Below are positions 1 through 64,000 of a stretch of DNA of 64,000 nt, piece by piece. The position numbers and the translations under genes are program-made. The DNA comes from Patescibacteria group bacterium UBA4787 (GTDB taxonomy: Bacteria > Patescibacteriota > Patescibacteriia > UBA2591 > UBA4787): contig DHGX01000004.1 in NCBI GenBank assembly GCA_002402995.1, positions 246,019 to 310,018 on the forward strand, in the 5' to 3' direction. Positions within the stretch are counted from its first letter, which is position 1, and every line of letters begins with the position of its first letter. The notes under the pieces were generated by a model, which had not been told where the DNA came from, did not search any database, and saw nothing but the letters and a program-made list of their open reading frames with translations.

Positions 1-1352
1 CCTGTCTTTTGACCAAAACCGAAAAGCTTTAAGTAATAATCCAGCTTTTCTATTCCTAGTCCCTTAAAATTATTATAACCGCCGCCAATATAATAAAAAA
101 AACTATTAACCGATTCGGCTAGCGCTTTAGATACATCTGTTAAACCGTGTCCGCCGTTTTTCCAATCTCCATAGAAATAAGAACCGATGGATATTCCCCC
201 TGTACTTAAAACCGTAGTTTTTTCTGTAATCACTTTTTCCTGCAATGCAACAGCGGCTATGAGCGGCTTAATTATAGAGCCTGATGGATATTCACCGGAG
301 ATCGCCCTAAAAATAAACGGTTTTTGCGGATTATTAAATAAATTATTTAAATCTGTTTTTTTTATCCCTTTAATAAAAATATTGTTGTCGTAGCTGGGCG
401 TGGAAACAAGCGCTAAAATTTCTCCATCGTCAGGATCCATAATAACCGCTGAGGCTGGTCGACCCATTCTTGAAAGATTATCAAATAATTGTTTTTGTAA
501 ATCTGCGTCAATAGTCAAAAAAATATTTTGGCCGGCTCGCGGATTGCTGACACTTAATAAATTTTTCTCTTTGCCTAATAAATCTACCTCTATCTCTTTT
601 TGCCCATTAATACCACGCAAGATATTTTCATAAAAATTTTCGACCCCTGTTCTGCCAATAAGATCGTTTATATCATATAAATTCTTATTATTTTTTAATT
701 CTGACTGGGTAATTTTGCTTAGATATCCAACGAGATGCGATACGGATGGGCCCACGGGGTATTCTCTTTTGGCTTCTGGTTCGATACTAAGGCCGGCCCA
801 AGATGCTAATTTCAATTTTAAAGAAATAGCTTTTTCATAATCTATGTCTCTTATTAAAACAATTGATCGATAAGAGGGATTATATTTATCAAATAAATTA
901 ACGATTTCTTCTCTGTCGCCATCAGGAAATAATTCTAATAATTTATCTCTGGATTCTTGTCTTTTTGCGGTATCTCTGAATAAATCTCCTGGGGTTATTT
1001 TAAGCACAAACGATGGTTTGTTGACGGCAAGAACATTGCCGTTTCGGTCATAAATATTGCCTCGATCGGCCTTAATGGTTTCGACGCGAATGCGATTTCC
1101 TTCGGCCAATCCAAGATAATAATCCCCTTTAAATATTTGCAAAAAAACGACTCGGAGAAAAATGAACAAAATAAAAATAATTATCAACAAGTCGAACAGG
1201 TTGATTTTCCTATTTTCGAGACCCTTACTCATTGATTCGTTCACGTCTGTTTCTTCCGTCAACTCACCGTCATCCCATCGCGCCTTGGCATAACCTTTCA
1301 AAGAAACATCTTTCAGTCCGTGATCGCGGTCTTTAATTATAAATGGATCCAT
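1..1352 (-). CDS. mrdA: Penicillin-binding protein 2 (peptidoglycan D,D-transpeptidase MrdA); the C-terminus lies beyond the left edge of the window
   Basis: My own minus-strand translation from the ATG at 1352 gives MDPF...MSKGLENRKINLFDLLIIIFILFIF (TM anchor)...IKADRGNIYDRNGNVLAVN...GRTGVE...AVIMDPDDGEILALVSTPSYDNN. These are the PBP dimerisation and transpeptidase N-terminal motifs. The gene sits in an mreC-mreD-mrdA arrangement. An alternative start is the ATG at 1232 (MSKG...). Confidence 0.75.
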   Translation of the reverse strand, partial: MDPFIIKDRDHGLKDVSLKGYAKARWDDGELTEETDVNESMSKGLENRKINLFDLLIIIFILFIFLRVVFLQIFKGDYYLGLAEGNRIRVETIKADRGNIYDRNGNVLAVNKPSFVLKITPGDLFRDTAKRQESRDKLLELFPDGDREEIVNLFDKYNPSYRSIVLIRDIDYEKAISLKLKLASWAGLSIEPEAKREYPVGPSVSHLVGYLSKITQSELKNNKNLYDINDLIGRTGVENFYENILRGINGQKEIEVDLLGKEKNLLSVSNPRAGQNIFLTIDADLQKQLFDNLSRMGRPASAVIMDPDDGEILALVSTPSYDNNIFIKGIKKTDLNNLFNNPQKPFIFRAISGEYPSGSIIKPLIAAVALQEKVITEKTTVLSTGGISIGSYFYGDWKNGGHGLTDVSKALAESVNSFFYYIGGGYNNFKGLGIEKLDYYLKLFGFGQKT

Positions 1353-1387
1353 TCCTGATAATTATTAATTTTTCTTGATTTTATTTG

Positions 1388-1438
1388 TGAGCAAGCGAGT
1401 AAAATGAAAATTTTATTTTCATTTCCGAGCGAGCGAAA
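1388..1438. repeat. AGCGAGCG-type direct repeats flanking an AT palindrome (gcaagcgagtaaaatgaaaattttattttcatttccgagcgagcgaaac) in the mreD-mrdA spacer
   Basis: The same architecture recurs at 50676-50720 (caagcgagcgaaaaacaaatttgtttgttcttccgagcgagcg). The half-motif aaagcgagcgaaaatg also recurs at 49315-49330. Confidence 0.45.
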
Positions 1439-1450
1439 CAAACACAGGGC

Positions 1451-1945
1451 TTAATACCCTTTATTTATATGATTTTTGCCTAACCAATACAACAAAACAG
1501 AAATTCCTAAGTTGATAAATATATATCTAATAAACCCATTAATCAGAAAATGATCAAAAGTTAATGAGCCGGATGAAGATATGAATATTAATTCTAATAT
1601 TAATTTCACCAAAAAATAAAAAATCTGGCCGATTAACAAGAAAATGACGACTGATAAAAAGATATTAAAATCAAATTTTTTCAATAAAAAATATAAAACT
1701 AAAAATAAAAATAATATCAATAAAGCGTTAAAACCAAAAAAATAAGAAGAAAATAATTCTGCAAAAAAAATAGCGCAAGGGAGAATAATAAAAATATCAG
1801 CCGAAAAAAAGATTAAACAAATGAGCAATACAATTAAATTAAAATTAATAAATAAAAAAATGGGATAAATATGAATAATCGCGGCTTGTAAAATATTACC
1901 GATTAAAAATAATAGAAATATAATAAAAATTCTCTTTAATCTCAT
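1451..1945 (-). CDS. mreD: Rod shape-determining protein MreD (small polytopic membrane protein)
   Basis: 164 aa, entirely hydrophobic multi-TM protein. It lies between mreC and mrdA, and its start overlaps the mreC TGA stop (ATGA overlap at 1942-1945). The call rests mainly on position. Confidence 0.5.
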   Translation of the reverse strand: MRLKRIFIIFLLFLIGNILQAAIIHIYPIFLFINFNLIVLLICLIFFSADIFIILPCAIFFAELFSSYFFGFNALLILFLFLVLYFLLKKFDFNIFLSVVIFLLIGQIFYFLVKLILELIFISSSGSLTFDHFLINGFIRYIFINLGISVLLYWLGKNHINKGY

Positions 1946-2712
1946 GGTTTTATAACGGAGACGATTCGCAAAGAATTAAGAGATAAAGCCGGACTAATAG
2001 TTGCTTTCTGAAATAAACTATTGGAAATATAATTAATATCAATAACGTTTCCTATTAATAACCCTCTGGGTATATTTTCTTCTAAACCTGAAGTAATAAC
2101 CATATCGTCTATTTTAATATCTTTAGCGGTGGATATAAATTCTACCTCGCAAGCTAGGCCATGTTTACCGCGCAAAAGTCCGTTAGTGGTGGCGGCTAAA
2201 TTATTTCTTTTGAAGTCTTTTTCTCCTGATATGAAATCGATGGCCGTAGAAAAACGGCTATCTAAAATAGTTATAAAATAAGATTTAGACGGAGCAACCT
2301 TAATAATGCGTCCTACCAGACAACCATTACTTACGACTGGCATATCCGGACTTAAGCCGTCGTTTGAACCAGCGCTAATAACAAACCAATCATTATCAAC
2401 ATCGACCAAATGTCCGATTACCTCGGCGGTCAATAAATGATAATTATAATTCTTTTTAAAATCTAACTCTTGTGATAAAAATTGATTCTTCGAAGCTAGA
2501 TCTCTCAGATCATAATTCTCCTTCCTTAGTCTAATTATTTCGTCCTGCAGAGCCGAACTGTGGCTGAGAGATTTATTATAAAAATATTTATAAATCGAAC
2601 TGAAAATATTAATAAAAAAATTTAGGCTGATCAAGATTAAAAAAATTGCCAAAACAGCAAAAATTAATTTGTAAACCACTAATTTTTTTTTGTTATTATC
2701 TATTATTACCAT
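1942..2712 (-). CDS. mreC: Rod shape-determining protein MreC
   Basis: 256 aa with an N-terminal TM, then a coiled-coil segment (DEIIRLRKENYDLRDL), then a beta-rich domain (VVSNGCLVGRIIKV...ITSGLEENIPRGLLIGNV) typical of MreC. It is immediately upstream of mreD and mrdA. Confidence 0.75.
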   Translation of the reverse strand: MVIIDNNKKKLVVYKLIFAVLAIFLILISLNFFINIFSSIYKYFYNKSLSHSSALQDEIIRLRKENYDLRDLASKNQFLSQELDFKKNYNYHLLTAEVIGHLVDVDNDWFVISAGSNDGLSPDMPVVSNGCLVGRIIKVAPSKSYFITILDSRFSTAIDFISGEKDFKRNNLAATTNGLLRGKHGLACEVEFISTAKDIKIDDMVITSGLEENIPRGLLIGNVIDINYISNSLFQKATISPALSLNSLRIVSVIKP

Positions 2713-4088
2713 ATTTTCATTAAATCTCGTATATTCTTGAGTTCGACCAATTCTGTTTTAAATTTTTTCTTATCAATCTTAGAGGCCAGCCCGCCTTGAC
2801 TTGGCGAGGCAGGCAAAAATACTTTTTTTATGCCAATTTTTGTCGCTTCGTTTATTCTTTGTTCTAAACTATTAACGCTTCTAATCTCGCCGCCCAAGCC
2901 AACCTCGCCCACGAAAGCCATATCGCGAGAAAATGGCTTATTCTGATAAGCCGAAATAATAGCCGCGCAAACCGCTAAATCAATCGCCGGTTCTTCAACT
3001 TTGATACCACCCACAATATTCAAATGGATATCCATAGCGCCAAGATTAAGATTAGCGCGCCTATTCAATACGGCCGCAAGGAGCTGAAGACGATTAAGAT
3101 CAAAACCATTGGAGCGTCGTTGCGGATAGCCGAAACAAGTCTTATTCACTAAAGCCTGAACTTCCACTAAAAACGGCCTGGTTCCTTCTAAAATAATTGC
3201 TATAACGTTGCCAGGCAATAATTCATTATTATTATTCAAAAAAACTTGCGAAGGATTCAGAACCTCCTTTAAACCTGAATCTTGCATTTCAAAAACTCCT
3301 ACCTCGTTAGTAGCGCCAAAACGATTTTTAATAGCTCGCAAAAGCCTGAATTGATGATAGGGGTCGCCCTCTAAATACAAAACCGTATCAACTAAATGTT
3401 CTAAGGTTTTAGGCCCGGCCACCATGCCCTCTTTAGTAACATGACCGGTAATAAAAATCGGAATATTATTTCTTTTGGCCACTTCTAATATTTTTGAGGT
3501 GCAAGCGCGCACCTGATTAATACTGCCTGCTTCTGACGGCAAACCGCTGAAGAACATCGTTTGGATAGAATCAATAATGGCGATTTTTGGTTTGTTCTTT
3601 TCAATCGTGCCGCAAATAACCTCTATATTTGTTTCTCCCAGAAAAGAAAGATGTTCGTCGTTTAAACCTAAGCGGTCGATACGCATTTTAATTTGCTCGC
3701 AGGATTCCTCGCCAGAAACATACAAAGCCACATCATCGTTATCGTTGAAAGCCCGACCACAGACAATCTGTAAAACTAAAGTGCTTTTGCCAATGCCCGG
3801 CTCGCCACCTAATAAAATTAAAGAACCTGGAACAATGCCGCCGCCCAAAACACAATCTAATTCTTTAATTTGAGTTTGTATTCTAATAAAATTTTGCGCT
3901 TTAATACCGGAAAAACTGATCGCTTCGCTGGCCAAAGAAGATAATTTCTTTTTCTTGGTCTCGCTTGAATCCTCGGAAACCTGCATAACAGTTCCCCAGC
4001 TGCCACACTCGGAACACTGTCCGAGCCAGCGCGGAAATTGCGCCTCGCATTTAGAGCAGATAAAAATTAATTTATTTTTTAAAGCCAT
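2706..4088 (-). CDS. radA: DNA repair protein RadA/Sms
   Basis: 460 aa. N-terminal C4 zinc ribbon (CSKCEAQFPRWLGQCSECGSWGT), Walker A GEPGIGKST, the KNRFG motif, and a C-terminal Lon-protease-like domain. Confidence 0.9.
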   Translation of the reverse strand: MALKNKLIFICSKCEAQFPRWLGQCSECGSWGTVMQVSEDSSETKKKKLSSLASEAISFSGIKAQNFIRIQTQIKELDCVLGGGIVPGSLILLGGEPGIGKSTLVLQIVCGRAFNDNDDVALYVSGEESCEQIKMRIDRLGLNDEHLSFLGETNIEVICGTIEKNKPKIAIIDSIQTMFFSGLPSEAGSINQVRACTSKILEVAKRNNIPIFITGHVTKEGMVAGPKTLEHLVDTVLYLEGDPYHQFRLLRAIKNRFGATNEVGVFEMQDSGLKEVLNPSQVFLNNNNELLPGNVIAIILEGTRPFLVEVQALVNKTCFGYPQRRSNGFDLNRLQLLAAVLNRRANLNLGAMDIHLNIVGGIKVEEPAIDLAVCAAIISAYQNKPFSRDMAFVGEVGLGGEIRSVNSLEQRINEATKIGIKKVFLPASPSQGGLASKIDKKKFKTELVELKNIRDLMKIW

Positions 4089-4126
4089 AAATAATTAATA
4101 TTCGCTATATCAAAATCAATAAAATA

Positions 4127-5188
4127 TCAGAAAAAATTATAAAATTTAACACGACTTAAATGTTCTTTTAAAGAATCAATTGTTATCGAAGTTAATCCGA
4201 TTCTACTAGGATCAATAACATTGATATTATTACCGTTTTTCCCGGCTAAAACAACGTAATGCCCGCCGCAAAAACATATCCCTTCGCCACATTTACTGTT
4301 TTGGCAATGACCGGGCACTGGGAGCTTTCTTATGGAAACAACCAACCAGCTACCATTATCTAAACCTTGCATAGCTTTGGCAAAATCATTTACCGTTTGT
4401 TCTCTGACTCCCCATTTTTGAGCAGCTTTGGGAGCCAACAGTTCAACATTTGTTCCGCCGCTACAATCTTTTCTTGCTCCAACTTCAATGGCATATTCAC
4501 CAACATCGCGAGGCGTAACTGATATTTCCTTGCTAGCCAAGACTATAGCCAAAGCCGTGGCGCCGCAACCAGAACTGCATAAATTACATTCTCGATTATT
4601 CTCTTCGGTATAAGCCATACTGCCCCATCGCGCATCGCATTGTTTATAATATAAACCTGCGCTTGTTTGATCGGCGATGCCATCATCAGATAATTCGCCG
4701 TCAATCGGCTCGTATTTAACTGTATACAAAGCAAGCGGTCGTAAAATAGTTAAGTTGGGATTAATGAAACCCAAAAAAAGACTAATACTTAGAATAATTA
4801 TCAAGCCCATAAAAGCGCCGGAGATTCTGGCTTTAGCGTTACTGATAGCTGGCGCGTTTCCACGCGACAAAACCCATTGAAAACCGGCAAACATAATCAT
4901 CACCACGGCCAGAATGGCTATCACGGCAACCGACCATTTATAAACAGCGATAACATAATCTCCTATCCAAGAATAGGCTATGTTGCCTTCTGTTGTAACA
5001 GGTGATTTGAATCCGCCAAAGCCCGGTATTTCAATTTGGAGGCGAGGTGTTACGATTTTTTTCTGATTTTGCGGCTGAATATTTGAATCCGTATCAGCTT
5101 TAGCCGCCTGAAACAAACAGAAAAAAACAATTATTGATAAAACAACAATTAATAATATAAATAAAAGATTTATTCGTTTGAAAAGCAT
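4127..5188 (-). CDS. TrbC/VirB2-like pilin-fold membrane protein fused to a C-terminal C39-like (papain-fold) peptidase domain
   Basis: 353 aa. A signal/TM segment is followed by two long hydrophobic helices separated by a short basic loop (YKWSVAVIAILAVVMIMFAGFQWVLSRGN...ISGAFMGLIIILSISLFLGFINPNL), which is the VirB2/TrbC pilin hairpin architecture. The C-terminal domain has Q..W..CNLCSSGCGATALAIVLA (catalytic Cys context of Peptidase_C39_2) and a later GGHYVVLAG His motif. A paralogue lies at 6586-7815. Confidence 0.5.
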   Translation of the reverse strand: MLFKRINLLFILLIVVLSIIVFFCLFQAAKADTDSNIQPQNQKKIVTPRLQIEIPGFGGFKSPVTTEGNIAYSWIGDYVIAVYKWSVAVIAILAVVMIMFAGFQWVLSRGNAPAISNAKARISGAFMGLIIILSISLFLGFINPNLTILRPLALYTVKYEPIDGELSDDGIADQTSAGLYYKQCDARWGSMAYTEENNRECNLCSSGCGATALAIVLASKEISVTPRDVGEYAIEVGARKDCSGGTNVELLAPKAAQKWGVREQTVNDFAKAMQGLDNGSWLVVSIRKLPVPGHCQNSKCGEGICFCGGHYVVLAGKNGNNINVIDPSRIGLTSITIDSLKEHLSRVKFYNFF

Positions 5189-5193
5189 ATAAT

Positions 5194-6486
5194 CTATTTC
5201 AATTTGATTGATTTCAAGTATGATGTATCTTTATCAACAAAATATAACGTGCTTTCGTCTGACGAAAGATAAAGGTTAGTAGTATTATAACTGCCCAACG
5301 CCCCTTCGGCCAAAAATGAAACTACTCCTGTTTTAAGATCAACGCGATAAAAATCGTCTTTGGCGTCATCTGCCAATTCTCGAAAAAGACCGGATCCATC
5401 CGGCAAGTTTTTCGGCACCGCGCAATATAAAGAAGCGCCGCTCGCGTTAAAAACGCATTTATCGGCCCAAGTATTTAAATTAGTGGCGATTTTATTGGCT
5501 CCGGTATTGTCGCCGCCTGTCGCATCCACAACATATAAACTGGGCCTAAAACCATTAACACTGGTATAAACGCTGTAAGCGATCTTATCTCCCTGGGGCG
5601 CCCATTCTGGCAAAAATCCCCTGCCTTCAACAATAATTGATTTATAATTTTCTCTATTCTGACCAACCAATAGAATCTCTTGTTGCCAACCGTCTCGCGG
5701 TTCACCGGTTTTAGAAAAAGCCACTACTTGACCGGCTGGCGACCAATTAACGATCACCTTGTCAGCGTTATCGCCCATTGCTTCAATCGGCGTAACTCTT
5801 GTGCCGTCGGGATTAGATACGGCCAGCCAGCGATTTTCGGGAAACTGACTATCTAGCTTAAAAGCTAAACGCGAGCCGACAGAATTCCAAGAAAATTCCG
5901 ACCAATTTTGCGGCAAAGTATATTGCTTGTCTTTGGAAAAATCATACATAATTTTAAAACCATCCGGATATTCAATAACCGCGCGATCCTTGGTCGGCGC
6001 CCAGCTGACATTTTTAACGTCAAAAAATTGTTTTTGGGAAATTAAAGTTTTTTGACCGTTTTGGTCCAGCTTATAAAATCGACTGTCGCTGCTATTATAA
6101 TAAATATTACCCATACCATCTAAAGATGGAGACAAAAAACCAACGGGATCTGCGCCCACCGGATTAATCCACGTTCTTCCACCTTCGGCGATGTCGGAAA
6201 TTTGCGGCGTCACAGGCTCTTCTTCCGGTACTGCTGGCGTCACCAGTTCTTCTTCTCCGGGCCAAACATTAAGGGGTAATCCCCTTCTAGCTTTTTCAGA
6301 AATAGACATCTGTTCCCAAGCTTCTCGTGTTACCGGTAACTTAGTAACCTGGATCGGAGTTACGACTTCTGTCGGTTGAATCGATGGTTCAGCCGCCCGA
6401 AAGAAAAAATAATACAGCAAAAAACCTATAACTACTACAAGTAAAATAAAACCAATAACTATTAATATCTTTTTTTTAGGAAACAT
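5194..6486 (-). CDS. Membrane-anchored hypothetical protein with a Pro/Glu-rich linker and a probable TolB-like beta-propeller domain
   Basis: 430 aa. N-terminal TM (KKKILIVIGFILLVVVIGFLLYYFFF), a PEEEPVTP linker, then repetitive beta-strand-rich segments (YYNSSDSRFYKLDQNGQ; WAPQGDKIAYSVY; STLYFVDKDT) reminiscent of PD40/TolB repeats. There is no catalytic signature. Confidence 0.35.
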   Translation of the reverse strand: MFPKKKILIVIGFILLVVVIGFLLYYFFFRAAEPSIQPTEVVTPIQVTKLPVTREAWEQMSISEKARRGLPLNVWPGEEELVTPAVPEEEPVTPQISDIAEGGRTWINPVGADPVGFLSPSLDGMGNIYYNSSDSRFYKLDQNGQKTLISQKQFFDVKNVSWAPTKDRAVIEYPDGFKIMYDFSKDKQYTLPQNWSEFSWNSVGSRLAFKLDSQFPENRWLAVSNPDGTRVTPIEAMGDNADKVIVNWSPAGQVVAFSKTGEPRDGWQQEILLVGQNRENYKSIIVEGRGFLPEWAPQGDKIAYSVYTSVNGFRPSLYVVDATGGDNTGANKIATNLNTWADKCVFNASGASLYCAVPKNLPDGSGLFRELADDAKDDFYRVDLKTGVVSFLAEGALGSYNTTNLYLSSDESTLYFVDKDTSYLKSIKLK

Positions 6487-6585
6487 AATGAATTAGAATT
6501 TAGAAAGTAGAAAATAAAATTAAAATATAAAATAAAAACAAAAAATAGAAAGTATGAATTAGAATTTATAATTTAGATTATTAAA

Positions 6586-7815
6586 TTAACGTAGAGACCA
6601 ACCAGTTCCTGGCTTAAAACAACAAATTCTTTTAGTTGGATCAAACCCATCGCCACAATCGGCAATATTAAGCCCCCCCGAACTTTCACAGACACTACAT
6701 AATTCTCTTTTTTCGTCTAAGTTACAACTTTTATCAGGATAAGGAGTGCACTTATTTTTAGAAAAATATCTATCTCCTGTTTCTGTTCCTGTTAATTTAA
6801 CGGTTACATAAGTGCAACCTTTTCGGGAGTGAACGACATCAAAAACTGACCCACTGCAACGCGTTCCTATTTGATTAGGAACAAAAGCGCTGGACGCAAT
6901 CATTGCTACAGGACCCAAAGGAGCAGCCACAAAAAAAGTATCAGCGCTTTGGCCGCAACTAAACTCATTGAGATCAACCTCTGGACCGCCGATAAAATAG
7001 TTTTTTAGCCCAGTTCCGTCTTCCTTAGCTAATGAAATCGTACCCGCCAACCTACATTCTGCTTTTTTAACATTATATTTAGTAGTAATATCTGGAGTCT
7101 TAGGATCCTTGGCGACATCTTCTCGCCATTTTAAGATATCAGACTGGGACACTTCAAGGTTTAATTCGCAAATAGTTCCAGCGCCGCACTCTGTACCAAT
7201 TACTTTCTGTAGTTGTCCATCGGAGGTAGTGACCATAGTGGAAACGCCGCACATCCGAGCGCCGATACGCGCATAAGCGCCTGGCTCACCAGACGGAGGG
7301 GTTGTCGTGAGGTCAAGGGGTTTATACCAACTAAATTGGGTCAATCGAATCGGAATATCCGTTGAAGCAATCTCGCGGGCAACGGGTTTAATCGTCAAGT
7401 CTTTAAATATGACCAAATTAGGATTAATAAAACTCAAAAAAGCATAAGCAAAAATAATAATCACTAAGCCCACTAAGGCGCTGGTGATCTGCGACTTAGC
7501 GCTGGTGATCGCGCTCACATTACCTCGACTGGTGATCATTTTAAAACCGGCCACCATAATCATTACTACGGCTAAAATAGCTACGGCGCTGATACCCCAT
7601 TTATAAGCCGCGATAATATAATCTCCGATACTTCGGCCTGTAATAGCGAAAAACGAACCTCCTTGTATTTTTGTTCCCGGAATAGTAACCTGTGGTATAA
7701 AATTAACGCCGCCGCTAGTTGGATTAGTTTGGGCTAAAACCGGTAAACTTAAAACGAGAAATAACAAGAAAAACAGTGTTACTAAAAAATAAATTTTTCT
7801 GTTTCGTAGGTTCAT
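6586..7815 (-). CDS. TrbC/VirB2-like pilin-fold membrane protein with a Cys-rich C-terminal extracellular extension (paralogue of 4127-5188)
   Basis: 409 aa. It has the same N-terminal module as 4127-5188 (GDYIIAAYKWGISAVAILAVVMIMVAGFKMITSRGN...ITSALVGLVIIIFAYAFLSFINPNL). The C-terminal roughly 250 aa contain many Cys (CGVS, CGAG, CSGS, CSVCESS, CGDGFDPTKRICC) but lack the C39 signature. Confidence 0.45.
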   Translation of the reverse strand: MNLRNRKIYFLVTLFFLLFLVLSLPVLAQTNPTSGGVNFIPQVTIPGTKIQGGSFFAITGRSIGDYIIAAYKWGISAVAILAVVMIMVAGFKMITSRGNVSAITSAKSQITSALVGLVIIIFAYAFLSFINPNLVIFKDLTIKPVAREIASTDIPIRLTQFSWYKPLDLTTTPPSGEPGAYARIGARMCGVSTMVTTSDGQLQKVIGTECGAGTICELNLEVSQSDILKWREDVAKDPKTPDITTKYNVKKAECRLAGTISLAKEDGTGLKNYFIGGPEVDLNEFSCGQSADTFFVAAPLGPVAMIASSAFVPNQIGTRCSGSVFDVVHSRKGCTYVTVKLTGTETGDRYFSKNKCTPYPDKSCNLDEKRELCSVCESSGGLNIADCGDGFDPTKRICCFKPGTGWSLR

Positions 7816-7978
7816 GGCATTAAAATTATCAACTAATTTACGAATCCTTTATTTACCCCGTTAGAAGTCTGTCTTTATACGATTAAACACCGCCCTCGGA
7901 CAGACTTATGTTCTTTGGTTTACCCTCGTTAGTGTCCACAAAAAATTTTTTATCAAAAAAATTTTTTGTCAAGGACTT

Positions 7979-8836
7979 CTAACGGGGTTTAAATAAATCG
8001 CCTATCGCTTTTAACCCAATTTCTATTGCTTCTAACGGGTGTGTCATATAATAAATATAAACTAAACAAATAAAAATAGCGAACAAAACAATTAAATTAC
8101 ATAAGATTACAACCCAAATCTCTAAAAGTTCTAAGGCGCCACCAACTTGTTTCGTTAAACCGGCACTGGATGACCCTCCATCACCTGCCATATCCTTGCC
8201 CATGGTAGCGCCAGTCTTGCTTGCCGTAGCCGCTGCTGCGGACGTCCCAGTCTTCAACCCACCGCCGCCGCCTTGCCACTCTTCGCCATAACGGCAGAAA
8301 TACTCTGATTTAAAAACATAACGCATAATGCCGTGAAAGTTTATATAAATCAATGGCAGAACATAATAAACAACTTTCCAGCATGCGGCTAAAGCCTTGG
8401 CCGTGCCCATTTGAGCGCCTTGTTTTAATTTATTCGTTACCTGCCCCTCATCTTGAGACAATCTCTCTTCCTCTCCGCCAAGTTTTAACGAGTCTTTGGT
8501 TTTTTGTCTGGCTAAAACTTTGGCTGATGACTCGCCTTGTCGCTGAAGCTCTAGTCGCCATCGTAGCTCCGACGAAACGGGCTCACCTCTCTGGCTCGAT
8601 TCTTCTGTTCCGCCCTCTTCAATCGCGTCATCTTCGGATCCTTCCGCCTCGTTCTGTGGCTCTGATTCTTCGCGCCCCTCCTGCCTCCTACTTAAAAGAT
8701 CTGGCAAATTATCGGTTATACTATTGCGCAGAAATTTTGGCATTTGGCCAATATTGACTCCCGCGCCTTGAAGTCTAGCGGTTGTCTTTTGGCGTTCGAG
8801 ATCGCGGACAATTCTATTTTCATTAACAGGGTTCAT
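7979..8836 (-). CDS. Hypothetical protein with an acidic N-terminal region, a Gly/Ala/Thr-rich low-complexity segment and a C-terminal TM anchor
   Basis: 285 aa ORF in the same operon as the VirB4 homologue. C-terminal hydrophobic helix WVVILCNLIVLFAIFICLVYIYY. No recognisable domain. Confidence 0.3.
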   Translation of the reverse strand: MNPVNENRIVRDLERQKTTARLQGAGVNIGQMPKFLRNSITDNLPDLLSRRQEGREESEPQNEAEGSEDDAIEEGGTEESSQRGEPVSSELRWRLELQRQGESSAKVLARQKTKDSLKLGGEEERLSQDEGQVTNKLKQGAQMGTAKALAACWKVVYYVLPLIYINFHGIMRYVFKSEYFCRYGEEWQGGGGGLKTGTSAAAATASKTGATMGKDMAGDGGSSSAGLTKQVGGALELLEIWVVILCNLIVLFAIFICLVYIYYMTHPLEAIEIGLKAIGDLFKPR

Positions 8837-8869
8837 TCAAATCAAAATATATTAATTTTTAAAAAAGAA

Positions 8870-9433
8870 CTAATCTTTGTTAGAAAAAACAATATCGTCA
8901 ATCTTCCATCCTATAGATTCTTTAACGAAATACAAAACCGCGTTTTTATAAAAAATACTTACTTTGCCACCTATAGTCTCTGTCTGCTGACAAACGGCCT
9001 CGAAAACAGCGTTATTTCCTTCTATTTTTTGCCAATTATAAGAAATAACCTTGGTAATAATCTCTTGAAAATCGATTTTATTTTGATTAACAACTGCTTC
9101 GCTCTGTTTTATTAATTTCGACGTCATAGATTCAGACAACTCTTGAAGATTGATAATCGCGTTTTCTTTAGTATAACTTCCATAACGCTCAATAAACGAA
9201 CGAGCGATGGGCGTTAATTCGTTTTTGGTTATTTCTTCCGCGCTTAATAACGGCAGTTTATTCTCCGCTATTGATCCGTTGGTAGGAACATTCTGCTGAT
9301 TATTGGCTAAATTATCTTGCACGCGGATCTCTTTGGGCGCGGATTTTTCAGAATACCACAAACTGAGAAGATAAATTCCCAATCCTAAAACAGCGATAGC
9401 TAAAGCAATAATTAAAATTTTCTTTTTGGACAT
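8870..9433 (-). CDS. Hypothetical N-terminally anchored protein
   Basis: 187 aa. N-terminal TM (ILIIALAIAVLGLGIYLLSLWY). No recognisable catalytic motifs. Located in the T4SS-like locus. Confidence 0.3.
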   Translation of the reverse strand: MSKKKILIIALAIAVLGLGIYLLSLWYSEKSAPKEIRVQDNLANNQQNVPTNGSIAENKLPLLSAEEITKNELTPIARSFIERYGSYTKENAIINLQELSESMTSKLIKQSEAVVNQNKIDFQEIITKVISYNWQKIEGNNAVFEAVCQQTETIGGKVSIFYKNAVLYFVKESIGWKIDDIVFSNKD

Positions 9434-9473
9434 AGTTATATAAATTACGAATTACTAATTAATAATTACGAAT

Positions 9474-9625
9474 TATTAGAAAACGCAAAACTTAAAACGA
9501 AAAGCTCAAAAGAACAGTGTAAAATTCAAAACTTTAGCATATAAATACGCTCGTTTTTTTAATTCTATTTTAGGTTTTGAGCTATTGTTTTGCATTTTGC
9601 GCTTTTAGCTTTACGCTCACATCCT
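9474..9625 (-). repeat. Internally deleted copy of the roughly 460-bp four-helix-bundle gene cassette
   Basis: The sequence from 9541 to about 9625 is roughly 90% identical to 13318-13400. The sequence 9474-9535 matches 12944-12995. The roughly 305 bp of ORF body between them is absent. Confidence 0.6.
9506..9595 (-). pseudogene. Truncated remnant of a four-helix-bundle protein gene: the first 20 codons joined directly to the 3' flank
   Basis: Minus-strand translation from the ATG at 9595 gives MQNNSSKPKIELKKRAYLYA, near-identical to the N-terminus of the intact gene at 12995-13375 (MQNNNSKPKIELKKRVYLYA). It then runs into sequence matching the intact gene's 3' flank and stops after 29 codons. 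The flanks 9474-9535 and 9596-9625 match 12944-12995 and 13376-13402. Confidence 0.6.
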
Positions 9626-9629
9626 GTTA

Positions 9630-11645
9630 CTAAATATTCAAATCTTCTTTAGTTAAGTCTTCTGACATATCCCAGTCCACCTTTGTCGCTTCTGCTACAG
9701 GCTTCTCTGTGTTTTGTTTTTGCGATTGAGTAACGGCGGCTTTTTCTTCGGCCACCAATGATTCGGAAAACTCTTTTTTAGCTTTTTCTATTTCTAAAAT
9801 TTTTCTCGGATCGGTAGTGACTAACTGATCTTCCGAGTAAGAAGCTATTACTTTAATAGCGGCGTGCTTCGCGCCGGCGAAGAATATACCTTCGCCCACC
9901 CCGCACTCTAAAAGCAAATATTTTTCTCCTTCGGTCAACATAAATGTCGAGGCCACATTCTCAATGGCTGCTGGCGCTTGTTTTAATAAAAGCTGCAAGG
10001 CTGAATTGTTGATAATCGCCTTGCCATAAGAGGATGACAAGAAATCATTAACATCCTGCGTAATTGTAGTTATACCAAGATAATATTTACGGCAACGCTT
10101 AACCAAAGCAAAAATAAAACGGGCAGAATCTTCGTGCTGCATCAGCCACCATGCCTCGTCTATCACCAATATTCTTTTTTTCATCCGCGAACGAACAATA
10201 TTCCAAATATAATTTACGATGGTATAAATAGCGACTGGCCTCAATTCGTCTTCCAGATCGCGCACACTGAAAACGACCAATTGATTATCTATTTCCACGT
10301 TGGTCTGATGGTTTAACAAGCCGGAAAACGTTCCTTCTGTATATTTTTTTAAGCGCTCAGCTAAATCGCCGGCTCCTTCCATTCCCTCTAAAACTTGTTC
10401 TAAGTCGGAAAGCGTAGGCATAGTAACTTTAGATAAATCAACGCCCGGGACAATATCATTTTTAGCATAAGACTCCAAAAGCGCCCGATCCATAACAGAA
10501 TCTTCTCGAGGCGTAAATTGGCGGACTCCTCTCTCGTCGGGCGAGGCGATCATAATTTTTAACAAACCCTTTAGGATAATAACCGCGGAACGAATAAGAT
10601 TAGCCGTATCTACTTCACCCGTACTGGGCCGAGGAATATCAAATGGATTAATGCGGCTTTCTGAAGTTAAAGATATGTTAACAAAAGTGCCACCAACCGC
10701 GTCAGACAAATATTTATATTCTTTTTCCGGATCAATTATAATCACATCTGTACCGAGCATTAAGCTCCTCAAAATTTCCAACTTAATCGCATAGCTTTTC
10801 CCTGAGCCAGAAGTGGCAAAAACAACCATATTTCCATTTTGCAAACTAAAACGATCGAAAAGAATCAAACTATTATTGTGACGATTTATGCCGTATAAAA
10901 CCCCATCGTTTGATGTTAAATCAGACGAGATAAAGGGAAAAGAAGAAGCAATAGGCGAACTATTCATATTAAAATTGATCATTAACTCGTCGTTTCCCAA
11001 AGGAAGCGTCGAATTAAAGCCCTGTTCGGCTTGATATAAAACTCTCTTAGTATAAATCAGTTTTGAACCGAATAAAGTTTCTATTTTTTCAGAAGTATTA
11101 TCAAGATCTTTCGGATTATCGGCATAGATAGTAACATACAAAGCGAACTGGAAAAAATGTTCAACGCCAGTTGTTAAATCGTCTCTTAATTTTTCAATGT
11201 CTCTTAAAGCTGTTTCTTTTAAAGGATCTCGTGGCATGCCTTTCTCCTGTTCAGCGGCTATTTCTTGCTCTAAATTACCGGTTTTCTTCTGTAATTGTTT
11301 TAAAACTTCACCGGAAGGTACAGGATAAAAAAACATACCGATATCTAGAGGTCCATTAAAATTAATAACGGGCGCGAACCAACCAACGGCAATATAACGC
11401 GGATAAGTAATCACAAATATTGTTCTCACGTATTTATCTCCCAATTGAAGATAATTCGGCGTAATTCTCATAGAAGCCGGAGCAACAAGATCGCGCACCG
11501 AAACAACGCCGGCCAAATAAGCTTTTTCTTGTTCTAACGCCTCTTTGGTCTCTGTTGTTTTTATTTTTTCTGATATTTCTTTCTCTTGTTTTTTTATTTC
11601 TTCAGTCGGCGATTTAGTATTAATTGTCCTCGGATCAAAAACCAT
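9630..11645 (-). CDS. Type IV secretion system ATPase, VirB4/TrbE/TraC family
   Basis: 671 aa. Walker A VVFATSGSGKSY. Walker B and hydrophobic stretch RILVIDEAWWLM. The N-terminal domain is conserved with the CagE/TrbE/VirB4 family (DIGMFFYPV..., FQFALYVTIYADN). Confidence 0.8.
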   Translation of the reverse strand: MVFDPRTINTKSPTEEIKKQEKEISEKIKTTETKEALEQEKAYLAGVVSVRDLVAPASMRITPNYLQLGDKYVRTIFVITYPRYIAVGWFAPVINFNGPLDIGMFFYPVPSGEVLKQLQKKTGNLEQEIAAEQEKGMPRDPLKETALRDIEKLRDDLTTGVEHFFQFALYVTIYADNPKDLDNTSEKIETLFGSKLIYTKRVLYQAEQGFNSTLPLGNDELMINFNMNSSPIASSFPFISSDLTSNDGVLYGINRHNNSLILFDRFSLQNGNMVVFATSGSGKSYAIKLEILRSLMLGTDVIIIDPEKEYKYLSDAVGGTFVNISLTSESRINPFDIPRPSTGEVDTANLIRSAVIILKGLLKIMIASPDERGVRQFTPREDSVMDRALLESYAKNDIVPGVDLSKVTMPTLSDLEQVLEGMEGAGDLAERLKKYTEGTFSGLLNHQTNVEIDNQLVVFSVRDLEDELRPVAIYTIVNYIWNIVRSRMKKRILVIDEAWWLMQHEDSARFIFALVKRCRKYYLGITTITQDVNDFLSSSYGKAIINNSALQLLLKQAPAAIENVASTFMLTEGEKYLLLECGVGEGIFFAGAKHAAIKVIASYSEDQLVTTDPRKILEIEKAKKEFSESLVAEEKAAVTQSQKQNTEKPVAEATKVDWDMSEDLTKEDLNI

Positions 11646-11761
11646 AAAAATTAGAATTTAGAATAATGAATTAAAAAATCCTGAAGCTTGAAACTTGTTT
11701 TTAAAAATTTAAAATTTTGATTTGTCATTTTGCATTTTGATTTTTAAATTTTGAATTTCTA

Positions 11762-12442
11762 TTACTCCTCTATTCTTAATTCATTTATATCTGTTAATTT
11801 TTGAGTTTGCGCTTCGAGTGGATTATAAGTTTCGTATAATAATTCAATAACGCTTTGGGTATCTAACGGCACAGCCTTCAAACCCATGCTGGCAAGCGCG
11901 CTAATTACACCATCAACACGGCGAAAAAGCACCTCTCGATAATCTTCAAATTTTTCTCTTTTTAATTTGATAAATGTGCCGACGGAAAATACGTCTTGCA
12001 AGCGAGAAAAAAATCCTCTTTTTTTATCACCGGCCGGATTATAGGGAACCAATAAATAAAATCTTTTGCTCATAATTTCTCCTAATTCTACTAACTCGCC
12101 CACGAAATCAATATAATCGGAGATCTGGACACGCAATAAATCATTCTTTTGATTCTGGCGCAAAGTTTTCAATTTTTCCAAATATGGCTCAATGACAAAT
12201 TTTCTCGATTGAATAACTATTTGTATTGGAAATTCTAAAGTATTTAAAAATTGAACATAAGCTTGAACAAGCGCCTCTTGTTCTTCTTGCGATTTTAAAC
12301 CAAAATTAATAGAAGAAACCAATAAAATAGCTCTAAGTGTCCCGTCTTTCAAGACAACGATATCTTTTTTTACTTCGGAAATATCCAAATATTGCTGTGT
12401 CGAAGTTGATAATTTTTTTCCTGCTAATTTCTCGGATTTCAT
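11762..12442 (-). CDS. Hypothetical cytoplasmic protein, a possible T4SS accessory component
   Basis: 226 aa, directly upstream of the VirB4 homologue in the same orientation. The segment DISEVKKDIVVLKDGTLRAILLVSSINFGLKSQEEQEALVQAY loosely resembles VirB4 N-terminal-domain sequence. There is no ATPase motif. Confidence 0.25.
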   Translation of the reverse strand: MKSEKLAGKKLSTSTQQYLDISEVKKDIVVLKDGTLRAILLVSSINFGLKSQEEQEALVQAYVQFLNTLEFPIQIVIQSRKFVIEPYLEKLKTLRQNQKNDLLRVQISDYIDFVGELVELGEIMSKRFYLLVPYNPAGDKKRGFFSRLQDVFSVGTFIKLKREKFEDYREVLFRRVDGVISALASMGLKAVPLDTQSVIELLYETYNPLEAQTQKLTDINELRIEE

Positions 12443-12471
12443 AATAAATTAGAATAATTTAGAATAATAAA

Positions 12472-12978
12472 TCAATCTTCTTTGTAAGCGCCACCCGTAT
12501 CTATTAATAGAGACAAATGGGAAAGCTTAGCGGTACTTAACGGTTTACGCGGTATCTCAATGTCGATTTTAGTTTTTTTTGCCCAATCTTTTTCTTCAAT
12601 TTTCGCTACGATTGGCCGCCAAATTCTTAATCCGGGTTTTCTGGCAGTTTGGAGAACGTTTAAAAAAAAGAAATGAATCGGCTTGCCGTTAACTCGACCG
12701 AAAGCCAACAAGCCAAAAATGATCAAAATTATTATTCCCTCCACTAAAAATAAACTAAAATCAGATGATTTATAGGCGATAAGCTCCAAAGCAGCCCCAA
12801 TAATTAAAATAACAAATTGTCTTGGTGTTAAGGGACCTAAAATATGAGGCTCAATATCGATAAATTGTGGAACGATAAATTGCATAGAAAGATTAGAATT
12901 TAGTAAGTAGAAAGTAGAAAATAGAATCAACGAATAATGAATTATTAGAAAGCGCAAAACGTAAAGCGAAAAACTCAA
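12472..12978 (-). CDS. Small membrane protein, possibly a VirB3/PrgI-like T4SS component
   Basis: 168 aa with 2-3 predicted TM helices (PRQFVILIIGAALELIAY; GIIILIIFGLLAFG). It is positioned upstream of the VirB4 homologue, as VirB3 usually is. The call rests mainly on position. Confidence 0.3.
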   Translation of the reverse strand: MSFSLYVLRFLIIHYSLILFSTFYLLNSNLSMQFIVPQFIDIEPHILGPLTPRQFVILIIGAALELIAYKSSDFSLFLVEGIIILIIFGLLAFGRVNGKPIHFFFLNVLQTARKPGLRIWRPIVAKIEEKDWAKKTKIDIEIPRKPLSTAKLSHLSLLIDTGGAYKED

Positions 12979-12994
12979 AATAACAGCGTAAAAT

Positions 12995-13375
12995 TTAAAA
13001 CTTTTTTTTTCCCCTTAATGTTAAAATACTGGAGCCAAGAATATTAGCAAGCTCTGTTGTTTCTTGAAGCAAGATTTCAGTTTTACTTCTGTCGGCTTTA
13101 GCAGAATCTCTTAACAACCCCAGCCAGAATTTACTTTCATTGGCGGATTTTAACGCGTAATTAAAAAAATTGGTAAAATCTCTTTTCGTGCTTCCCGCTT
13201 GAGCTTCTATAATGTTCGCGCCAATACTTGTAGCGCTTCGTAAAAGCTGTTTAGCGATTATTTGCGCGGTAAAATCATTTTTGCTCAAACCGTCAATAAA
13301 TTTAATAATATCCAAAGCGTATAAATATACTCGTTTTTTTAATTCTATTTTAGGTTTTGAGTTGTTATTTTGCAT
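12995..13375 (-). CDS. Four-helix-bundle protein (TIGR02436 / 23S rRNA intervening-sequence protein family)
   Basis: 126 aa. The sequence LDIIKFIDGLSKNDFTAQIIAKQLLRSATSIGANIIEAQAGSTKRDFTNFFNYALKSANESKFWLGLL is characteristic of this family. The gene sits inside the T4SS-like operon and is flanked by sequences repeated at 9474-9625. Confidence 0.75.
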   Translation of the reverse strand: MQNNNSKPKIELKKRVYLYALDIIKFIDGLSKNDFTAQIIAKQLLRSATSIGANIIEAQAGSTKRDFTNFFNYALKSANESKFWLGLLRDSAKADRSKTEILLQETTELANILGSSILTLRGKKKF

Positions 13376-13413
13376 TTTTCGTTTTTAGCTTTACGCTTAC
13401 TTCTATTTTCTAA

Positions 13414-15087
13414 TCAAAACCGGAGTTTCTCGTTTAACTCAGAGATTATATTAAAATCTTCAAAGGTTAGAGCTTGTCGATTCTCCTTGAGACGATTACT
13501 GATTACTTCTTCGATTGTTTTTTCTTTTTCTAATGCCTCTAAACCAATTTCTATATATAATTTATTTACCTCTGATTCTTTCCACGCCTTAATTCCTTGC
13601 GAAGCCTTCAAAAGCGAATCTTCGGCCAATAAGTTGATTTTATCTTTAATACGATCAGCCGCCTCTCTGGAATTTCTCCAACGACGCCAATCAACCAAAC
13701 GAACAGTCCTTAGCTCGTCTATTGGCCCATAAATTTTGGGGGTGACTTTGACTTCTTCAACTATCCTTCTCTCTCTTTGCGCTTCATCTGACAACGACCG
13801 ATTTAAAATTAATGGTTCGGCAAATATATCACTTGATTTTTCTTGGGGCTGAAGTTCCGAAATCAATTCAGAAGATATTGATTTTGATTCTTGCATTTTT
13901 TGAGCAGAAAAAGCGACATCCGATATGGGTTCAAGTGGAATAATATTGGATGGAATAAGTGTTTCTTCTTTCGACGTGTTTAAGCTGGGCACAACTGGTT
14001 CAACATTGATTGGTTCTGGCGTTTTTTGAGTTATTTGTATAATCTGTGTCGGTTCGGGTTCTATATAAGGAATATCTTTTATTTTTAAAGACAAGGATTC
14101 ATTTTTTGTTTCTGCTTCGGTAGGCAAAAATTTAACAGCCGTTGGCCCGGCTATTTCTCTTTCGGGAAGCGGACATTGAAAAGTTTCTAAACCCGCCATA
14201 GCCCCCTCCTCAAATCGAATCCTTTTGCTTTCTTTTTCTGGTTCTTCGGCGCTTTCTCCTTCTGTTGATTTAACAACAAAGTCTGCGGCAGTTTTTAAGC
14301 CATGAGTCAATCCCCCATCTGCCAGAGGCAAAGGAGCGGGAATTTTCTGTGTCTCAGAATTAAATTGACGCAACAAATCTTTTTTATTTTTTAAGACGGA
14401 AATTAAAAAATCTGTTTGGCTGTTGTCAAATTCCATTCCACCGACCTTAAAAGGACGCGTCAAAACATCTTTTGTTCCAATTTCATCGCGAATATCTTTT
14501 AAATAATTTATAATAATATTTTTTAAACGGCCCGTGGCCACCGAATCAGGAAAAGTAAAGTGGCTCATAACATCCGAAATCATTTCGTCGGTTTTTGCCC
14601 GCCTAGACTCGGTGAGACTGGCCTGTCTATTCAAACCATTGCCGCTCACATCATGAGGCTGAGCCGCCAACTCATTAATTTCTTCTTTGGTTAAAATATT
14701 GTCCCGATTTTCCGACAATGTTGAAGTTGGTAGGACTTGGACATGAGCCCCTGTTTCCGGTTGCCTTGACTCGGCAAAGCGGACAGATTGCGCGAGAGGC
14801 TCTTTTGTTCTTGGAGTTAAATTTGATAAAATCGGCAATAAAATTTTATTTAAACTATCTTTGACAATTTGCGCTGAGGATTGGTTTAATTTGTAATTAT
14901 TTATTAAATCATTTGGTAAATCATCGAAAGATACATCATTAATCAACAAACGGGTAACGACTTCAGTAATGTCAAGCCGGTATTCTTTTTCCAGTTGACT
15001 AAAAATTTCAAGATTTTCCGAGGTTGGGATTTGCTCTTTAACCTCTGGCGGTAGCGATAAGTATTTTTGTAAGTATTCGCTGTTCAT
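13414..15087 (-). CDS. Hypothetical soluble protein (557 aa), acidic and Ser/Glu/Pro-rich, no TM
   Basis: Long ORF in the T4SS-like operon with no recognisable motifs. Confidence 0.3.
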   Translation of the reverse strand: MNSEYLQKYLSLPPEVKEQIPTSENLEIFSQLEKEYRLDITEVVTRLLINDVSFDDLPNDLINNYKLNQSSAQIVKDSLNKILLPILSNLTPRTKEPLAQSVRFAESRQPETGAHVQVLPTSTLSENRDNILTKEEINELAAQPHDVSGNGLNRQASLTESRRAKTDEMISDVMSHFTFPDSVATGRLKNIIINYLKDIRDEIGTKDVLTRPFKVGGMEFDNSQTDFLISVLKNKKDLLRQFNSETQKIPAPLPLADGGLTHGLKTAADFVVKSTEGESAEEPEKESKRIRFEEGAMAGLETFQCPLPEREIAGPTAVKFLPTEAETKNESLSLKIKDIPYIEPEPTQIIQITQKTPEPINVEPVVPSLNTSKEETLIPSNIIPLEPISDVAFSAQKMQESKSISSELISELQPQEKSSDIFAEPLILNRSLSDEAQRERRIVEEVKVTPKIYGPIDELRTVRLVDWRRWRNSREAADRIKDKINLLAEDSLLKASQGIKAWKESEVNKLYIEIGLEALEKEKTIEEVISNRLKENRQALTFEDFNIISELNEKLRF

Positions 15088-15115
15088 AGATAATAAATTT
15101 TAATTAGCCTCGCTT

Positions 15116-17839
15116 CTAAGTCTCTTCGCCCTTAAGTTCTTTTAATTTGTCGGCTAATTCTTTAATTTCTTTAGTCAGTCTTTCTTTCTCGGGTAGGTCA
15201 GCTGTCGGATCTAATTTTTTAAGCTGAGAGCTCAAATCATTAAATTTACTAGTCAAATTTCCGATTGCCTCAACATTCACGTCGCCTTCGTATCCGAATG
15301 TTTTAGTTTGCAATCTCATCAACCACGCTATATTATTTAATGCTTTTTCCATATTTTTAAAATCCTGTCTTAGAGATGCCTGACCAAGTTTGTCTAAATA
15401 TTTTTGCATATCTTTATCCCCAAAAATCTGATCAATAACCGGCTGAGGTGTTTCAGCCGCTTCTTTTTTCGCCATGGAAAATTTTATATCGTGGTTATCC
15501 AGCGCTTCTTGAGGAATATCGTTTCGTTCAACCCAACTCTTAACGGATTTACCGGTGTGTTTTTCTACATACTGATCAAATCCGAGATCGGTTTGGCGTT
15601 TGCTTACTTGATCTTTATGCAAGTCTTTTAATTTCAATAAGGCTGCCCCGCCCTGAGTTTGCGTTAAAGCGCTGCCCAGTAAGGCTGCTAATTTTTTCTC
15701 GTCACTAACCGTTTCTTTGGGTATTTTTTTTGCCGTATCCTCGTATCGCGCAACATTAGCTTTCTGGACCCATGTTAATTCTTCAGCGCCGAAGCGACTA
15801 ACGACTTCGCCCTGAGCAGTCGCCCGGCGAGCCGTTTCTAATCTACTAGTTAATTCATTAATGGACTTGCTTAATTTATCGGCATCTTTAATTAATATCA
15901 CAGCTTCGTCGTTCTTTCCTTCTTTGCGAAGCGTCGCGGCTTTAATCTCAATATCAGTTCTCTCAACTTGCAATTTATTAATTTCAGCATTAATTTCGTC
16001 TGGCATTAAATTATATTTAACAGCCTCTTGTCTTTTTTGATCCCTTGCTTGTTTAAGTTGGGTAATTTCTTTTTGGGCTTCAATATATTCTGGTTTTTCG
16101 CGCGTCTCTTTTTCTAATTGTCCTTTGGCCTTTACTTGATCCCATTTTTCCATATATTCATCTGCTTCGGGAGTCCCTGGTTCAACACCCTTGCTTCTCA
16201 ATTCAGTATCGATTTCTGCCCGGGTATAACCCGGCTCGGCGCCTACCATTCTCTTGTCTTTAATCTCGATTGCTCTTTCGTTAATTTGAGCGTCTGACAA
16301 CTTAAATGCTTGTTCTTTCTCTTGAATTTGTTTGTCAAGATCCTCAACAGACTCTTCTTTTTTGCCGAAAATCCCCTTGATACCCTTAACGGCCGCGGGC
16401 ACTGGAGCGCGGAGCGCTTGACCAGCCACGTCTCGCCTTTTGGCCATTCGTTCGTATCTCTGCGCGTCTTGCTCTTTCAATTTGGCTTGAGCTTCTAAGG
16501 CTCGTCCTTCAGTAGTATCAGAACCTCCTTTAATCTTGGCTCGTTCTCTTAATGCTTCTGCTTCACCGCGACTATCCTTTGACATATCATAATACTTTTT
16601 TCCTCCCCGAGCCTGCATTTCACCCAACACGCCAAGCGTCCCGGCTTTAAGTTCACCTTTCAATTGAGTAGGTAACTCGCCTACCCGTTGACCAAGTCGC
16701 GCGAAAGGCGCCATACGCGCTCTTTTACGAGCGCTGCGACTCTCTTGCCAACCGGCTTTAGCCGCCTGATATCTATCTTTGATTGGTTTAAATGGCATAT
16801 CCACGGCGCCTTGACCCCACTGCTTAAGCTTGCCAGACATTTTGCCGGCGAATCCTCCACCATAAGCGCTTAATTTTTGCGCCTCGGTTATGGAAGTAAA
16901 AAGCAAGAAAATACCAACGATATAAGCCAATAAATTCTCAGAACTGGCGATTGCGCTGGCTGTAGCTGAAATCTTGGTACCCGCGGTATCTACCGCGACA
17001 GGAAGGAGTTTACTGCCCTCCTGCACTACGCTTAAAGAAAGCCAGATAAAAAAAGCTAATAACGGGCCCACCACCACCTCTTTTCCAAATTCTTCCCACC
17101 AGTTGCTACCTATGCCGGGAATATTTATCGGCAAAGCGTTTTTGACAAAAGCCAAAGGCGACACCATCACTAAAAACCAAAGATGAATAATGCGATAAAG
17201 TAGAATCACCAACATCGTAAATAAAGCGAATAAAGCAACGACGGACAGAACAAGCGCTAAAATTAAAGCTCCTACTTTATTAACATTAGCGCCTGCTGCG
17301 GCTACACTGGTATCCATTGACATAAGCTGAGACAAGCCCAGCATATTAATAAAATTTCCTTCAGCCGCGTCTTTAAAAGCATTAACAAAAGTCAGCATTA
17401 TCACTTGAGAAAAATCAATAATAATGCCGCAAATCAATTTGCTGAAGTTAACCAAAATAGCCGCCATAAATACCGCGCCGAGCAGCTTAGTATAAGAATA
17501 TTTCTCAATCTTCAAAACCGTAGCGAAGGCGATAAAAATCATAATCAAAACAAACAACATATTACAGATGTCGCGAATAATCACCCAACCGATGCTAACC
17601 ACTCTTGAATTTATGAAATCATTATATTGCGCGACGTCAATCAAAAGCCTGACTACAACGGCTATTAGACCTCCGAGTAATTCAATTATGGGTATTGCTA
17701 TCCAAGCCAAAACATCGGCTACGGCGGTTCCGATGTTTGCTGCTGCCAGACGAGGAAATAAAACAAAGACAGCGGTTAATAAAACCGCGACAATCGTAGG
17801 AAAGATTAATTTAATTTTTCGTTGCTTGATATGATTCAT
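15116..17839 (-). CDS. VirB6/TrbL-like polytopic membrane protein with a roughly 550-aa Lys/Glu-rich coiled-coil C-terminal extension
   Basis: 907 aa. The N-terminal roughly 330 aa contain about 7 hydrophobic helices (IVAVLLTAVFVLFP; IAIPIIELLGGLIAVVVRLLI; MLFVLIMIFIAFATVL; LLGAVFMAAILVNFSKLICGIIIDF; ALILALVLSVVALFALFTMLVILLY; LLAFFIWLSLSVV; IVGIFLLFTSI), as in TrbL/VirB6. The remainder is charged and heptad-like (KEQAFKLSDAQINERAIEIKDKR...KELADKLKELKGEE). Confidence 0.4.
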   Translation of the reverse strand: MNHIKQRKIKLIFPTIVAVLLTAVFVLFPRLAAANIGTAVADVLAWIAIPIIELLGGLIAVVVRLLIDVAQYNDFINSRVVSIGWVIIRDICNMLFVLIMIFIAFATVLKIEKYSYTKLLGAVFMAAILVNFSKLICGIIIDFSQVIMLTFVNAFKDAAEGNFINMLGLSQLMSMDTSVAAAGANVNKVGALILALVLSVVALFALFTMLVILLYRIIHLWFLVMVSPLAFVKNALPINIPGIGSNWWEEFGKEVVVGPLLAFFIWLSLSVVQEGSKLLPVAVDTAGTKISATASAIASSENLLAYIVGIFLLFTSITEAQKLSAYGGGFAGKMSGKLKQWGQGAVDMPFKPIKDRYQAAKAGWQESRSARKRARMAPFARLGQRVGELPTQLKGELKAGTLGVLGEMQARGGKKYYDMSKDSRGEAEALRERAKIKGGSDTTEGRALEAQAKLKEQDAQRYERMAKRRDVAGQALRAPVPAAVKGIKGIFGKKEESVEDLDKQIQEKEQAFKLSDAQINERAIEIKDKRMVGAEPGYTRAEIDTELRSKGVEPGTPEADEYMEKWDQVKAKGQLEKETREKPEYIEAQKEITQLKQARDQKRQEAVKYNLMPDEINAEINKLQVERTDIEIKAATLRKEGKNDEAVILIKDADKLSKSINELTSRLETARRATAQGEVVSRFGAEELTWVQKANVARYEDTAKKIPKETVSDEKKLAALLGSALTQTQGGAALLKLKDLHKDQVSKRQTDLGFDQYVEKHTGKSVKSWVERNDIPQEALDNHDIKFSMAKKEAAETPQPVIDQIFGDKDMQKYLDKLGQASLRQDFKNMEKALNNIAWLMRLQTKTFGYEGDVNVEAIGNLTSKFNDLSSQLKKLDPTADLPEKERLTKEIKELADKLKELKGEET

Positions 17840-17852
17840 TATAGTATTTTAA

Positions 17853-17890
17853 CCCCAGTAGTAGAAACTTCGTTTCACTACGGGGCAGGC
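17853..17890. repeat. Short hairpin repeat CCCCAGTAGTAGAAA...TTCACTACGGGGCAGGC, related to the TIRs of the 139-bp element
   Basis: The sequence ccccagtagtagaaacttcgtttcactacggggcaggc forms an imperfect inverted repeat. A near-identical unit is at 49147-49192. The arms match the TIRs at 37765 and 46232 (ccaggtagtagaaa / ttcactacctgg). Confidence 0.5.
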
Positions 17891-17959
17891 ATTTTAATAT
17901 GATAACATTTTTACGCTTTGTGCTCTATGCTCCATGCTTTGCGCTTTACGCTTTTTGTA

Positions 17960-20900
17960 TTACGGCTTAAGTAAAATTGAACCGCTGAACGAAGTGCCAT
18001 TCGAACGAACATCGCATTTATTGTCGCTACTATTAGAATCTTCGCAACAATTATCATCGCCCACGTGATTTCCGCCATTGCACCAGCCCCAATTATCCTT
18101 AACATAAACTGTGGGCTTGAATGAACATTGAGCCGGGCCTTCGCAGTGATAAAGATGGTTAAATTGGAAATAAGTGGGCGTGCAAGCATTTGGCACATTG
18201 CCGAAATTCAAATAACTCGTTCCATCTCTCTGATAGACCTCGTCGTTTTGACTTATGCCTAAATTTAAACAATCGGCGTTGGACGAACAACACATTGGCT
18301 TATGATTCTTGGCTAACATAGTATTAGAACCAGAAGACAATGGCTTGCCATCATCCCAATCAACCATAACTTCGCGAATCGGCATATGATTTTTATCCGC
18401 CCAAGCGTAAAATTTAAGCACGGCCGGATAAATACTGCCGCTACCAGTAAGATTATTTGTATCTTCGTTGTTAATGGTTATTTTCCCTATGGCGCCCAGA
18501 GAACAGCTTCCTTCGCCACTTAATTCTCCGCCGGTGCATTTGACTGAAGCGACTTTGGGAGCGGAATGACCAGTGACAGACAAACTTAATTGACTATCGT
18601 CAGGACTCCAAAGCTGGGCACCGTTAGAATACTGTCTAGTGGTAGTATTAAAACTATAGGCCTCGTAACTTTTAGCAAATAAGTTTTTAAGGGAGTCTTT
18701 GCTTGTGTAAACGAAACCATGCCGATTATCGCAGATTGTTCCCGAGACTATTAATGTAGAAGGTTTGGGAGAGCCGCTCGAACCATACGGTAAACAAATA
18801 GTAGCATAGAAGGCGTCATCAATTATTGCCGTAGTTTCATAACCCTTAAGACGATTAGTCCATGCTTTAGTAAAATTATTCGCGTCAGCAATCTTAGCTA
18901 CATAGCTTGCACCATTTTTTATGGAAACAATTATTTGACTAATAGAGGTTGTGCCTGTATGTTCGCTATTATCACAAAGTTGTATTCCTATACGCAACCT
19001 ACCGCCTGAATCAGCTCCCGCAGAAACGCCTACAAAATTGTTACCATCACTACAATTACCGCTCGGCTGAGTAAGATCAAAATTATTTGAGATATTCAAA
19101 TTTACCCACCCACTACCAGTAATTTCATCATCTCCCCCTCCCGAATCGTCACCACAAACAGTCTTTCCATAATTACCGCCCCATTCTTGAAAATACAAAC
19201 TAACTTGATCAATCTGGTCAAAATAAATTGGGATATCATTGTTATTTACCCAACTCACTACACCATAATTATCGACTTCATAATAACCGAGTATATTAGC
19301 ATCTGGACGACCACATACGCCATAACTATTAGATCCATCAAGAGTAAATTGCAAGCCACTACTAATATTTTGAGCGGTGCTGGCACCAAAAGCGGAATAC
19401 CATACGCTTATATTAGTATAATATCCTGCGCTTTGATATTGATTATAAATATCCGGATCGCCGACTGCGGCGCTGCCTGGCCACCAAGTCAAACAAGAAT
19501 TGAGTTCGCCTGGTACGGATAAATCTCTTTCCAAACAATAACCGCGCTGACCGATAGCGGTTGTTTTTTTACTCAAACGCGTACAGCCACTATTATACGG
19601 ATCCTGACTTGGCGCACACTCTTCGCCGAGTTTCGCGTCGCCACACTGCCCTTCAGCTGAACAAATACCGAGCCACTGGTCTTCAATATAAGTAAGATAA
19701 TTAACCGTGCCAGAATACTCGCCTTTTTTATAAGCGCACTGGCAATCTCTGTATAAATAACTTTGTGTATTATTATCATCGATCGGTTGACAAATATTGA
19801 TACCTTTATATTTATCGCTTAAGCCCGGAGCAAACGGCGAATCAATTTCCGGGTACAAACGGCAAGTTTTATCAATTACTCGGCCTCTGCCATCAACACC
19901 CGCATCGTCAGAACATTCACCGGGAGTTCCATCATCTAAAAGACCGCACTGTAACGCATTAGAACCTTTGACATCACAAAATCCACCGAAATTATCAATC
20001 TTGCTATCAATATTACACTTGAATGCGCAAGCTGCATTTTCTACGCCACAGTCTGTGTTGCTAGCGCAAGGACTACCTTCATAACTATCTTTTTTATAAC
20101 TGTTGGCGCTACAAATTTTCGCTGTATTTGCCTGACAAACACCGTTGCCACATTGCAAAGAATCAGTACAACTATTCCCGCTTAAGTCTATATAACCATT
20201 GCCATCGCAAAGTTTGGCACAAGTACTAGTATCACAACTCATACCTTCGGGGCAAGTACTAGAACAACCATAACCGCACCAAAACAAGGCCATACGAAAA
20301 TCTTTAGTGGCAATAGAAAAATCATTATTATTTTTTAAACGCATACTAGTGTTTCCACTACTGCCGGCACCGCCTTCAACACAAAAGCCGCAACAAGCAG
20401 CAGGTGGTAGACAAATTCCGCCAGCGCCGCAATCGGCATTAATGCTGCAGCCAGTAGTATTGCTAACATATTGGCGACTGCCAGAAGAACAAGTCCAAGA
20501 AGTTCCGGCTGGATATTCACAATTGCCTTGCCCCAAACCGTTAGTGCCAATGCAATCTGCGTCAATATTACAAGTATTACCAGCAGTTGAAATCGGAGCG
20601 CTATTTCCAGCCGAACAAGTCGTGCCAACGCAAGAACCACTGCCGCAATCGGCATTAGTAGCGCAAGACTCGCCAATCAGCGAAGTCTTGCCACTAATAC
20701 AACGAAGTTCTCCGCGGAGACTGGAAGTTAATTTATATATATTCTCATTATGTTCCCGATAAAGCTTGGGCGCCAAATTTTCAACCGGATAATAGTTATA
20801 TAAAGAATAACCGCTATAATCCCTGCCTGCCCAAGAAACATCGCGCGCTTTATATTCAGCTTCGTTTAAAATATCAGGATTATTAGTAACCACCGGATGA

Positions 20901-23900
20901 GCGCAAGAAATAGCGGCATTGTCAGACAACTGATCGCAACGCAACACATAATCACAAACATTTTTAAAGATATTTTCTGTTTTTGACCACTGTGGAGTAG
21001 AACCAGCGCAAGTCAGCCATTCACCGCATTCACGATCGCGGACAACTTTAATAATGGCGTTAGCGTCATTACCGCTTTGAGAATATCGCGCGCAATATTT
21101 GCAATAATCCGCGTCTTGATTATTGGAAATCTCGCAATCCAAAGTCTTCTTACAATCAACCGGCATAACTAAATCATATTTTTTCTCCTCGCTCTTTTTA
21201 TAAGTCGCGACTGAATTATAAGTAAAAGGCGTGGTGCCGTTATGATAATCTTTCAAACTACTATCCGCGAAAAGAATACAACCGGCTTTCGGGCTAACCT
21301 GACCATTACATGAGGTACGATCTAATTTAGTATTATTTAGATAATAATAAGGTTCAAGGGACTTGATTTCAACATCATCAAGAGAAGCTATTCCTCTTCC
21401 CATAGTATCAGCCGCATAAGCTTGATCAATAATTCTAAAATTAACAACAGCTTCTTTAATTTTTAAACTGCGCGGATTAAGCGGACCCGCGGCGGCTATA
21501 ACTTGGGAAAAATCGTGCCATCTGCCATCTATCATTGTTGAGTCACCTTGATAAATGACGGATATTGACGCATTAGTCCAATAACCATGGGTTATAACCC
21601 ATGCCCATCCATTGGGTATATTTATTACATCAAAACCAGCGCTTAAAGAATCTAAACACTTTGCCAGCGGAACTTCGGAGTTAGTTAGCGTAGCTGGATC
21701 ATAAGAACAAGGGGGAATATCATTTGGCGCTGGCAATCTATCGATACAATCAAGAATCCCATTACTACCGCTACTACCGTCTCTGTTAATAATGTCTATA
21801 CCCTTCCATTTTCCGTTATCCCACTTGTAACAAGCAGCCCAATCCTGCCATTCTCCGGTAGTAAACGCGTCGGATACGGTTATTCCATCATCCTTATAAT
21901 ACGCGGGAACACCCGACATGCCTTCAAAATTTAAGTCCACTGAAAGGTGCGCTATACTCTTTCTGTTGGGTATTTCACTATTATTTAAACCAATGGGTGT
22001 CAATAAATTATCAACTTTTATTTTGGCTTTTATAACATAATTACTGCCGGGCAAAGATATGGATGGTTTTATTTGTTGAGTGACAGCAGCCGCAAACCAG
22101 GACACCCCTGATGGTGCGTTCGTTACAAAACTGGCGTTTCGACTATCAATGCTCAATAATTTATTCTCGCCTTCTTGGGTAATCCCCACTGTTATAGAAC
22201 CTTTATCTACAAAATCATAATTTGTTGCATCATACCATGGGGAGGTAAGAGTCAAGCTATCTTCAAAACTTCCATTCTTTACTAAATTAAGAACCGCGGT
22301 GGCTTGAGTGTCAACAAAACTAGCGCAAGAATTTTGGCTGGAAGGACAAACGCCCACCCAATTATCGTAATTGCTTTCACCGGCCCAACGAATACCATAA
22401 GTTAACCCATCAGGCTGATAAGGATTTCCTTTGTTCGGGCCTTCTTCAGTATTATAATAACAAGCCTGATTAGTTCCTTTCTTGAACCAACCGCTTTTGA
22501 CTTCACTTCCGATATTAACATTCTCGCGATATTCGCATAATTTATTTTTTGGGTCGCGGAAATAAGCTTTAGATTTACTGCTCGCGTCAAAAAATTCTTC
22601 GCAACCCTGTCCGTTTTGATCGCATAAAATTGGACGGCGATCATAGAGATCAGGATCGTTTTTCAAATATTGATCAGACCAACCGACCACCGCGCCGTTT
22701 ATATCTAAAGTAGGCAAACCAAAACGCTCACAACCCTTAAATTCCGCTTTACAAATTTTTCTCGAATCAATCACTAAATAATCAACGCTGTCTGCCGGAA
22801 CATTTACGTCGTCAGTCAAAACCGCTGTATCTTTGTTAAATTCTTGGCCGAAAGGCGAAGAAGAATTATGGGTATCAATTACCAAATCGCAACCAACTTT
22901 ATCGTCCGGACATAAGCTACTGAAAGATTTGAGATAAGAAAATTTTCCAGCTCTATCTTTATAGCTGTCGCAGCCAATCATAAAACCCGGCGCTGAATTA
23001 TTGTTGTAATCTCTATCACAGACCAGCGGCGTTTTCCAAGAATTTTTAACGAGATAGATATTGCTAGTTATTTCTTGAAGTTTAATATTATCTAAATAAA
23101 ATCCTGTTGATGGTCCGGCGATAAACAAGCTTTCGTTGATATCTACGTCGCGGCTAAAATTAACCGGTCCAAGTTTAACTTCCTGCCACTCATCGCTAGC
23201 GATATTCTTAGAACCAAAAGACAGATCACTGCCAAATTTTGCCGAATAAGTTCCGCTACCCTTAACCCAGAAAGTTATCAAATATGATTTATCTTTCTTA
23301 ACCGAATTTTTTACTACGCGACTCACCGAATTAGTGCTTAAGACTCGCATAGAATGACCGCCCAACTTTATAGACTCTGTGCTTTGCAAAACATCACCCG
23401 TCCATAGAGTTATACTATTGTCAGCAGTTTCAAACTGATCATTAAACAAAGTTTTCATATTATTGGCGTTGTTGCCCTTATACTCGCGGCAGCCAACATT
23501 CGCCTTACCGCAAGAAACTCCCTCGCTTGGTATGGCCATATAAACGCAAATTCCCGTAGCAGGGTCATAACTCGTTCCCGGCACATCATTGGTTGGACAA
23601 TAAGCATTATCAACCGAAGTAGTCTTCCTAAACGGATGGCAATCTTGTGAACAGCTTATCGTGTTCTCATAAATACGATAATAAACCTCACCCGTGGCAC
23701 TATAAAATTGTTTACAGTGCGGATTGACCAAGATATCGTCTGCTCCGGCGCAAGACCCCAAATCCAAACGTAGATTAGAAACAACCGCTGGACCAGCATC
23801 ATTACCCTGTTTTAAATAATATCTTTTCAGTTGATATCCCGTAGTGTCGGAACCGATCCAGGTATAATAAGGATTGCAAACAACTTGACCGATCGCGACA

Positions 23901-26900
23901 GGATTGTTGTTCTGATCGGTTCTTACGCACTGCCTAAGATAAGAATAATACTCTTTTCCTTCACCGCCTTTGGCAACTTCATCTAGATTAGTAAATTCTT
24001 CGCATCCCACATCCGAAGCTGGACAACTCTTGCCGGTTGCCGAAATAAAATTAGTGAACGGCACGGCTGATTCAAAATTAGTAGCCGACTGACGAAAAGT
24101 ATTATAACCCACGCAATCCGAAGGGCACGTGTCTTCATTTTTAACAATAGCCGGAAAAGCGCTACCAGAAGAAATATTAGTATAAAGTTCGCACCCAACC
24201 TCCGTGGCGCTGCATTTTTTCGTAAAATTAGCGCACTTAACCGGATCTTCGTTGATAGTTCCACATTTCAAATAATCCGGCGCAGTTTTTAAATAAATTT
24301 TATTAATAGACGCGTATTCTTTATAAGGAGTGGTGTTCGCGCCTGATTCTAATTGAAAATCGTCAAAATAAATATCGCCGTTGATGTCATCACCTGGTTC
24401 CCATCTCAAAGTACGAACATCTAATTCTGAACCGTTAATTATTAACGGATAATTAAATGTGTAAATCAAACGTTGCCAATTATTAGTGATTTTTTGTTGA
24501 GAAATTTCTACCACGTTACTGCTGTCCACCGGGTTCGCGAAAAGATGAAGATTGATAGACTTTTCCGGTCTAACCCAAATCGAGAAAGTATATTGTTTGC
24601 CGATCGCGAGTGGCAGAGAAACGTCCGGATTAATCCGCGGACTGCCCCAAGCAGAAATAACTTTCGCCACTGCCTTGCCAGAATAAGCAAGGTTTTGATC
24701 CGCCAAGAAAAATCCGCCCTCAATATCCCAACCGTTTACACTGGTGAGCTGGCCTTGATTGTCGACATTATAATTTTCAAAACTACCATTCGGAATTAAA
24801 TTAACACCGGAACCGACCGTTGCTTGAATATATTCATGGCAACCCTCGTTGTCATTGGAACAGGCGCTAATATTTTTATTAAAAAAAATGACATTGCTTT
24901 GGTTGCCAACGACTTCCGGTCCAGAGCAAGTCCATGTCAAAATTTCTTTATTGTCAACAACTTCCGGTCCATAATTTTTACAATACCACCCGCAACCTAC
25001 ATTATTTTGATCGCAACCGCTAAAATCAATTGTATTTTTAACGAATGATTTTTCTTCGCCGGTATTAACATTTTTATAAATAGAACATGATTCATATTGT
25101 TTGGAGCATTCATCTCCTCCGAAACGCCAGATATTTTTTTCACGAGTGCAATAACCCCAACCCAAACACTGTCCCTTCTCGTCTGTTTTAAGACAATCTT
25201 TCAAGTCAACGCAAACTTCCTGCCTTTGATTAGAGTCGCCCAGCGGAACCGCGCCATAACCCCTGGCTTCACAGAAAAATTGCGGGATACTCAAAATCCA
25301 ATTTGGATCAACGAGGCGGTGGAACGGACTGTTCTCTTGATTGAAGCCATCAACGACTTCTTTCAAAGTATAATTTTTATTTCCCAATTCTCCGTTGGAA
25401 ATTTTTGTCGCGGCAATTTCTAAACCAAGAGGCGTGATTCTGGCGCGACGTAATTTTTTAATATTTGTTAAACTGAATCTTTCGTTGCAATCATTAAATC
25501 TATCGGCTTTGCCAATTTCGCCGACGGTCCAATTTTTATTCAAGAGATTTTTCTCTATCGCTTCGCTAATAGACATTTTCTCTTCAATCGCGCGACGGAA
25601 ACCAGCATCAATAACATTGGTATCCGGCAACACATAATTAGCCCGATCTATATAACTGGAATAATTTTCCAATAAATCAACCTGTCCGCCACTTCTAATT
25701 GGGGCCGTGGCTAAATCAGCCATAGCAATTTTAGACTCTGTCGCGCCAGGATTAAAAACAACCTTTCCGGACGGATCAATACTCCAGCTCGTATCAGGAT
25801 CTTCTGAAGGATTTAAGCCTTTTTTAAGTCTATCTAAAAGCTTACTTATTAAAGTATTAGTAAAAATGCCAATGGCGTCAGCTGCGGCTACGCCAGTGTA
25901 TTGTTTAACGCTGGCCGTGCCCTCCTGAACTGCTTTACGCGCTTGTTCTCCGACCAAAGTAGATGGCGTTTTAATTTTTCCGGAAACTAAACTCTCAATG
26001 CCCTTCATTGGACCATTAATTAAACCCCATACTTTTTTCTCTTCCTCGCGGGCAGCTTTTTCTAATTGAGCCTGTTCAGAAAGAACCATTAAAGCTCCCA
26101 GGTCGCTACCCGAAGCTGACATATCCTTCTGAAGATCTTCTAATGTAGTATTAGGACCGCCACCCGCATAACTCGGGCTTTCTACGCCGGCAATAAACTT
26201 AGTCACTCGCCCGTTAATTTCGGTAATCTGGCTAAGTAATTGACTAAAATAGGTTTGAGCCCTATTAGTTTGCGCCTTACAACAATTCGCATATTTCAAA
26301 GTGCAATCGGTCCCGATAGTATCACAACCCGTCAATCCTTCATTACAATAACCGCGACACTTGGGATTGCCACAAAAGTCGTTAACCGAGGCAATCGAAC
26401 AACTGACCGGATCGTCCATATTATTATTGGTAAAACAAGTGGTTTTATTTGGCAGGTCTTGAAGTTTTTTATTTTCTACTTTCAACTTATTCAAAAGGCC
26501 TTCATTAGCTATTACCGAGATATCCGGCCACTTTTGGTTGATGTCGTCTAAATATCCGGTGATTCTATTAAAAGAATTATTAATATCTGTTTTAAAACAG
26601 TCTATGACATACCTGGTCGTTTGATTAATCGAGGTGTCAGCATTATAAAGCTGGTTCAATTGTTCTAATCTGGCGCCGAATTCATCGCCAGTTTCCGTAT
26701 CAGCGCTAAAACTAACCAAATTCTTTTTTAATAAATCGCCTTGCGCTTTTCTAATTTTACTTAATGAACACAGTTTATTTTGAGATATGGGCGGCATTTT
26801 TGAAGAAATATCCGGAAGACTAAGAATTAATTTAAATTTTAATTGCGGATCAAGCGGATCGCAGAGGCTTTGGTTAATGAAACCTGAAGCTTGAGCGGTT

Positions 26901-27271
26901 TTATCAATAAATTCACCCAGGGCTTCGTCGCCGGCTTTTTTCCAATATTGAGGGTCGGTTAAAAACAACGGCTTCTGTCCCTTGCCACCGCTGGCTACAT
27001 ATTCAGCAGACTGTTGAGCCATTTGCCCTAAATAAACATTAAGCGCGTTTTTATAAGCCACGGCTCCGCCAACTTTCCATGCATATTTTAATAAATCGTT
27101 CACGCGCTCCCATACCCATTTTCCGATTTGCATGGCGATATGGCCGACATCGGTGAACTGCGCCTGGGCCGGTTCGGGATAAAATAAAATTGGCGATAAT
27201 ATCGACAAAAACATCGTTAATAAAACGATGCCGCTTAATAACTTAAAACCTATTTTTTTATTTAGGGACAT
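17960..27271 (-). CDS. Giant secreted or surface protein (3103 aa), Cys-rich, with three CBM-like jelly-roll modules and repeated Cys-knot-like modules; a putative adhesin or host-interaction protein
   Basis: Single uninterrupted 9.3-kb ORF. N-terminal signal/TM (LLSGIVLLTMFLSILSPILFYPEPAQAQ). Three NGSFE/FxxW jelly-roll-like segments (LIPNGSFENYNVDNQGQLTSVNGWDIEGG...; LVKNGSFEDSLTLTSPWYDATNY...; LFNDQFETADNSITLWTGDV...). At least five copies of C-x(2-3)-[ND]-x-D-C-G-x-G-x-C modules (CNIDADCIGTNGLGQGNC, CSINADCGAGGIC, CATNADCGSGSC, CTDSLQCGNGVC, CASNTDCGVENAAC). No LPXTG or other recognisable anchor. Confidence 0.6.
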   Translation of the reverse strand: MSLNKKIGFKLLSGIVLLTMFLSILSPILFYPEPAQAQFTDVGHIAMQIGKWVWERVNDLLKYAWKVGGAVAYKNALNVYLGQMAQQSAEYVASGGKGQKPLFLTDPQYWKKAGDEALGEFIDKTAQASGFINQSLCDPLDPQLKFKLILSLPDISSKMPPISQNKLCSLSKIRKAQGDLLKKNLVSFSADTETGDEFGARLEQLNQLYNADTSINQTTRYVIDCFKTDINNSFNRITGYLDDINQKWPDISVIANEGLLNKLKVENKKLQDLPNKTTCFTNNNMDDPVSCSIASVNDFCGNPKCRGYCNEGLTGCDTIGTDCTLKYANCCKAQTNRAQTYFSQLLSQITEINGRVTKFIAGVESPSYAGGGPNTTLEDLQKDMSASGSDLGALMVLSEQAQLEKAAREEEKKVWGLINGPMKGIESLVSGKIKTPSTLVGEQARKAVQEGTASVKQYTGVAAADAIGIFTNTLISKLLDRLKKGLNPSEDPDTSWSIDPSGKVVFNPGATESKIAMADLATAPIRSGGQVDLLENYSSYIDRANYVLPDTNVIDAGFRRAIEEKMSISEAIEKNLLNKNWTVGEIGKADRFNDCNERFSLTNIKKLRRARITPLGLEIAATKISNGELGNKNYTLKEVVDGFNQENSPFHRLVDPNWILSIPQFFCEARGYGAVPLGDSNQRQEVCVDLKDCLKTDEKGQCLGWGYCTREKNIWRFGGDECSKQYESCSIYKNVNTGEEKSFVKNTIDFSGCDQNNVGCGWYCKNYGPEVVDNKEILTWTCSGPEVVGNQSNVIFFNKNISACSNDNEGCHEYIQATVGSGVNLIPNGSFENYNVDNQGQLTSVNGWDIEGGFFLADQNLAYSGKAVAKVISAWGSPRINPDVSLPLAIGKQYTFSIWVRPEKSINLHLFANPVDSSNVVEISQQKITNNWQRLIYTFNYPLIINGSELDVRTLRWEPGDDINGDIYFDDFQLESGANTTPYKEYASINKIYLKTAPDYLKCGTINEDPVKCANFTKKCSATEVGCELYTNISSGSAFPAIVKNEDTCPSDCVGYNTFRQSATNFESAVPFTNFISATGKSCPASDVGCEEFTNLDEVAKGGEGKEYYSYLRQCVRTDQNNNPVAIGQVVCNPYYTWIGSDTTGYQLKRYYLKQGNDAGPAVVSNLRLDLGSCAGADDILVNPHCKQFYSATGEVYYRIYENTISCSQDCHPFRKTTSVDNAYCPTNDVPGTSYDPATGICVYMAIPSEGVSCGKANVGCREYKGNNANNMKTLFNDQFETADNSITLWTGDVLQSTESIKLGGHSMRVLSTNSVSRVVKNSVKKDKSYLITFWVKGSGTYSAKFGSDLSFGSKNIASDEWQEVKLGPVNFSRDVDINESLFIAGPSTGFYLDNIKLQEITSNIYLVKNSWKTPLVCDRDYNNNSAPGFMIGCDSYKDRAGKFSYLKSFSSLCPDDKVGCDLVIDTHNSSSPFGQEFNKDTAVLTDDVNVPADSVDYLVIDSRKICKAEFKGCERFGLPTLDINGAVVGWSDQYLKNDPDLYDRRPILCDQNGQGCEEFFDASSKSKAYFRDPKNKLCEYRENVNIGSEVKSGWFKKGTNQACYYNTEEGPNKGNPYQPDGLTYGIRWAGESNYDNWVGVCPSSQNSCASFVDTQATAVLNLVKNGSFEDSLTLTSPWYDATNYDFVDKGSITVGITQEGENKLLSIDSRNASFVTNAPSGVSWFAAAVTQQIKPSISLPGSNYVIKAKIKVDNLLTPIGLNNSEIPNRKSIAHLSVDLNFEGMSGVPAYYKDDGITVSDAFTTGEWQDWAACYKWDNGKWKGIDIINRDGSSGSNGILDCIDRLPAPNDIPPCSYDPATLTNSEVPLAKCLDSLSAGFDVINIPNGWAWVITHGYWTNASISVIYQGDSTMIDGRWHDFSQVIAAAGPLNPRSLKIKEAVVNFRIIDQAYAADTMGRGIASLDDVEIKSLEPYYYLNNTKLDRTSCNGQVSPKAGCILFADSSLKDYHNGTTPFTYNSVATYKKSEEKKYDLVMPVDCKKTLDCEISNNQDADYCKYCARYSQSGNDANAIIKVVRDRECGEWLTCAGSTPQWSKTENIFKNVCDYVLRCDQLSDNAAISCAHPVVTNNPDILNEAEYKARDVSWAGRDYSGYSLYNYYPVENLAPKLYREHNENIYKLTSSLRGELRCISGKTSLIGESCATNADCGSGSCVGTTCSAGNSAPISTAGNTCNIDADCIGTNGLGQGNCEYPAGTSWTCSSGSRQYVSNTTGCSINADCGAGGICLPPAACCGFCVEGGAGSSGNTSMRLKNNNDFSIATKDFRMALFWCGYGCSSTCPEGMSCDTSTCAKLCDGNGYIDLSGNSCTDSLQCGNGVCQANTAKICSANSYKKDSYEGSPCASNTDCGVENAACAFKCNIDSKIDNFGGFCDVKGSNALQCGLLDDGTPGECSDDAGVDGRGRVIDKTCRLYPEIDSPFAPGLSDKYKGINICQPIDDNNTQSYLYRDCQCAYKKGEYSGTVNYLTYIEDQWLGICSAEGQCGDAKLGEECAPSQDPYNSGCTRLSKKTTAIGQRGYCLERDLSVPGELNSCLTWWPGSAAVGDPDIYNQYQSAGYYTNISVWYSAFGASTAQNISSGLQFTLDGSNSYGVCGRPDANILGYYEVDNYGVVSWVNNNDIPIYFDQIDQVSLYFQEWGGNYGKTVCGDDSGGGDDEITGSGWVNLNISNNFDLTQPSGNCSDGNNFVGVSAGADSGGRLRIGIQLCDNSEHTGTTSISQIIVSIKNGASYVAKIADANNFTKAWTNRLKGYETTAIIDDAFYATICLPYGSSGSPKPSTLIVSGTICDNRHGFVYTSKDSLKNLFAKSYEAYSFNTTTRQYSNGAQLWSPDDSQLSLSVTGHSAPKVASVKCTGGELSGEGSCSLGAIGKITINNEDTNNLTGSGSIYPAVLKFYAWADKNHMPIREVMVDWDDGKPLSSGSNTMLAKNHKPMCCSSNADCLNLGISQNDEVYQRDGTSYLNFGNVPNACTPTYFQFNHLYHCEGPAQCSFKPTVYVKDNWGWCNGGNHVGDDNCCEDSNSSDNKCDVRSNGTSFSGSILLKP

Positions 27272-27406
27272 ATTGTATATTAGAATTAAGAATTAAGAAT
27301 TAAGAATTACCTGCCCTGTTAAATACCGCCTTGTGGCAATCCCGACGCAGTCGGGATTATTTAACAATCGTGAAAATTACGAAATATGAATCAAAATGTT
27401 ATAATA

Positions 27407-28180
27407 TTAATTGGAATTTGAAATGCCTTGTAAGAACATATTTTTTAGGGTTTCGTCGTCTATCGCATCAAGCATATTTTTATCAACACCATTCTGCAAA
27501 AGTAACGCTCGGATTTCATTAACATTTAATAAAGAAGTGTCTTGATTTATGCCAGAATTGGCTTCAGATTGCCCGCTTAGATTCGGCGAGGATGTGCTAT
27601 TTTTTAAGACACTTTCGAGGTCTATGCCTGTTTCTTGTTTGGTTTCATTATACATATTTTTTAGGGTTTCGTCATCTATCTTATCCACCGCATCTTTAGA
27701 CATACCGCCCTGTGTAATTAAAATTTCTCTAATTTGGTCGGCGGTCAAATTATCCGCATTTTGCTCGCTTTTCGGAACACCAAAACTAATGGGCTGACCA
27801 GCCTTATTGTCTGGAAAATAACTGCCAACATTATTCGGCGTTGAAGCCGGATCAAGAGGGTTACTACCCGCTGAAACTTCTTCTTTGTCATTGAAACCGT
27901 CGCCATCAGAATCAGCTAAATATTTTGAGGTATGATAGTTGTTTTCTTCTTGCCAATCCGGAATTCCATCACCATCCGTATCCTTGTCTTGATTGTTTTT
28001 TAGAATATTTTTTAATTTTTCCGCCGAAGGATTAATTTTCGCCGCGAATGGCTGATAAATTGTGTTTTTAATTTTAAAATAACCGACGGTTAGAATAGAA
28101 ATAGAAAATATAACCAGACCGAATATTATAATTCCGTCTTTATAAGTATTAAAGAATAATTTTGAACCGATTTGTTTCAT
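27407..28180 (-). CDS. Secreted or N-anchored protein with thrombospondin-type-3-like Ca-binding Asp repeats and an internally duplicated helical module
   Basis: 257 aa. N-terminal TM. DTDGDGIPDWQEEN and DSDGDGFNDKEEV (DxDxDG). A duplicated module ...IREILITQGGMSKDAVDKIDDETLKNMYNE / ...IRALLLQNGVDKNMLDAIDDETLKNMFLQ. The DNA also shows the duplication (27420-27500 versus 27650-27730). Confidence 0.45.
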   Translation of the reverse strand: MKQIGSKLFFNTYKDGIIIFGLVIFSISILTVGYFKIKNTIYQPFAAKINPSAEKLKNILKNNQDKDTDGDGIPDWQEENNYHTSKYLADSDGDGFNDKEEVSAGSNPLDPASTPNNVGSYFPDNKAGQPISFGVPKSEQNADNLTADQIREILITQGGMSKDAVDKIDDETLKNMYNETKQETGIDLESVLKNSTSSPNLSGQSEANSGINQDTSLLNVNEIRALLLQNGVDKNMLDAIDDETLKNMFLQGISNSN

Positions 28181-28224
28181 AAATTAGAAAGTAGAAAATA
28201 GTAAACAGAAAGTAGAAAGTAGAA

Positions 28225-29079
28225 TTAAAAAATTATCATCGAATTGTAAATTTTTAACCAGTCAGCCAGCAATAAATCTTCCGCTCTAATCTGTTTATCA
28301 ATCTTAATTTCTTCAAAGACTTTTTCCCAAACGGCTCTTCTTTCGTCTTTATTCTCCACCTTTATTATATCATACGCAACCAAATTGTTAAGCAAAAATT
28401 TCCGGGGCGAAGAGAAACCATTTTTTATCAAATTGAATAATTCCTTTTCAATTATCTGTTCTGAAAAAATTCTCCTAGAAATAATTTTAACTATGGCAGA
28501 GTCTACCTTCGGGCTCGGAATAAAATTACCAGACGGAACCTTCAAAATAAATTTTGACTCTCCATAAAATTCGATAACATTAGATAAAATACTTCCCTTG
28601 TTATTTTTTCTGGTAATTCTTTCGGCCACTTCTTTTTGCATCATCAAAACAGCGAGACGCGGTAATAATTCTTTTGAAAAAAACCTTCTCAAAATTAATC
28701 CGGTGATTCGATAAGGAATGTTGGCAATTAATTTATAACTATAGATTGAATCGCCCAAAATTTTGTTTAAATCAACCTTAAGAATATCGCCTTGAATGAT
28801 TTTAATATTTTCGTAATCGCGGCATAATTTTTGGCAAATAGAAAATAGATCATTATCAAGCTCTACGGCGACAACCTGTTTAACCTTCTGCGCCAAAGCA
28901 CGAGTTAAAAAGCCAAAGCCCGGCCCAATTTCTAACACAACGTCGTTTGAATTTAAATCTGCTCCCTCGATAATTCTTTCTATAATATTCTCGTTAATCA
29001 AAAAATTCTGGCCGCGAAATTTATTCGGCTGAATTTTATACTTGGCAAGTATATTTTTAATTTCTATTGCCAAAGACAT
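28225..29079 (-). CDS. rsmA: 16S rRNA (adenine1518/1519-N6)-dimethyltransferase RsmA/KsgA
   Basis: 284 aa. RGQNFLINENIIERII; SAM-binding VLEIGPGFGFLTRAL; NIPY motif. Confidence 0.85.
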   Translation of the reverse strand: MSLAIEIKNILAKYKIQPNKFRGQNFLINENIIERIIEGADLNSNDVVLEIGPGFGFLTRALAQKVKQVVAVELDNDLFSICQKLCRDYENIKIIQGDILKVDLNKILGDSIYSYKLIANIPYRITGLILRRFFSKELLPRLAVLMMQKEVAERITRKNNKGSILSNVIEFYGESKFILKVPSGNFIPSPKVDSAIVKIISRRIFSEQIIEKELFNLIKNGFSSPRKFLLNNLVAYDIIKVENKDERRAVWEKVFEEIKIDKQIRAEDLLLADWLKIYNSMIIF

Positions 29080-29142
29080 AATTTAATTTTAAAACTTTGG
29101 GCTTATGGCTTAAAAATTAAAACGTAATTTTTTTCGAAATAT

Positions 29143-31611
29143 CTATAAAACAACGAAATTGATCAATCTTTTAGCTACAAAAACAACCTTAATTATCTTT
29201 TTGTTGTTAATAAAATTTTTAACCTTTTCGCTCTTTAAGGCCATTTCTTTTATTTCTTCCTCTGAAGCGCTGGTTGGCACTATAAAACGATCGCGCAATT
29301 TACCATTTATTTGCACAACATATTCAATCGTATCTAAATTAATAAAATTTTTGTCATAAGCCGGCCACGGCTGAACAAAGATTGATTCTTCGTCTTTTGC
29401 TCTCGGACGAATCAAATGCCAAATCTCTTCGGCGAGATGAGGCATAAAGGGCGCAACCAAAATAATAAAAGTCTTTGCGTTTTCCAAATCAAATTTTACT
29501 GCTTCGTCTTCAATAAAATTAAAATATTCCATAAAAGCGGCCACGGCGGTATTAAATTTAAAACCGCCTAAATCTTCGGTGATTTTCTTTATTAATTGAT
29601 GGGTTTTGGTTTCAACTTCTTTATCAACATCTAAATCATTGTTAATTTTATAATTTTTATAAAAATCATAAATTCTAATAATAAATCTGTTCATCCCTTC
29701 TATCGCCTTAGTGTTCCACGCCACGGGCTGATCGTAAGGACCCATAAACATTTCGTAAATCCTTAAAACATCCGCGCCGTATTTTTCTACAATCTCGTCC
29801 GGATTAACCACATTGCCAATTGACTTTGACATTTTCTCTCCGCCTTCACCCAGAACCATACCATGACTGCGACGCTTGGCATACGGTTCGTCGGAAGGAA
29901 CTAGCCCTTGGTCATATAAAAATTTATACCAAAAACGCGAATAAAGCAGATGTAGGGTGGTATGCTCCATGCCGCCGTTATAAATATCAACCGGCAGCCA
30001 ATATTTCATTTTTTCCGCGTCGGCGAAAGCTTGATTATTTTGGGGGTCGCAATACCTGATAAAATACCAAGAAGAACCAGCCCAATTAGGCATGGTATCT
30101 GTCTCACGCCGGCCAATACTTCCGCATTTCGGACATTTGACTTTTAGCCAGCGTTCACATTGGGCTAAGGGCGATTCGCCTGTTCCTGTTGGCTGATATT
30201 TTTTAACATAAGGAAGTTCTACTGGCAAATCTTTTTCCGGCACAGGCACTATTCCGCATTTCGGACAATGAATAATCGGAATAGGCTCTCCCCAATAATG
30301 CTGACGAGAAAAAATCCAATCTCGCAATTTATAATTTATTTGCAGACCGCCAATTTTTCTTTCAGTTAGCCAATATGTAATTTTTTTAATGGCTTCTTCC
30401 GAACTCAAGCCCGTAAAATCTCCAGAATTAATCAGAACTCCTTTTTCTTCAAACGCCTCCAATAATTCTCCGCTGGATCCGCGCTCAGCGCCTTGGTGAT
30501 CTGAAACAGGCTTAATGACTTCAACTATAGGCACGTCATATTCTTGGGCAAAATCAAAATCTCTTTGATCGTGAGCAGGCACTACCATAACCGAACCTCC
30601 ACCATAAGTAGCGACAACATAATCACCCATCCAAAGAGAAATCTCTTGGTTGTTAAAAGGATTAATAACTTTAACGCCTTTTAATTCCACCCCTGTTTTT
30701 CCTTTAGCTAAATCAGCGCGCTCCAAGTCTGATTTTCTTCGCGACTGTTCAATATAATTTTCTACCTCTTGCCAATTTTTAATTTGAGATTTCAATTTTT
30801 CAACTAACGAATGTTCTGGAGCCAAAACCACGGCAGTCACACCGAAAATTGTGTCCACTCGGGTAGTAAAAACTTCGATGCCTAAATCCGAATTTTTAAT
30901 TTTAAACTTTAGATTAGTGCCGTAACTTTTGCCGATCCAATTGATTTGTTGGATTTTAATTTTTTCTAAATAATCAACATGATTTAAATCTTCAATCAAG
31001 CGATCAGCGTATTTAGTAATTCTAAGCATCCATTGTTTGATTCTCCTTTTTTCGGTTTCTGCGCCACAGCGCTCGCATTTGCCTTGAATAACTTCTTCGT
31101 TAGCCAGGCCAATCTTACAACTCGGACACCAATTAATGGGCATCTCCGCCTGATACGCAAGACCGGCCTTAAAAAGTTGTAAAAATATCCACTGCGTCCA
31201 TTTATAATATTTAGGATCTGTGGTATTAATTTCTTTCGACCAATCGAAAGAAACACCGAGCGATTTTATTTGTCGTTTAAAAATCTTAATGTTTCGCTCG
31301 GTAATCTTGGCAGGATGAATCCCTTTTTTAATAGCATAATTTTCAGTCGGCAAACCAAAAGCGTCCCAACCAATAGGATATAAGACGTTATATCCCTCCA
31401 TTCTTTTTTTTCGCGAAATAATATCAATGGCCGTATAACTGCGCACATGGCCAACATGAAGGCCGTCGCCAGATGGATATGGAAATTCAATTAGAATATA
31501 TTGTTTCGGTTTCAATGAAAAATCTTCAGCCTCAAAAAGTCTGGTTTTTTCCCAAATTTTCTGCCACTTCTTTTCAATTCCCCGAAAAGGATATTTATAT
31601 TGTTTTGCCAT
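29143..31611 (-). CDS. leuS: Leucine--tRNA ligase
   Basis: 822 aa. Class I HIGH (GDGLHVGHVRSY) and KMSKS (KMSKSIGNVV). LeuRS-specific editing and zinc (CPKCG) regions. Confidence 0.95.
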   Translation of the reverse strand: MAKQYKYPFRGIEKKWQKIWEKTRLFEAEDFSLKPKQYILIEFPYPSGDGLHVGHVRSYTAIDIISRKKRMEGYNVLYPIGWDAFGLPTENYAIKKGIHPAKITERNIKIFKRQIKSLGVSFDWSKEINTTDPKYYKWTQWIFLQLFKAGLAYQAEMPINWCPSCKIGLANEEVIQGKCERCGAETEKRRIKQWMLRITKYADRLIEDLNHVDYLEKIKIQQINWIGKSYGTNLKFKIKNSDLGIEVFTTRVDTIFGVTAVVLAPEHSLVEKLKSQIKNWQEVENYIEQSRRKSDLERADLAKGKTGVELKGVKVINPFNNQEISLWMGDYVVATYGGGSVMVVPAHDQRDFDFAQEYDVPIVEVIKPVSDHQGAERGSSGELLEAFEEKGVLINSGDFTGLSSEEAIKKITYWLTERKIGGLQINYKLRDWIFSRQHYWGEPIPIIHCPKCGIVPVPEKDLPVELPYVKKYQPTGTGESPLAQCERWLKVKCPKCGSIGRRETDTMPNWAGSSWYFIRYCDPQNNQAFADAEKMKYWLPVDIYNGGMEHTTLHLLYSRFWYKFLYDQGLVPSDEPYAKRRSHGMVLGEGGEKMSKSIGNVVNPDEIVEKYGADVLRIYEMFMGPYDQPVAWNTKAIEGMNRFIIRIYDFYKNYKINNDLDVDKEVETKTHQLIKKITEDLGGFKFNTAVAAFMEYFNFIEDEAVKFDLENAKTFIILVAPFMPHLAEEIWHLIRPRAKDEESIFVQPWPAYDKNFINLDTIEYVVQINGKLRDRFIVPTSASEEEIKEMALKSEKVKNFINNKKIIKVVFVAKRLINFVVL

Positions 31612-31697
31612 ACCGGGTAGATTTTACCTACTTAATTTAACGCCTTTTTGACCAATTAAACCTGTCATTAAGATTAAGTATACCATATTCCTTGTGG

Positions 31698-31726
31698 TTG
31701 ACAAGCTTAAAAATATGTGCTAGTAT
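31698..31726 (+). promoter_or_regulatory. Candidate sigma70-type promoter (TTGACA, 17 nt spacer, TAGTAT) for the LysM/CHAP gene
   Basis: ttgaca at 31698-31703 and tagtat(aaa) at 31721-31726, about 65 nt upstream of the ATG at 31791 or 31824. Confidence 0.4.
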
Positions 31727-31790
31727 AAAAATATCAAAATTTATTGCGTTTTATTTAAGCTTTTTACTAATTTAGCGTTTTAAATTCTCT

Positions 31791-33092
31791 TTGTTCGATT
31801 ATCGACGTATAGCAATAAAGATTATGGATATTAATAACGCCCAAAAACAGTCTATTGACGGCATTAACTCGCCTATTCATAAAAAAAATAAAATCAGAAT
31901 TAATCTCCTCAAAATTTGGGGTGGTATTCGTTCGTTTTTAATATATTCATCAGGGCCTATTCTTGTCGCTGTATTTAAAACCGTCAAATATTTAAAAGCG
32001 CAGACTCGTTTAATAAACTTCCAAGAAATATTCGCTGTTTTAAATAAAAAACAATTAATTTGGGTGGTTGTTTTAGCTATTACGTTTATATCATTTAGCG
32101 AAAATATCAATTCAAGCTCATTCGAGCAGAATAAGAACATCTTCCCCATTTTAATGTTGATTAAAAGCAATAAAATAGAAAATAAAATTATAACCGTAGA
32201 AGAAAAGATCGCCTATGTCGACGAAAAAACCACGGACAACCTGTCATACTTCAAAATAGCCGCTGCCTTAGATACCAATATTCCTGTTGTAAAAACCCCT
32301 GATAATAATACTACGGCCATGGGCGGCAGCGCGCTTATTAATCCAGACGCCCAAGACTATGAAGATGGTTATTCGGCGATGCGCGCCAATATTGAAAATT
32401 ATACTGTTCAACCCGGTGATACAATAAGTTCAATCGCCGAAAAATTTGAAATCACTCCAAAAACAATTACTTGGGAAAATAAATTATCTCTTAACGCGCC
32501 GTTGAAAGTCGGGAAAGAGTTAATAATTCTACCTATTAGCGGCGTCACGCATAAAGTAAAAAGCGGAGACAATGTATCTAAGATCGCCAAACTTTATCGA
32601 GCTAATCCAGAAGATATTATGGATTTTAATGATTTGGGCGGCGAATCAGATATTTTTGCCGGAGATATTTTAATCATTCCCGAAGGAACGCCACCGCCAC
32701 CGCCAGCCCCAATACCGACAGTTAAAAAATATGCCGACAAAACAGAGACCTTAAATACCAAAGACCTATCCAAGCCAGAAGGAAACAACTGCCATATTTT
32801 CGTTCCCGGCCAATGCACTTGGTATGTTGCTAAAAAAAGATGTGTTCCGTGGACAGGTCACGCTAAGTCTTGGCTATCCAACGCAAAAGCGCTTGGGTTC
32901 TCAACCGGCAAAACGCCGGCCTTGGGCGCGATAATTAACCTAAAAGAATCCTGGTATGGTCACGTTGGTTATGTAGAAGCCTTTGATGATCAAACAGTCA
33001 CTTTCTCCGAGATGAATCATCTTGGCCCGTGGAAAGCTTCTCGCCGCACCATTTCTTTGACAGATAAAAGAATTACAGGATATATTTATTAA
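31791..33092 (+). CDS. Secreted peptidoglycan hydrolase with 2 LysM domains and a C-terminal CHAP (Cys/His amidohydrolase/peptidase) domain
   Basis: 433 aa (alternative start at 31824). LysM: YTVQPGDTISSIAEKFEITPKTI and HKVKSGDNVSKIAKLYRANPEDI. CHAP: CHIFVPGQCTWYVAKKR...WYGHVGYVE. TM near the N-terminus. Confidence 0.75.
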   Translation: MFDYRRIAIKIMDINNAQKQSIDGINSPIHKKNKIRINLLKIWGGIRSFLIYSSGPILVAVFKTVKYLKAQTRLINFQEIFAVLNKKQLIWVVVLAITFISFSENINSSSFEQNKNIFPILMLIKSNKIENKIITVEEKIAYVDEKTTDNLSYFKIAAALDTNIPVVKTPDNNTTAMGGSALINPDAQDYEDGYSAMRANIENYTVQPGDTISSIAEKFEITPKTITWENKLSLNAPLKVGKELIILPISGVTHKVKSGDNVSKIAKLYRANPEDIMDFNDLGGESDIFAGDILIIPEGTPPPPPAPIPTVKKYADKTETLNTKDLSKPEGNNCHIFVPGQCTWYVAKKRCVPWTGHAKSWLSNAKALGFSTGKTPALGAIINLKESWYGHVGYVEAFDDQTVTFSEMNHLGPWKASRRTISLTDKRITGYIY

Positions 33093-33458
33093 AAACAGAA
33101 AATAGTAAGTAGAAAGTAGTCCCGATTAGTACAAAAACTAAAAGTTTTTGTTTACTAATCGAGGATCCACGATTTTGGAGCCATCGCAAAGCGATGGACA
33201 AAATCGGGAAAAATAGAATTAAAACAAAAAACAAAAACAAGAAAGTAGAATTTAGAATAAGACAAAATAAAAAAAGCGCCTAAAAACGCTTTTTATTTAT
33301 TAAAAATTATTAGCCTAATTTAGTTTTATTTCAAATTATTAACTATTCTGATGTTCTTGAGAACTTGAGAATAACATTTCAAATTTATTAATAAATCCGA
33401 AAAAACAAAAAACGCCCACAGAAGAGCGCTTTTATTTTTTTATATTATTCTATTTTCT

Positions 33459-33503
33459 CCCGCCAGCTCGCCACGCTTACGCGTTGGCGTAGCGGGCCGG
33501 CGG
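33459..33503. repeat. GC-rich imperfect palindrome cccgccagctcgccacgcttacgcgttggcgtagcgggccggcgg (same family as 42561-42633 and 40307-40369)
   Basis: A roughly 45-nt island of about 75% GC in an AT-rich intergenic region downstream of rplU. The outer arms ccgccagc and gccggcgg and the inner arms cgccacgc and gcgtagcg are self-complementary around a central acgcgt. Confidence 0.5.
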
Positions 33504-33533
33504 ATAGGTTAATTGGGTCAATCCTGTTTATTA

Positions 33534-33842
33534 TTAACTTATTTTTATAATTTTAATTTTTGTGCAAGGTTGGCGATGGCCGGTTTTTTTATGATATCTT
33601 ATTTTCGGTTTATATTTAACGACGTAAATCTTTTTGCCCAAACCCTGTTCAACTATTTCCGCCTCAACTTTCGCGTTATCAACCAAGGGCGTACCGATTT
33701 TTACCTCTTTATCGTCGGCTAATAATAAAATGTTATCAAAAATAATTTTTTCGCCTTTTTCGCCGTCGATTTTTTCTGCGCGCAAAGTATCACCCTCTTT
33801 GACCTTGTACTGTTTTCCGCCTGTTTTTATAACTGCCAACAT
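33534..33842 (-). CDS. rplU: 50S ribosomal protein L21
   Basis: 102 aa. MLAVIKTGGKQYKVKEGD...KKTGHRQPCTKIKI. Confidence 0.9.
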   Translation of the reverse strand: MLAVIKTGGKQYKVKEGDTLRAEKIDGEKGEKIIFDNILLLADDKEVKIGTPLVDNAKVEAEIVEQGLGKKIYVVKYKPKIRYHKKTGHRQPCTKIKIIKIS

Positions 33843-33873
33843 ATGTTTAAAATTTAAAATTATGGATTAAATT

Positions 33874-33902
33874 ATATTACTAAAATCCCAAAAACTTGTC
33901 AA
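33874..33902 (-). promoter_or_regulatory. Candidate promoter for rplU (TTGACA, 17 nt spacer, TAATAT on the minus strand)
   Basis: The minus strand reads ttgacaagtttttgggattttagtaatataat, about 30 nt upstream of the rplU ATG at 33842. Confidence 0.45.
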
Positions 33903-34133
33903 TAAATATGTTAATAAATTCAAAAATTAAAAGGCAGAAATCAAAAGGATAATCTAAAATTATCAATTTGCTGAAATAATTTCCAAACGTCGAAACTTAA
34001 GATTCAAAAATTTTTCCTCCCTGCCCGCCCAAATTTTAAATAATATTTCTATTAAAATAAAAACAGATCTGGATATTTATATAAACATGCTATGAAGTTT
34101 ATTTAAAGACTGTCGTCTAAAATTTAGGCGGGG

Positions 34134-34162
34134 TTGACAAAATGCCACTTTAGAGCTAATCT
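34134..34162 (+). promoter_or_regulatory. Candidate promoter (TTGACA, 17 nt spacer, TAATCT) for the M16 peptidase gene, followed by an SD sequence AAAGGAAG
   Basis: ttgaca at 34134-34139. The -10-like element is at 34157-34162. The RBS aaaggaag precedes the ATG at 34243. Confidence 0.35.
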
Positions 34163-34242
34163 TAATATTAAGAAAATCAATTAGTACTTTAAAAACTTAA
34201 AAAATAAATCTGCCGATTGGCAGAGAAAGGAAGAGTCAGACA

Positions 34243-35484
34243 ATGATCGAAATCAAAAGGAGCGTTCTGACAAATGGCTTAACCGTACTCACACGCGAAA
34301 TGCCGTGGGTTCACAGTGTTTATTTACTGATCGGCGTTAGATACGGTTCAGCCCTGGATCCAATTGGGTTCGAAGGCATAGCTCATTTCATCGAACATAC
34401 ACTTTTCAAGGGAACAGCTAACCGATCATACGAACAAATCATGGCAACTATCGAAGACCGGGGCGGCATACTCAATGCATCTACTGATGAAGAATCAACC
34501 TGTTATGTGGTAAAGGTTATGGACTCCGACCTGTCGATAGCTTGGGATGTTCTTTCTGATATGGTTATACATCCGATATTTCCCGAAAACGAGATTGAGA
34601 AAGAAAAGGGCCCCATTATTGAAGAGATTAAATCTTACGCAGACGACGACAACGACATAATGGAATTAGGTCTCGATTCGATCATGTTTCCGGACGCCTC
34701 GTTCAGCCGAGAGATATGCGGATCCGAAGAAACCGTTTCTCGAATAAAACGCGAAGATCTGGCGCGAATTTGGCGAAAATTCTATCAACCCAATAATATG
34801 ATAGTGGTAGCCGTCGGCAACATCAGACACGAAACCAACCTGGAGTTTGCCAACGAGAAATTTGGGCAACTATCCAGCCAAGAAATCACTGGCGATGAAA
34901 TTGTATCAGCCGAAACCGACTCAAATAAAAAAGAAGTTATAGTTTTCAAACCGAAGATTCGTCAAGCTAAAATAATGATCGGTTTTAAAACTATGCCCTA
35001 CGGCACCAATCAGCGCGACGCTTTAGCTCTAGATCTTCTGGCTAATATTTTTGGGGGGGGTATGAGCTCGGTGTTTTTTACCGAGATCAGGAGTAAAAGG
35101 GGCTTGGTTTACGGAGTCGGAGCATCGCACGCCCAAAACAAATTCGCCGGACGGTTTCTAATCTTCAGCCAATTTGCGCCCAAGAAAAAAGAACAAATCA
35201 TCAAGCTCGTCAATGAAATCCTGACCGATATTGACGATTACATCACTGACGAGAGATTCAATAGGGCGATAGCAGTCGAACGAGCCATATATATATTCAA
35301 GCTAGAAAATAATAGCTCTATAGCTAACAATATTTTCAGCAACGAGATCTGCGACTCGCTTAACCAATTAAGTGATTTTTGCGAGGTCATCGGATCAATT
35401 ACGATAGATGACCTGCGCCGCGTGGCCAAGGAGTATCTAAACCCGTCGAAAGCATTCACCTCTTCAGTTGAACCGGAGAAATAA
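34243..35484 (+). CDS. M16 family zinc peptidase (insulinase/pitrilysin-like)
   Basis: 413 aa. Inverted zinc-binding motif HFIEHTLFKGT (HxxEH). A downstream E, and the characteristic YGxxxA region. Confidence 0.75.
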   Translation: MIEIKRSVLTNGLTVLTREMPWVHSVYLLIGVRYGSALDPIGFEGIAHFIEHTLFKGTANRSYEQIMATIEDRGGILNASTDEESTCYVVKVMDSDLSIAWDVLSDMVIHPIFPENEIEKEKGPIIEEIKSYADDDNDIMELGLDSIMFPDASFSREICGSEETVSRIKREDLARIWRKFYQPNNMIVVAVGNIRHETNLEFANEKFGQLSSQEITGDEIVSAETDSNKKEVIVFKPKIRQAKIMIGFKTMPYGTNQRDALALDLLANIFGGGMSSVFFTEIRSKRGLVYGVGASHAQNKFAGRFLIFSQFAPKKKEQIIKLVNEILTDIDDYITDERFNRAIAVERAIYIFKLENNSSIANNIFSNEICDSLNQLSDFCEVIGSITIDDLRRVAKEYLNPSKAFTSSVEPEK

Positions 35485-35504
35485 AGGGTATTAAACTTCA
35501 AAAA

Positions 35505-35536
35505 TAAACCCGTTGAAAAAATCAACGGGTTTTTAA
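35505..35536. terminator. Bidirectional rho-independent terminator between the M16 peptidase gene (+) and rnhA (-)
   Basis: aaacccgttgaaaaaatcaacgggttttt forms a 9-bp stem (acccgttga / tcaacgggt) flanked by A-run and T-run. Confidence 0.65.
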
Positions 35537-35553
35537 ATTAAAAAATCTTTATT

Positions 35554-35961
35554 CTATCCTTTTAAATTTTCGTCTATGATCTTGTTAACCAGCTCGTCTG
35601 CCAAAACATTTTTCTCGCGCGGGATATGCTGATAAGATATTTTTTTAAATTGGCTGGCTAAATTCCAAACTTTTAAAAATAATTTTGATAATTCTAAGTC
35701 TTTTACTTTATAATCCCTGTTCATCTGACAAACCACCAGCTCGCTGTCCATTAAAACTTGAATTTCTTTAATCCCCAATTCAAGCGCCTTTTTTAATCCC
35801 AAAATCAATGCTTCGTATTCGGCTTCGTTGTTCGTTCTTTCGCCCAAGTATTTTTTACCCATGGCGATAGTCTTTCCTTTTTCATCCTGAATAACAAAAC
35901 CCGCCCCAGCTGGTCCGGGATTGTTTCTTGCGCCACCATCTGTATATAAAATAAATTCCAT
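35554..35961 (-). CDS. rnhA: Ribonuclease HI
   Basis: 135 aa. YTDGGARNNPGPAGAGFV...NNEAEYEALILGL...D motifs of RNase H. Confidence 0.85.
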   Translation of the reverse strand: MEFILYTDGGARNNPGPAGAGFVIQDEKGKTIAMGKKYLGERTNNEAEYEALILGLKKALELGIKEIQVLMDSELVVCQMNRDYKVKDLELSKLFLKVWNLASQFKKISYQHIPREKNVLADELVNKIIDENLKG

Positions 35962-35987
35962 AAAATAATAGTTTCTAATGAAGTTTA

Positions 35988-37694
35988 TTATTCATTAAAA
36001 GAAAAATCTATAACCTTCATCTGCAGTTCTTGGTTGCCGTTCCATTGATTAACCATTAAATGGAAAGCTAGATCGATTTTATCGCCCACCCTCAAGTCTT
36101 TGCCACCGTTAGCCAAGCCGTTGAAGAAGATAAATTTTTTCCCTTCTTTACTCACAATTCTTAAATGATTATTCTGCTGACCGACCCATTGTAAATCTCC
36201 AACCTCTAAATTATTAACCAAAAATAAAGGGCGTTTATTGTCTCGGCCGAAAGGCGCAAATTTTTGTATATCTTCGTAAGTCTCCCATGTTATATCAGGC
36301 AAGGATAACTCTGTCTCAATAAATATTTTATTAGTAAAATCCGTTTCCGCGAGTTTTTGATTAGCCAACACACGAATTTGCGCGACAAAATCGTTCACAT
36401 CTTTTTTGTTCTTCGCTTCGAAACCACAAGCGCCGGCATGACCACCAAAACGAATAAAATAATGTTCTAAAATTTTCAAATTCTCCACCAAGTTAAAATT
36501 TTCATTGCTTCGACCGGAACCAGCTATATCTTTATTCCTAATGGTCATTACTAAAACGGGTCTTTGATAAGTTTCCTGTAATTTACCAGCGATAAGGCCA
36601 ATCAACCCGACCGGCCAATTTTCCCCCATAGCAACAATGATTTTTTCTTGTAATTGATCGGGTATTTGTTTTTGGATAATCTCTTTATATATTTCTTCCA
36701 CTAATTTTTGTCTTTTGCCGTTAATTTGGTTCAGTTCAACAGAGACTTCTTCTGCTTTATCCGCATCATCGGTTAGAATTAAATCTAAAGCTGTTTTGGC
36801 ATGATAAAGTCTGCCCACGGCATTAAGTCTCGGACTTAAACAAAATTCTATATCGCCTGCTTCAATATCGCCCAAATTTAAACCGGCGCTTTTAATTAAT
36901 GCTCGCAGTCCCATGCGGCTGGTTTTATTCAAAACAACTAAGCCATATTTGACTAAAGTGCGATTTTCTCCTTTTAAAACCATACTGTCGGCAACTGTGC
37001 CGATAGCCACTAAATCTAAAAGCCATTTTTCAAAAGACTCCCAATTGTCCTGAGTTTGATTCTTTAATTTTTTAGCAAAAGCCTGCGCAACCTTGAAGGC
37101 TACGCCCACACCGGCTAAATTTTTAAAGGGATAATTATTTTCGCAATGTGGATTAATAATCGCCAAGGCGTCAGGCAATTTATCTTGTGACAAATGATGA
37201 TCTGTAACAATAACATCTAACCCTAATTCTTTGGCCAAATCAATTTGCGAAAAATTAGTAACACCGCAATCGCAAGTTACAATTAAACCGGCTCCGTTTT
37301 CTTTGATAGAACGCACTGCTTTCTCGTTTAGACCATAGCCTTCTTTTTCTCTATCTGGAATATAAACCTCAACATTTTGCAATCCGATTTTCTTAAAAAG
37401 ATTCCACAAAACGGCGCTGGCGGTAATGCCGTCAGCGTCATAATCGCCGTAAATAAAAACCTTCTCCTGTTTTTCTTTGGCCAATAAAATCCTTTCTATC
37501 AACCTGTCCATATCTTTGAATAAGAATGGATCGTGAAGGTCTTGAGAATAATCGGGCAATAAAAACTCATCAACAGAACGCTGATCTGTTAAGCCACGAT
37601 TAAACAATAACTGCAAAATAAATGGATTTAATTCGGGAAAAAGAGAAATTAAAGATTTCTCGATTTTAGGCGCTAACTGCCAATTTTTTTTCAT
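35988..37694 (-). CDS. recJ: Single-stranded-DNA-specific exonuclease RecJ
   Basis: 568 aa. DHH phosphoesterase motifs (IYGDYDADGITASAVL; VTDHH). DHHA1 domain (GGHAGACG). C-terminal OB-like domain. Confidence 0.9.
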   Translation of the reverse strand: MKKNWQLAPKIEKSLISLFPELNPFILQLLFNRGLTDQRSVDEFLLPDYSQDLHDPFLFKDMDRLIERILLAKEKQEKVFIYGDYDADGITASAVLWNLFKKIGLQNVEVYIPDREKEGYGLNEKAVRSIKENGAGLIVTCDCGVTNFSQIDLAKELGLDVIVTDHHLSQDKLPDALAIINPHCENNYPFKNLAGVGVAFKVAQAFAKKLKNQTQDNWESFEKWLLDLVAIGTVADSMVLKGENRTLVKYGLVVLNKTSRMGLRALIKSAGLNLGDIEAGDIEFCLSPRLNAVGRLYHAKTALDLILTDDADKAEEVSVELNQINGKRQKLVEEIYKEIIQKQIPDQLQEKIIVAMGENWPVGLIGLIAGKLQETYQRPVLVMTIRNKDIAGSGRSNENFNLVENLKILEHYFIRFGGHAGACGFEAKNKKDVNDFVAQIRVLANQKLAETDFTNKIFIETELSLPDITWETYEDIQKFAPFGRDNKRPLFLVNNLEVGDLQWVGQQNNHLRIVSKEGKKFIFFNGLANGGKDLRVGDKIDLAFHLMVNQWNGNQELQMKVIDFSFNE

Positions 37695-37764
37695 TTATAT
37701 ATAAAAATGTTTAACAAGGAAGAAAATACTGAATTATTATATATCAATACGGCGTTTTTGGCAA

Positions 37765-37902
37765 ACCAGGTAGTAGAAATTCGATGCTTCTTAAGGTGCG
37801 ATTATTAAGAATGTACTGGAAGCAAAAAATTAGTTATTTTATTAATGACGAAACCAAGCAGTGGAATGAAGCGAAAAGCACTATCGAATTTTCACTACCT
37901 GG
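37765..37902. repeat. Copy 1 of a roughly 139-bp element with roughly 20-bp terminal inverted repeats (accaggtagtagaaattcgatgc ... gcactatcgaattttcactacctgg), about 70 nt upstream of the recJ start
   Basis: Roughly 85% identical to 46232-46370. The two ends are reverse complements of each other. In this copy the inverted symmetry extends into the flanks (tttggcaaa / tttgccaaa). Confidence 0.7.
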
Positions 37903-38001
37903 CAAATTTGCCAAAAGATATCAACTGGACAAAACGCTTAAAATGTGATAGATTTAATTATATAAAATATAAAGATCTTTAAAAACAAAAGGAGAATAAC
38001 A

Positions 38002-38889
38002 ATGAAACGCCTGATTCTATCGTTGGCTTTAGCGATATCGGCGTTATCATTGATAGCGCCGGTTAGTTTTGCCGAAGACTCCATCTACATCAGCATCAAG
38101 AAAGAGTGCGTTGACGCGGCCAAGAAAGACAGCGCCCTGATTACTAATGTGGGAATCGCCAAAATTGACAGCCTATCTGCCTTACTGGAAAAATTCGACT
38201 TTTCCGCAGTCAACAAGACTATCAGCAAGGAGTGCGCTATTCCCGAATCCCTACTGACCAAACATCCGTACCGAGTAAAATTTACGGCGGATAGTGGTTA
38301 TTGTGGATATGTTCCCTGGTTTGGGGACACCATTCTTTTAAGCGCCGAGGCTATTACTCGAGGGTCTTCTCCATTTGAAGGTCTTCTGATCCACGAGTAC
38401 ATTCACAGTCTAACTCTAATCGACTCCGTCTCTTATGTCTGGCGCAACTTCAAATGGGCCGGCACCATAACCCGTAAAGAGTGGGAAGAAAAAGGATGGT
38501 CATACAGCTTGCCTGGTATCCCGCATCTCTTGAATGAAGGCATCACCGAATGGATAACTGTGCGCGTTTACGAGAAATTATATCGCCAGAAGCTCGATAC
38601 ATGCTGGCTCTATAAAGAACCGGTAATTGCCGTCGAAAAAATCGCCAAAATTGTCGGACCAAAAGTGCTGATGCACACCTATCTTAATGGCGATGCTGAC
38701 TCTCTGCAGGCTGTCTTCAATAAAAAACTTGGTCAAGACGCTTGGCAAAAATACTTAAAACGCCTGGCTGCTTACCGCGGACAGCAGACAATAAAAGACG
38801 CTAAGGAAATCCTCTCCACCACCAAATCTTTTATTGATAAACGGCGCTTGACTCCAAAACCACCAATCAAACCTACTCTCTTTTTCTAA
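38002..38889 (+). CDS. Secreted hypothetical protein with an HExxH zinc-metallopeptidase-like motif
   Basis: 295 aa. Signal peptide MKRLILSLALAISALSLIAPVSFA. LIHEYIHSL (HExxH). SD sequence aaggag 8 nt upstream. No further family assignment is possible. Confidence 0.45.
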   Translation: MKRLILSLALAISALSLIAPVSFAEDSIYISIKKECVDAAKKDSALITNVGIAKIDSLSALLEKFDFSAVNKTISKECAIPESLLTKHPYRVKFTADSGYCGYVPWFGDTILLSAEAITRGSSPFEGLLIHEYIHSLTLIDSVSYVWRNFKWAGTITRKEWEEKGWSYSLPGIPHLLNEGITEWITVRVYEKLYRQKLDTCWLYKEPVIAVEKIAKIVGPKVLMHTYLNGDADSLQAVFNKKLGQDAWQKYLKRLAAYRGQQTIKDAKEILSTTKSFIDKRRLTPKPPIKPTLFF

Positions 38890-38892
38890 AAT

Positions 38893-38922
38893 AAAACCAC
38901 CCATATAACGTGGGTGGTTTTT
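38893..38922. terminator. Bidirectional rho-independent terminator (aaaaccacccatataacgtgggtggttttt), followed by two further small GC hairpins at 38931-38974
   Basis: Perfect 9-bp stem (ccacccacg-like) flanked by A-run and T-run. It lies between convergent genes 38002-38889 (+) and serS (-). Confidence 0.7.
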
Positions 38923-38977
38923 CGTATTCAACCCCGACGTTAAAGAGTCGGGGCTCCGACCAAAGCGTCGGAGAATT

Positions 38978-40291
38978 CTAATTATTATTTTTTGGTTTAA
39001 TTATATCAAAGCCGACATACTTATGCAGAACTTGGGGAATTTTAATCGAGCCGTCAGTCTGTTGATGATATTCCAAAAGTGGAATCAAAATTCTCGGAGA
39101 AGCTAAGGCCGTATTGTTTAAAGCATAAGCGTATTTAATTTCTCCGCGCAGATTGCGATATTTAATATTCAAGCGCCTGGTTTGCCAATCGGTCAAATTG
39201 GAATCTGAATGGGTTTCGCCATAAGCTTGGCGCGACGGCATCCATGTTTCAATGTCATACATTTTGCGCTTGCCCAAACCCATGTCGCCGGTGCAAACCG
39301 CCACAACTCGGTGCGGCAATTCAAGGTCTCTTAAAATTTCTTGGGCTATGCCACGCATTATTTCCAGCCATTGATCAGATTCTTCTACATCAGCTCGGCA
39401 AATAATCACTTGTTCAACTTTCATAAATTCATGCAAACGATAAAGTCCCTGGGTGTCTTTGCCATAACTGCCGATTTCAGAACGGTAACAAGGCGAAAAA
39501 CCGCATAGCTTAATTGGTAAATCTTTTTCGTCGTATATTTTATCGGCGTTATAAGCGAGTAGAGATGGTTCGGCCGTGCCGACCAAAAATAAAGATTCGG
39601 CCGTTGAACCGTCGGTTAATTTACCTGGGTTGCCAATTTGATAGATTTCCTCTTTGCCTAATGGAAAATGGCCGCTGCCGATTAAAGCAAACTCTTTAAC
39701 CAAAGTAGGGACAATCATCGGCGTGAATCCCTTATCAATCAGTTTTTGCAAAGCATAAAGCATCAAACCTAATTGTAAAATTGCGGCTTCATTTTTCAAA
39801 TAATAGCCGCGATATCCGGAAACATTGGCGCCCGTTTCTGTATCAACAAGATCCAGCGATTTGCCCAATTCAATATGGCTTTTAACGGGAAAATCGAATT
39901 TAACCGGCTCTCCCCATGTTTCAACCACTACATTATCTTCGGCAGTCTTTCCGCGCGGCGTGTCGTCAGAAGGAATATTTGGAGAAATCAAGATTAAATT
40001 TTCGTATCCTTCGTTGATGGGACGATATTTTTCTTCTAATTCGTTTGTTTTTTCTTTGAGCTTTTTTCCTTTTTCAATTAATTTTTCTCTTTCCGCAGAC
40101 GACAATTCTTTAGATTTCATTTTTTCCGCGGTTTCGTTTCTTTGATGCCTCAATTCTTCAATCTCTTGTAAAAGTTTTAAACGTTTTTCATCTAAACTCA
40201 ATAATTGATCAACGTCAAAATCAACGTCTTTTAATTTAGTCGATTCCCTCACTAATTCTTTATTTTCTCTGATAAATTTGATGTCTAACAT
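38978..40291 (-). CDS. serS: Serine--tRNA ligase
   Basis: 437 aa. N-terminal coiled-coil tRNA-binding arm (MLDIKFIRENKELV...). Class II motifs (FRSE-like CYRSE; GSG..LG..R). Confidence 0.9.
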   Translation of the reverse strand: MLDIKFIRENKELVRESTKLKDVDFDVDQLLSLDEKRLKLLQEIEELRHQRNETAEKMKSKELSSAEREKLIEKGKKLKEKTNELEEKYRPINEGYENLILISPNIPSDDTPRGKTAEDNVVVETWGEPVKFDFPVKSHIELGKSLDLVDTETGANVSGYRGYYLKNEAAILQLGLMLYALQKLIDKGFTPMIVPTLVKEFALIGSGHFPLGKEEIYQIGNPGKLTDGSTAESLFLVGTAEPSLLAYNADKIYDEKDLPIKLCGFSPCYRSEIGSYGKDTQGLYRLHEFMKVEQVIICRADVEESDQWLEIMRGIAQEILRDLELPHRVVAVCTGDMGLGKRKMYDIETWMPSRQAYGETHSDSNLTDWQTRRLNIKYRNLRGEIKYAYALNNTALASPRILIPLLEYHQQTDGSIKIPQVLHKYVGFDIIKPKNNN

Positions 40292-40306
40292 AAAATTAGA
40301 ATTTAG

Positions 40307-40369
40307 TCCGCCAGCTGGCGGATAGAATTTAGAATTTAGAAATTGACTTTTGTCCGCCAGATGGCGAAT
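40307..40369. repeat. Two copies of a GC-rich palindrome TCCGCCAG(C/A)TGGCGGA, 45 bp apart, in the serS-lysS intergenic region
   Basis: tccgccagctggcgga at 40308-40323 is a perfect 16-bp palindrome. gtccgccagatggcgaat at 40352-40369 is a near-copy. They sit within AT-rich sequence about 20-60 nt upstream of the serS start. Confidence 0.6.
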
Positions 40370-40412
40370 AGAATAATTAGGTTAATTTATTTTGACTTCT
40401 ACTTACTATTTT

Positions 40413-41918
40413 CTATTTACTATTTTCTGTTTTTGGTCTCATAGTCGGGAACAAAATGCCTTCTTTGATATTGTGAATATTGGTAAAAAGCATTAACAAG
40501 CGATCAATACCGATTCCTTCGCCGGCTGTTGGCGGCATGCCGTATTTTAAAGCTTCCACAAAATCATTATCAGCTGACTGGGCTTCTTCATCCCCTTTCG
40601 CCAATAACTCTTGCTGTTCTTTAAAGCGGTTTTCTTGGTCTAGCGGATCATTTAACTCCGAATAGGCGTTGCAAAATTCCGCGCCGGCTATCACCAACTG
40701 AAATCTTTCAACGTATTTAGGATTATTTTCTATTTTTTTAGCCAAAGGAGAAAGTTCTATGGGATGATTAATAATAAATACCGGATTAATTAATTTCGGC
40801 CTAACCAATTCTTTATATATCTCATCAATTAATTTTCCCTTGCCCCATTTTTTCTCTATTTTTAAACCCATATCTATTGCTTTCTCGGCCAAATCGGTTG
40901 CTTCGGGATAATCTACTATGTCAATGTTAGCGTGTTCAATTAAAGCTTGCCGATAATCTAATTTAGGAAACGGTGTTTTAAATGAAAGACGATGGTTGCC
41001 GTAGATCAGTTCCTCGCCGCCGGTTAATTCTTGAACCAAGAAAGACATTAATTCTTCGGTTAATCTCATTAAATCACGATAATCAGCATAGGCTTGATAA
41101 AATTCTATTTGGGTAAATTCCGGGTTATGCGCCCAGTCAATCCCTTCGTTGCGAAAACATTTTGCCACTTCGTAAACTTTTTCAAAACCTCCGACAATTA
41201 GTCTTTTTAAATACAATTCCGGCGCGATTCTTAAATACATATCAATATCCAAAGCATTGTGATGTGTGGTAAAAGGTTTGGCCGCGGCGCCACCGGCCAT
41301 AGGCTGTAAAATCGGCGTTTCCACTTCAAGATAATCGCGTTCATCAAAAAAACGCCTGATTAATTTGATCAAGCGGCTGCGGGTAATAAAAACATTTTTA
41401 ACTTCGGGATTGGCCAATAAATCCAAATATCTTTTCCTGGACTTAAGCTCCGGATCAGACAAGCCATGCCATTTTTCCGGCAAAGGCAACAACGTCTTGG
41501 ATAAAAGTTTTAATTTTTCAACAACCAAAGTTTTTTCATTGGTTTTTGTCAAAAACAAGGTGCCTTCAATTTCAATAAAATCTCCGACATCAATATTGTC
41601 AACAAAAAAAGTATAAGTTTCCGCGCCAATGATATCGTGTTTTAAATAAATTTGCATCCGTCCGGTGCCGTCTTCCAAATCGGCGAAGCTCGCCTTGCCA
41701 TGACCGCGCATCAATCTTAAGCGTCCGACCAAAGAAATTTTGTCTCCTTTTTTTAAAAGACTATCAAAATCTTCACACACCTCATTTATGGTATGTGTTC
41801 GACGGCAAGTTGAAATATAAGGATTGATTCCTTTTTCTTTGATATTATTTAATTTTTCTAAACGGCTTTGTTCTTCGGACATGGTTATCATTATATATCT
41901 TAACAATTCACAAGTCAA
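40413..41918 (-). CDS. lysS: Lysine--tRNA ligase (class II)
   Basis: 501 aa. N-terminal OB anticodon-binding domain. Class II motifs 1-3 (..FRNEG..; GGAAAKPF; GIGIDRLLML). The true start may be the internal Met (MSEEQSRL). Confidence 0.9.
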   Translation of the reverse strand: MTCELLRYIMITMSEEQSRLEKLNNIKEKGINPYISTCRRTHTINEVCEDFDSLLKKGDKISLVGRLRLMRGHGKASFADLEDGTGRMQIYLKHDIIGAETYTFFVDNIDVGDFIEIEGTLFLTKTNEKTLVVEKLKLLSKTLLPLPEKWHGLSDPELKSRKRYLDLLANPEVKNVFITRSRLIKLIRRFFDERDYLEVETPILQPMAGGAAAKPFTTHHNALDIDMYLRIAPELYLKRLIVGGFEKVYEVAKCFRNEGIDWAHNPEFTQIEFYQAYADYRDLMRLTEELMSFLVQELTGGEELIYGNHRLSFKTPFPKLDYRQALIEHANIDIVDYPEATDLAEKAIDMGLKIEKKWGKGKLIDEIYKELVRPKLINPVFIINHPIELSPLAKKIENNPKYVERFQLVIAGAEFCNAYSELNDPLDQENRFKEQQELLAKGDEEAQSADNDFVEALKYGMPPTAGEGIGIDRLLMLFTNIHNIKEGILFPTMRPKTENSK

Positions 41919-41983
41919 AATATTTAACTAAATCAGAAAAGGGACTAAATCCCTTTTCTTGTAGCCACGTCTCTATTCCAGGA

Positions 41984-42442
41984 CTATCCTATAGTTTCTA
42001 ACAGCTTGCAATTTATTTTCCCGCGGGGGCCGTCGTAAGAAAAACATTCTCCGGGAGCGCGATTAAGCAACGCTTGGCCCAGCGGCGACTCGCAAGAAAT
42101 CTTGCCGTTTAAGGGATCGGCTTCCGCTGAACCAATAATACTATATGTCTGTTCTCTGCCCTGAATATCTACTTTAACCCTTGAACCAATCATTACCTGA
42201 TTGGGCGAATCTTTTTTCTCAATTATTTTAACGTTTTTTAAAATTGTGTCTAAACGCCTAATTTCCGCTTCAAGCAATCCTTGGGCGTCTTTGGCTTCAT
42301 GATAAGCGGCGTTCTCGGAAAGATCGCCAAATTCTTTCGCTTCTTTGATTCTTAGGGCAATTTCTTTTCTTCGAATAGTCTTCATTTCGTCTAATTTTGT
42401 TTTTAACCTATTGTAACCTTCAATGGTTAGAAAGTGAGGCAT
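41984..42442 (-). CDS. greA: Transcription elongation factor GreA
   Basis: 152 aa. N-terminal coiled coil (TIEGYNRLKTKLDEM...GDLSENAAYHEAKD) and a C-terminal FKBP-like domain. Confidence 0.85.
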   Translation of the reverse strand: MPHFLTIEGYNRLKTKLDEMKTIRRKEIALRIKEAKEFGDLSENAAYHEAKDAQGLLEAEIRRLDTILKNVKIIEKKDSPNQVMIGSRVKVDIQGREQTYSIIGSAEADPLNGKISCESPLGQALLNRAPGECFSYDGPRGKINCKLLETIG

Positions 42443-42560
42443 AATGAGTTAGAATTTATCCCGATTTCTTTCAAATCTTCTGATTTGATAAAGAAATCGA
42501 GTATCTCGACCGAAACGTCGGGAGAGTTTAGAAAATATAAAGTAGAAAATAGAAGTTAAA

Positions 42561-42633
42561 TCCGCCAGATGACTCGCCTCGCTGACCCGCTACGCCAATG
42601 CGTTAGCGTGGCGAGAGCTCCGGCGAAGCGGGC
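42561..42633. repeat. GC-rich imperfect palindromic element (ccgccagatgactcgcctcgctgacccgctacgccaatgcgttagcgtggcgag...ccggcgaagcgggcg)
   Basis: Contains cccgctacgccaatgc, the reverse complement of gcgttggcgtagcggg at 33481-33496. It shares the CCGCCAG(A/C)TG core with 40307-40369 and 33459-33503. Confidence 0.5.
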
Positions 42634-42668
42634 GAACTAGATTCTATGTTCCAAATTCTATATTCTGT

Positions 42669-43181
42669 TTAGATTATATTTTGCAGTTGTTTGAAAGCGA
42701 TTGGCAGTAAGGGGGCTAAAATTTTAGCTACAGCGATAAAAAACTTTGCTACCGAAGAATTATTAATCATTTGCGCTAAAGCGCCAATAGGAAATTTCAA
42801 AATAAAAGTTAAAAGCATACCCAAAAGTAAAGAACCTTCTAAAAAACCTAGGACCGAGCCGACGATGCGATTAATTGTTTTTAAAAATGGAATAAAAGTC
42901 AAAATCTTGAAAACCTTATCCAGCATCATAAAAACCATATTGCTCAATTTCCAAACAATCGCTAAAATCACCAAAAATGAAACAATGCGACAGATATTCA
43001 GATTATTCCCAAAAAGAAATCCAATTCTTTCGGCCAGTATTTCGTACCACCGCGAAGCTAAAATTACCCCAGCGAAAACACCCACTAAACCACCGACCTT
43101 ATAAATCAGACCAAACCACCATCCTGTAAAAGTGAAGGCGAAAACCAATAAAATTAAAATTAAATCAATAAAAGACATCAT
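42669..43181 (-). CDS. cvpA: CvpA family membrane protein
   Basis: 170 aa. 4 TM helices, with N-terminal MMSFIDLILILLVFAFTFTGWWFGLIYKVGGLVGVFAGV typical of CvpA. Confidence 0.7.
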   Translation of the reverse strand: MMSFIDLILILLVFAFTFTGWWFGLIYKVGGLVGVFAGVILASRWYEILAERIGFLFGNNLNICRIVSFLVILAIVWKLSNMVFMMLDKVFKILTFIPFLKTINRIVGSVLGFLEGSLLLGMLLTFILKFPIGALAQMINNSSVAKFFIAVAKILAPLLPIAFKQLQNII

Positions 43182-43347
43182 AGAATTAGAAAATAGAAAT
43201 TAGAAATTAAAATTACGAATCACGAAACATATAGCGTAAAACATGAAGCGTGTAGCATGAAGCTCTGGGCTCTCCGCCCAAGGCGGATCCGCCTCTGGCG
43301 GACAAGTCCCTTCCAGTCTCCGAGATTCAAGATTATATTAACATTTT

Positions 43348-44904
43348 TTAAACTCGTGGGAAGAGCGCCGGCAAAGATTGCGGTTTTTTTATTTCTGAAG
43401 ACTCAAAAATACTTGCTTCGCTCCGTAAAATTGGGGCGCTCGGAGTCAAATCAAAAGAAGACTTTTGTTTGACATCCTCGCTACCAATTATAGCCATATT
43501 ATCCGCCTTTTCGCGCAGATTTAAACCTAAAGATTTTAAAATTGAGTCGCATTTTTCCGGCATAAAAGGATAAACCATTAAAGCCGCATTTTTAATAGCA
43601 AGAAGTAGTTGATAAATAGTGTAATTAAAACTTTCTCCTTTTAGCGCCCATGGCTTGGTAGTTTCTATATTTTTATTGATGTAATTTAATAAATTAACCC
43701 AGATATTTACCGCGTCTTCCAATGCTAGCGCTTTCATCGCCCTATGATAATCCTGCCACGATTTATCAATGAATTCTTTAAATATTTCCGCGGGCGTAAA
43801 ATCGAATTTTTCGACTCGCTCCGCCAAGCGAAAAACCCTTGATATAAGATTGCCGAAATTGTTAGCCAGATCGCTGTTATAGCGATCGTATAATTTATTT
43901 TTTGAGATATCCCCATCTTGGCCGAAAGGACAAGCGCTGACAATTAGATAGCGCGACGCGTCCGCGCCGAAAAGATTAATTAATTCTATTGGATCAATGA
44001 CATTGCCCAAAGATTTGCTCATCTTCTGCCCTTCAAAAGTAAAATAACCGTGGGCAAATATTTTTTTAGGAAGTGGCATATCTAAGGCCAAAAGCATAGC
44101 CGGCCAAATTGTCGCATGAACTCTTAATATGTCTTTAGCCATCAATTGAACATCGGCTGGCCAAAATTTGGATATTTCTTTATCGCCCTGCCAACCCAAA
44201 CCTGTCAAATAATTCAAGAAGGCGTCTATCCAGACATAGATTGTTTGTTCCTCGTCTAGTGGGAACTTAATCCCCCACTTTACTTTTTTGCGCGTAATAG
44301 AAATATCTTCCAACTTTTCTGTTTTTAGAAATCCTAATATCTCATTTCTCCTTTCCAACGGATCGATAATTAATTCATTACTGTCAATCAATTTTAGTAA
44401 AATATCCTGAAACGCCGACAACTTGAAAAAATAACAATCTTCTTGAAGCAAAATTGGTTCTTTTTGATGATCCGAGCACTTGCCATCCACCAATTCTTTG
44501 GTCGTTTTATATTGTTCGCAGCCTACGCAATAAAGGCCTTCGTATTTCCCGACGTAAATCAAATCTTTGGAATTCAAAGTTATCACGGCCTTTTTAACCG
44601 CTTCTTCATGAACCGGATCGGTGGTGCGAATAAAATTGTCGTAAGATATGTTCAATGATTCCCAAAGTTTAATAAAAGCATCGGCGTTTTCGTCGCAAAA
44701 AGCTTGCGGCGTTTGGCCGGCTTTTTCCGCGTTTTGGAGAATCTTTAAGCCGTGTTCATCGGTGCCGGTCAAAAAAAATACATCCTCGCCTTTTAAGCGA
44801 TGATAGCGCGCTAGAACATCAGCCGCGATCGTAGTATAAGCATGACCGACGTGCGGTTTGTCGTTAACGTAATAAATTGGAGTGGTGATACAAAATTTTG
44901 ACAT
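43348..44904 (-). CDS. metG: Methionine--tRNA ligase
   Basis: HIGH motif (PHVGHAYTTI), KMSKS (KMSKSLGNVIDP), zinc-knuckle CVGCEQ...C. The annotated ORF begins at a TTG at 44925. The ATG at 44904 (MSKFCITTPIYYVN) matches the canonical MetRS N-terminus. Confidence 0.9.
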   Translation of the reverse strand: MSKFCITTPIYYVNDKPHVGHAYTTIAADVLARYHRLKGEDVFFLTGTDEHGLKILQNAEKAGQTPQAFCDENADAFIKLWESLNISYDNFIRTTDPVHEEAVKKAVITLNSKDLIYVGKYEGLYCVGCEQYKTTKELVDGKCSDHQKEPILLQEDCYFFKLSAFQDILLKLIDSNELIIDPLERRNEILGFLKTEKLEDISITRKKVKWGIKFPLDEEQTIYVWIDAFLNYLTGLGWQGDKEISKFWPADVQLMAKDILRVHATIWPAMLLALDMPLPKKIFAHGYFTFEGQKMSKSLGNVIDPIELINLFGADASRYLIVSACPFGQDGDISKNKLYDRYNSDLANNFGNLISRVFRLAERVEKFDFTPAEIFKEFIDKSWQDYHRAMKALALEDAVNIWVNLLNYINKNIETTKPWALKGESFNYTIYQLLLAIKNAALMVYPFMPEKCDSILKSLGLNLREKADNMAIIGSEDVKQKSSFDLTPSAPILRSEASIFESSEIKKPQSLPALFPRV

Positions 44905-44905
44905 T

Positions 44906-46231
44906 TTATGAATTGAATTTATCAATGAAATATGATGTTAGTTCGCTGATGGTTATTCTTTCTTGTTTCATGCTGTCGCGTTCGCGAACCGTTACTTTTT
45001 TGTCATCAAGAGAGTCAAAATCAACAGTTGTGCAATAAGGTGTGCCGATTTCATCTTGGCGGCGATAACGTTTGCCGATAGATTGTGTTTCGTCGTAATT
45101 AACCGTGAAATGTTTTCTTAATTCATCGGCAATCGATTTGCTTATTCCTTCTAACTCAGGTTTTTTGGAAAGCGGCAAAACCGCAATTTTAATCGGCGCT
45201 AAATACTTAGGCAATCTTAAAACTACTCTCTTCTCTGTTTCGCCCTTCTCGGCGGTTGGCGCGTCTTCTTCGTCATAGTGTTCAACTAAAACCGCCAAAA
45301 CCGACCGGTCAACGCCGAAAGTCGGTTCAATCACGTGCGGAATAAATTTTTCGTTAGTTGTGGGATCGGTATAATTCATATCTTCTTTGGAAAATTCCTG
45401 ATGATTTTTCAAATCAAAATCAGCGCGGTAAGCAATGCCGTATAATTCTTTGGTGCCGAAAGGAAAATCATAATCAATATCAATGGTGCGTTTGGAATAA
45501 TGAGCGCGTTCTCCGTCGGGAATTTCGCGAAAATGAATATGCTCTGATTTTAAACCTAAAAATTTCATCCAGTTTTTCATTTGTTCCAACCAATAATCAA
45601 ATTGCTCTTCCCAACCGCCCTTAGCCGACGGACTAATAAAATATTCTATTTCCATTTGTTCAAATTCGCGGGTTCGAAAAATATAATTTCCCGGGGTAAT
45701 TTCGTTACGAAAAGCCTTGCCGATTTGAGCAATACCAACAGGGATTCTCTGGCGAGTGGCGTTTAAAACCGATTTAAAATCAACAAACATAGCTTGCGCG
45801 GTTTCCGGACGAAAATATACTACGCTCGCCTCGTCTTCCACCGGACCGAGGTGTGTTTTTAACATCATATTAAACATTTTGGCTTCGGTTAAAGTTCCAC
45901 CGCACTCTTTAGCGTGATTCTCGGAAATTTGATCAACGCGAAAACGGGTGTGGCATTTTTTACATTCCACTAACGGATCGGTAAAATTTTTCAAATGGCC
46001 GCTCGCCTCCCAAACTTTGGGGTTCATAATTAAGGCCGCGTCAATGCCAACCATGTCGCCGCGCTGTTGCACAAACATGCGCCACCAAGCCTGTTTAATG
46101 TTATTCTTGAGTTCCACGCCCAACGGCCCATAATCCCAGGAATTGGCTAAACCGCCATAAATTTCGCTGCCGGGGAAGATAAAACCTCGGCGTTTGGCTA
46201 AAGAAATTAATTGTTCTATATCTTTTAACAT
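44906..46231 (-). CDS. glyS: Glycine--tRNA ligase (dimeric alpha2, eukaryote/archaeal-like type)
   Basis: LISLAKRRGFIFPGSEIYGGLANSWDYGPLGVELKNNIK and class II motifs. The ORF track extends the N-terminus with a TTG at 46294 through the repeat element. The first ATG, at 46231, lies directly at the element boundary and is taken as the start. Confidence 0.85.
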   Translation of the reverse strand: MLKDIEQLISLAKRRGFIFPGSEIYGGLANSWDYGPLGVELKNNIKQAWWRMFVQQRGDMVGIDAALIMNPKVWEASGHLKNFTDPLVECKKCHTRFRVDQISENHAKECGGTLTEAKMFNMMLKTHLGPVEDEASVVYFRPETAQAMFVDFKSVLNATRQRIPVGIAQIGKAFRNEITPGNYIFRTREFEQMEIEYFISPSAKGGWEEQFDYWLEQMKNWMKFLGLKSEHIHFREIPDGERAHYSKRTIDIDYDFPFGTKELYGIAYRADFDLKNHQEFSKEDMNYTDPTTNEKFIPHVIEPTFGVDRSVLAVLVEHYDEEDAPTAEKGETEKRVVLRLPKYLAPIKIAVLPLSKKPELEGISKSIADELRKHFTVNYDETQSIGKRYRRQDEIGTPYCTTVDFDSLDDKKVTVRERDSMKQERITISELTSYFIDKFNS

Positions 46232-46370
46232 ACCAGGTAGTAGAAATTCGATGCTTCTTGGGGTGCGATTATTTAAAGAATGCACCAGAAACAAAAATTA
46301 GTTATTTTATTAATAATGAGACCAAATAGTAAATCGAAGCGGAAAGCACTATCGAATTTTCACTACCTGG
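46232..46370. repeat. Copy 2 of the roughly 139-bp terminal-inverted-repeat element, abutting the glyS start codon and downstream of the fpg stop
   Basis: accaggtagtagaaattcgatgcttcttgggg...gcactatcgaattttcactacctgg. It aligns end to end with 37765-37902. The differences are mostly transitions plus two small indels. Confidence 0.7.
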
Positions 46371-46407
46371 CATAATGAAAATATTTTAACAAAAGCCGAC
46401 AAAATGT

Positions 46408-47244
46408 CTATCGCTGACAAGACGGACAATAACTGGTGCCGCGCTCGGCCAATGTTATTTTCTTAACCATGCCGCCGCACCTAAAACACTTTTTGCCTTC
46501 TCGGCCATAGACTCTTAATCTTGGCACGTAATCACCCTCTTTCCCTTGGGCGTCTAAATATGTATCGGATGATGTGCCCCGATATTTAATTGAATTTTTT
46601 AAAATTTGTTTAAGACACTTATAAATATTTTTAATATCCCTATCTGCCAAAGTTTTAATCAAGCGGGTGGGCAATATCTTGGCGCAAAAACAAATCTCCT
46701 GGCTATAAATATTACCAATACCCGAAATAAAAGTCTGGTCTATTAAAAGGGGTTTTATCTTTTGATTCGGTTTATGTTTTAGTAATTCAATAAATTTTTT
46801 GAGAGTGAAGTCTTTTTCTAAAGGTTCCGGGCCAAAATTTTGGCCAGCAAAATATTCATCTAATTCGTTGGTTTTTATCGGCCTGACATAACCGAACTGG
46901 CGAATATCGTTATGAATAAGGCAGCTGTTATCATCAAAGTAATAAATCAGATGTGTATGTTTATCAATTTTCTGATTAATGTCGCGGGGCGGTATAAAAA
47001 TGATTTGGCCGGTTAACTTAAAATGGATTACTAAACTATAATTATTGTTTAAGCTAATAATTAAAACCTTGCCCCGCCGACTGACTTTTTTTATCGTAGT
47101 CCCTTGAAATAGGCTCTTAAATTTTATCGGAGCCATTAATTGGACAATTTTAGGCAATCTGATTTCAATCTTTTTTATTTTTTTGCCAACGATAAAATTG
47201 TTTAATTGTCTTTTTATTGTTTCTACTTCTGGTAATTCTGGCAT
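46408..47244 (-). CDS. mutM: Formamidopyrimidine-DNA glycosylase (Fpg/MutM)
   Basis: The N-terminal MPELPEVETI gives the catalytic Pro2 and Glu3. H2TH domain. C-terminal zinc finger CFRCGGMVKKITLAERGTSYCPSCQ. The ORF track extends 9 codons upstream to 47271. Confidence 0.85.
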   Translation of the reverse strand: MPELPEVETIKRQLNNFIVGKKIKKIEIRLPKIVQLMAPIKFKSLFQGTTIKKVSRRGKVLIISLNNNYSLVIHFKLTGQIIFIPPRDINQKIDKHTHLIYYFDDNSCLIHNDIRQFGYVRPIKTNELDEYFAGQNFGPEPLEKDFTLKKFIELLKHKPNQKIKPLLIDQTFISGIGNIYSQEICFCAKILPTRLIKTLADRDIKNIYKCLKQILKNSIKYRGTSSDTYLDAQGKEGDYVPRLRVYGREGKKCFRCGGMVKKITLAERGTSYCPSCQR

Positions 47245-47611
47245 ACCCCGTATATCATCTTCCGGAGCCAAACGCTTTTTAACAACATTTATACTCTTGA
47301 AGTTTTAAGCCAAGGAATCGACATCCTTAGTATTTTTAAATAATGCTTTTGGCGTTTGGCATTTTACTCGACGAAACAACCTTTAAAATAGATAAACTGG
47401 AATAGCGAATGAAATGTGGTGGGAGAAGATAACTCTCTAAAAAATGCGCTGGAAGTTGTATTACGGGGCATAAGAAATTATTTTAACATTTTAGCATTAT
47501 AACATTAAAAAAATTTGCCCGTCCTCGCCTTCCGCCGTCGCCGAATTTTTTACCCCGTAGAGTCGCGGAGCGACTCCTTCGGGGCGTGCCAGTGAAACTG
47601 GCGCGCCGAAA

Positions 47612-49021
47612 TTATTTCTTTTCAACTGACTTTTCTCCCGGTTTAGCTTGTGTGTTTAATAATCTCATTAAATATACTAATCGTAGATTATATAATTCGG
47701 CCGTCTTTTCATTGATTTCAATCCAGTTGTCAAACAAATCACCAATTGGTCTATTATCTTTTTCTGGATTATTTTCAAATTTTTTCGAATAATCAATTCT
47801 AATTTTCAAAGCTGGGTGAGAATCATAAACGTTGTGTGTTTGGCTTCTTGAAAGAATATTGTTTTGGAATTCTTCAATATCTTTTTTTTCTAAACCCTTG
47901 AAAACAATTTCCATGAATTTGGAAAAATTTGAAATTGTTTTTTCTTCTTTCAATAGCTCTGGTACATATTTTGATTGAATTATTTCGCTAAATATCGTAT
48001 CGTTCGTAGCTACCTTCAATAATCCACTTCCGAATGCCTTGCCACCATACATACGCATAGCCGTTATATCGGCCATAACTTCTCTGATTCTTGAGAAACC
48101 ATTTGTTATTTTAAAATAAAGCATTACATATAATAGTAAAAGCCAATAAGCAGGATTCAGGGTCATCATTAATCGAACCCAGCCACCCCTTTCTTTTTCG
48201 TCCTGCGAAGGACCGGGCATAGATCGCAAGGTGCTCGTCAAAGAGTTTCCCATGGAGTACGTATAAGAACTCCACGAAGTATCACGATTACTAAAATGTC
48301 CATATTCATGAGCGAGTATCGCCTTAAATTCATCAACTGTTAAATCGTGCAAAGATGATAGGCCAATTTCTAAAACTCTTTTTCCGCCACCAAAAATCGT
48401 CGAGAATAAATTTCCCTCTAAATAAACACCTACCCCAGGGTCAGGAGTAATAATTATTTTGTTAATCTGCTTTGCTTTAATTTCTGTAGCAATTTCTTTT
48501 GTTAGGTTCCAAAGTTTCTTTTGTTCGTTTTTAACAACCGTGATACCAAGAGTTTTTCGTTTTGGAGGAAAAAACAAATAATAGAAACCTATCAGTATCG
48601 CCATCCCAGTGCCAATTACTACAACTGCTAAACCAACTAAGATAGCAATTGGAATACGCGGCAGGTTAGAAACAAGCCATAAACCGTAGACCGCAAAATC
48701 AATGGCGGCAAAAAGAGCTAATGCTAAAAGGTAAAAAAGAAATGGTAATAAAGTAATAAGCAAAAGGCCAAAAGTTCTAAGCAACCCTTTGTCGTCAAAC
48801 AACTCCTTCTTTTTGCCTTCTAGAAAATTTTGAACAGAATTATTAAATTTTTTGTCTAAAGCGCCACCGACCGCCCTGACAACAAGATAGATAATTAAGG
48901 CAACAACAACATAAAGTAGAAGGTCCTGATAGTTAAAAGATATGGATGTAAAATTAGAAAGTATTAAAAATCCAAATATAACGGTTAGAAATAGTGAGAA
49001 TAATAAAGCGGTTGTTTTCAT
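47612..49021 (-). CDS. M48-family membrane zinc metalloprotease (HtpX/BlaR1-like)
   Basis: 469 aa. Multiple TM helices. HExxH in AILAHEYGHFSNRD, with a downstream E. Confidence 0.6.
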   Translation of the reverse strand: MKTTALLFSLFLTVIFGFLILSNFTSISFNYQDLLLYVVVALIIYLVVRAVGGALDKKFNNSVQNFLEGKKKELFDDKGLLRTFGLLLITLLPFLFYLLALALFAAIDFAVYGLWLVSNLPRIPIAILVGLAVVVIGTGMAILIGFYYLFFPPKRKTLGITVVKNEQKKLWNLTKEIATEIKAKQINKIIITPDPGVGVYLEGNLFSTIFGGGKRVLEIGLSSLHDLTVDEFKAILAHEYGHFSNRDTSWSSYTYSMGNSLTSTLRSMPGPSQDEKERGGWVRLMMTLNPAYWLLLLYVMLYFKITNGFSRIREVMADITAMRMYGGKAFGSGLLKVATNDTIFSEIIQSKYVPELLKEEKTISNFSKFMEIVFKGLEKKDIEEFQNNILSRSQTHNVYDSHPALKIRIDYSKKFENNPEKDNRPIGDLFDNWIEINEKTAELYNLRLVYLMRLLNTQAKPGEKSVEKK

Positions 49022-49123
49022 GGTTTTATTTTATTAACCCCTCAATTGAAACGCCGAGAGCTTTCGCAATTTTTTGAGTGCATCAAGTATTAGATTCTGG
49101 TTTTGCCAGTTTCATTTTAATAC

Positions 49124-49148
49124 TGGTGGGCAGTATAGGAATCGAACC
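49124..49148 (-). other. tRNA 3'-end-like fragment (T-loop, acceptor 3' strand and CCA: GGTTCGATTCCTATACTGCCCACCA) with no intact tRNA body
   Basis: The reverse complement of 49124-49148 is a canonical tRNA 3' terminus. Upstream sequence cannot be folded into D-arm, anticodon-arm or T-stem partners. The fragment is immediately followed by the hairpin repeat at 49147-49192. Confidence 0.45.
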
Positions 49149-49192
49149 CCAGTAGTAGAACCTCGACGAACTCGGTTCACTACGGGGCAGGC
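49147..49192. repeat. Hairpin repeat CCCCAGTAGTAGAAcc...TTCACTACGGGGCAGGC (same family as 17853-17890)
   Basis: ccccagtagtagaacctcgacgaactcggttcactacggggcaggc forms an imperfect inverted repeat. It is followed by a second GC hairpin ggggcagg...cttgcccc at 49184-49218. Confidence 0.5.
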
Positions 49193-49227
49193 TTATAGTC
49201 TCTGCAACTTGCCCCGTTAGATTTAAT

Positions 49228-49299
49228 GCGCGATGCTGGAATCGAACCAGCGACCTTTCCGATGTGAACGGAACGCTCTACCGCTGAGCTAATCGCGCC
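49228..49299 (-). tRNA. tRNA-Val (anticodon CAC)
   Basis: The minus strand reads GCGCGAT-TA-GCTC-AGCGGTA-GAGC-G-TTCCG-TTCACAT-CGGAA-AGGTC-GCTGG-TTCGATT-CCAGC-ATCGCGC-A. All four stems pair perfectly (7/4/5/5 bp), and U33 and A37 are in place. The 3' CCA is not encoded. Confidence 0.75.
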
Positions 49300-49422
49300 C
49301 GCTGAATTTTAACAAAGCGAGCGAAAATGTGATACCCTGCCTAATTTCCCTTTTCGCAGACAGGACAAATTGAACTAATAATATTTATTATTTTTATGGG
49401 TTTCGTCTTATCAAAAAATCTT

Positions 49423-50634
49423 CTATTCTAATTGCCTTAAGGCCAGACCAATGGCTACAGCAAAACGCGGCGCGATTTCTTCAAGCGCCGGCCTGAGTTC
49501 GGCCGGATAAGATATTTTTGCCCATGGATCACCGATCAAAACCTTAACTTTCAAAATATTTGACAAATAATTGTTTAAATTATTAAGATAAGCGCTCCCT
49601 CCGGATAAAACTATTTTTTCAATCAAACGACCTGTTTGATTCTGGTATAAATTTAAAGAATAATTTATTTCATCGATTACGGGCTTAAAGGCCTGTTCAA
49701 TGATGGCGGGCATTTTTGACTCACCGCTTAAACCAATGTCTCTTTTAAATTGTTCTGCGCACCGAAAATCAATTTTTAAAGCATTGGCGATAGCGCGAGT
49801 AAGAGTAAGGCCCCCCACATCAATACTGCGGCTTAAAATTGGCAGACCGTTCTCAATAACAATAATGTCAGTAGTCACGGCGCTTGTATCAATAATTATA
49901 GAGGCTGCTTCGTCTTTACCAACTAAAACGCGACTTAAAGCAAAAGCTTCTGTCTCTAAACTTAATAATTGCAAATCTGCAGCCTTAAAAATATCAACAT
50001 AACGTTGTACTAATTTTTTAGATGCCGCAGTCAATAAAATACGATAAATTTCTTTAGTTGATTTTTTGAAAATTTTATCGTTTTTAGTTCCTTCTGATTT
50101 TTTTTCTTTCGAGGGCAACGCCGAAGCTTTTCCCGCGACAGTCTCGTTAAAAGTCTTGTCTTTGCTTTGCGCATCTTCCGATTTAACTTCTTTTCTGTTT
50201 TCTTTTTCTTCCTCGGAAATATTATTTTTGCTATCAATCTTTTTTCCCATAATCTTCCAGTCCAAAACAACATCCTCAAGGGGTGTTGGTATAAATTTCT
50301 TGGCCTCCCAACGAATCGCTTCGGCCAATTCTTTTTGAGGCATAACAGACAAACTAATAACAGAAGTAAAAACCGAAAAATTAGGCAAAGCCGTGGTCGC
50401 CTTGGAACTAACTGCCCCTGAATTTTTATATATTTTAGTTAAAAGATTGATTGACTCTTGTTTAACCTTTTCCGGATCATTGCGAACGGCGTCATCCATG
50501 AGTCTTTCCGCATAACCATAAGTCAATAAAGTCGGTACGCCATTTTTTTTGGTTAGTTCTACTAATTTTATACTAGTAGTGCCCAAATCGACCCCTAAAT
50601 AGCTAGATTTTTTTCCAAAACCGAGAAAAGACAT
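49423..50634 (-). CDS. pilM: Type IV pilus assembly protein PilM (actin-like ATPase fold) carrying a roughly 60-aa Lys/Glu-rich insertion
   Basis: 403 aa. N-terminal LGVDLGTTSIKLVEL phosphate-1 motif. C-terminal LSGGSA. The central low-complexity segment SKNNISEEEKENRKEVKSEDAQSKDK...KKSEGTKNDK is atypical. Confidence 0.75.
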   Translation of the reverse strand: MSFLGFGKKSSYLGVDLGTTSIKLVELTKKNGVPTLLTYGYAERLMDDAVRNDPEKVKQESINLLTKIYKNSGAVSSKATTALPNFSVFTSVISLSVMPQKELAEAIRWEAKKFIPTPLEDVVLDWKIMGKKIDSKNNISEEEKENRKEVKSEDAQSKDKTFNETVAGKASALPSKEKKSEGTKNDKIFKKSTKEIYRILLTAASKKLVQRYVDIFKAADLQLLSLETEAFALSRVLVGKDEAASIIIDTSAVTTDIIVIENGLPILSRSIDVGGLTLTRAIANALKIDFRCAEQFKRDIGLSGESKMPAIIEQAFKPVIDEINYSLNLYQNQTGRLIEKIVLSGGSAYLNNLNNYLSNILKVKVLIGDPWAKISYPAELRPALEEIAPRFAVAIGLALRQLE

Positions 50635-50675
50635 AAAAAAGGTATTGCTTTTACTTTGATTAATAATATTATTAT

Positions 50676-50720
50676 CAAGCGAGCGAAAAACAAATTTGTT
50701 TGTTCTTCCGAGCGAGCGCA
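50676..50720. repeat. AGCGAGCG direct repeats flanking an AT palindrome, in the pilM-comFC divergent intergenic region
   Basis: caagcgagcgaaaaacaaatttgtttgttcttccgagcgagcgcag. Compare 1388-1438. Confidence 0.45.
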
Positions 50721-50791
50721 GACAACACAGAGTTTAACACCCTCTATTATACAACAATACTTAAGTGATAGCAAACATCAAATTACAATAG

Positions 50792-51544
50792 ATGTGTATA
50801 ATTAAAATGGCTAAAATAACAAACAAAATAAAGATTTTTTTAATAGAATTGCTTTGGCCGATCCATTGTCTGAATTGTGGCCAAGAGGGCTATGTTTTAT
50901 GTTCAAATTGTCAAAAGTATATAAAAAAACGACAACAATTAACTTGCCCGTCTTGCGGCAAACTGTCAATTTATGGAGCTGTTTGCCCGTCTTGTTATAA
51001 CAAAACCAATATCGATGGATTAATATTTTATGCCGACTACCGACAGGTTTTGATTAAAAAGCTTATCGGTCTTTGGAAATATAAATATGTCAAAACCGCA
51101 GGGGAATTGATTATCGACTTATTAACTAAAGATTTAGAATCTTTTGTTGAAGATAATAAATTCTTGCCCTTCGCCGATCAAAAAGAAATTCTAATCATTC
51201 CTGTCCCTATTCACAAGAATAAATATCTAAAACGCGGATTTAATCAATCGGAAATTATTGCCAACGCTGTCGCTAAAAAATTTAATTGGCGTGTGGAAAC
51301 ATCAATCATTGAACGCGTCAAAAATACTAATTCGCAAACCAAGCTCGATAAAGATGGACGGAAACAAAACGTTAAAAATGCCTTTATAGTAAAAGATTTT
51401 TCTGCGCTTAAAAATAAAAATGTCGTCTTGATTGACGATGTATATACAAGCGGATCAACTATCGATGAATTAGCTCGCGCTATAAAAAAATATACTGATG
51501 AGAAAGTTTGGGCTATCGTTTTTGCGAAACAAAATTTTTCTTAA
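50792..51544 (+). CDS. comFC: ComF family protein (ComFC-like phosphoribosyltransferase-domain competence protein)
   Basis: 250 aa. N-terminal double zinc-ribbon (CLNCGQEG...CSNC...CPSCG...CPSC). C-terminal PRTase-type motif VVLIDDVYTSGSTI. A possible start is the ATG at 50807. Confidence 0.75.
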   Translation: MCIIKMAKITNKIKIFLIELLWPIHCLNCGQEGYVLCSNCQKYIKKRQQLTCPSCGKLSIYGAVCPSCYNKTNIDGLIFYADYRQVLIKKLIGLWKYKYVKTAGELIIDLLTKDLESFVEDNKFLPFADQKEILIIPVPIHKNKYLKRGFNQSEIIANAVAKKFNWRVETSIIERVKNTNSQTKLDKDGRKQNVKNAFIVKDFSALKNKNVVLIDDVYTSGSTIDELARAIKKYTDEKVWAIVFAKQNFS

Positions 51545-52337
51545 TTTGCAAAAACAAAAAGATACCAGTACAGAACATTAAAATACAAAGCCATTGGCTC
51601 AAGCGCAAAAATCCGATAACTGGCTGGTAGTCTGTTCTTAAAAATTCGAATAAAAATCTACCCGCAGAATAAAAAATTAAGTAGAAAGATAAAATCGTTC
51701 CTGGCGTAATTTTTTTTATTATATTTAAAAAGATTAATGTCGCTAAAAAAAATACTAAACCATAAATAAATTGATACAAAAAGGTTGGATGAAAATAAGA
51801 ATACGAATAAAAAATATCCGGCCGATTCGATGGATTAATATAAATCCCCCACCATCTATTTGTTGGTGATCCAAAAATTTCTTGATTAAAATAATTTCCC
51901 CAACGGCCGATTGCTTCACCGACTAGAATAGCCAAAACATAGCCATCTAATAAGGTAAGTAAAGAAAAATGTTTTTTGCGCGCAAAAAAAACTATAAAAA
52001 TAGCGCCGGCGATTAATGCTCCAAAAATACTTAAACCGCCGCGCCAAATTAACAGAATTTCCAAGGGATTTCGCCAATAATAAAATAATTCGCAAAGAAC
52101 ATGATATACCCTTGCGCCGACTAATCCCCAGATAGCGCAACCGATAATAATATCTAAAAAATAATCATTATTAATAAATAATTCAACCTTTCTATTATAA
52201 TAACGCCAAGCGAAAATCCCAGCTAAAGCGCCTAGCACGACAAACAAGCCATACCAATAAAAAGAAATCAGCCCCAACTTATAAATTATAGGTTGAGGCT
52301 GATAATAATGAAGAAAATTTAAATTTCCCAAATACAT
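51513..52337 (-). CDS. lgt: Phosphatidylglycerol--prolipoprotein diacylglyceryl transferase
   Basis: 274 aa. Polytopic. Lgt signature GEAIGRWGNYFNQEIFG and conserved Y/H residues. Confidence 0.85.
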   Translation of the reverse strand: MYLGNLNFLHYYQPQPIIYKLGLISFYWYGLFVVLGALAGIFAWRYYNRKVELFINNDYFLDIIIGCAIWGLVGARVYHVLCELFYYWRNPLEILLIWRGGLSIFGALIAGAIFIVFFARKKHFSLLTLLDGYVLAILVGEAIGRWGNYFNQEIFGSPTNRWWGIYINPSNRPDIFYSYSYFHPTFLYQFIYGLVFFLATLIFLNIIKKITPGTILSFYLIFYSAGRFLFEFLRTDYQPVIGFLRLSQWLCILMFCTGIFLFLQIKKNFVSQKR

Positions 52338-52928
52338 CTATTTTGATTTCAAAAGATCATCTATAAGCTGCCTAAATTCTTTCTTCTCTGCTTCCAAGTC
52401 GTTAGTTTGTTCATTGCCTGTGCCAACACGGAAATATTTACAACCAAAGATAAAAGTTGGAATACTGCCATCTGGATTGTATTTAGCATAAACAGCGTTC
52501 TCTTCATCGGGGATCTTGGTTTCTTCTGTGGCAGTTAAAGTATCATCATTAGTGTCCAATTCCCAACTATAAGCAACGATTTTATCTTTATACTCCTTGA
52601 CCACTGCCTCAAAGGCTGGTTTCGCCCATTGGCAATGCGGACACCAACTGGTTGAAAACACTCTGATGATCGGCTTGTTGCCATCTTTGCAAATCGGTAA
52701 ATCAACTTCATAAAAAGTTCCGACCCGCCCCTTGAGTTTTGATTCTATCTCGGAAGTTTTCGGTTGGGCGTTATTCTGCTCTTGAGTCGTCGGCGCGGCG
52801 CTAGTTTTATTAAGTGTTAATTTATCTCCAGACAAAACGATGCAGAGAACAACGACCAATAATATTATGGCCATTAAAGCAATACCGGAAATAAAACCAA
52901 AGATAAAATTCTTTTTATTTTCTCCCAT
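52338..52928 (-). CDS. Membrane-anchored thioredoxin-fold thiol:disulfide oxidoreductase
   Basis: 196 aa. N-terminal TM. WCPHCQ (CxxC) active site in a thioredoxin-like context. Confidence 0.6.
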   Translation of the reverse strand: MGENKKNFIFGFISGIALMAIILLVVVLCIVLSGDKLTLNKTSAAPTTQEQNNAQPKTSEIESKLKGRVGTFYEVDLPICKDGNKPIIRVFSTSWCPHCQWAKPAFEAVVKEYKDKIVAYSWELDTNDDTLTATEETKIPDEENAVYAKYNPDGSIPTFIFGCKYFRVGTGNEQTNDLEAEKKEFRQLIDDLLKSK

Positions 52929-52967
52929 AAATTATATTTTATTTAATTAATCTATTAGTTAATTTAT

Positions 52968-53414
52968 TTAAATAATACCGAGTTCTTTTAAGGCATGATA
53001 AAAAATATTGATGGCGCGCTTGGCTGTTTTGGGATAAAGTTGATAATTTTCATGAGCGATTAGATTTCTAATTTTATGAGCTTCCCAAACATCTGTCAAG
53101 CTAGGATAACGATAACAAGCGGCTTTTAAGCGTTCACCCATCGTTGAACCACCGAAACCCATATTTTTAAAAATCTCGTCTAGTAGGTTATCCGCTTCTA
53201 AAATAGCTAATTTAGACGAAGTATCGTTCCCAAGGGATGATTCTTCAATTGCTTTCCATCTTTTAATAAATACGTCTTTGTCTAATTTTGCTGAGCGCCT
53301 CTGTCTAATTTTATTTTTAATAGATAACCATAATAATAATATTAAAAAAATAACCAGTAACAAGGCGATTAAGCCTATTTTAACGGATGTGGAATTAAGA
53401 TTAATTTCAATCAT
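52968..53414 (-). CDS. Hypothetical N-anchored protein (148 aa)
   Basis: ORF with one N-terminal TM and no recognisable motifs. Its start overlaps the gatA stop by 8 nt. Confidence 0.3.
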   Translation of the reverse strand: MIEINLNSTSVKIGLIALLLVIFLILLLWLSIKNKIRQRRSAKLDKDVFIKRWKAIEESSLGNDTSSKLAILEADNLLDEIFKNMGFGGSTMGERLKAACYRYPSLTDVWEAHKIRNLIAHENYQLYPKTAKRAINIFYHALKELGII

Positions 53415-54837
53415 TGTTTATTTCCTCAACGGCCTTGGCTAGGCTCAAAATTTTATTTTCTTCAAACAAATTCCCAATGATTTGGAAGCCAACCGGCAAA
53501 TTATCGACCTTGCCGCACGGAACAGAAATAGCAGGCAGGCCGGCTAAATTAACCGGCACCGTAAAAATATCGGCCAAATACATTTGTAGGGGGTCGTTGA
53601 TCTTTTCCCCTATTTTAAAGGCGGTGGTCGGTGAAGTTGCCGAGACCAAGCAATCCACTTCCTTAAAAGCTTCTTGGAAATCCTGCTTCAATAAAGATTG
53701 AACTTTTTGCGCCTGGCGATAATAAGCATCATAATAACCAGCCGATAAAATATAAGCGCCCAAGATAATTCTTCTTCTTACTTCGTCGCCAAAACCTCCT
53801 GTCCGATTTTTAAGATAAAGATCCAATAAATTCTCAGCTTTTGGATCGTTATAACCGTAACGGATTCCATCATAACGCGCGAGATTAGCCGACACTTCAG
53901 CCGGCATAATAATATAATAACACGCTAACGCCGCTTTTAAATGAGGAATGCTTATTTCTTTAAATTCGACGCCAAAAGATTCTAAATTTTTTATAGTTTT
54001 CTCGATTTGTTTTTTAACCGATTTTTCTATGCCATCCACAAAACATTCTTTAATTAAACCGACCTTCATCCTTTTAACATCTTTAGGGCTTGGTTTTTTA
54101 AGTTCGGATATTAATTCAAAGCTAGTAGAATCATTTTTGTCTTTGCCTTCAATAGCTTTTAGGAGCAGAGCCGCATCATCTACCGATTTAGTGAAACAAC
54201 CAATTTGATCTAAAGAAGAAGCCATAGCCATTAATCCATAACGCGAAACGCGACCATAGGTCGGCTTCAAGCCAACAATACCGCAGAGGCTGGCCGGCTG
54301 ACGGATCGATCCACCGGTGTCAGAGCCTAATGCCCCTAAACACATATTCGCGCTAACAGCCGCGGCCGATCCCCCGGAAGAACCGCCCGGCACATAATCT
54401 AAATTATGCGGATTACGCGTAGGTCCGAAATAAGACGTTTCCGTTGAACCACCCATAGCAAATTCATCCATATTGGTTTTACCAATAAAAATAGCAGCGG
54501 CATCTTTTAATTTGTTTATTACCGTAGCACTATAAGTAGCTTTATAAGACGAAAGCATTTTGGAACCGGCCGTGCAAAGAATCCCTTCAATTAAAATATT
54601 ATCTTTTATGGCTAAAGGAATTCCTGCCAGAGATTTATTTTGAAAAGACGAAAAATCATTTGCAATATTTTTTGCTTTTTCTTGAGCCTCTTCTTTTAAT
54701 AAAGTAATAAAGGCGTTAATTTTTTTATCTTGACTTTCAATCGCCTTAAAACAATCCCCCGCCAACTCTTCTGCGGAAAATTCTTTCTCTTTTAAGCCCT
54801 TAAGGGCTGCGTTAATTGTTAATTTGTTAAGATTCAT
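53407..54837 (-). CDS. gatA: Glutamyl-tRNA(Gln)/aspartyl-tRNA(Asn) amidotransferase subunit A
   Basis: 476 aa. Amidase signature GGSSGGSAAAVSA, with the catalytic Ser-cisSer-Lys context. Confidence 0.9.
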   Translation of the reverse strand: MNLNKLTINAALKGLKEKEFSAEELAGDCFKAIESQDKKINAFITLLKEEAQEKAKNIANDFSSFQNKSLAGIPLAIKDNILIEGILCTAGSKMLSSYKATYSATVINKLKDAAAIFIGKTNMDEFAMGGSTETSYFGPTRNPHNLDYVPGGSSGGSAAAVSANMCLGALGSDTGGSIRQPASLCGIVGLKPTYGRVSRYGLMAMASSLDQIGCFTKSVDDAALLLKAIEGKDKNDSTSFELISELKKPSPKDVKRMKVGLIKECFVDGIEKSVKKQIEKTIKNLESFGVEFKEISIPHLKAALACYYIIMPAEVSANLARYDGIRYGYNDPKAENLLDLYLKNRTGGFGDEVRRRIILGAYILSAGYYDAYYRQAQKVQSLLKQDFQEAFKEVDCLVSATSPTTAFKIGEKINDPLQMYLADIFTVPVNLAGLPAISVPCGKVDNLPVGFQIIGNLFEENKILSLAKAVEEINND

Positions 54838-55146
54838 TTATTCAAAAATTTTCTTAGTTTTTATAAAGTTATCCTTGGTGGCTCCCGAGGATTCTTTTAG
54901 AATACTTGGGCTGATTATTTCTATTTCGGCCCGTTCAACAGCTCCCCTAATTTCGTCCTCTCTTGATCGATTGATATTGCCAGAACCTGACAATTCTGTT
55001 TTTATCTTACTGGTATCAATTTTTTTTAAGATATCCATATAATCTAAAATCTCCGAAAGTTGTTTCTGATATTTTTCAGTCTCTTCTTCGGTAAGTTCGA
55101 GCCTGGCCAGTTCCGCCAAATGTTTTATTTCTTCTTTAGTAAGCAT
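54838..55146 (-). CDS. gatC: Glu/Asp-tRNA amidotransferase subunit C
   Basis: 102 aa. MLTKEEIKHLAELARLELTEEE... typical of GatC. Immediately upstream of gatA. Confidence 0.8.
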   Translation of the reverse strand: MLTKEEIKHLAELARLELTEEETEKYQKQLSEILDYMDILKKIDTSKIKTELSGSGNINRSREDEIRGAVERAEIEIISPSILKESSGATKDNFIKTKKIFE

Positions 55147-55167
55147 AATATAATATTGAAATAGATT

Positions 55168-57165
55168 TTAAGCCCCTTGGAGCATCTTTAAAAATTCTTC
55201 TTCCTTGATAACCCTGATTCCTAATTTAACGGCTTTTTCGTATTTTGAGCCAGGCTCTTCGCCCACAACAACCAAGTCTGTTTTTGAACTTACTGACTCA
55301 GAAATATCGGCTCCCAAATCTCTTAATTTTTCTTTTACTTCTTCTCGGCCCATACTTTTCAAGGCGCCAGTTAAAACAACATTTTTATTAGCTAATAAAG
55401 ACGATTCTCTGGTGATTCTGGAGCTGACGAGATGCACGCCGGCCTCCAAAAACTTCTTGATTAGGTCTAAATTAGTCGATTGCCGGAACCAATCATATAA
55501 ACTTTGCGCCATTTTCGGTCCAATGTCTTTAGTCTTTAAAAATTCATCCGGAGAGGCGCCTTGAAGCTTCTCTATTTTACCAAAATGATTCGCCAAATCA
55601 ATGGCGGTCTCTTCGCCGATATGGCGAATACCCAGCGCGTAAATAAATTTTGCCAATTCTATTTTTTTGCTTTTTTGGATGGCTTCCACTAAATTAGTAG
55701 CTGATTTTTCTGCAAAACGTTCTATGGGTTCCAGGTCGCCAATTGTTAAATTGAATAAATCAGCGGCATTTTTAATTAAACCCTCGTTAATCAGATGTTC
55801 AACAATTTTGTCGCCCAAACCGTCAATATTAAATCCCTTGCGTGAAACAAAATGGACAATTTCCGCGTGTTGGCGGGCGAAACATTTTTTGTTGCTGCAA
55901 TAATAAGCCACCTCGCCTTCGCGTCTTATAACATGTCCGAAACAAATCGGACACTTGTTCGGCATTTTAAAAATTTTCTCGCGACCAATTCTCAAATTTT
56001 TTAATACTTTAATAATGTCTGGAATAACATCGCCAGCTTTTTGGATAATAACCGTATCGCCGATTCTGACATCCAAGCGCTTCACTTCGTCGGCATTATG
56101 CAAAGTTGCCCGCGAGACGGTTGAACCCATTACTTTTGTCGGTTCCAAAATTGCCACGGGCGTTAAAGCGCCGGTTCTGCCGACTTGGACAATAATATCT
56201 TTGACTACGGTTGTTGCTTGTTCGGCCGGAAATTTATAAGCGCGCATCCAACGTGGAGATTTACCAACCGTACCCAATAATTTTTCAATTTTTATGTCGT
56301 TAATTACCGCCACAATTCCATCATAATCAAAAGGAACCTTCGGGCGACTTCTATACCATTGATTATGAAACTCTTCAACGCCGCTAACTCCTCCCGCATA
56401 CTTCGCGCGGTCGTCGGTTTTAAAGCCCAACGATTTCAAAGTTTGATGAACTTCTTGATGCGTTTTTTGCCCTAAGTCAGTTAAAATTTCAAAAACATAG
56501 CAATCTAACCGCCTTTTAGCGGTAATTTTTTGATCTAATTGCCTGATACTGCCGGCTGTTAAATTACGCGGGTTGGCAAAAATTGGAAAATTATTTTTTT
56601 TCTGCTCGTCGTTAATCTTAATAAAATCTTTTTTGTTAATAAAAATTTCCCCTCGCACGACAACATCTATCGGCTTTTCTAGCCATAGCGGTATTGCTTC
56701 AACGGTCTTTATGTTCTGCGTTACATCTTCGCCTATTTTCCCGTCGCCGCGCGTGGCCGCTGTTTTAAGCGCGCCTTTTTCATAAGTTAAAACTATATCA
56801 ATGCCATCAATTTTTAACTCACAAAAATAATCCAACTTCTTATTTTGAGGCAATAATTTTAAAACATAACTCTCCCATTCTTTGAGTTCATCAAAAGAAA
56901 AAATGTCTTCGATGGAAATAACGGGAAATTGATGGCGAATTTTTTTGAATTCTTTCAACGGTTCTCCGACAACCCTTTGGGTGGGAGAATCAGAAGTAAT
57001 AAATTCTGGAAATTGTTGTTCTAGTTTATATAATTCATGTTTCAAGCTGTCCAAAGCTTCATCGGAAATCAAAGATTTATCCAAAACATGATAAGCATAG
57101 CGATAATGATTTATCGCTTCTCGTAATTTTTTAACTCTTTGCTTGGCTTCTATCTTAGACAACAT
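55168..57165 (-). CDS. ligA: NAD-dependent DNA ligase LigA
   Basis: 665 aa. Adenylation motif around ELKIDG (KxDG). Four-Cys zinc finger (CPICFGHV...C..C). OB, HhH and BRCT regions. Confidence 0.9.
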   Translation of the reverse strand: MLSKIEAKQRVKKLREAINHYRYAYHVLDKSLISDEALDSLKHELYKLEQQFPEFITSDSPTQRVVGEPLKEFKKIRHQFPVISIEDIFSFDELKEWESYVLKLLPQNKKLDYFCELKIDGIDIVLTYEKGALKTAATRGDGKIGEDVTQNIKTVEAIPLWLEKPIDVVVRGEIFINKKDFIKINDEQKKNNFPIFANPRNLTAGSIRQLDQKITAKRRLDCYVFEILTDLGQKTHQEVHQTLKSLGFKTDDRAKYAGGVSGVEEFHNQWYRSRPKVPFDYDGIVAVINDIKIEKLLGTVGKSPRWMRAYKFPAEQATTVVKDIIVQVGRTGALTPVAILEPTKVMGSTVSRATLHNADEVKRLDVRIGDTVIIQKAGDVIPDIIKVLKNLRIGREKIFKMPNKCPICFGHVIRREGEVAYYCSNKKCFARQHAEIVHFVSRKGFNIDGLGDKIVEHLINEGLIKNAADLFNLTIGDLEPIERFAEKSATNLVEAIQKSKKIELAKFIYALGIRHIGEETAIDLANHFGKIEKLQGASPDEFLKTKDIGPKMAQSLYDWFRQSTNLDLIKKFLEAGVHLVSSRITRESSLLANKNVVLTGALKSMGREEVKEKLRDLGADISESVSSKTDLVVVGEEPGSKYEKAVKLGIRVIKEEEFLKMLQGA

Positions 57166-57285
57166 AGATCTTTCAAACCGCCGATAAAATTTCTTTGAAA
57201 TATCTCAAAAACATAAAAATAACAAAAAATAAAAATTATCTTATTTTTGGATTACAGAGATTATCGTTTAATATTATACCTCGTC

Positions 57286-57666
57286 TTATTTAACTTCTTT
57301 TGTCTGTTTTATAAATTTAATAATCTGGCTGTCGGAACTAAGGTCGGTCCACCAAAGAACCTGTTCTTTCAATAAATACAAAGTATTAGTTGGCTGAAAA
57401 GTCATATCGCTTAAGGGCAAGAGTTGATTTTCTGTCACACTCACTTTGTCTTGCTCTTTAACTAAAGCTGACGCATGCGGAAAATAATACACATCCGTCA
57501 TCTTCAGTCGGGGGAATAGATGGAGTTTACCAAAATAAATCTCACCACTGGTTAATTTAACCGCTTGATAATTTGAATTGTCGAAAGCTTTCTTGGTCAT
57601 AAAACCAAGGTAAATGATCAACAAAACTAAGACAATTAAAAATAAATAGCTCAAAATCTTTTTCAT
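57286..57666 (-). CDS. Hypothetical N-anchored protein (126 aa)
   Basis: ORF with N-terminal TM (ILSYLFLIVLVLLIIYLGF). No motifs. Confidence 0.3.
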   Translation of the reverse strand: MKKILSYLFLIVLVLLIIYLGFMTKKAFDNSNYQAVKLTSGEIYFGKLHLFPRLKMTDVYYFPHASALVKEQDKVSVTENQLLPLSDMTFQPTNTLYLLKEQVLWWTDLSSDSQIIKFIKQTKEVK

Positions 57667-57751
57667 ATGATTAATTAATTGTTATATAATTATTAGCAGA
57701 AAGAATGTTCGCAAGTTAGCTTATAACTAATCTTTATTATAACAAGGAAAT

Positions 57752-57790
57752 AACAAAAAATTAAGGGGGGATGTTGATAACCATCCCCAA
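57752..57790 (-). terminator. Candidate rho-independent terminator downstream of the prepilin peptidase gene
   Basis: On the minus strand, ccttggggatggttatcaacatcccccctt (7-bp GC stem ggggatg / catcccc) is followed by aattttttgttatttcc. Confidence 0.5.
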
Positions 57791-57934
57791 GGAAAAAATA
57801 AATAAGCCGATCCGACAATTAACTAAAGTAAAAAAACATTGCCCTGTCCTAAATCATTAGAGCAAGGCTGTGATAATTCAGTCTTATTAGAAAGAGCACG
57901 AGAATAGATTAATTTTTATCTACCCATGATTTGA

Positions 57935-58720
57935 TCATGACAATTTACAAATATTGAAATACCATTTTATTATTGAGTCGGCCCAGAATAAGGCAATAAA
58001 AGTTCCCATTGTTAAAAACGGTCCAAACGGCATCTGTGCCCCAACTTTTCTCTTTCGGGTTAATAACAAGAATAAACTTACGACCAATCCTATCGAATAA
58101 GCAAAGAAAATGGCAACAATAATATTGGGCCAACTTAACGCGAAGCCCATAAATAAACCAATGCGCGTATCACCCAAACCAATTCCTCTACCCTTGGTTA
58201 TTAAATATTGAAACAGAAAAAATAAAGCCGCGGCGGCGCCGGCCAATAGAAGCTTCCAAATTGTTCCGCCGATAATAATATTAACAATCAGAGATAAAAT
58301 CGCGACCGGAATAACCACTACGTCTTCAACTAAAAAATATTTTAGATCGTAAACAAAAATAAACAGCAAGGCGAATAAAATGACCCAGTAATTCAAAACT
58401 TTTAATAATTGATTTGTTGAATAACTGGAAAAGCCTAAATAACTAAAAGCAAAAACAAAAAGAACAGCGGTTGTTATCTCAACTAACGGATATTGCCAAG
58501 AAATCTTTTTTTTGCAGTAACGACAACGACCAATCAACATAATAAAACTTAAAATCGGGATTAAGTCACGCCAAGCCAAAACATGACCACAGTGCGGACA
58601 CTCTGAGCGTACATTTCCAACAATTGGCTTTTGATTATAAAGACGATATATCAGAGCATTCATAAAACTACCGATCGCCAGACCGAAGATGAATATTATA
58701 ACATAAACAAAATAAGACAT
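57935..58720 (-). CDS. pilD: Prepilin peptidase (A24 family, PilD/TadV-like)
   Basis: 261 aa. N-terminal zinc-binding CPHCGH...CRYCKK tetracysteine. Catalytic Asp-containing polytopic membrane domain (GLGDTRIGLFMGF). Confidence 0.85.
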   Translation of the reverse strand: MSYFVYVIIFIFGLAIGSFMNALIYRLYNQKPIVGNVRSECPHCGHVLAWRDLIPILSFIMLIGRCRYCKKKISWQYPLVEITTAVLFVFAFSYLGFSSYSTNQLLKVLNYWVILFALLFIFVYDLKYFLVEDVVVIPVAILSLIVNIIIGGTIWKLLLAGAAAALFFLFQYLITKGRGIGLGDTRIGLFMGFALSWPNIIVAIFFAYSIGLVVSLFLLLTRKRKVGAQMPFGPFLTMGTFIALFWADSIIKWYFNICKLS

Positions 58721-58914
58721 AGACTGTATTATATAGAAAAATCTTTAGTTAGCAACATTTTTTTATTAATGAAAAATTAATCTTAGAAAAATAAATAATT
58801 ACTAAATTAGCTCATTCGAAAATTAATGTCCGCCTTACTCCCTATGTCTCAAATAAAAGATGGCAATCTAACAGAAAATTTTGACTACTCAATATTAAAT
58901 ATAAGGCTAAAATA

Positions 58915-58950
58915 AAATACGGCGTTTTTGGCCGTATTTTATACAAAATT
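58915..58950 (-). terminator. Rho-independent terminator downstream of the pilin gene
   Basis: aaaatacggcgtttttggccgtatttt. 9-10-bp stem (aaaatacggc / gccgtatttt) with flanking T-run on the minus strand. The 17-mer aatacggcgtttttggc also occurs at 37746-37762. Confidence 0.55.
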
Positions 58951-58964
58951 TAATTCTTAGTTTA

Positions 58965-59471
58965 TTATAATCCTGTTGGCGTAGCGCTATGGAGACCCGC
59001 ACTCAATGAACCAGTTGCTGTGCCTATACAATATTGGATAGTGTAGGTCGTATTAGGGTCAGTAGAATTATAATAATACCCGGAGGCTGGACAATCACCG
59101 TCATTGGTTGGGGTAGGATTACTCGGTATTCTGGCTTCATAGATTATTCCAGAACAGTTTGTTGAAAAACCATTAGAGTCAAGGCAGTTACCTATTGTAC
59201 CCGGCGGTGTGCCAAGAAGGACATTATTACCAATCGGATAACTTCCAGCATCGATATAATACCTTTCTAAAGCAATTTGTATCTGGCGAATATCGTTCAC
59301 GCGCCTAGCGTCCCTTGCTTTAGCCCTGGCGCTATTTAAAGCTACGAGCGCAACAGCAATCATCAAACCGATAATGGCCACAACTACCAATAATTCAACT
59401 AACGTAAAGCCTCGTTTACTTTTTTTTATTTTCCTTATTGCTTTCTTTTTTGCCATAGATTTAGGTAACAT
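58965..59471 (-). CDS. Type IV pilin (class III signal peptide, PilA-like)
   Basis: 168 aa. A basic leader ends in KRG|FTLVELLVVVAIIGLMIAVAL (prepilin peptidase cleavage and N-methylation motif, Glu+5). C-terminal Cys pairs. An alternative start is the ATG at 59456. Confidence 0.8.
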   Translation of the reverse strand: MLPKSMAKKKAIRKIKKSKRGFTLVELLVVVAIIGLMIAVALVALNSARAKARDARRVNDIRQIQIALERYYIDAGSYPIGNNVLLGTPPGTIGNCLDSNGFSTNCSGIIYEARIPSNPTPTNDGDCPASGYYYNSTDPNTTYTIQYCIGTATGSLSAGLHSATPTGL

Positions 59472-59638
59472 TTACTTAATTTATTGTAGAATATAATTCT
59501 ACCATAAATACAAAATTTTTTATATATAAGGTTATCCACACCACGCCAAGCCATAGAAACATCATAACGTTGCAGTATTGTGGTATATATTTTTCTTGTT
59601 ATTTTTTTTGTTTTTTGTTAAAATATTATCATGTTAAA

Positions 59639-61156
59639 ATGTTAAACGATATTCTAATGAATAAATATCAACCGAATCTGATTGACGGAGTTAAAAAATT
59701 ACCGGAGATTTCTGATCAAGAATCCGTTAAAAGGAAAAATGTATTTCTAAGGCCTCTCAAAAATTTATTAAAAATTATCGCCGTTATTCTTGTGATCTGT
59801 GTATTTTTCTACACCAATACTATGTATTCTGGCAACGATCTTCTTCCCAATCTCGGTAAATTATCTTTTTGGGAAGGCATGGTAAGGCTGGCTATTAAAC
59901 ATGACAAATTATTAAAAGGCGAACTTTATAATCGCACTAATGTTTTAATTTTAGGAATGGGCGGCGTTGAACACGAAGGGCCCTATTTAACCGACACTAT
60001 TATTTTAGGTTCAATAAAGCCCCAAGAAAAACTTCTTAGTTTAATGTCCATACCCCGCGATCTTTATGTGCCTGTGCCTGATTATGGTTGGCAAAAAATT
60101 AACGCGGCCAATTCCCTCGGCGAAAATAACCATCAAGACGGAGGAAAACTAACCAGCCGGGTCGTAGAAAATATTTTAGACTTACCGGTCCACTATTGGA
60201 TCACTGTTGATTTTTCCGCTTTTAAAGATTTAATTGATATGTTAGGCGGCGTAGAAATTAATGTTGAACGCAGTTTCGTGGACACCCAGTTCCCCGGCCC
60301 TAATTATACCTATCGAGTAATTAGTTTCGAAAAAGGACTGCAACTGATGAGCGGTCAACGCGCCCTTCAATATGCTCGATCCAGACACGGTAATAATGAC
60401 GAGGGGTCTGATTTTGCCCGAGCTAAACGTCAACAAAAAATTATTTCTGCTATTTATAAAAAAATAGTGGAACAAAATATAGATTCTCGCCCACAAAAGA
60501 TTTTGCAACTTTATAATATTTTAAGTAATAAAATAACAACTAGTCTTGATTTCCCCGAGCTGATTAGATTGGCAAAAATTCTTAATGAAATAAATGAAGA
60601 AAAAATTATTAATTATGTTTATGGTGGTTCTCCGCACGGCCTTTTGTATGCCGATACTAATAACGTGGGCGCTTATGTTTTAAAAACCAAAAGCGGCAAT
60701 TTTAAAGAAATGGCCGAAATAGCCAAGAATATCTTTAACCAACAACCTTCGGCCACTACTGAACAAAAAGATAACAAAACAAGCTCAACTGATTCAAACA
60801 GTCAGCAGGGCGTGACTATTCCAGAAGTCGGCAATCTCCCCGTAATCGGCAGTAGCAATGACGATATTATCAATTATGATAACCGCATCGTAGTTCTTAA
60901 CGGTACGAACATTAATGGTTTGGCGGCCGCTACCAAGAAAAAACTGGAGACCGCGGGCTTAATTGTGCCAAAAATAGGTAATTCTCCCGTTAAAAGTTTT
61001 AGTGGCTCAATTATTTATACCAAAAACCCGTTATCTCCTTCTCTGGAAAAAATAAAACAAGTCATAAGTAATGTCTCGACTAAGACAGATATTCCCGATT
61101 ATTTAAATAATTATTTTCCAGATAAAGTAAATCACCTTCTGATTATAGTTAAATAG
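59639..61156 (+). CDS. LytR-CpsA-Psr (LCP) family cell-envelope phosphotransferase
   Basis: N-terminal TM, then LILGMGGVEHEGPYLTDTIILGSI...SIPRDLYV, the conserved LCP core. The ORF track start at 59570 is upstream of the first in-frame ATG, at 59639. Confidence 0.75.
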   Translation: MLNDILMNKYQPNLIDGVKKLPEISDQESVKRKNVFLRPLKNLLKIIAVILVICVFFYTNTMYSGNDLLPNLGKLSFWEGMVRLAIKHDKLLKGELYNRTNVLILGMGGVEHEGPYLTDTIILGSIKPQEKLLSLMSIPRDLYVPVPDYGWQKINAANSLGENNHQDGGKLTSRVVENILDLPVHYWITVDFSAFKDLIDMLGGVEINVERSFVDTQFPGPNYTYRVISFEKGLQLMSGQRALQYARSRHGNNDEGSDFARAKRQQKIISAIYKKIVEQNIDSRPQKILQLYNILSNKITTSLDFPELIRLAKILNEINEEKIINYVYGGSPHGLLYADTNNVGAYVLKTKSGNFKEMAEIAKNIFNQQPSATTEQKDNKTSSTDSNSQQGVTIPEVGNLPVIGSSNDDIINYDNRIVVLNGTNINGLAAATKKKLETAGLIVPKIGNSPVKSFSGSIIYTKNPLSPSLEKIKQVISNVSTKTDIPDYLNNYFPDKVNHLLIIVK

Positions 61157-61162
61157 TTATAC

Positions 61163-62590
61163 ATGCTCATAAATACAAACGAGAAAAAAAAGAAAATAAA
61201 TACAAAATCTGTCGTGATTAAAGTTTCGCTGATTGGCCGCGTTAATGTGGGAAAATCAACACTTTTCAATAAAATAATCGGCGAAGATCGCGCTTTAGTT
61301 TCTAAAATTGCCGGCACAACACGCGATCGCAATTACGCAGAAACCGAATGGAACAATAAAAGATTTACCCTAATCGACGCTGGGGGATTTTTTGACATCA
61401 AAATGCCTCATTTCGGCAAAAAAATACAACCACAAAGCCCTCAAGAAATTATTAACGAAGAAGTCAAAAAAAATATTATTAAAGCCACCGAAGAATCGAG
61501 CTTGGTTATTTTTATCACCGATATGCGAGGCGCGGCCAATCCAATAGATCGAGAGATTGCCAAATTTATTAAACAAAAAAAAATTCCTTATGTTTTTGTT
61601 TTGAGTAAGGTTGATTCTCCGCGCGATGTTAATATCGTTTTTAATCAAGAGTATTTAACATATGGACTGGGCGCTCCAGTGCCAATTTCAGCGGCAAGCG
61701 GTTTAGGAGTCGGTGATCTGCTCGATACTGTAACCAAGAAACTCGGACCGCAATCCGCCAGCCGACGGAATAAAGAAGAAAAAACGACAATCCGCCCATT
61801 CAAGTTAGCTGTTGTCGGTAAACCTAATGTCGGAAAATCCAGCTTAGTTAATTATTTATTAAAAGAAGAACGGGTGATTATTTCTCCGACTCCCCACACC
61901 ACGCGCGAGCCACAAGACAGCCTGCTCGCTGATCCACGCGGTCCGATTCTTTTGATTGATACGGTTGGCATCAGAAAAAAATCAAAAATAAAATTAGAGA
62001 TTGAAAGATTGGGAGTGAGAAGATCTTTAAAAATAATTGAACGAACCGATGTGGTTATACTTTTAGTAGATATTAATGAACCTATCGGACACCAAGAAAA
62101 AGCTTTAGCCAACTTTGCTGTTAGTAAGAACAAAGGGTTAATTATTGCGGTCAATAAAATTGATTTACTTAAAGAGGGCATAGAATCAATAATGAAACAA
62201 AAAATACTCTATTATCAAGTAATGCTACCGATGGCTTGGTGGGCGCCGATTATCTTTATTTCCATTAAAACCGGCAAGAATATAGATGTTCTAATAGATA
62301 TGGCGTGGCAAGTCAAAAAAAACCGTGAATATGAATTCGATGAAGAAATATTAGAAGAAGCTATCAATCAAATAGCCAGAAAAACCGACAATAAAAAATT
62401 AAGCAAATGTAAATTAACCCAAGTAGCCACGCATCCTCCAAAATTGATTATCCAAATTCATAAAAAAATGCTGGCTCGGAAATTAATCAACCCCGCCCAA
62501 TTTAATATGATTGAGAAATACTTACGCGAGAAAGCCCAACTTTGGGGAACGCCGATTAATATTTATAAGCAAGACATAAGTAACTACTAA
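61163..62590 (+). CDS. der: GTPase Der (EngA)
   Basis: 475 aa. Two tandem G domains (GRVNVGKSTLFN...DAGG; GKPNVGKSSLVN...DTVG) and a C-terminal KH-like domain. Confidence 0.9.
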   Translation: MLINTNEKKKKINTKSVVIKVSLIGRVNVGKSTLFNKIIGEDRALVSKIAGTTRDRNYAETEWNNKRFTLIDAGGFFDIKMPHFGKKIQPQSPQEIINEEVKKNIIKATEESSLVIFITDMRGAANPIDREIAKFIKQKKIPYVFVLSKVDSPRDVNIVFNQEYLTYGLGAPVPISAASGLGVGDLLDTVTKKLGPQSASRRNKEEKTTIRPFKLAVVGKPNVGKSSLVNYLLKEERVIISPTPHTTREPQDSLLADPRGPILLIDTVGIRKKSKIKLEIERLGVRRSLKIIERTDVVILLVDINEPIGHQEKALANFAVSKNKGLIIAVNKIDLLKEGIESIMKQKILYYQVMLPMAWWAPIIFISIKTGKNIDVLIDMAWQVKKNREYEFDEEILEEAINQIARKTDNKKLSKCKLTQVATHPPKLIIQIHKKMLARKLINPAQFNMIEKYLREKAQLWGTPINIYKQDISNY

Positions 62591-62594
62591 TTGT

Positions 62595-63137
62595 ATGCAA
62601 TCTATATTAATCGTTGGACTAGGAAACCCGGGAGAAAAATACGAATATAATCGCCACAACATCGGGCAGAGAATCGTTCAAGAATATGGCGAAAAATTCG
62701 GCCAGGGAAAATTTAAAATTAATCCAAAGTTATCGGCTTCACTAAAAACAATTGACCAACCTATTCAAAAAGTTTTTTTGGCTATGCCCACAACTTTTAT
62801 GAATGATTCCGGCGAAGCAGTTAAAAAAATGAAAAACTTTTTTAAGATAAAAACTGAAAACATCATTATCGTCCGCGATGACATAGACTTGGAATTCGGC
62901 AAAATTAAAATAAAAAAAGATAGCTCTTCCGGCGGACACCATGGCATTGATTCAATAATTGAAAATCTTAAAACAAAAAATTTTACCCAGATAAAAATCG
63001 GCATTAAATCTGAATATAAGATTCCTAAAGAAAAAATCCCCGACTTCGTAACAAGCGACTTTAACCGAAAAGAAAAAAAAGAATTGACGCAAACTATTGA
63101 ATCTGTAGTTAAAATGTTTGATTTAATCGCCCATTAA
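62595..63137 (+). CDS. pth: Peptidyl-tRNA hydrolase
   Basis: 180 aa. LIVGLGNPGEKYEYNRHNIG with catalytic His. Conserved D and N later in the sequence. Confidence 0.9.
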   Translation: MQSILIVGLGNPGEKYEYNRHNIGQRIVQEYGEKFGQGKFKINPKLSASLKTIDQPIQKVFLAMPTTFMNDSGEAVKKMKNFFKIKTENIIIVRDDIDLEFGKIKIKKDSSSGGHHGIDSIIENLKTKNFTQIKIGIKSEYKIPKEKIPDFVTSDFNRKEKKELTQTIESVVKMFDLIAH

Positions 63138-63190
63138 AGTAAAGCCATGGATAAACAATTTCGCCAATAAAAAAATATAAAATCACATTA

Positions 63191-63220
63191 AAAAAGAGCT
63201 TATGGACCAAGCTCTTTTTT
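63191..63220. terminator. Bidirectional rho-independent terminator between pth (+) and the Asp/Asn-tRNA ligase gene (-)
   Basis: aaaaagagcttatggaccaagctctttttt. 7-bp stem agagctt / aagctct flanked by A-run and T-run. Confidence 0.65.
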
Positions 63221-63256
63221 AATGTTGTCTATAAATAATTAATAACGAGAAGATAA

Positions 63257-64000
63257 TTATGGAGTTAAGCGATTTATTAGCCTAGGAAAAGGAATGGTTT
63301 CGCGAATATGATGAATGCCACAGATCCAGGCAGTTAATCTCTCTAAACCATAACCAAAACCCGCGTGCGTCACGCTGCCATAACGGCGCAAATCTAAGTA
63401 CCACTGATAGGGCTCAATCGGCACATTGTATTCTTTGAAACGTTTTATTAATGTTTCGTAATCGTCTTCTCTTTGCGAACCGCCGATAATTTCACCATAT
63501 CCCTCGGGCGCTAAAAGATCGCTATTCATTGCAACTTTATCGTTTAGAGGATCTCGCTTCATATAAAATGGCTTGATAGTAACCGGATATTTTTCCACGA
63601 ATATCGGTTTTTCGTGCTGACGCGAGATAATCGTCTCTTCGTCGACGCCGAAATCATCGCCCCACTTCATTCCACGTCCCTGCTTCTGCAAAATATCAAC
63701 TGCCTCGGTATAAGTTATTTTATCAAATGGAGTTTCAATTTTTTCTAAAGGTTTGATGTCTCGTTCTAAAACTTTTAATTCTTCTTGATTGTCTTTGAGG
63801 ACGCGCTTAACAATGCTCGTGATTAAATTTTCCTGAATTGTCATATTGTCTCTGTGATTGGAAAAAGCCATTTCCGCATCCATCATCCAAAATTCGGTTA
63901 AATGACGCCTAGTTTTTGATTTTTCGGCGCGAAACACCGGACCAAAATCAAAAACACGGTTATGAGACATAATCGCCGCCTCAATATAAAGTTGCCCTGA
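63257..64000 (-). CDS. Class IIb aspartate/asparagine--tRNA ligase, C-terminal catalytic part (N-terminus beyond the window edge); probably AspRS
   Basis: [28 protein letters not shown] (motif 2), [15 protein letters not shown] (motif 3). The C-terminal ...[10 protein letters not shown] resembles the archaeal/eukaryotic-type AspRS terminus. GatCA in the same window would allow a non-discriminating AspRS. Confidence 0.7.

Follow-up and report, generated by a model that had tools for sequence, protein, structure and literature searches.

Several T4SSs provide points of comparison for the locus described here. The Patescibacteria T4SS was reported from Saccharibacteria genomes (McLean 2020, PMC7427843), and Southlakia epibionticum was shown to be unable to grow epibiotically without the T4SS and its pilins (Wang 2023, PMC10633639). 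A survey of 2,474 virB4 genes, the class ABY1 included, described an MPF-FATA-related VirB4 clade with TrsD, PrgI, VirB6, pilin arrays and no relaxase, as well as rsmA/KsgA near virB4 and radA, comF and recG as neighbours in ABY1 (Quinonero-Coronel 2025, PMC12102498). The Patescibacteria T4SS is also covered by a 2025 T4SS review (PMC12857230), and a 2026 preprint reported tubular structures, perhaps T4SS pili, at the parasite-host interface. The MPF-FATA prototype is the Prg/Pcf system of the Enterococcus faecalis plasmid pCF10, whereas Helicobacter pylori ComB and Sulfolobales Ced are VirB4-based, relaxase-free systems that move nucleic acid inward.

We analysed a window of 64,000 nucleotides that contains a co-directional gene string on the minus strand at 4127-28180 (~24 kb), with mreC-radA flanking it at one end and rsmA-leuS at the opposite end, from a genome in the ABY1 neighbourhood of Falkowbacteria, Uhrbacteria and Magasanikbacteria. 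An earlier sequence-only reading had reported the string at 4127-27271 with housekeeping flanks; all of its ORFs were present at their coordinates on the minus strand and the flanks were found, and the unit also takes in 27407-28180. In our judgement the locus is likely a chromosomal, vertically inherited, non-conjugative T4SS of an ABY1 patescibacterium, derived from MPF-FATA and used for host contact. Its features, together with one divergent gene beyond leuS, are as follows.

4127-5188, minus strand: VirB2-like pilin core with a C-terminal C39-like papain-fold cysteine peptidase, 353 aa (Pfam)
5194-6486, minus strand: membrane-anchored TolB-like beta-propeller protein, 430 aa (NCBIfam propeller_TolB, E 1e-6)
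6586-7815, minus strand: VirB2-like pilin, 409 aa (Pfam T4SS_pilin)
7979-8836, minus strand: membrane protein, 285 aa; N-terminal half charged, hydrophobic segments near residues 150-170 and 240-258
8870-9433, minus strand: bitopic protein, 187 aa, candidate PrgL/VirB8-like (hhalign, position)
9434-9633, minus strand: collapsed second IVS-element copy in the spacer downstream of virB4 (repeats D4, D5)
9630-11645, minus strand: VirB4 ATPase of the MPF-FATA (CD1110/PrgJ) type, 671 aa (NCBIfam and Pfam)
11762-12442, minus strand: TrsD-like protein, 226 aa (NCBIfam TrsD, E 1.5e-7)
12472-12978, minus strand: PrgI/VirB3-like small membrane protein (Pfam PrgI)
12995-13375, minus strand: 23S-rRNA-intervening-sequence protein gene, four-helix-bundle family (Pfam PF05635, 67 bits)
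13414-15087, minus strand: conserved 557-aa protein without a TM segment (locus comparison)
15116-17839, minus strand: extended VirB6-like polytopic membrane protein, 907 aa (AF2 model)
17960-27271, minus strand: giant secreted protein, 3103 aa (signal peptide, CBM_4_9)
27407-28180, minus strand: small membrane-anchored protein with TSP3 calcium-binding repeats, 257 aa (Pfam TSP3_bac)
31791-33092, plus strand: LysM-CHAP cell-wall hydrolase, divergent, beyond leuS (Pfam LysM x2 and CHAP)

Compared to Southlakia SEML1_0006-0019 and the surveyed systems, the locus shares an MPF-FATA-related VirB4, a core of TrsD, PrgI/VirB3 and VirB6, VirB2-like pilin genes within a monoderm cluster, the lack of a relaxase or T4CP nearby, and a chromosomal position among housekeeping genes, for which the survey mentions rsmA/ksgA and, for ABY1, radA. 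The two loci belong to different classes (ABY1 here, Saccharimonadia for Southlakia) and differ in several components. The two pilins here have long C-terminal domains, in one case a C39-like peptidase, where Southlakia has an array of six short pilins; unlike Southlakia, the cluster here has a gene for a TSP3 anchor and the 3103-aa CBM protein at its head and a TolB-like propeller between the pilin genes; and a candidate PrgL/VirB8-like gene lies 3' of virB4, whereas no VirB8 was found in Southlakia. The suggestion that this is not a described T4SS class must therefore be withdrawn, as a chromosomal MPF-FATA-derived Patescibacteria T4SS has already been published (Wang 2023; Quinonero-Coronel 2025) and the features that had seemed unusual (no relaxase, VirB2-like pilins in a monoderm, rsmA/radA housekeeping flanks) are its published hallmarks. 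Because this kind of system was described in 2023-2025, only some local details are new. We did not find, in the papers and literature searches consulted, the pair of TSP3 anchor and giant protein, Cys-tailed ABY1 pilins of 270-705 aa, or the C39-like pilin fusion.

Relatives of the VirB4 protein were found in more than 300 genome contigs, the best 80 of which were 64-76% identical, and all informatively titled contigs among them were from Patescibacteria. Gene order is kept across class ABY1: relatives share the succession VirB6-like protein, 557-aa protein, PrgI, TrsD, VirB4 and PrgL-like candidate, and distant genomes share the wider order LysM-hydrolase, leuS, rsmA, cluster, radA. Promoter and terminator scans of the cluster performed no better than on shuffled sequence.

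The membrane core is made up of PrgI/VirB3, an extended VirB6-like protein and a VirB4 split in two (TrsD-like protein and ATPase). The VirB4/TrbE call at 9630-11645 was confirmed by a match to NCBIfam conju_CD1110 that covers model positions 172-729 and, at 362 bits, exceeds the cut-off of 325. The protein also matched Pfam P-loop_TraG (99 bits), AAA_10 and DUF87, was 26% identical to pCF10 PrgJ (E 1e-38) and, relative to the family model, lacked ~170 residues at the N-terminus. The product of 11762-12442 additionally matched VirB4_plasma positions 98-231 and CD1110 positions 2-100, has a precomputed PF26593 TraC-like match on record, and is encoded in 79 of 80 loci; going by these profile matches, it is the VirB4 N-terminal domain as a separate gene, covering the part missing from 9630-11645. 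The protein once proposed as possibly VirB3-like (12472-12978) scored 25.9 bits against Pfam PrgI (E 1.5e-5), below the cut-off of 27, and the proposal held: orthologues in related loci L086, L087 and L091 carry PF12666, and a PrgI gene was found in 62/62 loci with enough upstream sequence. Since homologues align only from residue ~32 of this ORF, the ATG at 12885 is the more probable start, for a product of ~137 aa; gene callers likewise give the PrgI-like protein a length of 137 aa.

The protein encoded at 15116-17839 has eight hydrophobic segments, with a helical membrane domain of ~330 aa and, after it, a 577-aa tail in which 36% of the residues are charged. It has no Pfam match of its own, TrbL included, and only a weak match to PrgH (hhalign, E 0.055), but its AF2 model without the tail (pLDDT 80) matched TrwI/VirB6, and on this predicted structure we call it VirB6-like. 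The sequence-only reading had described a VirB6/TrbL-like protein with a 550-aa coiled-coil tail; the tail is somewhat longer than it stated and charged, and the match of its homologues' profile to SMC coiled coils is highly compositionally biased. Across the patescibacterial family the tail is charged, poorly conserved and 500-900 aa long. A polytopic VirB6-fold domain with a large hydrophilic C-proximal domain is also the layout of extended-VirB6 proteins (e.g. Rickettsiales T4SSs; PMC12857230), to which 15116-17839 has no detectable sequence relationship.

Several of the five proteins for which that reading saw no recognisable domain could be assigned (TrsD-like, TolB-like propeller, 23S-rRNA-IVS and candidate PrgL/VirB8-like). 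The last of these (8870-9433) has a TM helix at residues 6-24 followed by a ~150-aa outer domain, belongs to a family of 519 representatives, and lies directly 3' of virB4 in 48 of 72 loci. It had no sequence match in Pfam or PDB; alignment with pCF10 PrgL by hhalign gave E 2.4e-4 and, in a second run, E 9.7e-5 (probability 58%, 99 columns), which is suggestive of a PrgL/VirB8-like subunit. The 557-aa protein 13414-15087 had no match in Pfam or NCBIfam; of the 62 loci whose sequence reaches far enough upstream, 59 have a counterpart placed between prgI and the VirB6-like gene, and the conserved part is the C-terminal ~115 aa and, less often, the N-terminal ~230 aa. Homologues of 7979-8836 were found just 5' of the VirB6-like gene in L029, L038, L054 and L055.

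Both proteins that had been read as paralogous pilins bear that reading out. The product of 6586-7815 passed the Pfam T4SS_pilin cut-off (28.6 bits, cut-off 26.6), matched the NCBIfam Mbov_0395 pilin-like model (E 6e-4), and runs from a signal peptide through a two-helix pilin core to a Cys-rich C-terminal domain of ~270 aa, with 14 Cys in the whole protein. The product of 4127-5188 fell below the same cut-off (22.7 bits); its pilin core and the one in 6586-7815 share 46% identity (E 4e-28), and the predicted fusion to a peptidase was upheld by Peptidase_C39_2 (30.4 bits, cut-off 24). Cys208 (SGCGAT), His310 (GGHYVVL) and Asp326 (VIDPS), common to nine homologues, form an intact catalytic triad, and the domain looks active. 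ABY1 pilin ORFs in general span 270-705 aa and contain 10-54 Cys, with hypervariable, Cys-rich tails. The TolB-like protein between the two pilin genes has a TM helix at residues 7-25, and of 40 loci that reach far enough downstream, 13 have such a gene beside their pilin genes.

The small gene 12995-13375 looks like a mobile insertion and not a component of the machine. Its flanks contain an inverted repeat (I2; 12940-13000 and 13348-13408) and base-pair to form a long stem that encloses the ORF, and the IVS gene occupies varying intergenic positions in other loci. The collapsed copy at 9434-9633 keeps both element ends, which form a long hairpin (fold z-score -2.7), but not the ORF; its direct repeats, D4 and D5, resemble the flanks of 12995-13375 (78-86% match).

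The likeness to pCF10 extends to a parallel gene order, with adhesin genes, VirB6-like PrgH, VirB3-like PrgI, the VirB4 PrgJ and a bitopic PrgL-like protein, and to a papain-fold hydrolase domain, which is the CHAP of PrgK in pCF10 and is C39-like and LysM-CHAP here. The CHAP domain of 31791-33092 is 29% identical to that of PrgK (E 1.6e-5), and a LysM-CHAP or LysM-M23 gene adjoins leuS in L085, L086 and L088; this protein is a possible VirB1/PrgK-type helper, although its membership is uncertain. In contrast, only pCF10 has the T4CP PcfC, the relaxase PcfG and LPXTG adhesins; pCF10 lacks a pilin and the locus here has VirB2-like pilins; VirB4 is split and VirB6 carries its long tail only here; and the locus is fixed in the chromosome, pCF10 being a plasmid.

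The homology of VirB4, TrsD, PrgI and the VirB6-like gene to conjugation genes of monoderms, and a GC content of the cluster slightly above that of the rest of the window (0.396 vs 0.368), made it necessary to consider an integrated conjugative element, whether intact or decayed. We regard this as highly improbable. Searches with pCF10 PcfC and PcfG (tblastn) over the window and 93 related loci found no relaxase or T4CP, as the sequence-only reading had stated for the window, and all window ORFs ≥400 aa were assigned except 13414-15087, leaving no large unassigned ORF able to encode either. No tRNA adjoins the cluster, the only direct repeats near it are those of the small IVS element, and the window revealed neither bounding repeats nor an integrase; nor was the presence of the cluster patchy among relatives. 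The same cluster lies between the same housekeeping genes even where VirB4 is only ~65% identical, and these neighbours recur across the whole class, in agreement with the earlier view that the element is not obviously mobile. A T4CP may be encoded elsewhere in the genome; VirD4 homologues lie far from virB4 in many Patescibacteria (PMC12102498). The housekeeping neighbours bear on another reading, in which a ComB- or Ced-like machine imports host DNA or other nucleic acid through the T4SS pilus for processing by RadA, ComFC and RecG. Linkage to DNA-processing genes is a likeness to ComB and Ced: the last pilin gene is followed after 38 bp by the start of radA, a gene present in 17 of the 34 loci that extend ≥8 kb beyond virB4 on the downstream side, 43 related loci have a ComFC homologue within the retrieved flanks of virB4, and comFC-like and recG genes lie just 3' of the core genes in L091. 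The survey noted this comF/recG/radA association in ABY1, reviews have proposed nucleotide acquisition via the T4SS, and the 2026 preprint ties possible T4SS pili to host RNA uptake. We nevertheless consider import unlikely: ComFC in this window (50792-51544) is ~39 kb from virB4, adjacency may be mere housekeeping synteny in a tiny genome with most genes co-directional, and the cluster has no T4CP-like or ComEC-like channel partner. The comparison with ComB and Ced concerns genes only, and the CedB match in the NCBIfam profile search was weak and partial. Deletion of comEC in Southlakia abolished competence and left viability intact (PMC12857230), so that competence can be uncoupled from what makes the T4SS essential.

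It is less clear whether the head of the cluster belongs to the T4SS. The 3103-aa protein was confirmed as secreted and Cys-rich, with a Sec-type signal peptide, 131 Cys, one carbohydrate-binding domain (CBM_4_9) and no C-terminal anchor. Its 18 homologues (2626-3247 aa) mostly carry CBM_4_9, have conserved Cys columns throughout their alignment and, where taxon-named, are all from Patescibacteria. The TSP3 protein 27407-28180 (50 bits, cut-off 25) has one N-terminal TM helix at residues 17-35. A gene of 198-280 aa lies directly 5' of the giant homologue in L084, L085, L086, L087, L088 and L090, such that a small TSP3-type gene accompanied the giant in 6/6 contexts with a visible upstream gene, with faint or weak TSP3_bac matches in three of the six. 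The pair could be an independent surface adhesin module that lies between rsmA and the T4SS by chance and is neither component nor substrate, which we consider doubtful but a reading to be taken seriously. With its Sec signal peptide the giant does not need the T4SS for export. In L084 (Magasanikbacteria) and L085 its homologue follows rsmA and the TSP3 gene, with unrelated genes and no T4SS genes within 10 kb downstream; going by these two distant homologues, the giant may be an independent surface protein. Other genes also separate it from the VirB6-like gene in L087, L089 and L091. Against this, the giant lies 5' of the VirB6-like gene, adjoining or at most a few genes away, not only in the window but also in at least 11 independent contexts (L002, L035, L067, L068, L074, L086-L091), some at only ~30% giant identity, and in 13 further loci a long ORF at its position runs past the flank end. 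Cys-rich extracellular chemistry is common to the giant and the pilin tails, and adhesin genes likewise precede the channel genes of pCF10. The pair thus heads the cluster in most sampled contexts, not all, and the giant is a candidate host-surface adhesin.

A role in host interaction or attachment, proposed from the sequence at the outset, agrees with current opinion. By analogy with Southlakia the ABY1 apparatus is probably essential, although the essentiality data come from a member of another class, Saccharimonadia. For the T4SS used in host contact that we favour, the ATPase-driven translocon would assemble the pilins, despite their C-terminal domains of 200-500 aa, into a pilus or surface conduit, on which the C39-like peptidase and the hypervariable Cys-rich modules would face outward. 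The TSP3 anchor and giant CBM protein would serve as a host-surface adhesin in a PrgB-type role, as encoded upstream of the pCF10 channel genes. The apparatus would thereby provide contact and material exchange with the epibiont's host cell rather than conjugation.

All of the ORFs that a sequence-only reading had placed in the VirB4-centred type IV secretion system (T4SS) cluster were present on the minus strand, with the boundaries it had proposed. The gene at 9630-11645, taken there for a VirB4 ATPase, matched P-loop_TraG (99 bits), AAA_10 and DUF87 in Pfam, and scored 362.3 bits against NCBIfam conju_CD1110 (cut-off 325), with the match confined to model positions 172-729. PrgJ, the VirB4 of the Enterococcus faecalis conjugative system pCF10, matched the same gene by tblastn at E 1e-38. 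By these matches, the protein is a VirB4 of the MPF-FATA (CD1110/PrgJ) type, the missing N-terminal domain of which is supplied by a separate gene (11762-12442). The latter matched the N-terminal positions of two NCBIfam VirB4 models, as well as NCBIfam TrsD at E 1.5e-7, under the curated cut-off, and this TrsD-like gene adjoined virB4 in 79 of 80 related loci. The neighbouring protein at 12472-12978, proposed as VirB3-like, matched Pfam PrgI (the monoderm VirB3) at 25.9 bits and E 1.5e-5, just missing the cut-off of 27; orthologues carry PF12666, and a PrgI-like gene occupied the same position in 62 of 62 loci. A PrgI/VirB3-like protein is thus encoded near virB4. The start of the gene probably lies further in, at ATG 12885, because relatives align only from about residue 32 and gene callers predict a 137-aa product.

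Five further proteins of the cluster had been described as carrying no recognisable domain. Two could be given families and one became a candidate PrgL-like protein, while the remaining two stayed without assignment:

5194-6486, minus strand: membrane-anchored TolB-like beta-propeller (NCBIfam, E 1e-6)
7979-8836, minus strand: protein without domain assignment
8870-9433, minus strand: one N-terminal transmembrane helix and a domain of ~150 aa; candidate PrgL/VirB8-like protein
12995-13375, minus strand: 23S-rRNA-IVS protein (Pfam PF05635)
13414-15087, minus strand: conserved 557-aa protein that matches no family, present in 59 of 62 loci

A homologue of 8870-9433 directly followed virB4 in 48 of 72 loci, and its family comprised 519 cluster representatives. 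Compared by hhalign with pCF10 PrgL (VirB8-like), the family gave an E-value of 2.4e-4, and a second profile gave 9.7e-5 with a probability of 58% over 99 columns; the same comparison with PrgD was negative, and the family had no match in Pfam or among PDB sequences. Together with an architecture and gene position that fit, these profile matches are suggestive of a PrgL/VirB8-like protein.

A VirB6-like polytopic protein was also found near virB4. Within residues 1-320, the 907-aa product of 15116-17839 has eight hydrophobic segments; the 577-aa tail after them is 36% K/R/E/D. The protein had been described as VirB6/TrbL-like with a coiled-coil tail. Membership of Pfam TrbL failed by sequence, as no Pfam model, including TrbL PF04610, was matched even at E up to 10; a homologue, P0061, matched nearly the whole of PF04610 at E 4e-4 and 20.6 bits (cut-off 25.9). 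The VirB6 fold, however, was supported by an AlphaFold2 model that covers residues 1-361 and draws on 61 homologues (pLDDT 80.4, pTM 0.73), for which the best natural matches in a Foldseek search of the PDB were chains of R388 TrwI/VirB6, with a probability of 0.99 and a TM-score of 0.50 on the target, yet an E-value of only 0.07. On the strength of this model we accepted the protein as a predicted VirB6-fold membrane subunit. An hhalign match of the family to pCF10 PrgH covered 38 columns at E 0.055, which is no evidence standing alone. Searching PDB sequences with the family profile returned only coiled-coil proteins of SMC type with high compositional bias, because the tail dominated the profile; the 40 Gly and 17 Pro within the tail leave a single continuous coiled coil unsupported. 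The family comprised 308 homologues, of which all those with a taxon name were Patescibacteria except one labelled Nanoarchaeota, and since the homologues listed were mostly 800-1200 aa long, the long tail is a trait of the family and no local oddity.

Both proteins that had been read as pilins retained that reading, one of them by a less direct route. The 6586-7815 product matched T4SS pilin family PF18895 at 28.6 bits (cut-off 26.6); the 4127-5188 product fell below the same cut-off at 22.7 bits, but its core was 46% identical to that of 6586-7815 (E 4e-28). Beside this core, 4127-5188 matched Peptidase_C39_2 (PF13529) at 30.4 bits, above the cut-off of 24, bearing out the proposed fusion of a papain-fold peptidase to a pilin. 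Cys208, His310 and Asp326 of the domain were invariant in nine homologues, in motifs typical of C39 peptidases, and the C-terminal domain is accordingly best described, by homology, as a C39-like candidate enzyme. The fusion recurred in approximately nine metagenomic proteins. Among complete pilin ORFs from loci of the class ABY1, almost all were 270-705 aa long with 10-54 Cys, and no similarity was detectable between the C-terminal domains of different loci. In structures of conjugative pili, the two ends of the pilin both face outward from the filament, so by analogy the C-terminal domains would be displayed outward.

At the head of the cluster, the 17960-27271 gene was confirmed to encode a secreted, Cys-rich giant: 3103 aa long, it contains 131 Cys, a single CBM_4_9 module and a signal peptide with cleavage site AQA-Q. 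A search identified 18 homologues of 2626-3247 aa, most of which share CBM_4_9; Cys columns are conserved along the whole of their alignment, in which G-C-x-E/R-Y/F motifs recur. The giant had no PDB sequence match, no internal repeats and, by blastp, no similarity to the pilin tails. An AlphaFold2 model of residues 1-830 from 18 homologues (pLDDT 55, pTM 0.30) did not reach the quality that a fold search needs. T4SS genes, including the VirB6-like gene, lay downstream of the giant in three of the five contexts fetched around its homologues (L086, L087 and L088), and each of the three contexts fetched around VirB6-like homologues had a gene for a protein of 2739-3025 aa upstream. Giant C-termini were detectable in 5 of the first 80 loci, and a long ORF ran off the flank at the corresponding position in 13 of 31. 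Two contexts with distant homologues (L084 and L085) kept the order rsmA, TSP3, giant with no T4SS downstream. In the contexts compared, the giant was thus always accompanied by a small upstream TSP3-type gene (27407-28180 here, encoding an anchor protein), and its linkage to the T4SS was usual but not obligatory. The giant lay close to rsmA in most contexts where that region was visible. Six minus-strand genes, including a HEPN and nucleotidyltransferase toxin-antitoxin pair, were inserted between the giant and the VirB6-like gene in L087 (19974-22550), indicating that this junction tolerates insertions. In another related locus (L090, 16415-23030), the place where PrgI and VirB4 are expected, after the VirB6-like gene and two genes without assignment, was taken by five tandem paralogues of 358-498 aa with PEP-utilizers domains.

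The flanks were housekeeping genes as previously read, with mreC-radA on one side and rsmA-leuS on the other, and the rest of the window held housekeeping and type IV pilus genes. The best 80 VirB4 relatives were 64-76% identical, and a relative was encoded in 303 matching stretches of genome contigs. Titles named Falkowbacteria, Uhrbacteria, Magasanikbacteria, Parcubacteria and 'Patescibacteria group', and other titles among the best 80 were generic or evidently mislabelled; we take the titled lineages to belong to class ABY1 (GTDB). The order recurring in the 80 loci was VirB6-like, unknown protein, PrgI, TrsD, VirB4, PrgL-like candidate, pilins and beta-propeller gene, radA. The housekeeping frame of the window (LysM-hydrolase, leuS, rsmA, small TSP3-type gene, giant, VirB6-like gene onward) was also that of L086 and L088, and of L087 with its toxin-antitoxin insertion. 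GC content was only slightly raised in the cluster (0.396 vs 0.368 in the rest of the window). Because gene order and frame recur across relatives, the locus appears to be fixed in the chromosome and vertically inherited rather than a mobile element.

Several observations on the surroundings and the records are noted here. Type IV pilus and competence-related genes in the window included pilM (49423-50634), a comFC-like gene encoding a double zinc ribbon and phosphoribosyltransferase (50792-51544), the prepilin peptidase gene pilD (57935-58720) and a small N-methyl pilin gene (58965-59471); comFC lay within 10 kb of virB4 in many ABY1 relatives and ~39 kb away in the window. A LysM-LysM-CHAP hydrolase was encoded on the plus strand at 31791-33092, with its CHAP domain 29% identical to that of the pCF10 T4SS hydrolase PrgK (E 1.6e-5); in related genomes, too, leuS adjoined a LysM-CHAP or LysM-M23 gene, and the window hydrolase could be a VirB1-type helper or merely a housekeeping autolysin. 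Many TPA records of metagenome-assembled genomes carrying the patescibacterial locus were titled 'uncultured Gammaproteobacteria bacterium' (L002-L004, L006-L010, L012 and many others), and contig L072 and protein P0050 were labelled Nanoarchaeota; the taxonomic labels of such records are unreliable.

The absence of conjugation functions, noted earlier for the window, extended to the relatives: tblastn with pCF10 PcfC (coupling protein) and PcfG (relaxase) found neither in the 64-kb window nor in 93 related loci. A Pfam scan of the other window ORFs of at least 400 aa identified no relaxase or coupling ATPase, the sole ORF of that size without assignment being 13414-15087. Beyond the window, where a VirD4 or relaxase could have made this an ordinary integrated element, none was present to the right over 3.5 kb, which encode AsnRS and DnaB. 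An integrative conjugative element was therefore rejected, since the window contained no relaxase, VirD4/TcpA-type ATPase, integrase or bounding repeats, and the locus was syntenic across the class by gene order and content, its presence not being patchy. From the window start to 31.6 kb, nearly all genes were co-directional, with negative GC skew throughout, so co-directionality is on its own weak evidence for an operon; a promoter and terminator scan of 3900-18200 was uninformative on operon structure, as counts were close to those in shuffled sequence.

Small repeated elements were found within the spacers. On either side of the PF05635 gene at 12995-13375 (window 12900-13420) lie the arms of a 61-nt inverted repeat, which fold together as a long stem with the ORF inside. 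The spacer that follows virB4 contains a collapsed copy (9434-9633), a hairpin that retained both ends and lacked ~310 bp of the ORF. In eight relatives (L005, L006, L008, L009, L018, L037, L043 and L054), the gene sat in varying intergenic spacers of the T4SS cluster; this 23S-rRNA-IVS-protein gene behaves like a small mobile element. Avd of diversity-generating retroelements belongs to PF05635, but such a retroelement was rejected here because no reverse transcriptase was nearby: the scanned ORFs contained no RT domain, and no TR/VR-like repeat was found. The AT-rich plus-strand motif TAGAAAGTAGAAAATAG recurred in spacers at 6487-6578, 12894-12938, 28178-28236, 42522-42566, 43164-43231 and 33073-33258, mostly just upstream of minus-strand gene starts, and may serve this organism as a promoter or 5'-UTR element. 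Segments of 51 and 80 nt from a stretch of ~150 nt were repeated with 88-90% identity 8.5 kb apart (37756-37904 and 46223-46372), one copy upstream of recJ and the other running over the start of an aminoacyl-tRNA synthetase gene (44906-46294) into the spacer beyond.

The VirB4-centred cluster had been proposed as an undescribed class of T4SS. The observation was confirmed and its interpretation partly supported, but the claim to a new class is out of date, as the same system has been published (PMC12102498; PMC10633639). Quinonero-Coronel et al. (2025; PMC12102498) described a clade of VirB4 proteins that is specific to Patescibacteria and related to MPF-FATA. Its most abundant partner was TrsD, accompanied by PrgI/VirB3, VirB6 and VirB2-like pilins, the last detected via PF18895 and PF04956. 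They reported almost no relaxases, T4CP homologues rarely near virB4, KsgA (RsmA) commonly near it, and ABY1 loci with comF, recG and radA; the few VirB8 homologues that could be detected also belonged to ABY1. Wang et al. (2023; PMC10633639) showed that the T4SS and pilins of Southlakia, which lack coupling and relaxase proteins, are essential for epibiotic growth, and a 2025 review (PMC12857230) and a 2024 perspective (PMC11665869) treat the system as a new subgroup of T4SSs whose function is unknown. The missing relaxase and the rsmA and radA neighbours are class-wide traits, not peculiar to this genome. Neither the giant at the head of the T4SS nor pilin extensions with Cys-rich or C39 domains appeared in a term search of the survey PMC12102498, and no paper in the literature searched combined these topics; pilin-enzyme fusions of the 4127-5188 kind were likewise not found described in the published T4SS literature examined. 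Within that literature, these ABY1-specific embellishments of a known system are undescribed. In pCF10, the adhesin genes prgA, prgB and prgC precede prgH, prgI, prgJ, prgK and prgL, an order parallel to that of the cluster, which supports an adhesin role for the giant.

We propose that the split VirB4, PrgI, the extended VirB6 and the PrgL-like protein would form a membrane translocon that assembles the pilins, while the outer pilin domains and the giant CBM protein, tethered by TSP3, would touch the host envelope and perhaps also break it down locally; such an apparatus would serve an epibiotic lifestyle. Import of nucleic acid by the T4SS was kept as a rival to this attachment model because radA is linked in the window, and comFC and recG in relatives, because a 2026 preprint describes feeding on host RNA with possible T4SS pili, and because PMC11665869 suggests nucleic-acid acquisition via the T4SS; in Southlakia, however, competence is separable from the essential function, which argues against a simple competence role (PMC12857230). 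Extended to every part, import would make the ABY1 T4SS a decorated feeding pilus and not a bare channel. Its VirB2-like pilins would bear outward, fast-evolving Cys-rich or enzymatic domains, the putatively active C39-like peptidase could cleave peptidoglycan cross-links or proteins of the host envelope, and the membrane-tethered glycan-binding protein of ~3000 aa would dock to the host surface. Host nucleic acid would then enter through the VirB4 and extended-VirB6 translocon, and the neighbouring RadA, ComFC and RecG would process it. We consider it unlikely that all of these parts hold jointly.

Among Patescibacteria, the T4SS is known to be essential in Southlakia epibionticum, the only species tested. 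The ABY1 locus leaves the category unchanged and offers three concrete experimental handles: the conserved pair of giant CBM protein and TSP3 anchor as a candidate host-recognition module; the hypervariable Cys-rich or peptidase C-terminal domains of the pilins as candidates for setting host range or breaching the envelope; and the bitopic family, which is widespread and may represent the 'missing' VirB8.

Follow-up and report, generated by a model that had tools for sequence, protein, structure and literature searches.

Reviews single out pilin arrays as the oddest feature of Patescibacterial T4SS loci, and in the one system tested the T4SS is essential for epibiotic growth. The 64,000-nucleotide stretch of Patescibacteria group bacterium UBA4787 DNA analysed here (the window) carries two pilin-like genes, A and C, whose products bear large Cys-rich C-terminal domains. 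What would a pilin do with such a head, and why should one of these heads resemble a cysteine peptidase? A sequence-only reading had called three open reading frames here, and all three are confirmed on the minus strand (353, 430 and 409 aa). The relevant features are as follows.

4127-5188, minus strand: gene A, 353 aa; signal peptide, VirB2-like hairpin, linker and C39_2-like cysteine peptidase ectodomain
5096-5188, minus strand: A residues 1-31, predicted Sec signal peptide (hydrophobic segment at residues 8-26)
4745-4966, minus strand: A residues 75-148, pilin-like helical hairpin (A-versus-C alignment, hydropathy, nine-sequence alignment, AF2)
4655-4744, minus strand: A residues 149-178, low-confidence linker (pLDDT <50 over residues 139-171, AF2)
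4130-4654, minus strand: A residues 179-353, predicted papain-fold, Peptidase_C39_2-like ectodomain
4640-4642, 4565-4567, 4259-4261 and 4211-4213, minus strand: predicted catalytic codons Gln183, Cys208, His310 and Asp326 of A
5194-6486, minus strand: gene B, 430 aa; weakly TolB-like, N-terminally anchored (TM helix at residues 7-25)
6586-7815, minus strand: gene C, 409 aa; signal peptide, VirB2-like hairpin and 14-Cys ectodomain
7408-7629, minus strand: C residues 63-136, pilin-like hairpin (A-versus-C alignment, hydropathy)
6589-7407, minus strand: C residues 137-409, Cys-rich ectodomain (homology search, Cys count)
7979-9433, minus strand: two small membrane-anchored proteins with TM segments (285 aa and 187 aa), between the pilin genes and VirB4
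9630-11645, minus strand: VirB4-like ATPase (Pfam P-loop_TraG 2.8e-28, AAA_10 2.6e-11)
11762-12978, minus strand: TraC-like (226 aa, 11762-12442) and PrgI/VirB3-like (168 aa, 12472-12978) proteins, by Pfam
15116-27271, minus strand: 907-aa polytopic membrane protein with a coiled-coil tail, then a 3103-aa Cys-rich secreted protein

The public gene model for A is truncated to 329 aa and lacks the signal peptide, whereas the JGI model has the full 353 aa. Cleavage of the A signal peptide would occur between AKA and D, where an AxA motif is visible. Predicted mature sizes are approximately 320 aa for A and 380 aa for C, with heads of 200-270 aa. The A start codon lies 5 nt after the B stop codon, and radA starts 38 nt after the A stop codon.

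Over 111 aa, the two pilin-like proteins (A residues 75-185, C residues 63-168) share a module with 46% identity (E=4e-28) that includes the motifs YKW, AVIAILAVVMIM.AGF, SRGN and FINPNL. The sharing and the motifs had been recognized from the sequence, but the proposed extent of roughly 120 aa was too generous: the conserved region is the hairpin plus its flanks, about 75-110 aa, and the signal segments of A and C are dissimilar. In both proteins, hydropathy reveals an N-terminal hydrophobic signal segment and then two more hydrophobic helices. The hairpin of A runs from TM1 through the basic loop SRGN..AKAR to TM2 with its INPNLTIL end, and the AF2 model places its helices at 74-107 and 112-142. 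Across 17 modules the inter-helix loop averages 2.9 K+R against 1.2 D+E, the N-terminal flank is net acidic, and the flanks overall are net acidic or near neutral. With this charge distribution the heads of A and C should face outward, as the earlier reading had supposed. Hydropathy, loop charge and AF2 helices together give the TrbC/VirB2-type topology, and it is well supported that A and C consist of a Sec signal peptide, a two-helix hairpin with its basic loop in the cytoplasm, and a C-terminal domain outside.

A and C belong to a Patescibacteria-specific, VirB2-like T4SS_pilin family. Gene C exceeds the Pfam cut-off for this family (PF18895; 28.6 bits, 1.5e-6, cut-off 26.6 bits), while A scores slightly under it (22.7 bits, 1e-4) and is counted as a member through its clear paralogy to C (E=4e-28). 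Direct similarity to TrbC/VirB2 (PF04956) is not significant: C reaches 15.0 bits (E=0.029, cut-off 27.9) and A has no match. Alignment by hhalign of the module profile with Agrobacterium VirB2, whose sequence matched PF04956 at 2.8e-17, yielded E=0.056 and a probability of 1% over 16 columns, and a sequence search of the PDB found no pilin. A few relatives match both PF18895 and PF04956 (best PF04956 value among the 91 best-scoring, 6.7e-8), as do SEML1_0018/0019 of S. epibionticum, so that links of A and C to TrbC/VirB2 are transitive only. The initial identification of a conjugative pilin hairpin therefore holds at the level of the T4SS_pilin family and of a cluster with VirB4, PrgI and TraC-like genes, but not as direct similarity to TrbC/VirB2.

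That cluster is of the kind expected for T4SS_pilin genes. The C-B-A genes are tightly packed directly downstream of it, and the VirB4, PrgI-like and TraC-like arrangement is syntenic in a related genome, L001. The PrgI match is 1.5e-5 and the TraC_F_IV match 0.028, and the L001 orthologue of the TraC-like gene is annotated PF26593 TraC-like. The genes for the 285-aa and 187-aa proteins, which have no match in a Pfam/NCBIfam scan, are also syntenic in L001. By position the 907-aa protein is VirB6-like, with no VirB6 match in Pfam, and the 3103-aa protein contains a CBM_4_9 domain (9.8e-10). Neither a relaxase nor a coupling protein was seen among the cluster genes scanned. Downstream of A are radA, mreC and mreD, followed in a relative by PBP2.

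What, then, is the head of A? Its residues 180-327 match Peptidase_C39_2 (PF13529) at 30.4 bits (6.6e-7; Pfam cut-off 24), which bears out the earlier assignment based on CGATALAIVL (Cys208) and GGHYVVLAG (His310). Gln183, Cys208, His310 and Asp326 are invariant in all nine aligned fusion sequences, and the relative in L005 retains the Cys, His and Asp in the motifs CSSGCGPT, NGHY and DPSR. Eight further, non-catalytic cysteines of the head, out of 10 in the whole protein, are likewise invariant in this alignment. The predicted fold is papain-like, and the nearest solved folds include double-glycine leader peptidases, papain-like toxins and the wall isopeptidase PeiR; the closest non-pilin relatives, P0174 and P0175, are 29-34% identical. 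The head is predicted to be a papain-fold cysteine peptidase, intact in its Gln-Cys-His-Asp set and rich in disulfides. We also considered C39 proper (PF03412, the bacteriocin leader peptidases). This was rejected: the score of 18.2 bits misses the cut-off of 22, the ABC domain is absent, and the head is predicted to be extracytoplasmic rather than cytoplasmic.

The relatives offer a further clue to function. At the exact position of A, the syntenic L001 locus encodes a hairpin that is 90% identical but is joined to an unrelated M15/VanY-like head with the motifs HxxxGxGVD and EAWHFE. DNA identity between the two loci ends at 4745, which corresponds to residue 148, within flanks of 84-91% nucleotide identity. 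The head of C is also exchanged for another in one relative. These comparisons show the heads to be exchangeable cassettes, joined immediately behind the conserved INPxL with which helix 2 ends. Because close relatives keep the hairpin and swap the head, A and C seem to be modular tools of the cell surface and not simple subunits of a pilus.

Such heads are not rare. The T4SS_pilin-type family is very large, and long Cys-rich tails are usual among its best-scoring members; in the 69 best-scoring single-module representatives the C-terminal extension has a median of 217 aa and exceeds 100 aa in 58. The view that canonical pilins carry no extra domain is correct for proteobacterial VirB2, but it does not extend to this family. 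Nor is the arrangement, which had been called novel, a one-off: the best-scoring relatives very often join the module to a large ectodomain, and published work already describes arrays of VirB2-like pilins at the T4SS loci of Patescibacteria (PMC12102498, PMC10633639). Pfam finds enzyme heads among the 91 best-scoring proteins (six SLT, two M15_4, and one each of VanY, NlpC/P60, CHAP and SLT_2), and there are further examples with Amidase_2 (two proteins) and with SLT plus a GDSL esterase (one). The recognizable outer-side enzymes C-terminal to the hairpin (SLT, Amidase_2, M15/VanY, NlpC/P60 and CHAP) are all peptidoglycan hydrolases.

The 14 cysteines of C, not the 20 originally counted, all fall at residues 189-399, and the only homologues found for its ectodomain are P0012, P0158 and P0018. 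The AF2 model of C is unusable (pLDDT 42). Most likely this is a binding or adhesive head. The membrane anchor described for B is present as a TM helix, but the beta-propeller rests on a TolB match (E=1e-6, 28 bits) far below the 343-bit cut-off. B orthologues, 38-39% identical (E ~1e-96), lie upstream of pilin-Amidase_2 or pilin-SLT genes in L007 and L009, and B is thus a conserved partner of pilin-hydrolase genes.

Taken together, these observations lead us to favor, with somewhat better than even confidence, the hypothesis that A and C are VirB2-like anchors holding interchangeable cell-wall-cutting or adhesive heads outside the cell at a T4SS locus. T4SSs of single-membrane bacteria need VirB1/CHAP-type wall hydrolases, and no separate VirB1-like gene is seen in the window's cluster; the other hydrolase seen, a LysM-CHAP protein, is encoded more than 4 kb past the cluster end. 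The head of A would most likely cut peptide bonds in peptidoglycan, acting as a tethered counterpart of the VirB1/CHAP-type enzymes that might open the cell's own wall for the T4SS apparatus, breach the wall of the epibiont's host cell, or both. The peptidoglycan substrate is assigned by association, through the M15/VanY, Amidase_2, SLT, NlpC/P60 and CHAP heads of relatives and the PeiR fold match. Counting against it, peptidoglycan is not an established substrate of any Peptidase_C39_2 member, a review of papain-like enzymes leaves the function of this family open (PMC10318531), and the nearest solved folds are not confined to PeiR but extend to leader peptidases and toxins. The long forms might be incorporated into a pilus, be located at its base or tip, or simply remain in the membrane, and for steric reasons a VirB2-type filament may not accommodate a head of about 200 aa on each subunit.

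Could the head of A instead be a true protease, with proteins or peptides as its substrates? We consider this unlikely, because the PF03412 score falls short (18.2 versus 22 bits), the extracytoplasmic head has no ABC-transporter fusion, unlike transporter C39 domains, no leader-peptide genes were seen among the listed cluster ORFs, and the equivalent head in the sister genome resembles an M15/VanY-type D-Ala-D-Ala peptidase, without protein substrates. An interchangeable cell-wall hydrolase is more likely than a C39-type leader-peptide protease. A somewhat less probable proposal is that A is a housekeeping autolysin outside the T4SS, partnered with radA-mreC-mreD/PBP2 and using its hairpin as a mere anchor. 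The mreC, mreD and PBP2 genes immediately downstream agree with this, as does the persistence of pilin-hydrolase genes beside radA or recG in L004, L005, L007 and L009, even without a nearby VirB4. In L007 and L009, which are more distant relatives, the neighbors of B and the pilin-hydrolase module are a DsbA-like gene and either radA or recG, and the surrounding 10 kb contain no VirB4. A T4SS role for A is accordingly not proven. However, replacement of a Cys peptidase by a metallopeptidase head at 84-91% flank identity is unusual for a housekeeping enzyme, the anchor comes from a T4SS-linked family, C-B-A is packed straight after the VirB4 cluster, and the LysM-CHAP protein already provides a conventional hydrolase in the window.

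C-terminal processing of propilins is known for RP4 TrbC and VirB2, and the head of A could conceivably process itself in a similar way at the linker, freeing a mature short pilin. The G164-E165-x-S167-D168 motif is indeed invariant in the nine-sequence fusion alignment (A1), within an otherwise disordered linker. This GExSD motif nevertheless moves with the C39 cassette and is missing from C, P0010 and P0011; pilins with amidase, SLT, M15 or Cys-rich heads would go without such processing; moreover, the residue preceding the Gly is variable, unlike double-glycine sites. We regard self-processing as very improbable.

Many 'pilins', then, are in fact anchors for large outward heads; the enzymes among the outer-side heads are all wall hydrolases, and close relatives exchange heads at a fixed junction. 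Pilin counts made with PF18895 only mix short pilins, enzyme fusions and multi-module polyproteins. The findings suggest how ultrasmall bacteria might breach a host wall and how host range might evolve. More speculatively, and in our estimate with a rather low probability, epibiont VirB2-like pilins would constitute a polymorphic system of surface weapons and adhesins, with a constant, polymerizable hairpin as scaffold and a choice of heads: peptidoglycan peptidases, amidases, lytic transglycosylases and Cys-rich binders. Recombination at INPxL would swap heads to fit host wall chemistry or surface, and the T4SS filament or channel would become a modular drill through the host wall.

Polymorphic toxins (CdiA-CT, Rhs, and T6SS/T7SS effectors with peptidoglycan-hydrolase tips) likewise combine a constant N-terminal module with variable C-terminal enzyme heads, and A shares with them a sharp exchange junction after a conserved motif (INPxL), wall-hydrolase heads among its relatives, and fold matches to papain-like CdiA-CT toxins. 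Unlike these toxins, the head of A stays tethered to the producer's membrane, and the 38-nt gap to radA leaves no immunity gene, which sets A apart from this class; radA likewise follows in L001, L002, L005 and L007. The C39_2/C39 double-glycine peptidases (3erv, ComA, PCAT1) have the fold and the Gln/Cys/His/Asp arrangement in common with A, whose head differs in being extracytoplasmic, in its eight extra invariant cysteines and in lacking an ABC-transporter fusion.

Among monoderm T4SSs, the VirB1-type hydrolases pIP501 TraG and pCF10 PrgK cleave peptidoglycan for the secretion apparatus, which is the job proposed for A. They carry SLT and CHAP domains, CHAP being a papain-superfamily Cys-His enzyme, and both kinds of head occur on sister pilin modules, although A itself has no sequence similarity to SLT or CHAP and is anchored by a pilin hairpin. 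Canonical TrbC/VirB2 pilins (PF04956; Agrobacterium VirB2, RP4 TrbC) share with A and C the signal peptide, the hairpin, the basic loop, the outward ends and the VirB4 cluster, but are about 70-100 aa when mature and have no extra domain, whereas mature A and C, which come from a single-membrane organism, are 3-4 times larger and end in a globular domain.

The nearest parallel is Southlakia epibionticum, whose arrays (SEML1_0014-0019; Quinonero-Coronel et al., 2025; Wang et al., 2023) have the hairpin family PF18895 in common with A and C, in a locus of the same type with VirB4, PrgI/VirB3 and a large polytopic protein. Pilus formation has yet to be demonstrated in any T4SS from Patescibacteria, and a review grants only the 'potential to elaborate conjugative pili' (PMC12857230). 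The searchable text and supplement passages on Patescibacterial pilin arrays make no mention of ectodomains or cassette swapping, and SEML1_0017-0019, whose lengths could be retrieved, measure about 126-138 aa and give no hint of a head, compared with heads of 200-270 aa in A and C. One study describes SEML1_0006/0007 as peptidase and lysozyme homologues that are essential for epibiotic growth (PMC12102498). In S. epibionticum these lysozyme/cysteine-proteinase and M15B-like hydrolases are separate genes of the T4SS cluster, whereas here one pilin head is itself the predicted enzyme.

Genes C, B and A are tightly spaced on the minus strand, which carries nearly all genes of the window (G+C about 38%), and 5 nt separate the stop codon of B from the ATG of A. 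The same-strand order upstream of this trio comprises two small membrane proteins, a VirB4-like ATPase (P-loop_TraG match at 2.8e-28), a TraC-like protein and a PrgI/VirB3-like protein, and then a 23S_rRNA_IVP gene, a 557-aa protein, a 907-aa polytopic membrane protein and a 3103-aa CBM_4_9 protein; radA, mreC and mreD lie downstream of A. Promoter and terminator scans returned no more sites than in shuffled sequence, and so the operon structure is taken solely from gene spacing. A PHROGs scan of A, B and C gave zero matches.

Features of the window (coordinates, strand, description)
4127-5188, minus strand: gene A, ORF of 353 aa
5194-6486, minus strand: gene B, ORF of 430 aa
6586-7815, minus strand: gene C, ORF of 409 aa
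7845-7992, minus strand: element of ~144 nt with terminal inverted repeats (CCCCGTTAGAAGTC ... GACTTCTAACGGGG), upstream of gene C
12995-13375, minus strand: 23S_rRNA_IVP four-helix-bundle gene (1.6e-18), between the PrgI-like and 557-aa genes
17960-27271, minus strand: very Cys-rich, secreted 3103-aa protein (carbohydrate-binding domain CBM_4_9) at the distal end of the type IV secretion system (T4SS) cluster
31791-33092, plus strand: conventional LysM-LysM-CHAP wall hydrolase, ~4.5 kb past the T4SS cluster
49423-50634 and 57935-59471, minus strand: type IV pilus genes, including a pilin with an N-terminal methylation motif (4.9e-9)
52338-52928, minus strand: membrane-anchored thioredoxin-fold protein with a CPHC motif

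The 3103-aa protein is a candidate giant adhesin. The type IV pilus genes form a set separate from the VirB2-like genes; the type IV pilin has as neighbors ORFs that resemble prepilin peptidase and PilM, an assignment made only by eye. A gene of the 23S_rRNA_IVP Pfam family is also present in L001, a contig from a relative, where it is placed instead between B and the gene in the position of A (9527-9886); this gene appears to move within the locus. The element upstream of C is predicted to fold with -52.6 kcal/mol (z=-7.3), contains a promoter-like site (TTGACA-16-AAAAAT), has no Rfam match and recurs as a 92%-identical copy elsewhere in L001 (18545-18688, between secE and nusG). It could represent a small element that is mobile or carries a promoter. 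Database records disagree on the start of A: in NCBI, ENA and Logan it begins at Met25 and so lacks the signal peptide (329 aa), and JGI gives 353 aa, as in homologue P0002, a form in which a proper signal sequence is present.

The module that the sequence-only reading had proposed to be common to A and C is borne out by 46% identity over 111 aa (E=4e-28). Both proteins begin with the expected hydrophobic signal segment (AKA/D in A, VLA/Q in C), followed by two more hydrophobic helices, and a profile built from 17 modules finds exactly two copies in the 64-kb window, A and C. The module belongs to Pfam T4SS_pilin (PF18895), which C matches at 28.6 bits, above the 26.6-bit cut-off, and its paralogue A at 22.7 bits, just below it. 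Direct similarity to canonical TrbC/VirB2 was not significant (PF04956 E=0.029 for C, no match for A). Alignment of the module profile by hhalign with Agrobacterium VirB2 (itself a PF04956 match at 2.8e-17) was not significant either (E=0.056, probability 1%), and filing A and C under PF04956 was therefore rejected. PDB sequence searches with the fusion and module profiles returned nothing meaningful and matched no solved pilin. PF04956 is, however, matched by 3 of 91 relatives (best 6.7e-8) and by two Southlakia epibionticum pilins, and the link to VirB2 is therefore transitive. Across the 17 modules the inter-helix loop averages 2.9 K+R versus 1.2 D+E, and the flank on the N-terminal side has a net acidic charge. 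This pattern fits a loop-in, termini-out topology, which places the C-terminal domains of both A and C outside the membrane, as had been predicted.

The C-terminal head of A is a Peptidase_C39_2 domain (30.4 bits versus a cut-off of 24), and the Cys and His contexts first read from the sequence are both present. When A is aligned with eight homologous fusions (43-86% identity), the catalytic residues Q183, C208, H310 and D326 are invariant, as are eight further Cys and a GExSD linker motif; A has 10 Cys in total. The head is confidently modeled by AF2 (pLDDT 80-90), Foldseek matches the model to the C39-like peptidase 3erv (9.5e-6), and there is a fold match to PeiR. The enzyme therefore looks active. 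Two clusters of invariant Cys, CxxCxxxC (residues 201-208, window 4565-4588, including the catalytic Cys208) and Cx4Cx4CxC (residues 295-307, window 4268-4306), lie on either side of the active site, in loops that the model predicts with low confidence; they may form either disulfides or a metal site. A profile search with the head alone added two non-pilin relatives only, P0174 and P0175, both on short contigs. We also considered C39 proper (PF03412, the leader peptidases), which was set aside because the score is below the cut-off, an ABC transporter is absent and the head is located outside the cell.

Protein C carries 14 Cys rather than the 20 first counted, and its head has homologues only in P0012, P0158 and P0018. 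An AF2 model built from 5 sequences was unusable (pLDDT 42), and the head remains a Cys-rich extracellular domain without an assigned fold. The N-terminal transmembrane helix proposed for B stands; for its beta-propeller there is a weak TolB-propeller match (1e-6), far below the cut-off. Related loci are from metagenome-assembled genomes titled 'Patescibacteria group bacterium'. In two loci of relatives, a B-like protein (38-39% identity, E ~1e-96) is encoded ahead of the pilin-hydrolase genes:

Gene orders at loci with B-like proteins
L007: B, DsbA-like gene, pilin-Amidase_2, radA
L009: B, DsbA-like gene, pilin-SLT-GDSL, pilin-Amidase_2 with an N-terminal endonuclease/phosphatase-family domain, recG

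These two loci define a module of B plus a pilin-hydrolase. Neither has VirB4 within 10 kb, which leaves a necessary link between A and the T4SS less well supported. The DsbA-like genes (L007 9296-9997, L009 1348-1983) directly adjoin the pilin-hydrolase genes. These genes and the CPHC thioredoxin-fold protein of the window fit disulfide formation in the Cys-rich heads.

Comparison with relatives shows the heads to be exchangeable cassettes. The 84-kb contig L001 is syntenic with the window from a VirB6-like gene through radA-mreC-mreD, and the flanking DNA is 84-91% identical. Within A, similarity is limited to the signal peptide and hairpin (window 4745-5065, 84%) and ends at codon 148, just past INPNLTIL. 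P0010, the corresponding L001 protein, shares 90% identity with A in the hairpin but carries an unrelated head (20% identity) with the VanY/M15-type motifs HxxxGxGVD and EAWHFE. Locus L006 reverses this arrangement: the A-type gene keeps its C39 head, and the C-type protein P0017 joins an 88%-identical hairpin to an unrelated Cys-rich head. The distant C39 fusion P0005 shows the opposite imbalance, with a head 55% and a hairpin 33% identical to those of A. Shuffling of heads is thus independent of that of hairpins. Besides the element upstream of C, another short intergenic repeat occurs at window 1359-1470 and in L001 at 6689-6779 and 11120-11230; one L001 copy is upstream of the C orthologue, and the other begins at the P0010 stop codon in an enlarged gap before radA. 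This repeat might be a trace of the recombination by which the cassette was exchanged.

Searched in full with HMMER, the module profile recovered 84,546 cluster representatives at E<=1e-3; at E<=1e-10, 22,659 remained. The best matches include proteins of up to 1775 aa with 2-17 tandem modules (P0027-P0033, P0044 and others), members of the family that are either polyproteins or membrane proteins with several hairpins. Among 69 single-module representatives, a sample biased towards the query subfamily, the extension past INPxL, the conserved end of helix 2, has a median of 217 aa and exceeds 100 aa in 58; most extensions are Cys-rich. All 91 representatives scanned with Pfam match T4SS_pilin, and some carry enzyme domains:

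Enzyme domains in the Pfam scan of 91 representatives
SLT: 6 proteins
Peptidase_M15_4: 2 proteins
VanY: 1 protein
NlpC/P60: 1 protein
CHAP: 1 protein
SLT_2: 1 protein

Further relatives carry Amidase_2 (P0023 and P0024), weak VanY/M15 matches (P0010 and P0011) or, in L009, SLT with a GDSL esterase; P0023 has its extra endonuclease/phosphatase-family domain on the N-terminal side. All recognizable enzymes C-terminal to the hairpin are thus of a peptidoglycan-active type. The C39 fusion is rare, with ~9 proteins in a collection of 5.8 billion and, by strict motif patterns, 2 of 185,579 species-representative genomes. In both genomes the next gene downstream of the fusion is of RadA size (449-450 aa), and in L005 its sequence confirms it as RadA.

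The architecture of A is well supported: a secreted hairpin from the VirB2-like family serves as anchor for an extracellular, probably disulfide-bonded and catalytically intact cysteine peptidase. The substrate of this peptidase would be peptidoglycan, as suggested by the equivalent heads found at one and the same locus, the family-wide restriction of C-terminal enzyme heads to wall hydrolases, the PeiR fold match, the T4SS cluster of the window, which lacks a VirB1-like gene, and the separate hydrolases of the S. epibionticum cluster. In a survey of phage lysins (PMC8223927), C39_2 is one of the catalytic domains listed for phages that infect Gram-positive hosts. A recent classification of papain-like enzymes leaves C39_2 function open (PMC10318531). 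It is unlikely that the head is a true protease or leader peptidase.

Somewhat less probable still is a housekeeping autolysin on a borrowed anchor. The rapid replacement of heads between close relatives argues against it and suggests that the heads act at the interface with other cells; moreover, the LysM-LysM-CHAP gene beyond the cluster provides the genome with a separate autolysin candidate. We consider it very improbable that A is a propilin that processes itself, and a toxin-immunity reading is weakened because no immunity gene is found downstream of A. In the favored reading of a wall-cutting anchor, the long forms might or might not enter a pilus. The original observation on A and C was real, apart from the Cys count, and its interpretation was partly right.

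Patescibacterial T4SS pilin arrays are already known as a kind of system. One study reports T4SS loci with VirB2-like pilins, found with PF04956 and PF18895, across 1,948 assemblies and the absence of VirB1 from most Patescibacterial T4SS genomes (PMC12102498). Pilin ectodomains or enzyme fusions are not mentioned in the searchable text and supplement passages, and within that scope fusions of pilins to hydrolases, the swapping of cassettes and the ubiquity of heads of large size are undescribed. Growth of S. epibionticum on its host requires the pilin array and the T4SS (PMC10633639; reviewed in PMC12857230). Of its pilin genes, SEML1_0017-0019 are 381-417 nt long, and its T4SS cluster encodes hydrolases as separate proteins, SEML1_0006 with lysozyme-like domains and a cysteine proteinase domain, and the M15B-like SEML1_0007.

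Follow-up and report, generated by a model that had tools for sequence, protein, structure and literature searches.

Analysis of the 64,000-nucleotide stretch of DNA (the window) revealed one full and one short copy of a small cassette built around a four-helix-bundle gene, which is probably a selfish element of the intervening-sequence type accompanied by its own deletion derivative, both located in gaps of a single secretion operon. All genes of the region around the two copies are carried on the minus strand. The cassette comprises the following features:

12949..13398, minus strand: full element of ~450 nt, consisting of a 5′ inverted repeat, a four-helix-bundle ORF and a 3′ inverted repeat
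13355..13398, minus strand: 5′ terminal inverted repeat made up of the tandem heptamers AAGCGTA AAGCTAA AAACGAA AAATGCA AAATAAC AACTCAA (supported by the family consensus)
12995..13375, minus strand: gene for a 126-aa four-helix-bundle protein of the S23p / 23S_rRNA_IVP family (TIGR02436, PF05635; pI 9.9)
12949..12994, minus strand: 3′ terminal inverted repeat, ATTTTACGCTGTTATTTTGAGTTTTTCGCTTTACGTTTTGCGCTTT (family consensus, nhmmer and inverted-repeat match)
9480..9617, minus strand: short ORF-less copy of 138 nt, the 5′ repeat and codons 1–20 fused to the last codons and the 3′ repeat

The full element lies between a 557-aa gene (13414-15087) and a PrgI-like gene (12472-12885). It is bounded by a 61-nt inverted repeat of 74% complementarity (12940-13000 / 13348-13408), and nhmmer repeat models match it at 13403-13316 and 13013-12945. 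The terminal inverted repeats are imperfect, 44-46 nt in length, and consist of ~6 tandem heptamers each (NCGNAAA / TTTNCGN). The ATG (13375-13373) and codons 1–7 of the ORF fall inside the 5′ repeat, and the 3′ repeat begins directly at or after the stop codon. A previous sequence-only reading had correctly placed both copies in intergenic gaps of an operon, but the extent that it gave for the PrgI-like neighbour (12472-12978, a TTG-extended ORF overlapping the 3′ repeat) is wrong, since all orthologues begin with ATGCAATTTAT at ATG 12885. No promoter-like or terminator-like signal of the element's own was found, and no transposase, recombinase or reverse transcriptase was found in or near it. 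No target-site duplication could be defined at the element's gaps, which hold layered relics, and neither the window nor any of 16 related loci contains rRNA. The previous reading had overlooked that the flanks are heptamer-built terminal inverted repeats and that the layout of the element is the one known from ORF-bearing intervening sequences of 23S rRNA.

The assignment of the intact gene to the TIGR02436 type was confirmed (E 1.5e-22), with further matches to PF05635 (E 1.6e-18) and to PDB 2RLD (E 1.3e-15). The AlphaFold2 model comprises four helices (pLDDT 89.8) with residues 1-11 disordered, and Foldseek ranked 2RLD and 2GSC highest, followed by bAvd (4DWL/8UB7; TM about 0.7). The protein is thus a basic member of the S23p/Avd fold, whose solved homologues are pentamers; PDB-based homology and Foldseek comparisons revealed no nuclease features. 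The ORF is under strong purifying selection, with a dN/dS of 0.04-0.10 (about 0.07), and third-codon-position identity is 0.76 in codons 1-8, within the repeat, compared with 0.47 elsewhere. As dS ranges from 0.9 to above 2 even between the closest family members, synonymous sites are saturated, and the high protein identity consequently reflects constraint and not recent transfer. Movement of the element is shown only over the time in which species diverge.

The short copy sits between virB4 (9630-11645) and a 187-aa gene (8870-9433). A blastn comparison of the full copy with the window produced two matches, a 5′ block of 78 nt (13397..13320 to 9617..9540; 91%, E 3e-23) and a 3′ block of 66 nt (13004..12939 to 9535..9470; 89%, E 5e-16), which abut in the short copy and were recovered independently of blastn by a repeat search of the window. 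The encoded N-termini, MQNNNSKPKIELKKRVYLYA and MQNNSSKPKIELKKRAYLYA, are identical at 18/20 residues, as expected from the proposal that 9474-9625 shares the flanks and first 20 codons of the intact gene. The internal deletion of the ORF body was also borne out, although it spans about 312 bp (13005-13316) and not the ~305 bp first estimated; the junction lies at 9536|9535 and leaves a residual ORF of 29 codons (9506-9595). The nhmmer models detected the short copy with E-values of 1.2e-17 and 5.3e-15. Because its flanks are terminal inverted repeats of tandem heptamers, the short copy is a 138-nt hairpin, and it folds into one long RNA hairpin (-41 kcal/mol, z -3.4). It is not present at the orthologous gap of L098, L099, L101 or L103, and since this gap lacks it in every relative examined, it is not a conserved leader, which had been named as the alternative to a deleted gene copy. 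Independent support for two copies comes from three short assemblies that Logan has for this organism (L014-L016). They start within the full copy's 3′ repeat and stop within the short copy's 5′ part, fitting the points where repeated sequence would break the assembly graph. The motif GCTTTACGC, previously singled out as recurring at the boundaries, has no significance alone; the 9-mer is a piece of the heptamer unit from which the flanks are built (exact sites at 9608, 13388, 17943, and 25932) and is not enriched, with 14 sites at up to one mismatch against 16 expected.

Pairing of the 5′ and 3′ flanks at 66 loci gave -45 kcal/mol against -29.5 for shuffled sequences (p 2e-12), autocorrelation in the 5′ and 3′ repeats reached 0.52 and 0.55 at lag 7 and 0.49 and 0.51 at lag 14 against 0.36 shuffled (sd 0.007), and double changes occurred in 16 pairs of the 29-pair stem against 10.3 expected, a level reached in 0/500 shuffles, all of these shuffle statistics being inflated by the choice of loci that have a full element and by the phylogenetic relatedness of the sequences. 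These data show that the arms pair and that correlated changes keep the pairing. The sense strand of the arms displayed no bias for G-U over A-C mismatches (141 versus 174) and the duplex energies of sense and antisense are equal; thus, nothing singles out sense RNA over DNA as the selected structure.

Comparison with relatives, which the previous reading had proposed, revealed that gaps of this operon are empty, swapped or refilled. In L101, the closest relative, whose virB4 is 93.6% identical at the nucleotide level, the gap of the full element measures 9 nt compared with 528 nt in the window, and a four-helix-bundle gene sits instead where the window has a 5-nt gap. The gap of the full element is 6 nt in L098 and holds a GxxExxY gene in L103 (virB4 86.5% identical), and L097 carries two other four-helix-bundle subfamilies in its operon gaps. 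The orthologous operons of L098 and L099 are compact, with empty gaps of 1-14 nt and no module. Occupied and empty gaps have identical junctions, and the codons on either side are nearly the same. Taken together, these comparisons show that this and sister subfamilies are present, absent, swapped or relocated at orthologous gaps of close relatives, and the modules in this operon are therefore mobile cassettes. Further traces were found elsewhere in the window:

11646..11761, minus strand: degenerate ORF-less relic (AAAATGCAAAATGACAAATCAAAAT...) of a related element (nhmmer E 4e-4)
12886..12948, minus strand: arrays of heptamers of other types (ATTATTC GTTGATT; TTCTATT TTCTACT TTCTACT), separating the full element from the start codon of the PrgI-like gene
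9434..9479, minus strand: array of AATTCGT-type heptamers, separating the short copy from the start codon that follows (gap comparison, motif positions)
17905..17955, minus strand: solo run of 5′-arm-type units (AAAGCGTAAAGCGCAAAGC ... CAAAGCGTAAAAATG), recognised by sequence and below the nhmmer threshold

The relic at 11646..11761 occupies the gap between the two halves of a split virB4, a gap of 1-3 nt in L098 and L099, and is 90% identical to positions 7145-7262 of L101, which lie in a different gap (between the PrgI-like and TraC-like genes) of the same operon. The arrays at 12886..12948 look like relics of earlier gap occupants: the same ending (...ATTCGTTGATTCT|ATG) closes the GxxExxY cassette of this gap in L103, and in L097 units of the TTCTATTTTCTA type lie on either side of a four-helix-bundle gene of 117 aa. 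The array at 9434..9479 is common to L101 and is thus older than the insertion of the short copy. The repeats previously noticed at 17905-17955 are GCGTAAAG/GCGCAAAG units, all of the 5′-arm type, with no 3′ partner in that gap, which adjoins genes of 3103 and 907 aa and measures 120 nt compared with 3-52 nt in L097, L098, L099, and L101.

The same anatomy was found in 83 full elements (417-542 nt) on other Patescibacteria contigs, alongside many ORF-less hairpins with variable breakpoints. The gene contexts of 55 loci are unrelated and number at least 42, with recA and rpoB/rpoC among them, and together with the positional and presence/absence polymorphism in close relatives these uphold the suggestion of a small selfish or duplicative module. 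The elements fill gaps between co-directional genes in the orientation of those genes, with 104/110 neighbours co-oriented compared with a baseline of 82.5% (p 1.7e-4); the suspected insertion-site preference therefore stands as a strong bias to co-oriented intergenic gaps, which selection could yield as well as targeting. One site is occupied in five divergent contigs (L046, L076, L087, L090, and L091). Other four-helix-bundle subfamilies (n=23) are likewise bracketed by inverted repeats (p 5.6e-5), and the four-helix-bundle genes of cyanobacterial plasmids lie between inverted arrays of heptamers (AATTCGT, TTTAGAT, AATCGTA).

For the selfish cassette that we favour, transcription of the host operon would include the element, and the arms of the transcript would form a duplex of about 45 bp hiding the start codon. 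By analogy with rRNA versions, for which this is experimentally shown, the duplex may be a substrate of RNase III. The short copy would have arisen by internal deletion between the arms, with the hairpin kept, and might be moved by functions supplied in trans. The protein presumably binds the heptamer arrays, either to help the element propagate or to control how it is processed. Our best guess for movement is a hairpin- or inverted-repeat-directed DNA transaction via host nucleases and repair; alternatively, the element might spread by recombination after DNA uptake.

It is rather unlikely that this is a domesticated module for RNA processing or stability, its hairpins punctuating host operons as RNase III sites or as stabilisers setting cistron ratios, its protein acting as a host RNA-binding regulator of them, and its patchiness resulting from vertical descent and frequent losses. 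The strong purifying selection acting on the ORF, the site shared by five divergent contigs, the sense orientation inside operons, and the covariation that maintains the stem would suit such a role, but the L098 and L099 operons do without the module, one gap has three unrelated occupants in close relatives (this four-helix-bundle gene, another four-helix-bundle subfamily, and GxxExxY), one relic lies in differing gaps of genomes with 93.6% identical virB4, and a sense-strand RNA signature is absent. A homing-type cassette would not transpose; like free-standing homing-endonuclease genes, it would pass between strains at one locus when DNA that has been taken up recombines homologously through the neighbouring genes, and would reach new sites only by rare illegitimate events. 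The lack of nuclease features in the protein, the number of unrelated contexts, and the dispersal of ORF-less copies (one of them relocated within the operon), for which movement to new sites is needed, make this quite improbable, even though it would accommodate the identical junctions with near-identical flanking codons, the PD-(D/E)XK-type GxxExxY gene that fills this niche in L103, and a host operon that encodes a T4SS/competence-like system.

Ordinary local duplication and decay, whereby the operon gained a second copy of a small-gene paralogue and the middle of one copy was then lost, with no mobile-element biology, fits two copies that lie 3.5 kb apart in one operon and are mutual best or near-best matches. 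It is nevertheless very unlikely, as both copies are missing at these sites in the closest relatives, dozens of unrelated loci from other genomes show the identical anatomy, and the deletion spares both inverted repeats precisely, as in many independent ORF-less copies. The bAvd-like fold, and the fact that PF05635 is the Avd-like Pfam family (PMC10053308), could point to an accessory variability determinant (Avd) of a diversity-generating retroelement. With T4SS genes as neighbours, no reverse transcriptase in the 64 kb (the RVT_3 match, 35554-35961, belongs to an RNase H), no pair of template and variable repeats beside the gene, and no match of the protein to NF033474 DivGenRetAVD, we consider this identity extremely improbable.

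The favoured cassette shares features with several known systems. In REPtrons, a RAYT gene, encoding an HUH tyrosine transposase, lies between inverted REP hairpins; they resemble the element in having a small gene bracketed by inverted repeats and solo copies scattered in intergenic regions, but the four-helix-bundle protein is without RAYT-type motifs. Hairpin MITEs co-transcribed with their neighbours are represented by Correia/NEMIS of Neisseria and the enterobacterial ERIC. The short copy is similarly non-coding, bounded by inverted repeats, located in an operon gap, able to form a long RNA hairpin, and reminiscent of an internal-deletion derivative of a longer element, whereas its parent has no transposase, no target-site duplication was found at its gaps, and its repeats are heptamer arrays. 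Cyanobacteria reportedly carry short tandemly repeated repetitive (STRR) heptamers, intergenic arrays like those of the element and of the cyanobacterial plasmid four-helix-bundle genes; we know of no link of STRRs to four-helix-bundle genes, nor of their description as cassette ends, and a connection with cassettes of this type is a lead. Avd proteins are likewise basic and pentameric in solved structures of the same fold and bind structured RNA and reverse transcriptase in the retroelement complex (PDB 8UB7), but identity is ~15%, the element has neither reverse transcriptase nor template/variable repeats, and its protein does not reach the Avd equivalog model.

The closest likeness is to the 23S rRNA intervening sequences (IVSs) of Coxiella burnetii, Leptospira, Haemophilus, and Brucella. 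The Coxiella IVS is 428-444 nt long, close to the size of the element, with terminal inverted repeats, a sense S23p ORF and heptamer repeats before the ATG, and its excision by RNase III has been demonstrated (PMC4990558). Common to both are repeats that form a stem with the four-helix-bundle ORF in the loop in host-transcript sense, a variable number of tandem heptamers just 5′ of the ATG, a poor ribosome-binding site, ORF-less versions, and a sporadic distribution. ORF-bearing IVSs have long been suspected of mobility (PMC4990558; PMC11270868). They occupy helix 9, 25 or 45 of the rRNA, whereas the element lies between protein genes of an mRNA operon, with several copies and relics per operon, and the Coxiella ORF is decaying whereas that of the element is under strong purifying selection. 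An architecture long known from ribosomal RNA genes is thus placed here in ordinary mRNA operons.

Comparison of the full copy of the element (12949..13398) with the whole window by blastn revealed two blocks of similarity, 13397..13320 with 9617..9540 (78 nt, 91% identity, E = 3e-23) and 13004..12939 with 9535..9470 (66 nt, 89% identity, E = 5e-16), which meet at the 9536/9535 junction in the ORF-less short copy, located between virB4 and the gene for a 187-aa protein. A repeat search of the window recovered the same blocks. As the two blocks abut, the short copy is comprised of the 5' flank, codons 1-20, and the last codons with the 3' flank; 18 of the 20 residues at codons 1-20 are identical to those of the full copy, and ∼312 bp of the ORF body are missing. 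The gutted second copy with the same flanks that the sequence-only reading had described is therefore borne out, with small shifts in coordinates. In this region every gene lies on the minus strand, and the flanks of the full copy are inverted repeats of one another (61 nt, 74% complementary), giving two arms.

Arms of the full copy
13355-13398, minus strand: 5' arm, with the ATG and the first seven codons inside the arm
12949-12994, minus strand: 3' arm, beginning directly after the stop codon

In the full copy, these arms enclose a loop of ∼360 nt carrying the ORF. The short copy (138 nt) retains both arms and a residual ORF of 29 codons without the bundle, and its RNA folds into a single long hairpin (-41 kcal/mol, z = -3.4, with 0 shuffles as stable). 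It would have been born by deletion between the arms. A recent origin from the resident full copy was rejected, as the short copy is ∼10% diverged and its 5' part is equally close to L017, a related locus; the duplication is thus old, or the copies derive from sister lineages. No convincing promoter-like or terminator-like site was found in either window copy. A search of the 64 kb with nhmmer located one short copy and two relics, and Logan assemblies for the organism of the window are interrupted within both copies.

The 126-aa ORF (12995..13375) is a member of the "four helix bundle" or 23S_rRNA_IVP (S23p) family, scoring 79.9 bits against TIGR02436 (cut-off 24, E = 1.5e-22) and 67.3 bits against PF05635 (cut-off 33.8, E = 1.6e-18). 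The AlphaFold2 model (pLDDT 89.8) is an up-down four-helix bundle, with helices at residues 12-28, 35-60, 64-90, and 96-120, and is superposable on the solved S23p members 2RLD and 2GSC, the top hits in a Foldseek search (E = 1e-6 and TM 0.78/0.90 for 2RLD; TM 0.78/0.84 for 2GSC). The next hits were to bAvd, alone and within the ribonucleoprotein of a diversity-generating retroelement (DGR), Avd being the accessory variability determinant of a DGR and reported as a pentamer. 2GSC is likewise reported as a pentamer (PMC4990558), and a ring-forming property of the window protein, which was modelled as a monomer, would be carried over from its solved relatives. The protein is basic (pI 9.9), and pairwise dN/dS values of 0.04-0.10 reveal purifying selection; on this codon evidence the ORF is judged to be functional and strongly constrained. 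A search for relatives of the window protein gave 6379 matches, the best 120 of these at 75-94% identity, and 5717 matching clusters at the 50%-identity level; of the few with a named source, most come from Patescibacteria and one was placed in Bacteroidota. Synonymous sites have reached, or nearly reached, saturation even in the closest pair (window and L017, dS 0.92), and consequently the high protein identities are no sign of recent transfer. Third-codon-position identity is 0.76 in codons 1-8 and 0.47 in the rest of the ORF, and residues 1-11 are disordered in the model, which together argue that the N terminus, MQNNNSK, is dictated by the repeat and not by the protein.

The arms are tandem arrays of heptamers, the unit reading NCGNAAA in the 5' arm of the sense strand and the complement of this in the 3' arm. 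Across 60 distinct family members, the autocorrelation was 0.52/0.55 at lag 7 and 0.49/0.51 at lag 14, as compared with 0.36 (sd 0.007) for shuffled arms and ∼0.32 for sequence farther out. The 9-mer GCTTTACGC, on which the sequence-only reading had placed weight as a recurring boundary motif, is a piece of two adjacent heptamer units; with 14 sites versus 16 expected it is not enriched on its own and was dropped as an insertion-site motif. Flank pairing was analyzed in 66 usable loci of the 80 metagenome loci retrieved, and the 5' and 3' flanks paired in essentially all of them, at a mean of -45 kcal/mol versus -29.5 kcal/mol when shuffled (p = 2e-12). Arms swapped between different loci gave -42.8 kcal/mol and are nearly interchangeable, which identifies the arms as a conserved part of the element. 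As the repeat units slip in register, RNAalifold recovered only 10 pairs from the concatenated arms, and a hand-specified 29-pair stem was used instead. Paired cells made up 80.3% of this stem versus 77.6% with shuffled partners (reached by 0 of 500 shuffles) and fell to 43-53% when it was slid out of register; changes on both sides were seen in 16 pairs against 10.3 expected (0 of 500 shuffles), a covariation that supports the pairing, with the shuffle statistics resting on phylogenetically related sequences, which weakens the tests.

Two more specific interpretations of the pairing were considered. Selection on the sense-strand RNA gained no support, as duplex energies were found to be equal (sense -45.0 versus antisense -45.4), with G-U pairs not above A-C mismatches (141 versus 174), so that the selected structure may be RNA or single-stranded DNA. 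Intervening sequences (IVS) of rRNA genes insert into rRNA helix tips, and the present elements were examined for a comparable preference for pre-existing host hairpins; this does not hold as a general rule, the 30 nt outside each repeat pairing at -6.75 versus -6.74 for flanks taken from different loci.

Beyond the window, the search for further copies was productive, with full elements and ORF-less hairpins recurring in other contigs. End models run in nhmmer delimit 83 full elements of 417-542 nt (mode ∼460), and ORF-less hairpins are also numerous, measuring 95-150 nt and differing in their breakpoints (for example, in L044, L050, L055, L059, L066, L072, and L094); the window short copy is one instance of this recurrent class. 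An ORF-less hairpin lies directly after the stop codon of a full ORF in L017/L003/L004 (4325-4450), L053 (2262-2390), and L055 (4188-4322), and the 5' end is tandemly duplicated in L020-L022 and L048, a pattern suggestive of nested insertion, or of slippage among the arrays. The 21-mer common to both window copies had nine matches in a set of one genome per species, of which that in L011 is due to chance and the other eight are in unrelated phyla. No relative that would indicate phage carriage was found among the viral contigs searched.

The elements are flanked by protein-coding genes, 8-55 nt from the upstream stop codon and typically 45-60 nt from the next start, such that the element is the intergenic region itself. 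They lie in the sense orientation in operon gaps, with co-oriented neighbors in 104 of 110 cases, the proportion among the remaining adjacent gene pairs of these loci being 82.5% (p = 1.7e-4). The 55 loci fall into no fewer than 42 unrelated contexts, including positions upstream of recA and others that flank rpoB on both sides, and some contexts are common to divergent contigs, which points to long persistence. Residence of the window subfamily in rRNA was rejected, since Rfam identified only one tRNA in the window and no rRNA in 16 related loci. No transposase or recombinase gene was found in the element or its neighborhood.

Both window copies are hosted by a T4SS-like cluster, and orthologous operons were recovered via VirB4 relatives. 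The genes to which the comparison refers are as follows.

Genes of the T4SS-like operon in the window
17960-27271, minus strand: 3103-aa ORF heading the operon; orthologues of 2671-2923 aa, with at most faint CBM_4_9 matches
12472-12885, minus strand: PrgI-like gene, 137 aa (PrgI family, E = 8.7e-6)
11762-12442, minus strand: TraC-like N-terminal part, 226 aa
9630-11645, minus strand: virB4, 671-aa ATPase ORF
6586-7815, minus strand: pilin-domain gene

In terms of nucleotide identity to the window virB4, the relatives are L101 (93.6%), L103 (86.5%), and L097, L098, and L099 (72-74%). The gap that separates the 557-aa gene from the PrgI-like gene is 528 nt in the window and contains the full element, as compared with 9 nt in L101, 6 nt in L098, and 75 nt in L099. 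In L097 the same gap is occupied by another four-helix-bundle gene, of 105 aa, accompanied by GTAACNT-type repeats, and in L103 by a GxxExxY/PDDEXK_3 gene (TIGR04256, E = 8.5e-32) that has repeats of its own, AATTTACGAATC/GATTTGTAAATT. The gap between virB4 and the next gene is 196 nt in the window, including the short copy, which is missing in the other four readable genomes; at this position L101 carries another insert, of 100 nt. The reverse case is also found, with a 119-aa four-helix-bundle gene between the 430-aa gene of L101 and the gene that follows, where the window gap is 5 nt. A 116-nt relic in the window gap between the TraC-like ORF and virB4 (11646-11761) is 90% identical to an L101 element that sits in the gap between the PrgI-like and TraC-like genes, and the window gap at that position is an empty 29 nt. 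This pair provides the most direct sign that ORF-less copies change position. The relic is placed exactly in the split of virB4 into a TraC-like and an ATPase ORF, a split that is kept in all six related operons, with gaps of 1-3 nt in the compact ones, and is thus normal for the lineage. Comparison among relatives therefore reveals gain, loss, and relocation at orthologous gaps, and the initial notion of a small selfish or duplicative module is supported and sharpened by these filled, empty, and relocated sites. The gene call at 12472-12978 is a TTG-start ORF that reaches into the element's 3' inverted repeat; as the orthologues show, the PrgI-like gene really starts at the ATG at 12885.

Inverted-repeat flanks are also a property of other four-helix-bundle subfamilies (23 distinct genes in the fetched loci; -33.9 versus -21.4 kcal/mol, p = 5.6e-5), each with its own unit, such as AGAAAAT, GTAACNT, AAAGTCC, or CCTAATT; a four-helix-bundle variant of 234 aa lacks them. 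Annotated four-helix-bundle genes on Dolichospermum, Gloeocapsa, and Planktothrix plasmids lie between co-oriented genes and are flanked by inverted heptamer arrays, and for the Bernardetia and Treponema genes the arrays are in direct orientation. Another annotated four-helix-bundle gene, on a Nostoc plasmid (NZ_CP040299.1, 27283-27639), is located between cas2 and cas1. 23S_rRNA_IVP also appears four times in a metagenome survey of candidate cas genes (PMC3936711), and we conjecture that cassette insertions like that of Nostoc underlie such associations.

Several further repeats were observed in the window. TTCTACT/TTCTAAA heptamer arrays on the gene-sense strand are found at 6487-6591, 11646-11680, 12886-12940, 28178-28236, 42522-42566, and 43164-43231, and lie directly upstream of a start codon in the three gaps read (the first three). 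Their unit type is that of the inverted repeats of a different four-helix-bundle gene, L097 5878-6231, and these arrays could be remnants of that subfamily or a leader motif with which the elements supply the downstream gene. AATTCGT-type heptamers follow the short copy (9434-9479), and this unit also flanks the L103 GxxExxY gene (4532-5001) and a four-helix-bundle gene of a Dolichospermum plasmid (L104, 1380-1960). A GC-rich hairpin, CCCCGTAGTG…CTACTACTGGGG (17855-17895), adjoins solo 5'-arm units; its 19-nt core is identical to sequence in the 3' flank of the L101 four-helix-bundle gene (14848-14961), and a 13-nt core recurs at 49179, near a tRNA-Val gene. A hairpin element of ∼150 nt, unrelated to the others, occurs in two copies (37756-37904 and 46223-46372, 88-90% identical), upstream of two minus-strand genes, recJ and a class II aaRS gene; with arms GCCAGGTAGTGAAAATTCGAT/ATCGAATTTCTACTACCTGG and a fold of -43.8 kcal/mol (z = -4.6), it seems to be a second MITE-like family. 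The window also has two copies of a third small repeat, …TTTCATTTCCGAGCGAGCG…CAGGGCTTAATACCC… (1379-1470 and 50692-50748), which is found in L101 at 11650-11740 (84.8%, 92 nt) in a different intergenic gap, between genes for 282- and 434-aa proteins.

Collectively, these data suggest a mechanism in which the element would be co-transcribed with its operon and the arms would form a duplex of ∼45 bp that hides the start codon. By analogy with the IVS studied, this duplex could be cleaved by RNase III (PMC4990558), and the heptamer arrays may be bound by the ring-forming protein. A wider reading, which we regard as tentative and rather doubtful, is that rRNA IVS make up only the small, rRNA-dwelling part of an unrecognised and very large class of mobile cassettes that lack a transposase. 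Such a cassette would consist of a gene for a ring-forming four-helix-bundle protein, or for a GxxExxY nuclease-fold protein, between inverted heptamer arrays; the pentameric protein would read its own arrays, giving subfamily-specific recognition, and the element and its ORF-less hairpins would colonise transcribed but dispensable spots, namely operon gaps, rRNA helix tips, and cyanobacterial STRR sites. If this were true, both the S23p/Avd-like family and the heptamer repeat arrays would gain a function.

The origin and mobility of bacterial rRNA IVS, and the function of the S23p ORF, have been open questions since the early 1990s (PMC4990558). The present data supply, from close relatives, sites that are cleanly filled, empty, or relocated, together with deletion derivatives and many intact ORFs under selection that are paired with matching repeat arrays. 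Consequently, a 30-year-old conjecture, that of a mobile element whose ORF serves mobility, becomes directly testable. In practical terms, the cassettes enlarge the intergenic regions of otherwise compact Patescibacteria operons, break assemblies, cause over-extended gene calls such as 12472-12978, and can create false guilt-by-association, as for the Nostoc gene next to cas1 and cas2.

Among known systems, a role as the Avd of a DGR is excluded here, as the 64 kb contain no reverse transcriptase and no template/variable repeat pair; the rest of the window encodes housekeeping functions. The Avd equivalog NF033474 gave no match to the window protein at E up to 0.01, and weak matches (36 and 23 bits, cut-off 80) to four-helix-bundle subfamilies of L097. 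The short copy is like a MITE in being short (<∼300 bp), non-coding, and bounded by terminal inverted repeats, but unlike a MITE it lacks a transposase-encoding parent, the parent encoding only the four-helix-bundle protein. No target-site duplication was seen in the comparisons of filled and empty sites, where layered relics in the gaps blur the element ends.

The closest known system is the ORF-bearing IVS of 23S rRNA. It resembles the element in size, and both end in inverted repeats, carry an S23p ORF in sense within the loop, and have variable heptamers ahead of the start codon, along with a poor ribosome-binding site. As in IVS, terminal complementary sequences pair into a long stem with the rest of the element inside it, and the S23p ORF lies in the loop in the sense of the neighboring operon genes. 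The difference is in residence: IVS are found in a 23S rRNA helix (9, 25, or 45) within pre-rRNA and the element is not, and for this reason it is not filed as an IVS. IVS are excised by RNase III and not religated, and this cleavage has been studied experimentally in the IVS of Coxiella, Salmonella, and Leptospira (PMC4990558). No description of the operon-gap form was found in the literature searched, which covered few subscription-journal papers. A survey of CPR rRNA insertions reported 23S_rRNA_IVP ORFs within 16S and 23S insertions (PMC11270868), and the operon form and the rRNA form thus exist in the same phylum-level group. We describe the element as an IVS-type cassette living in the gaps of mRNA operons.
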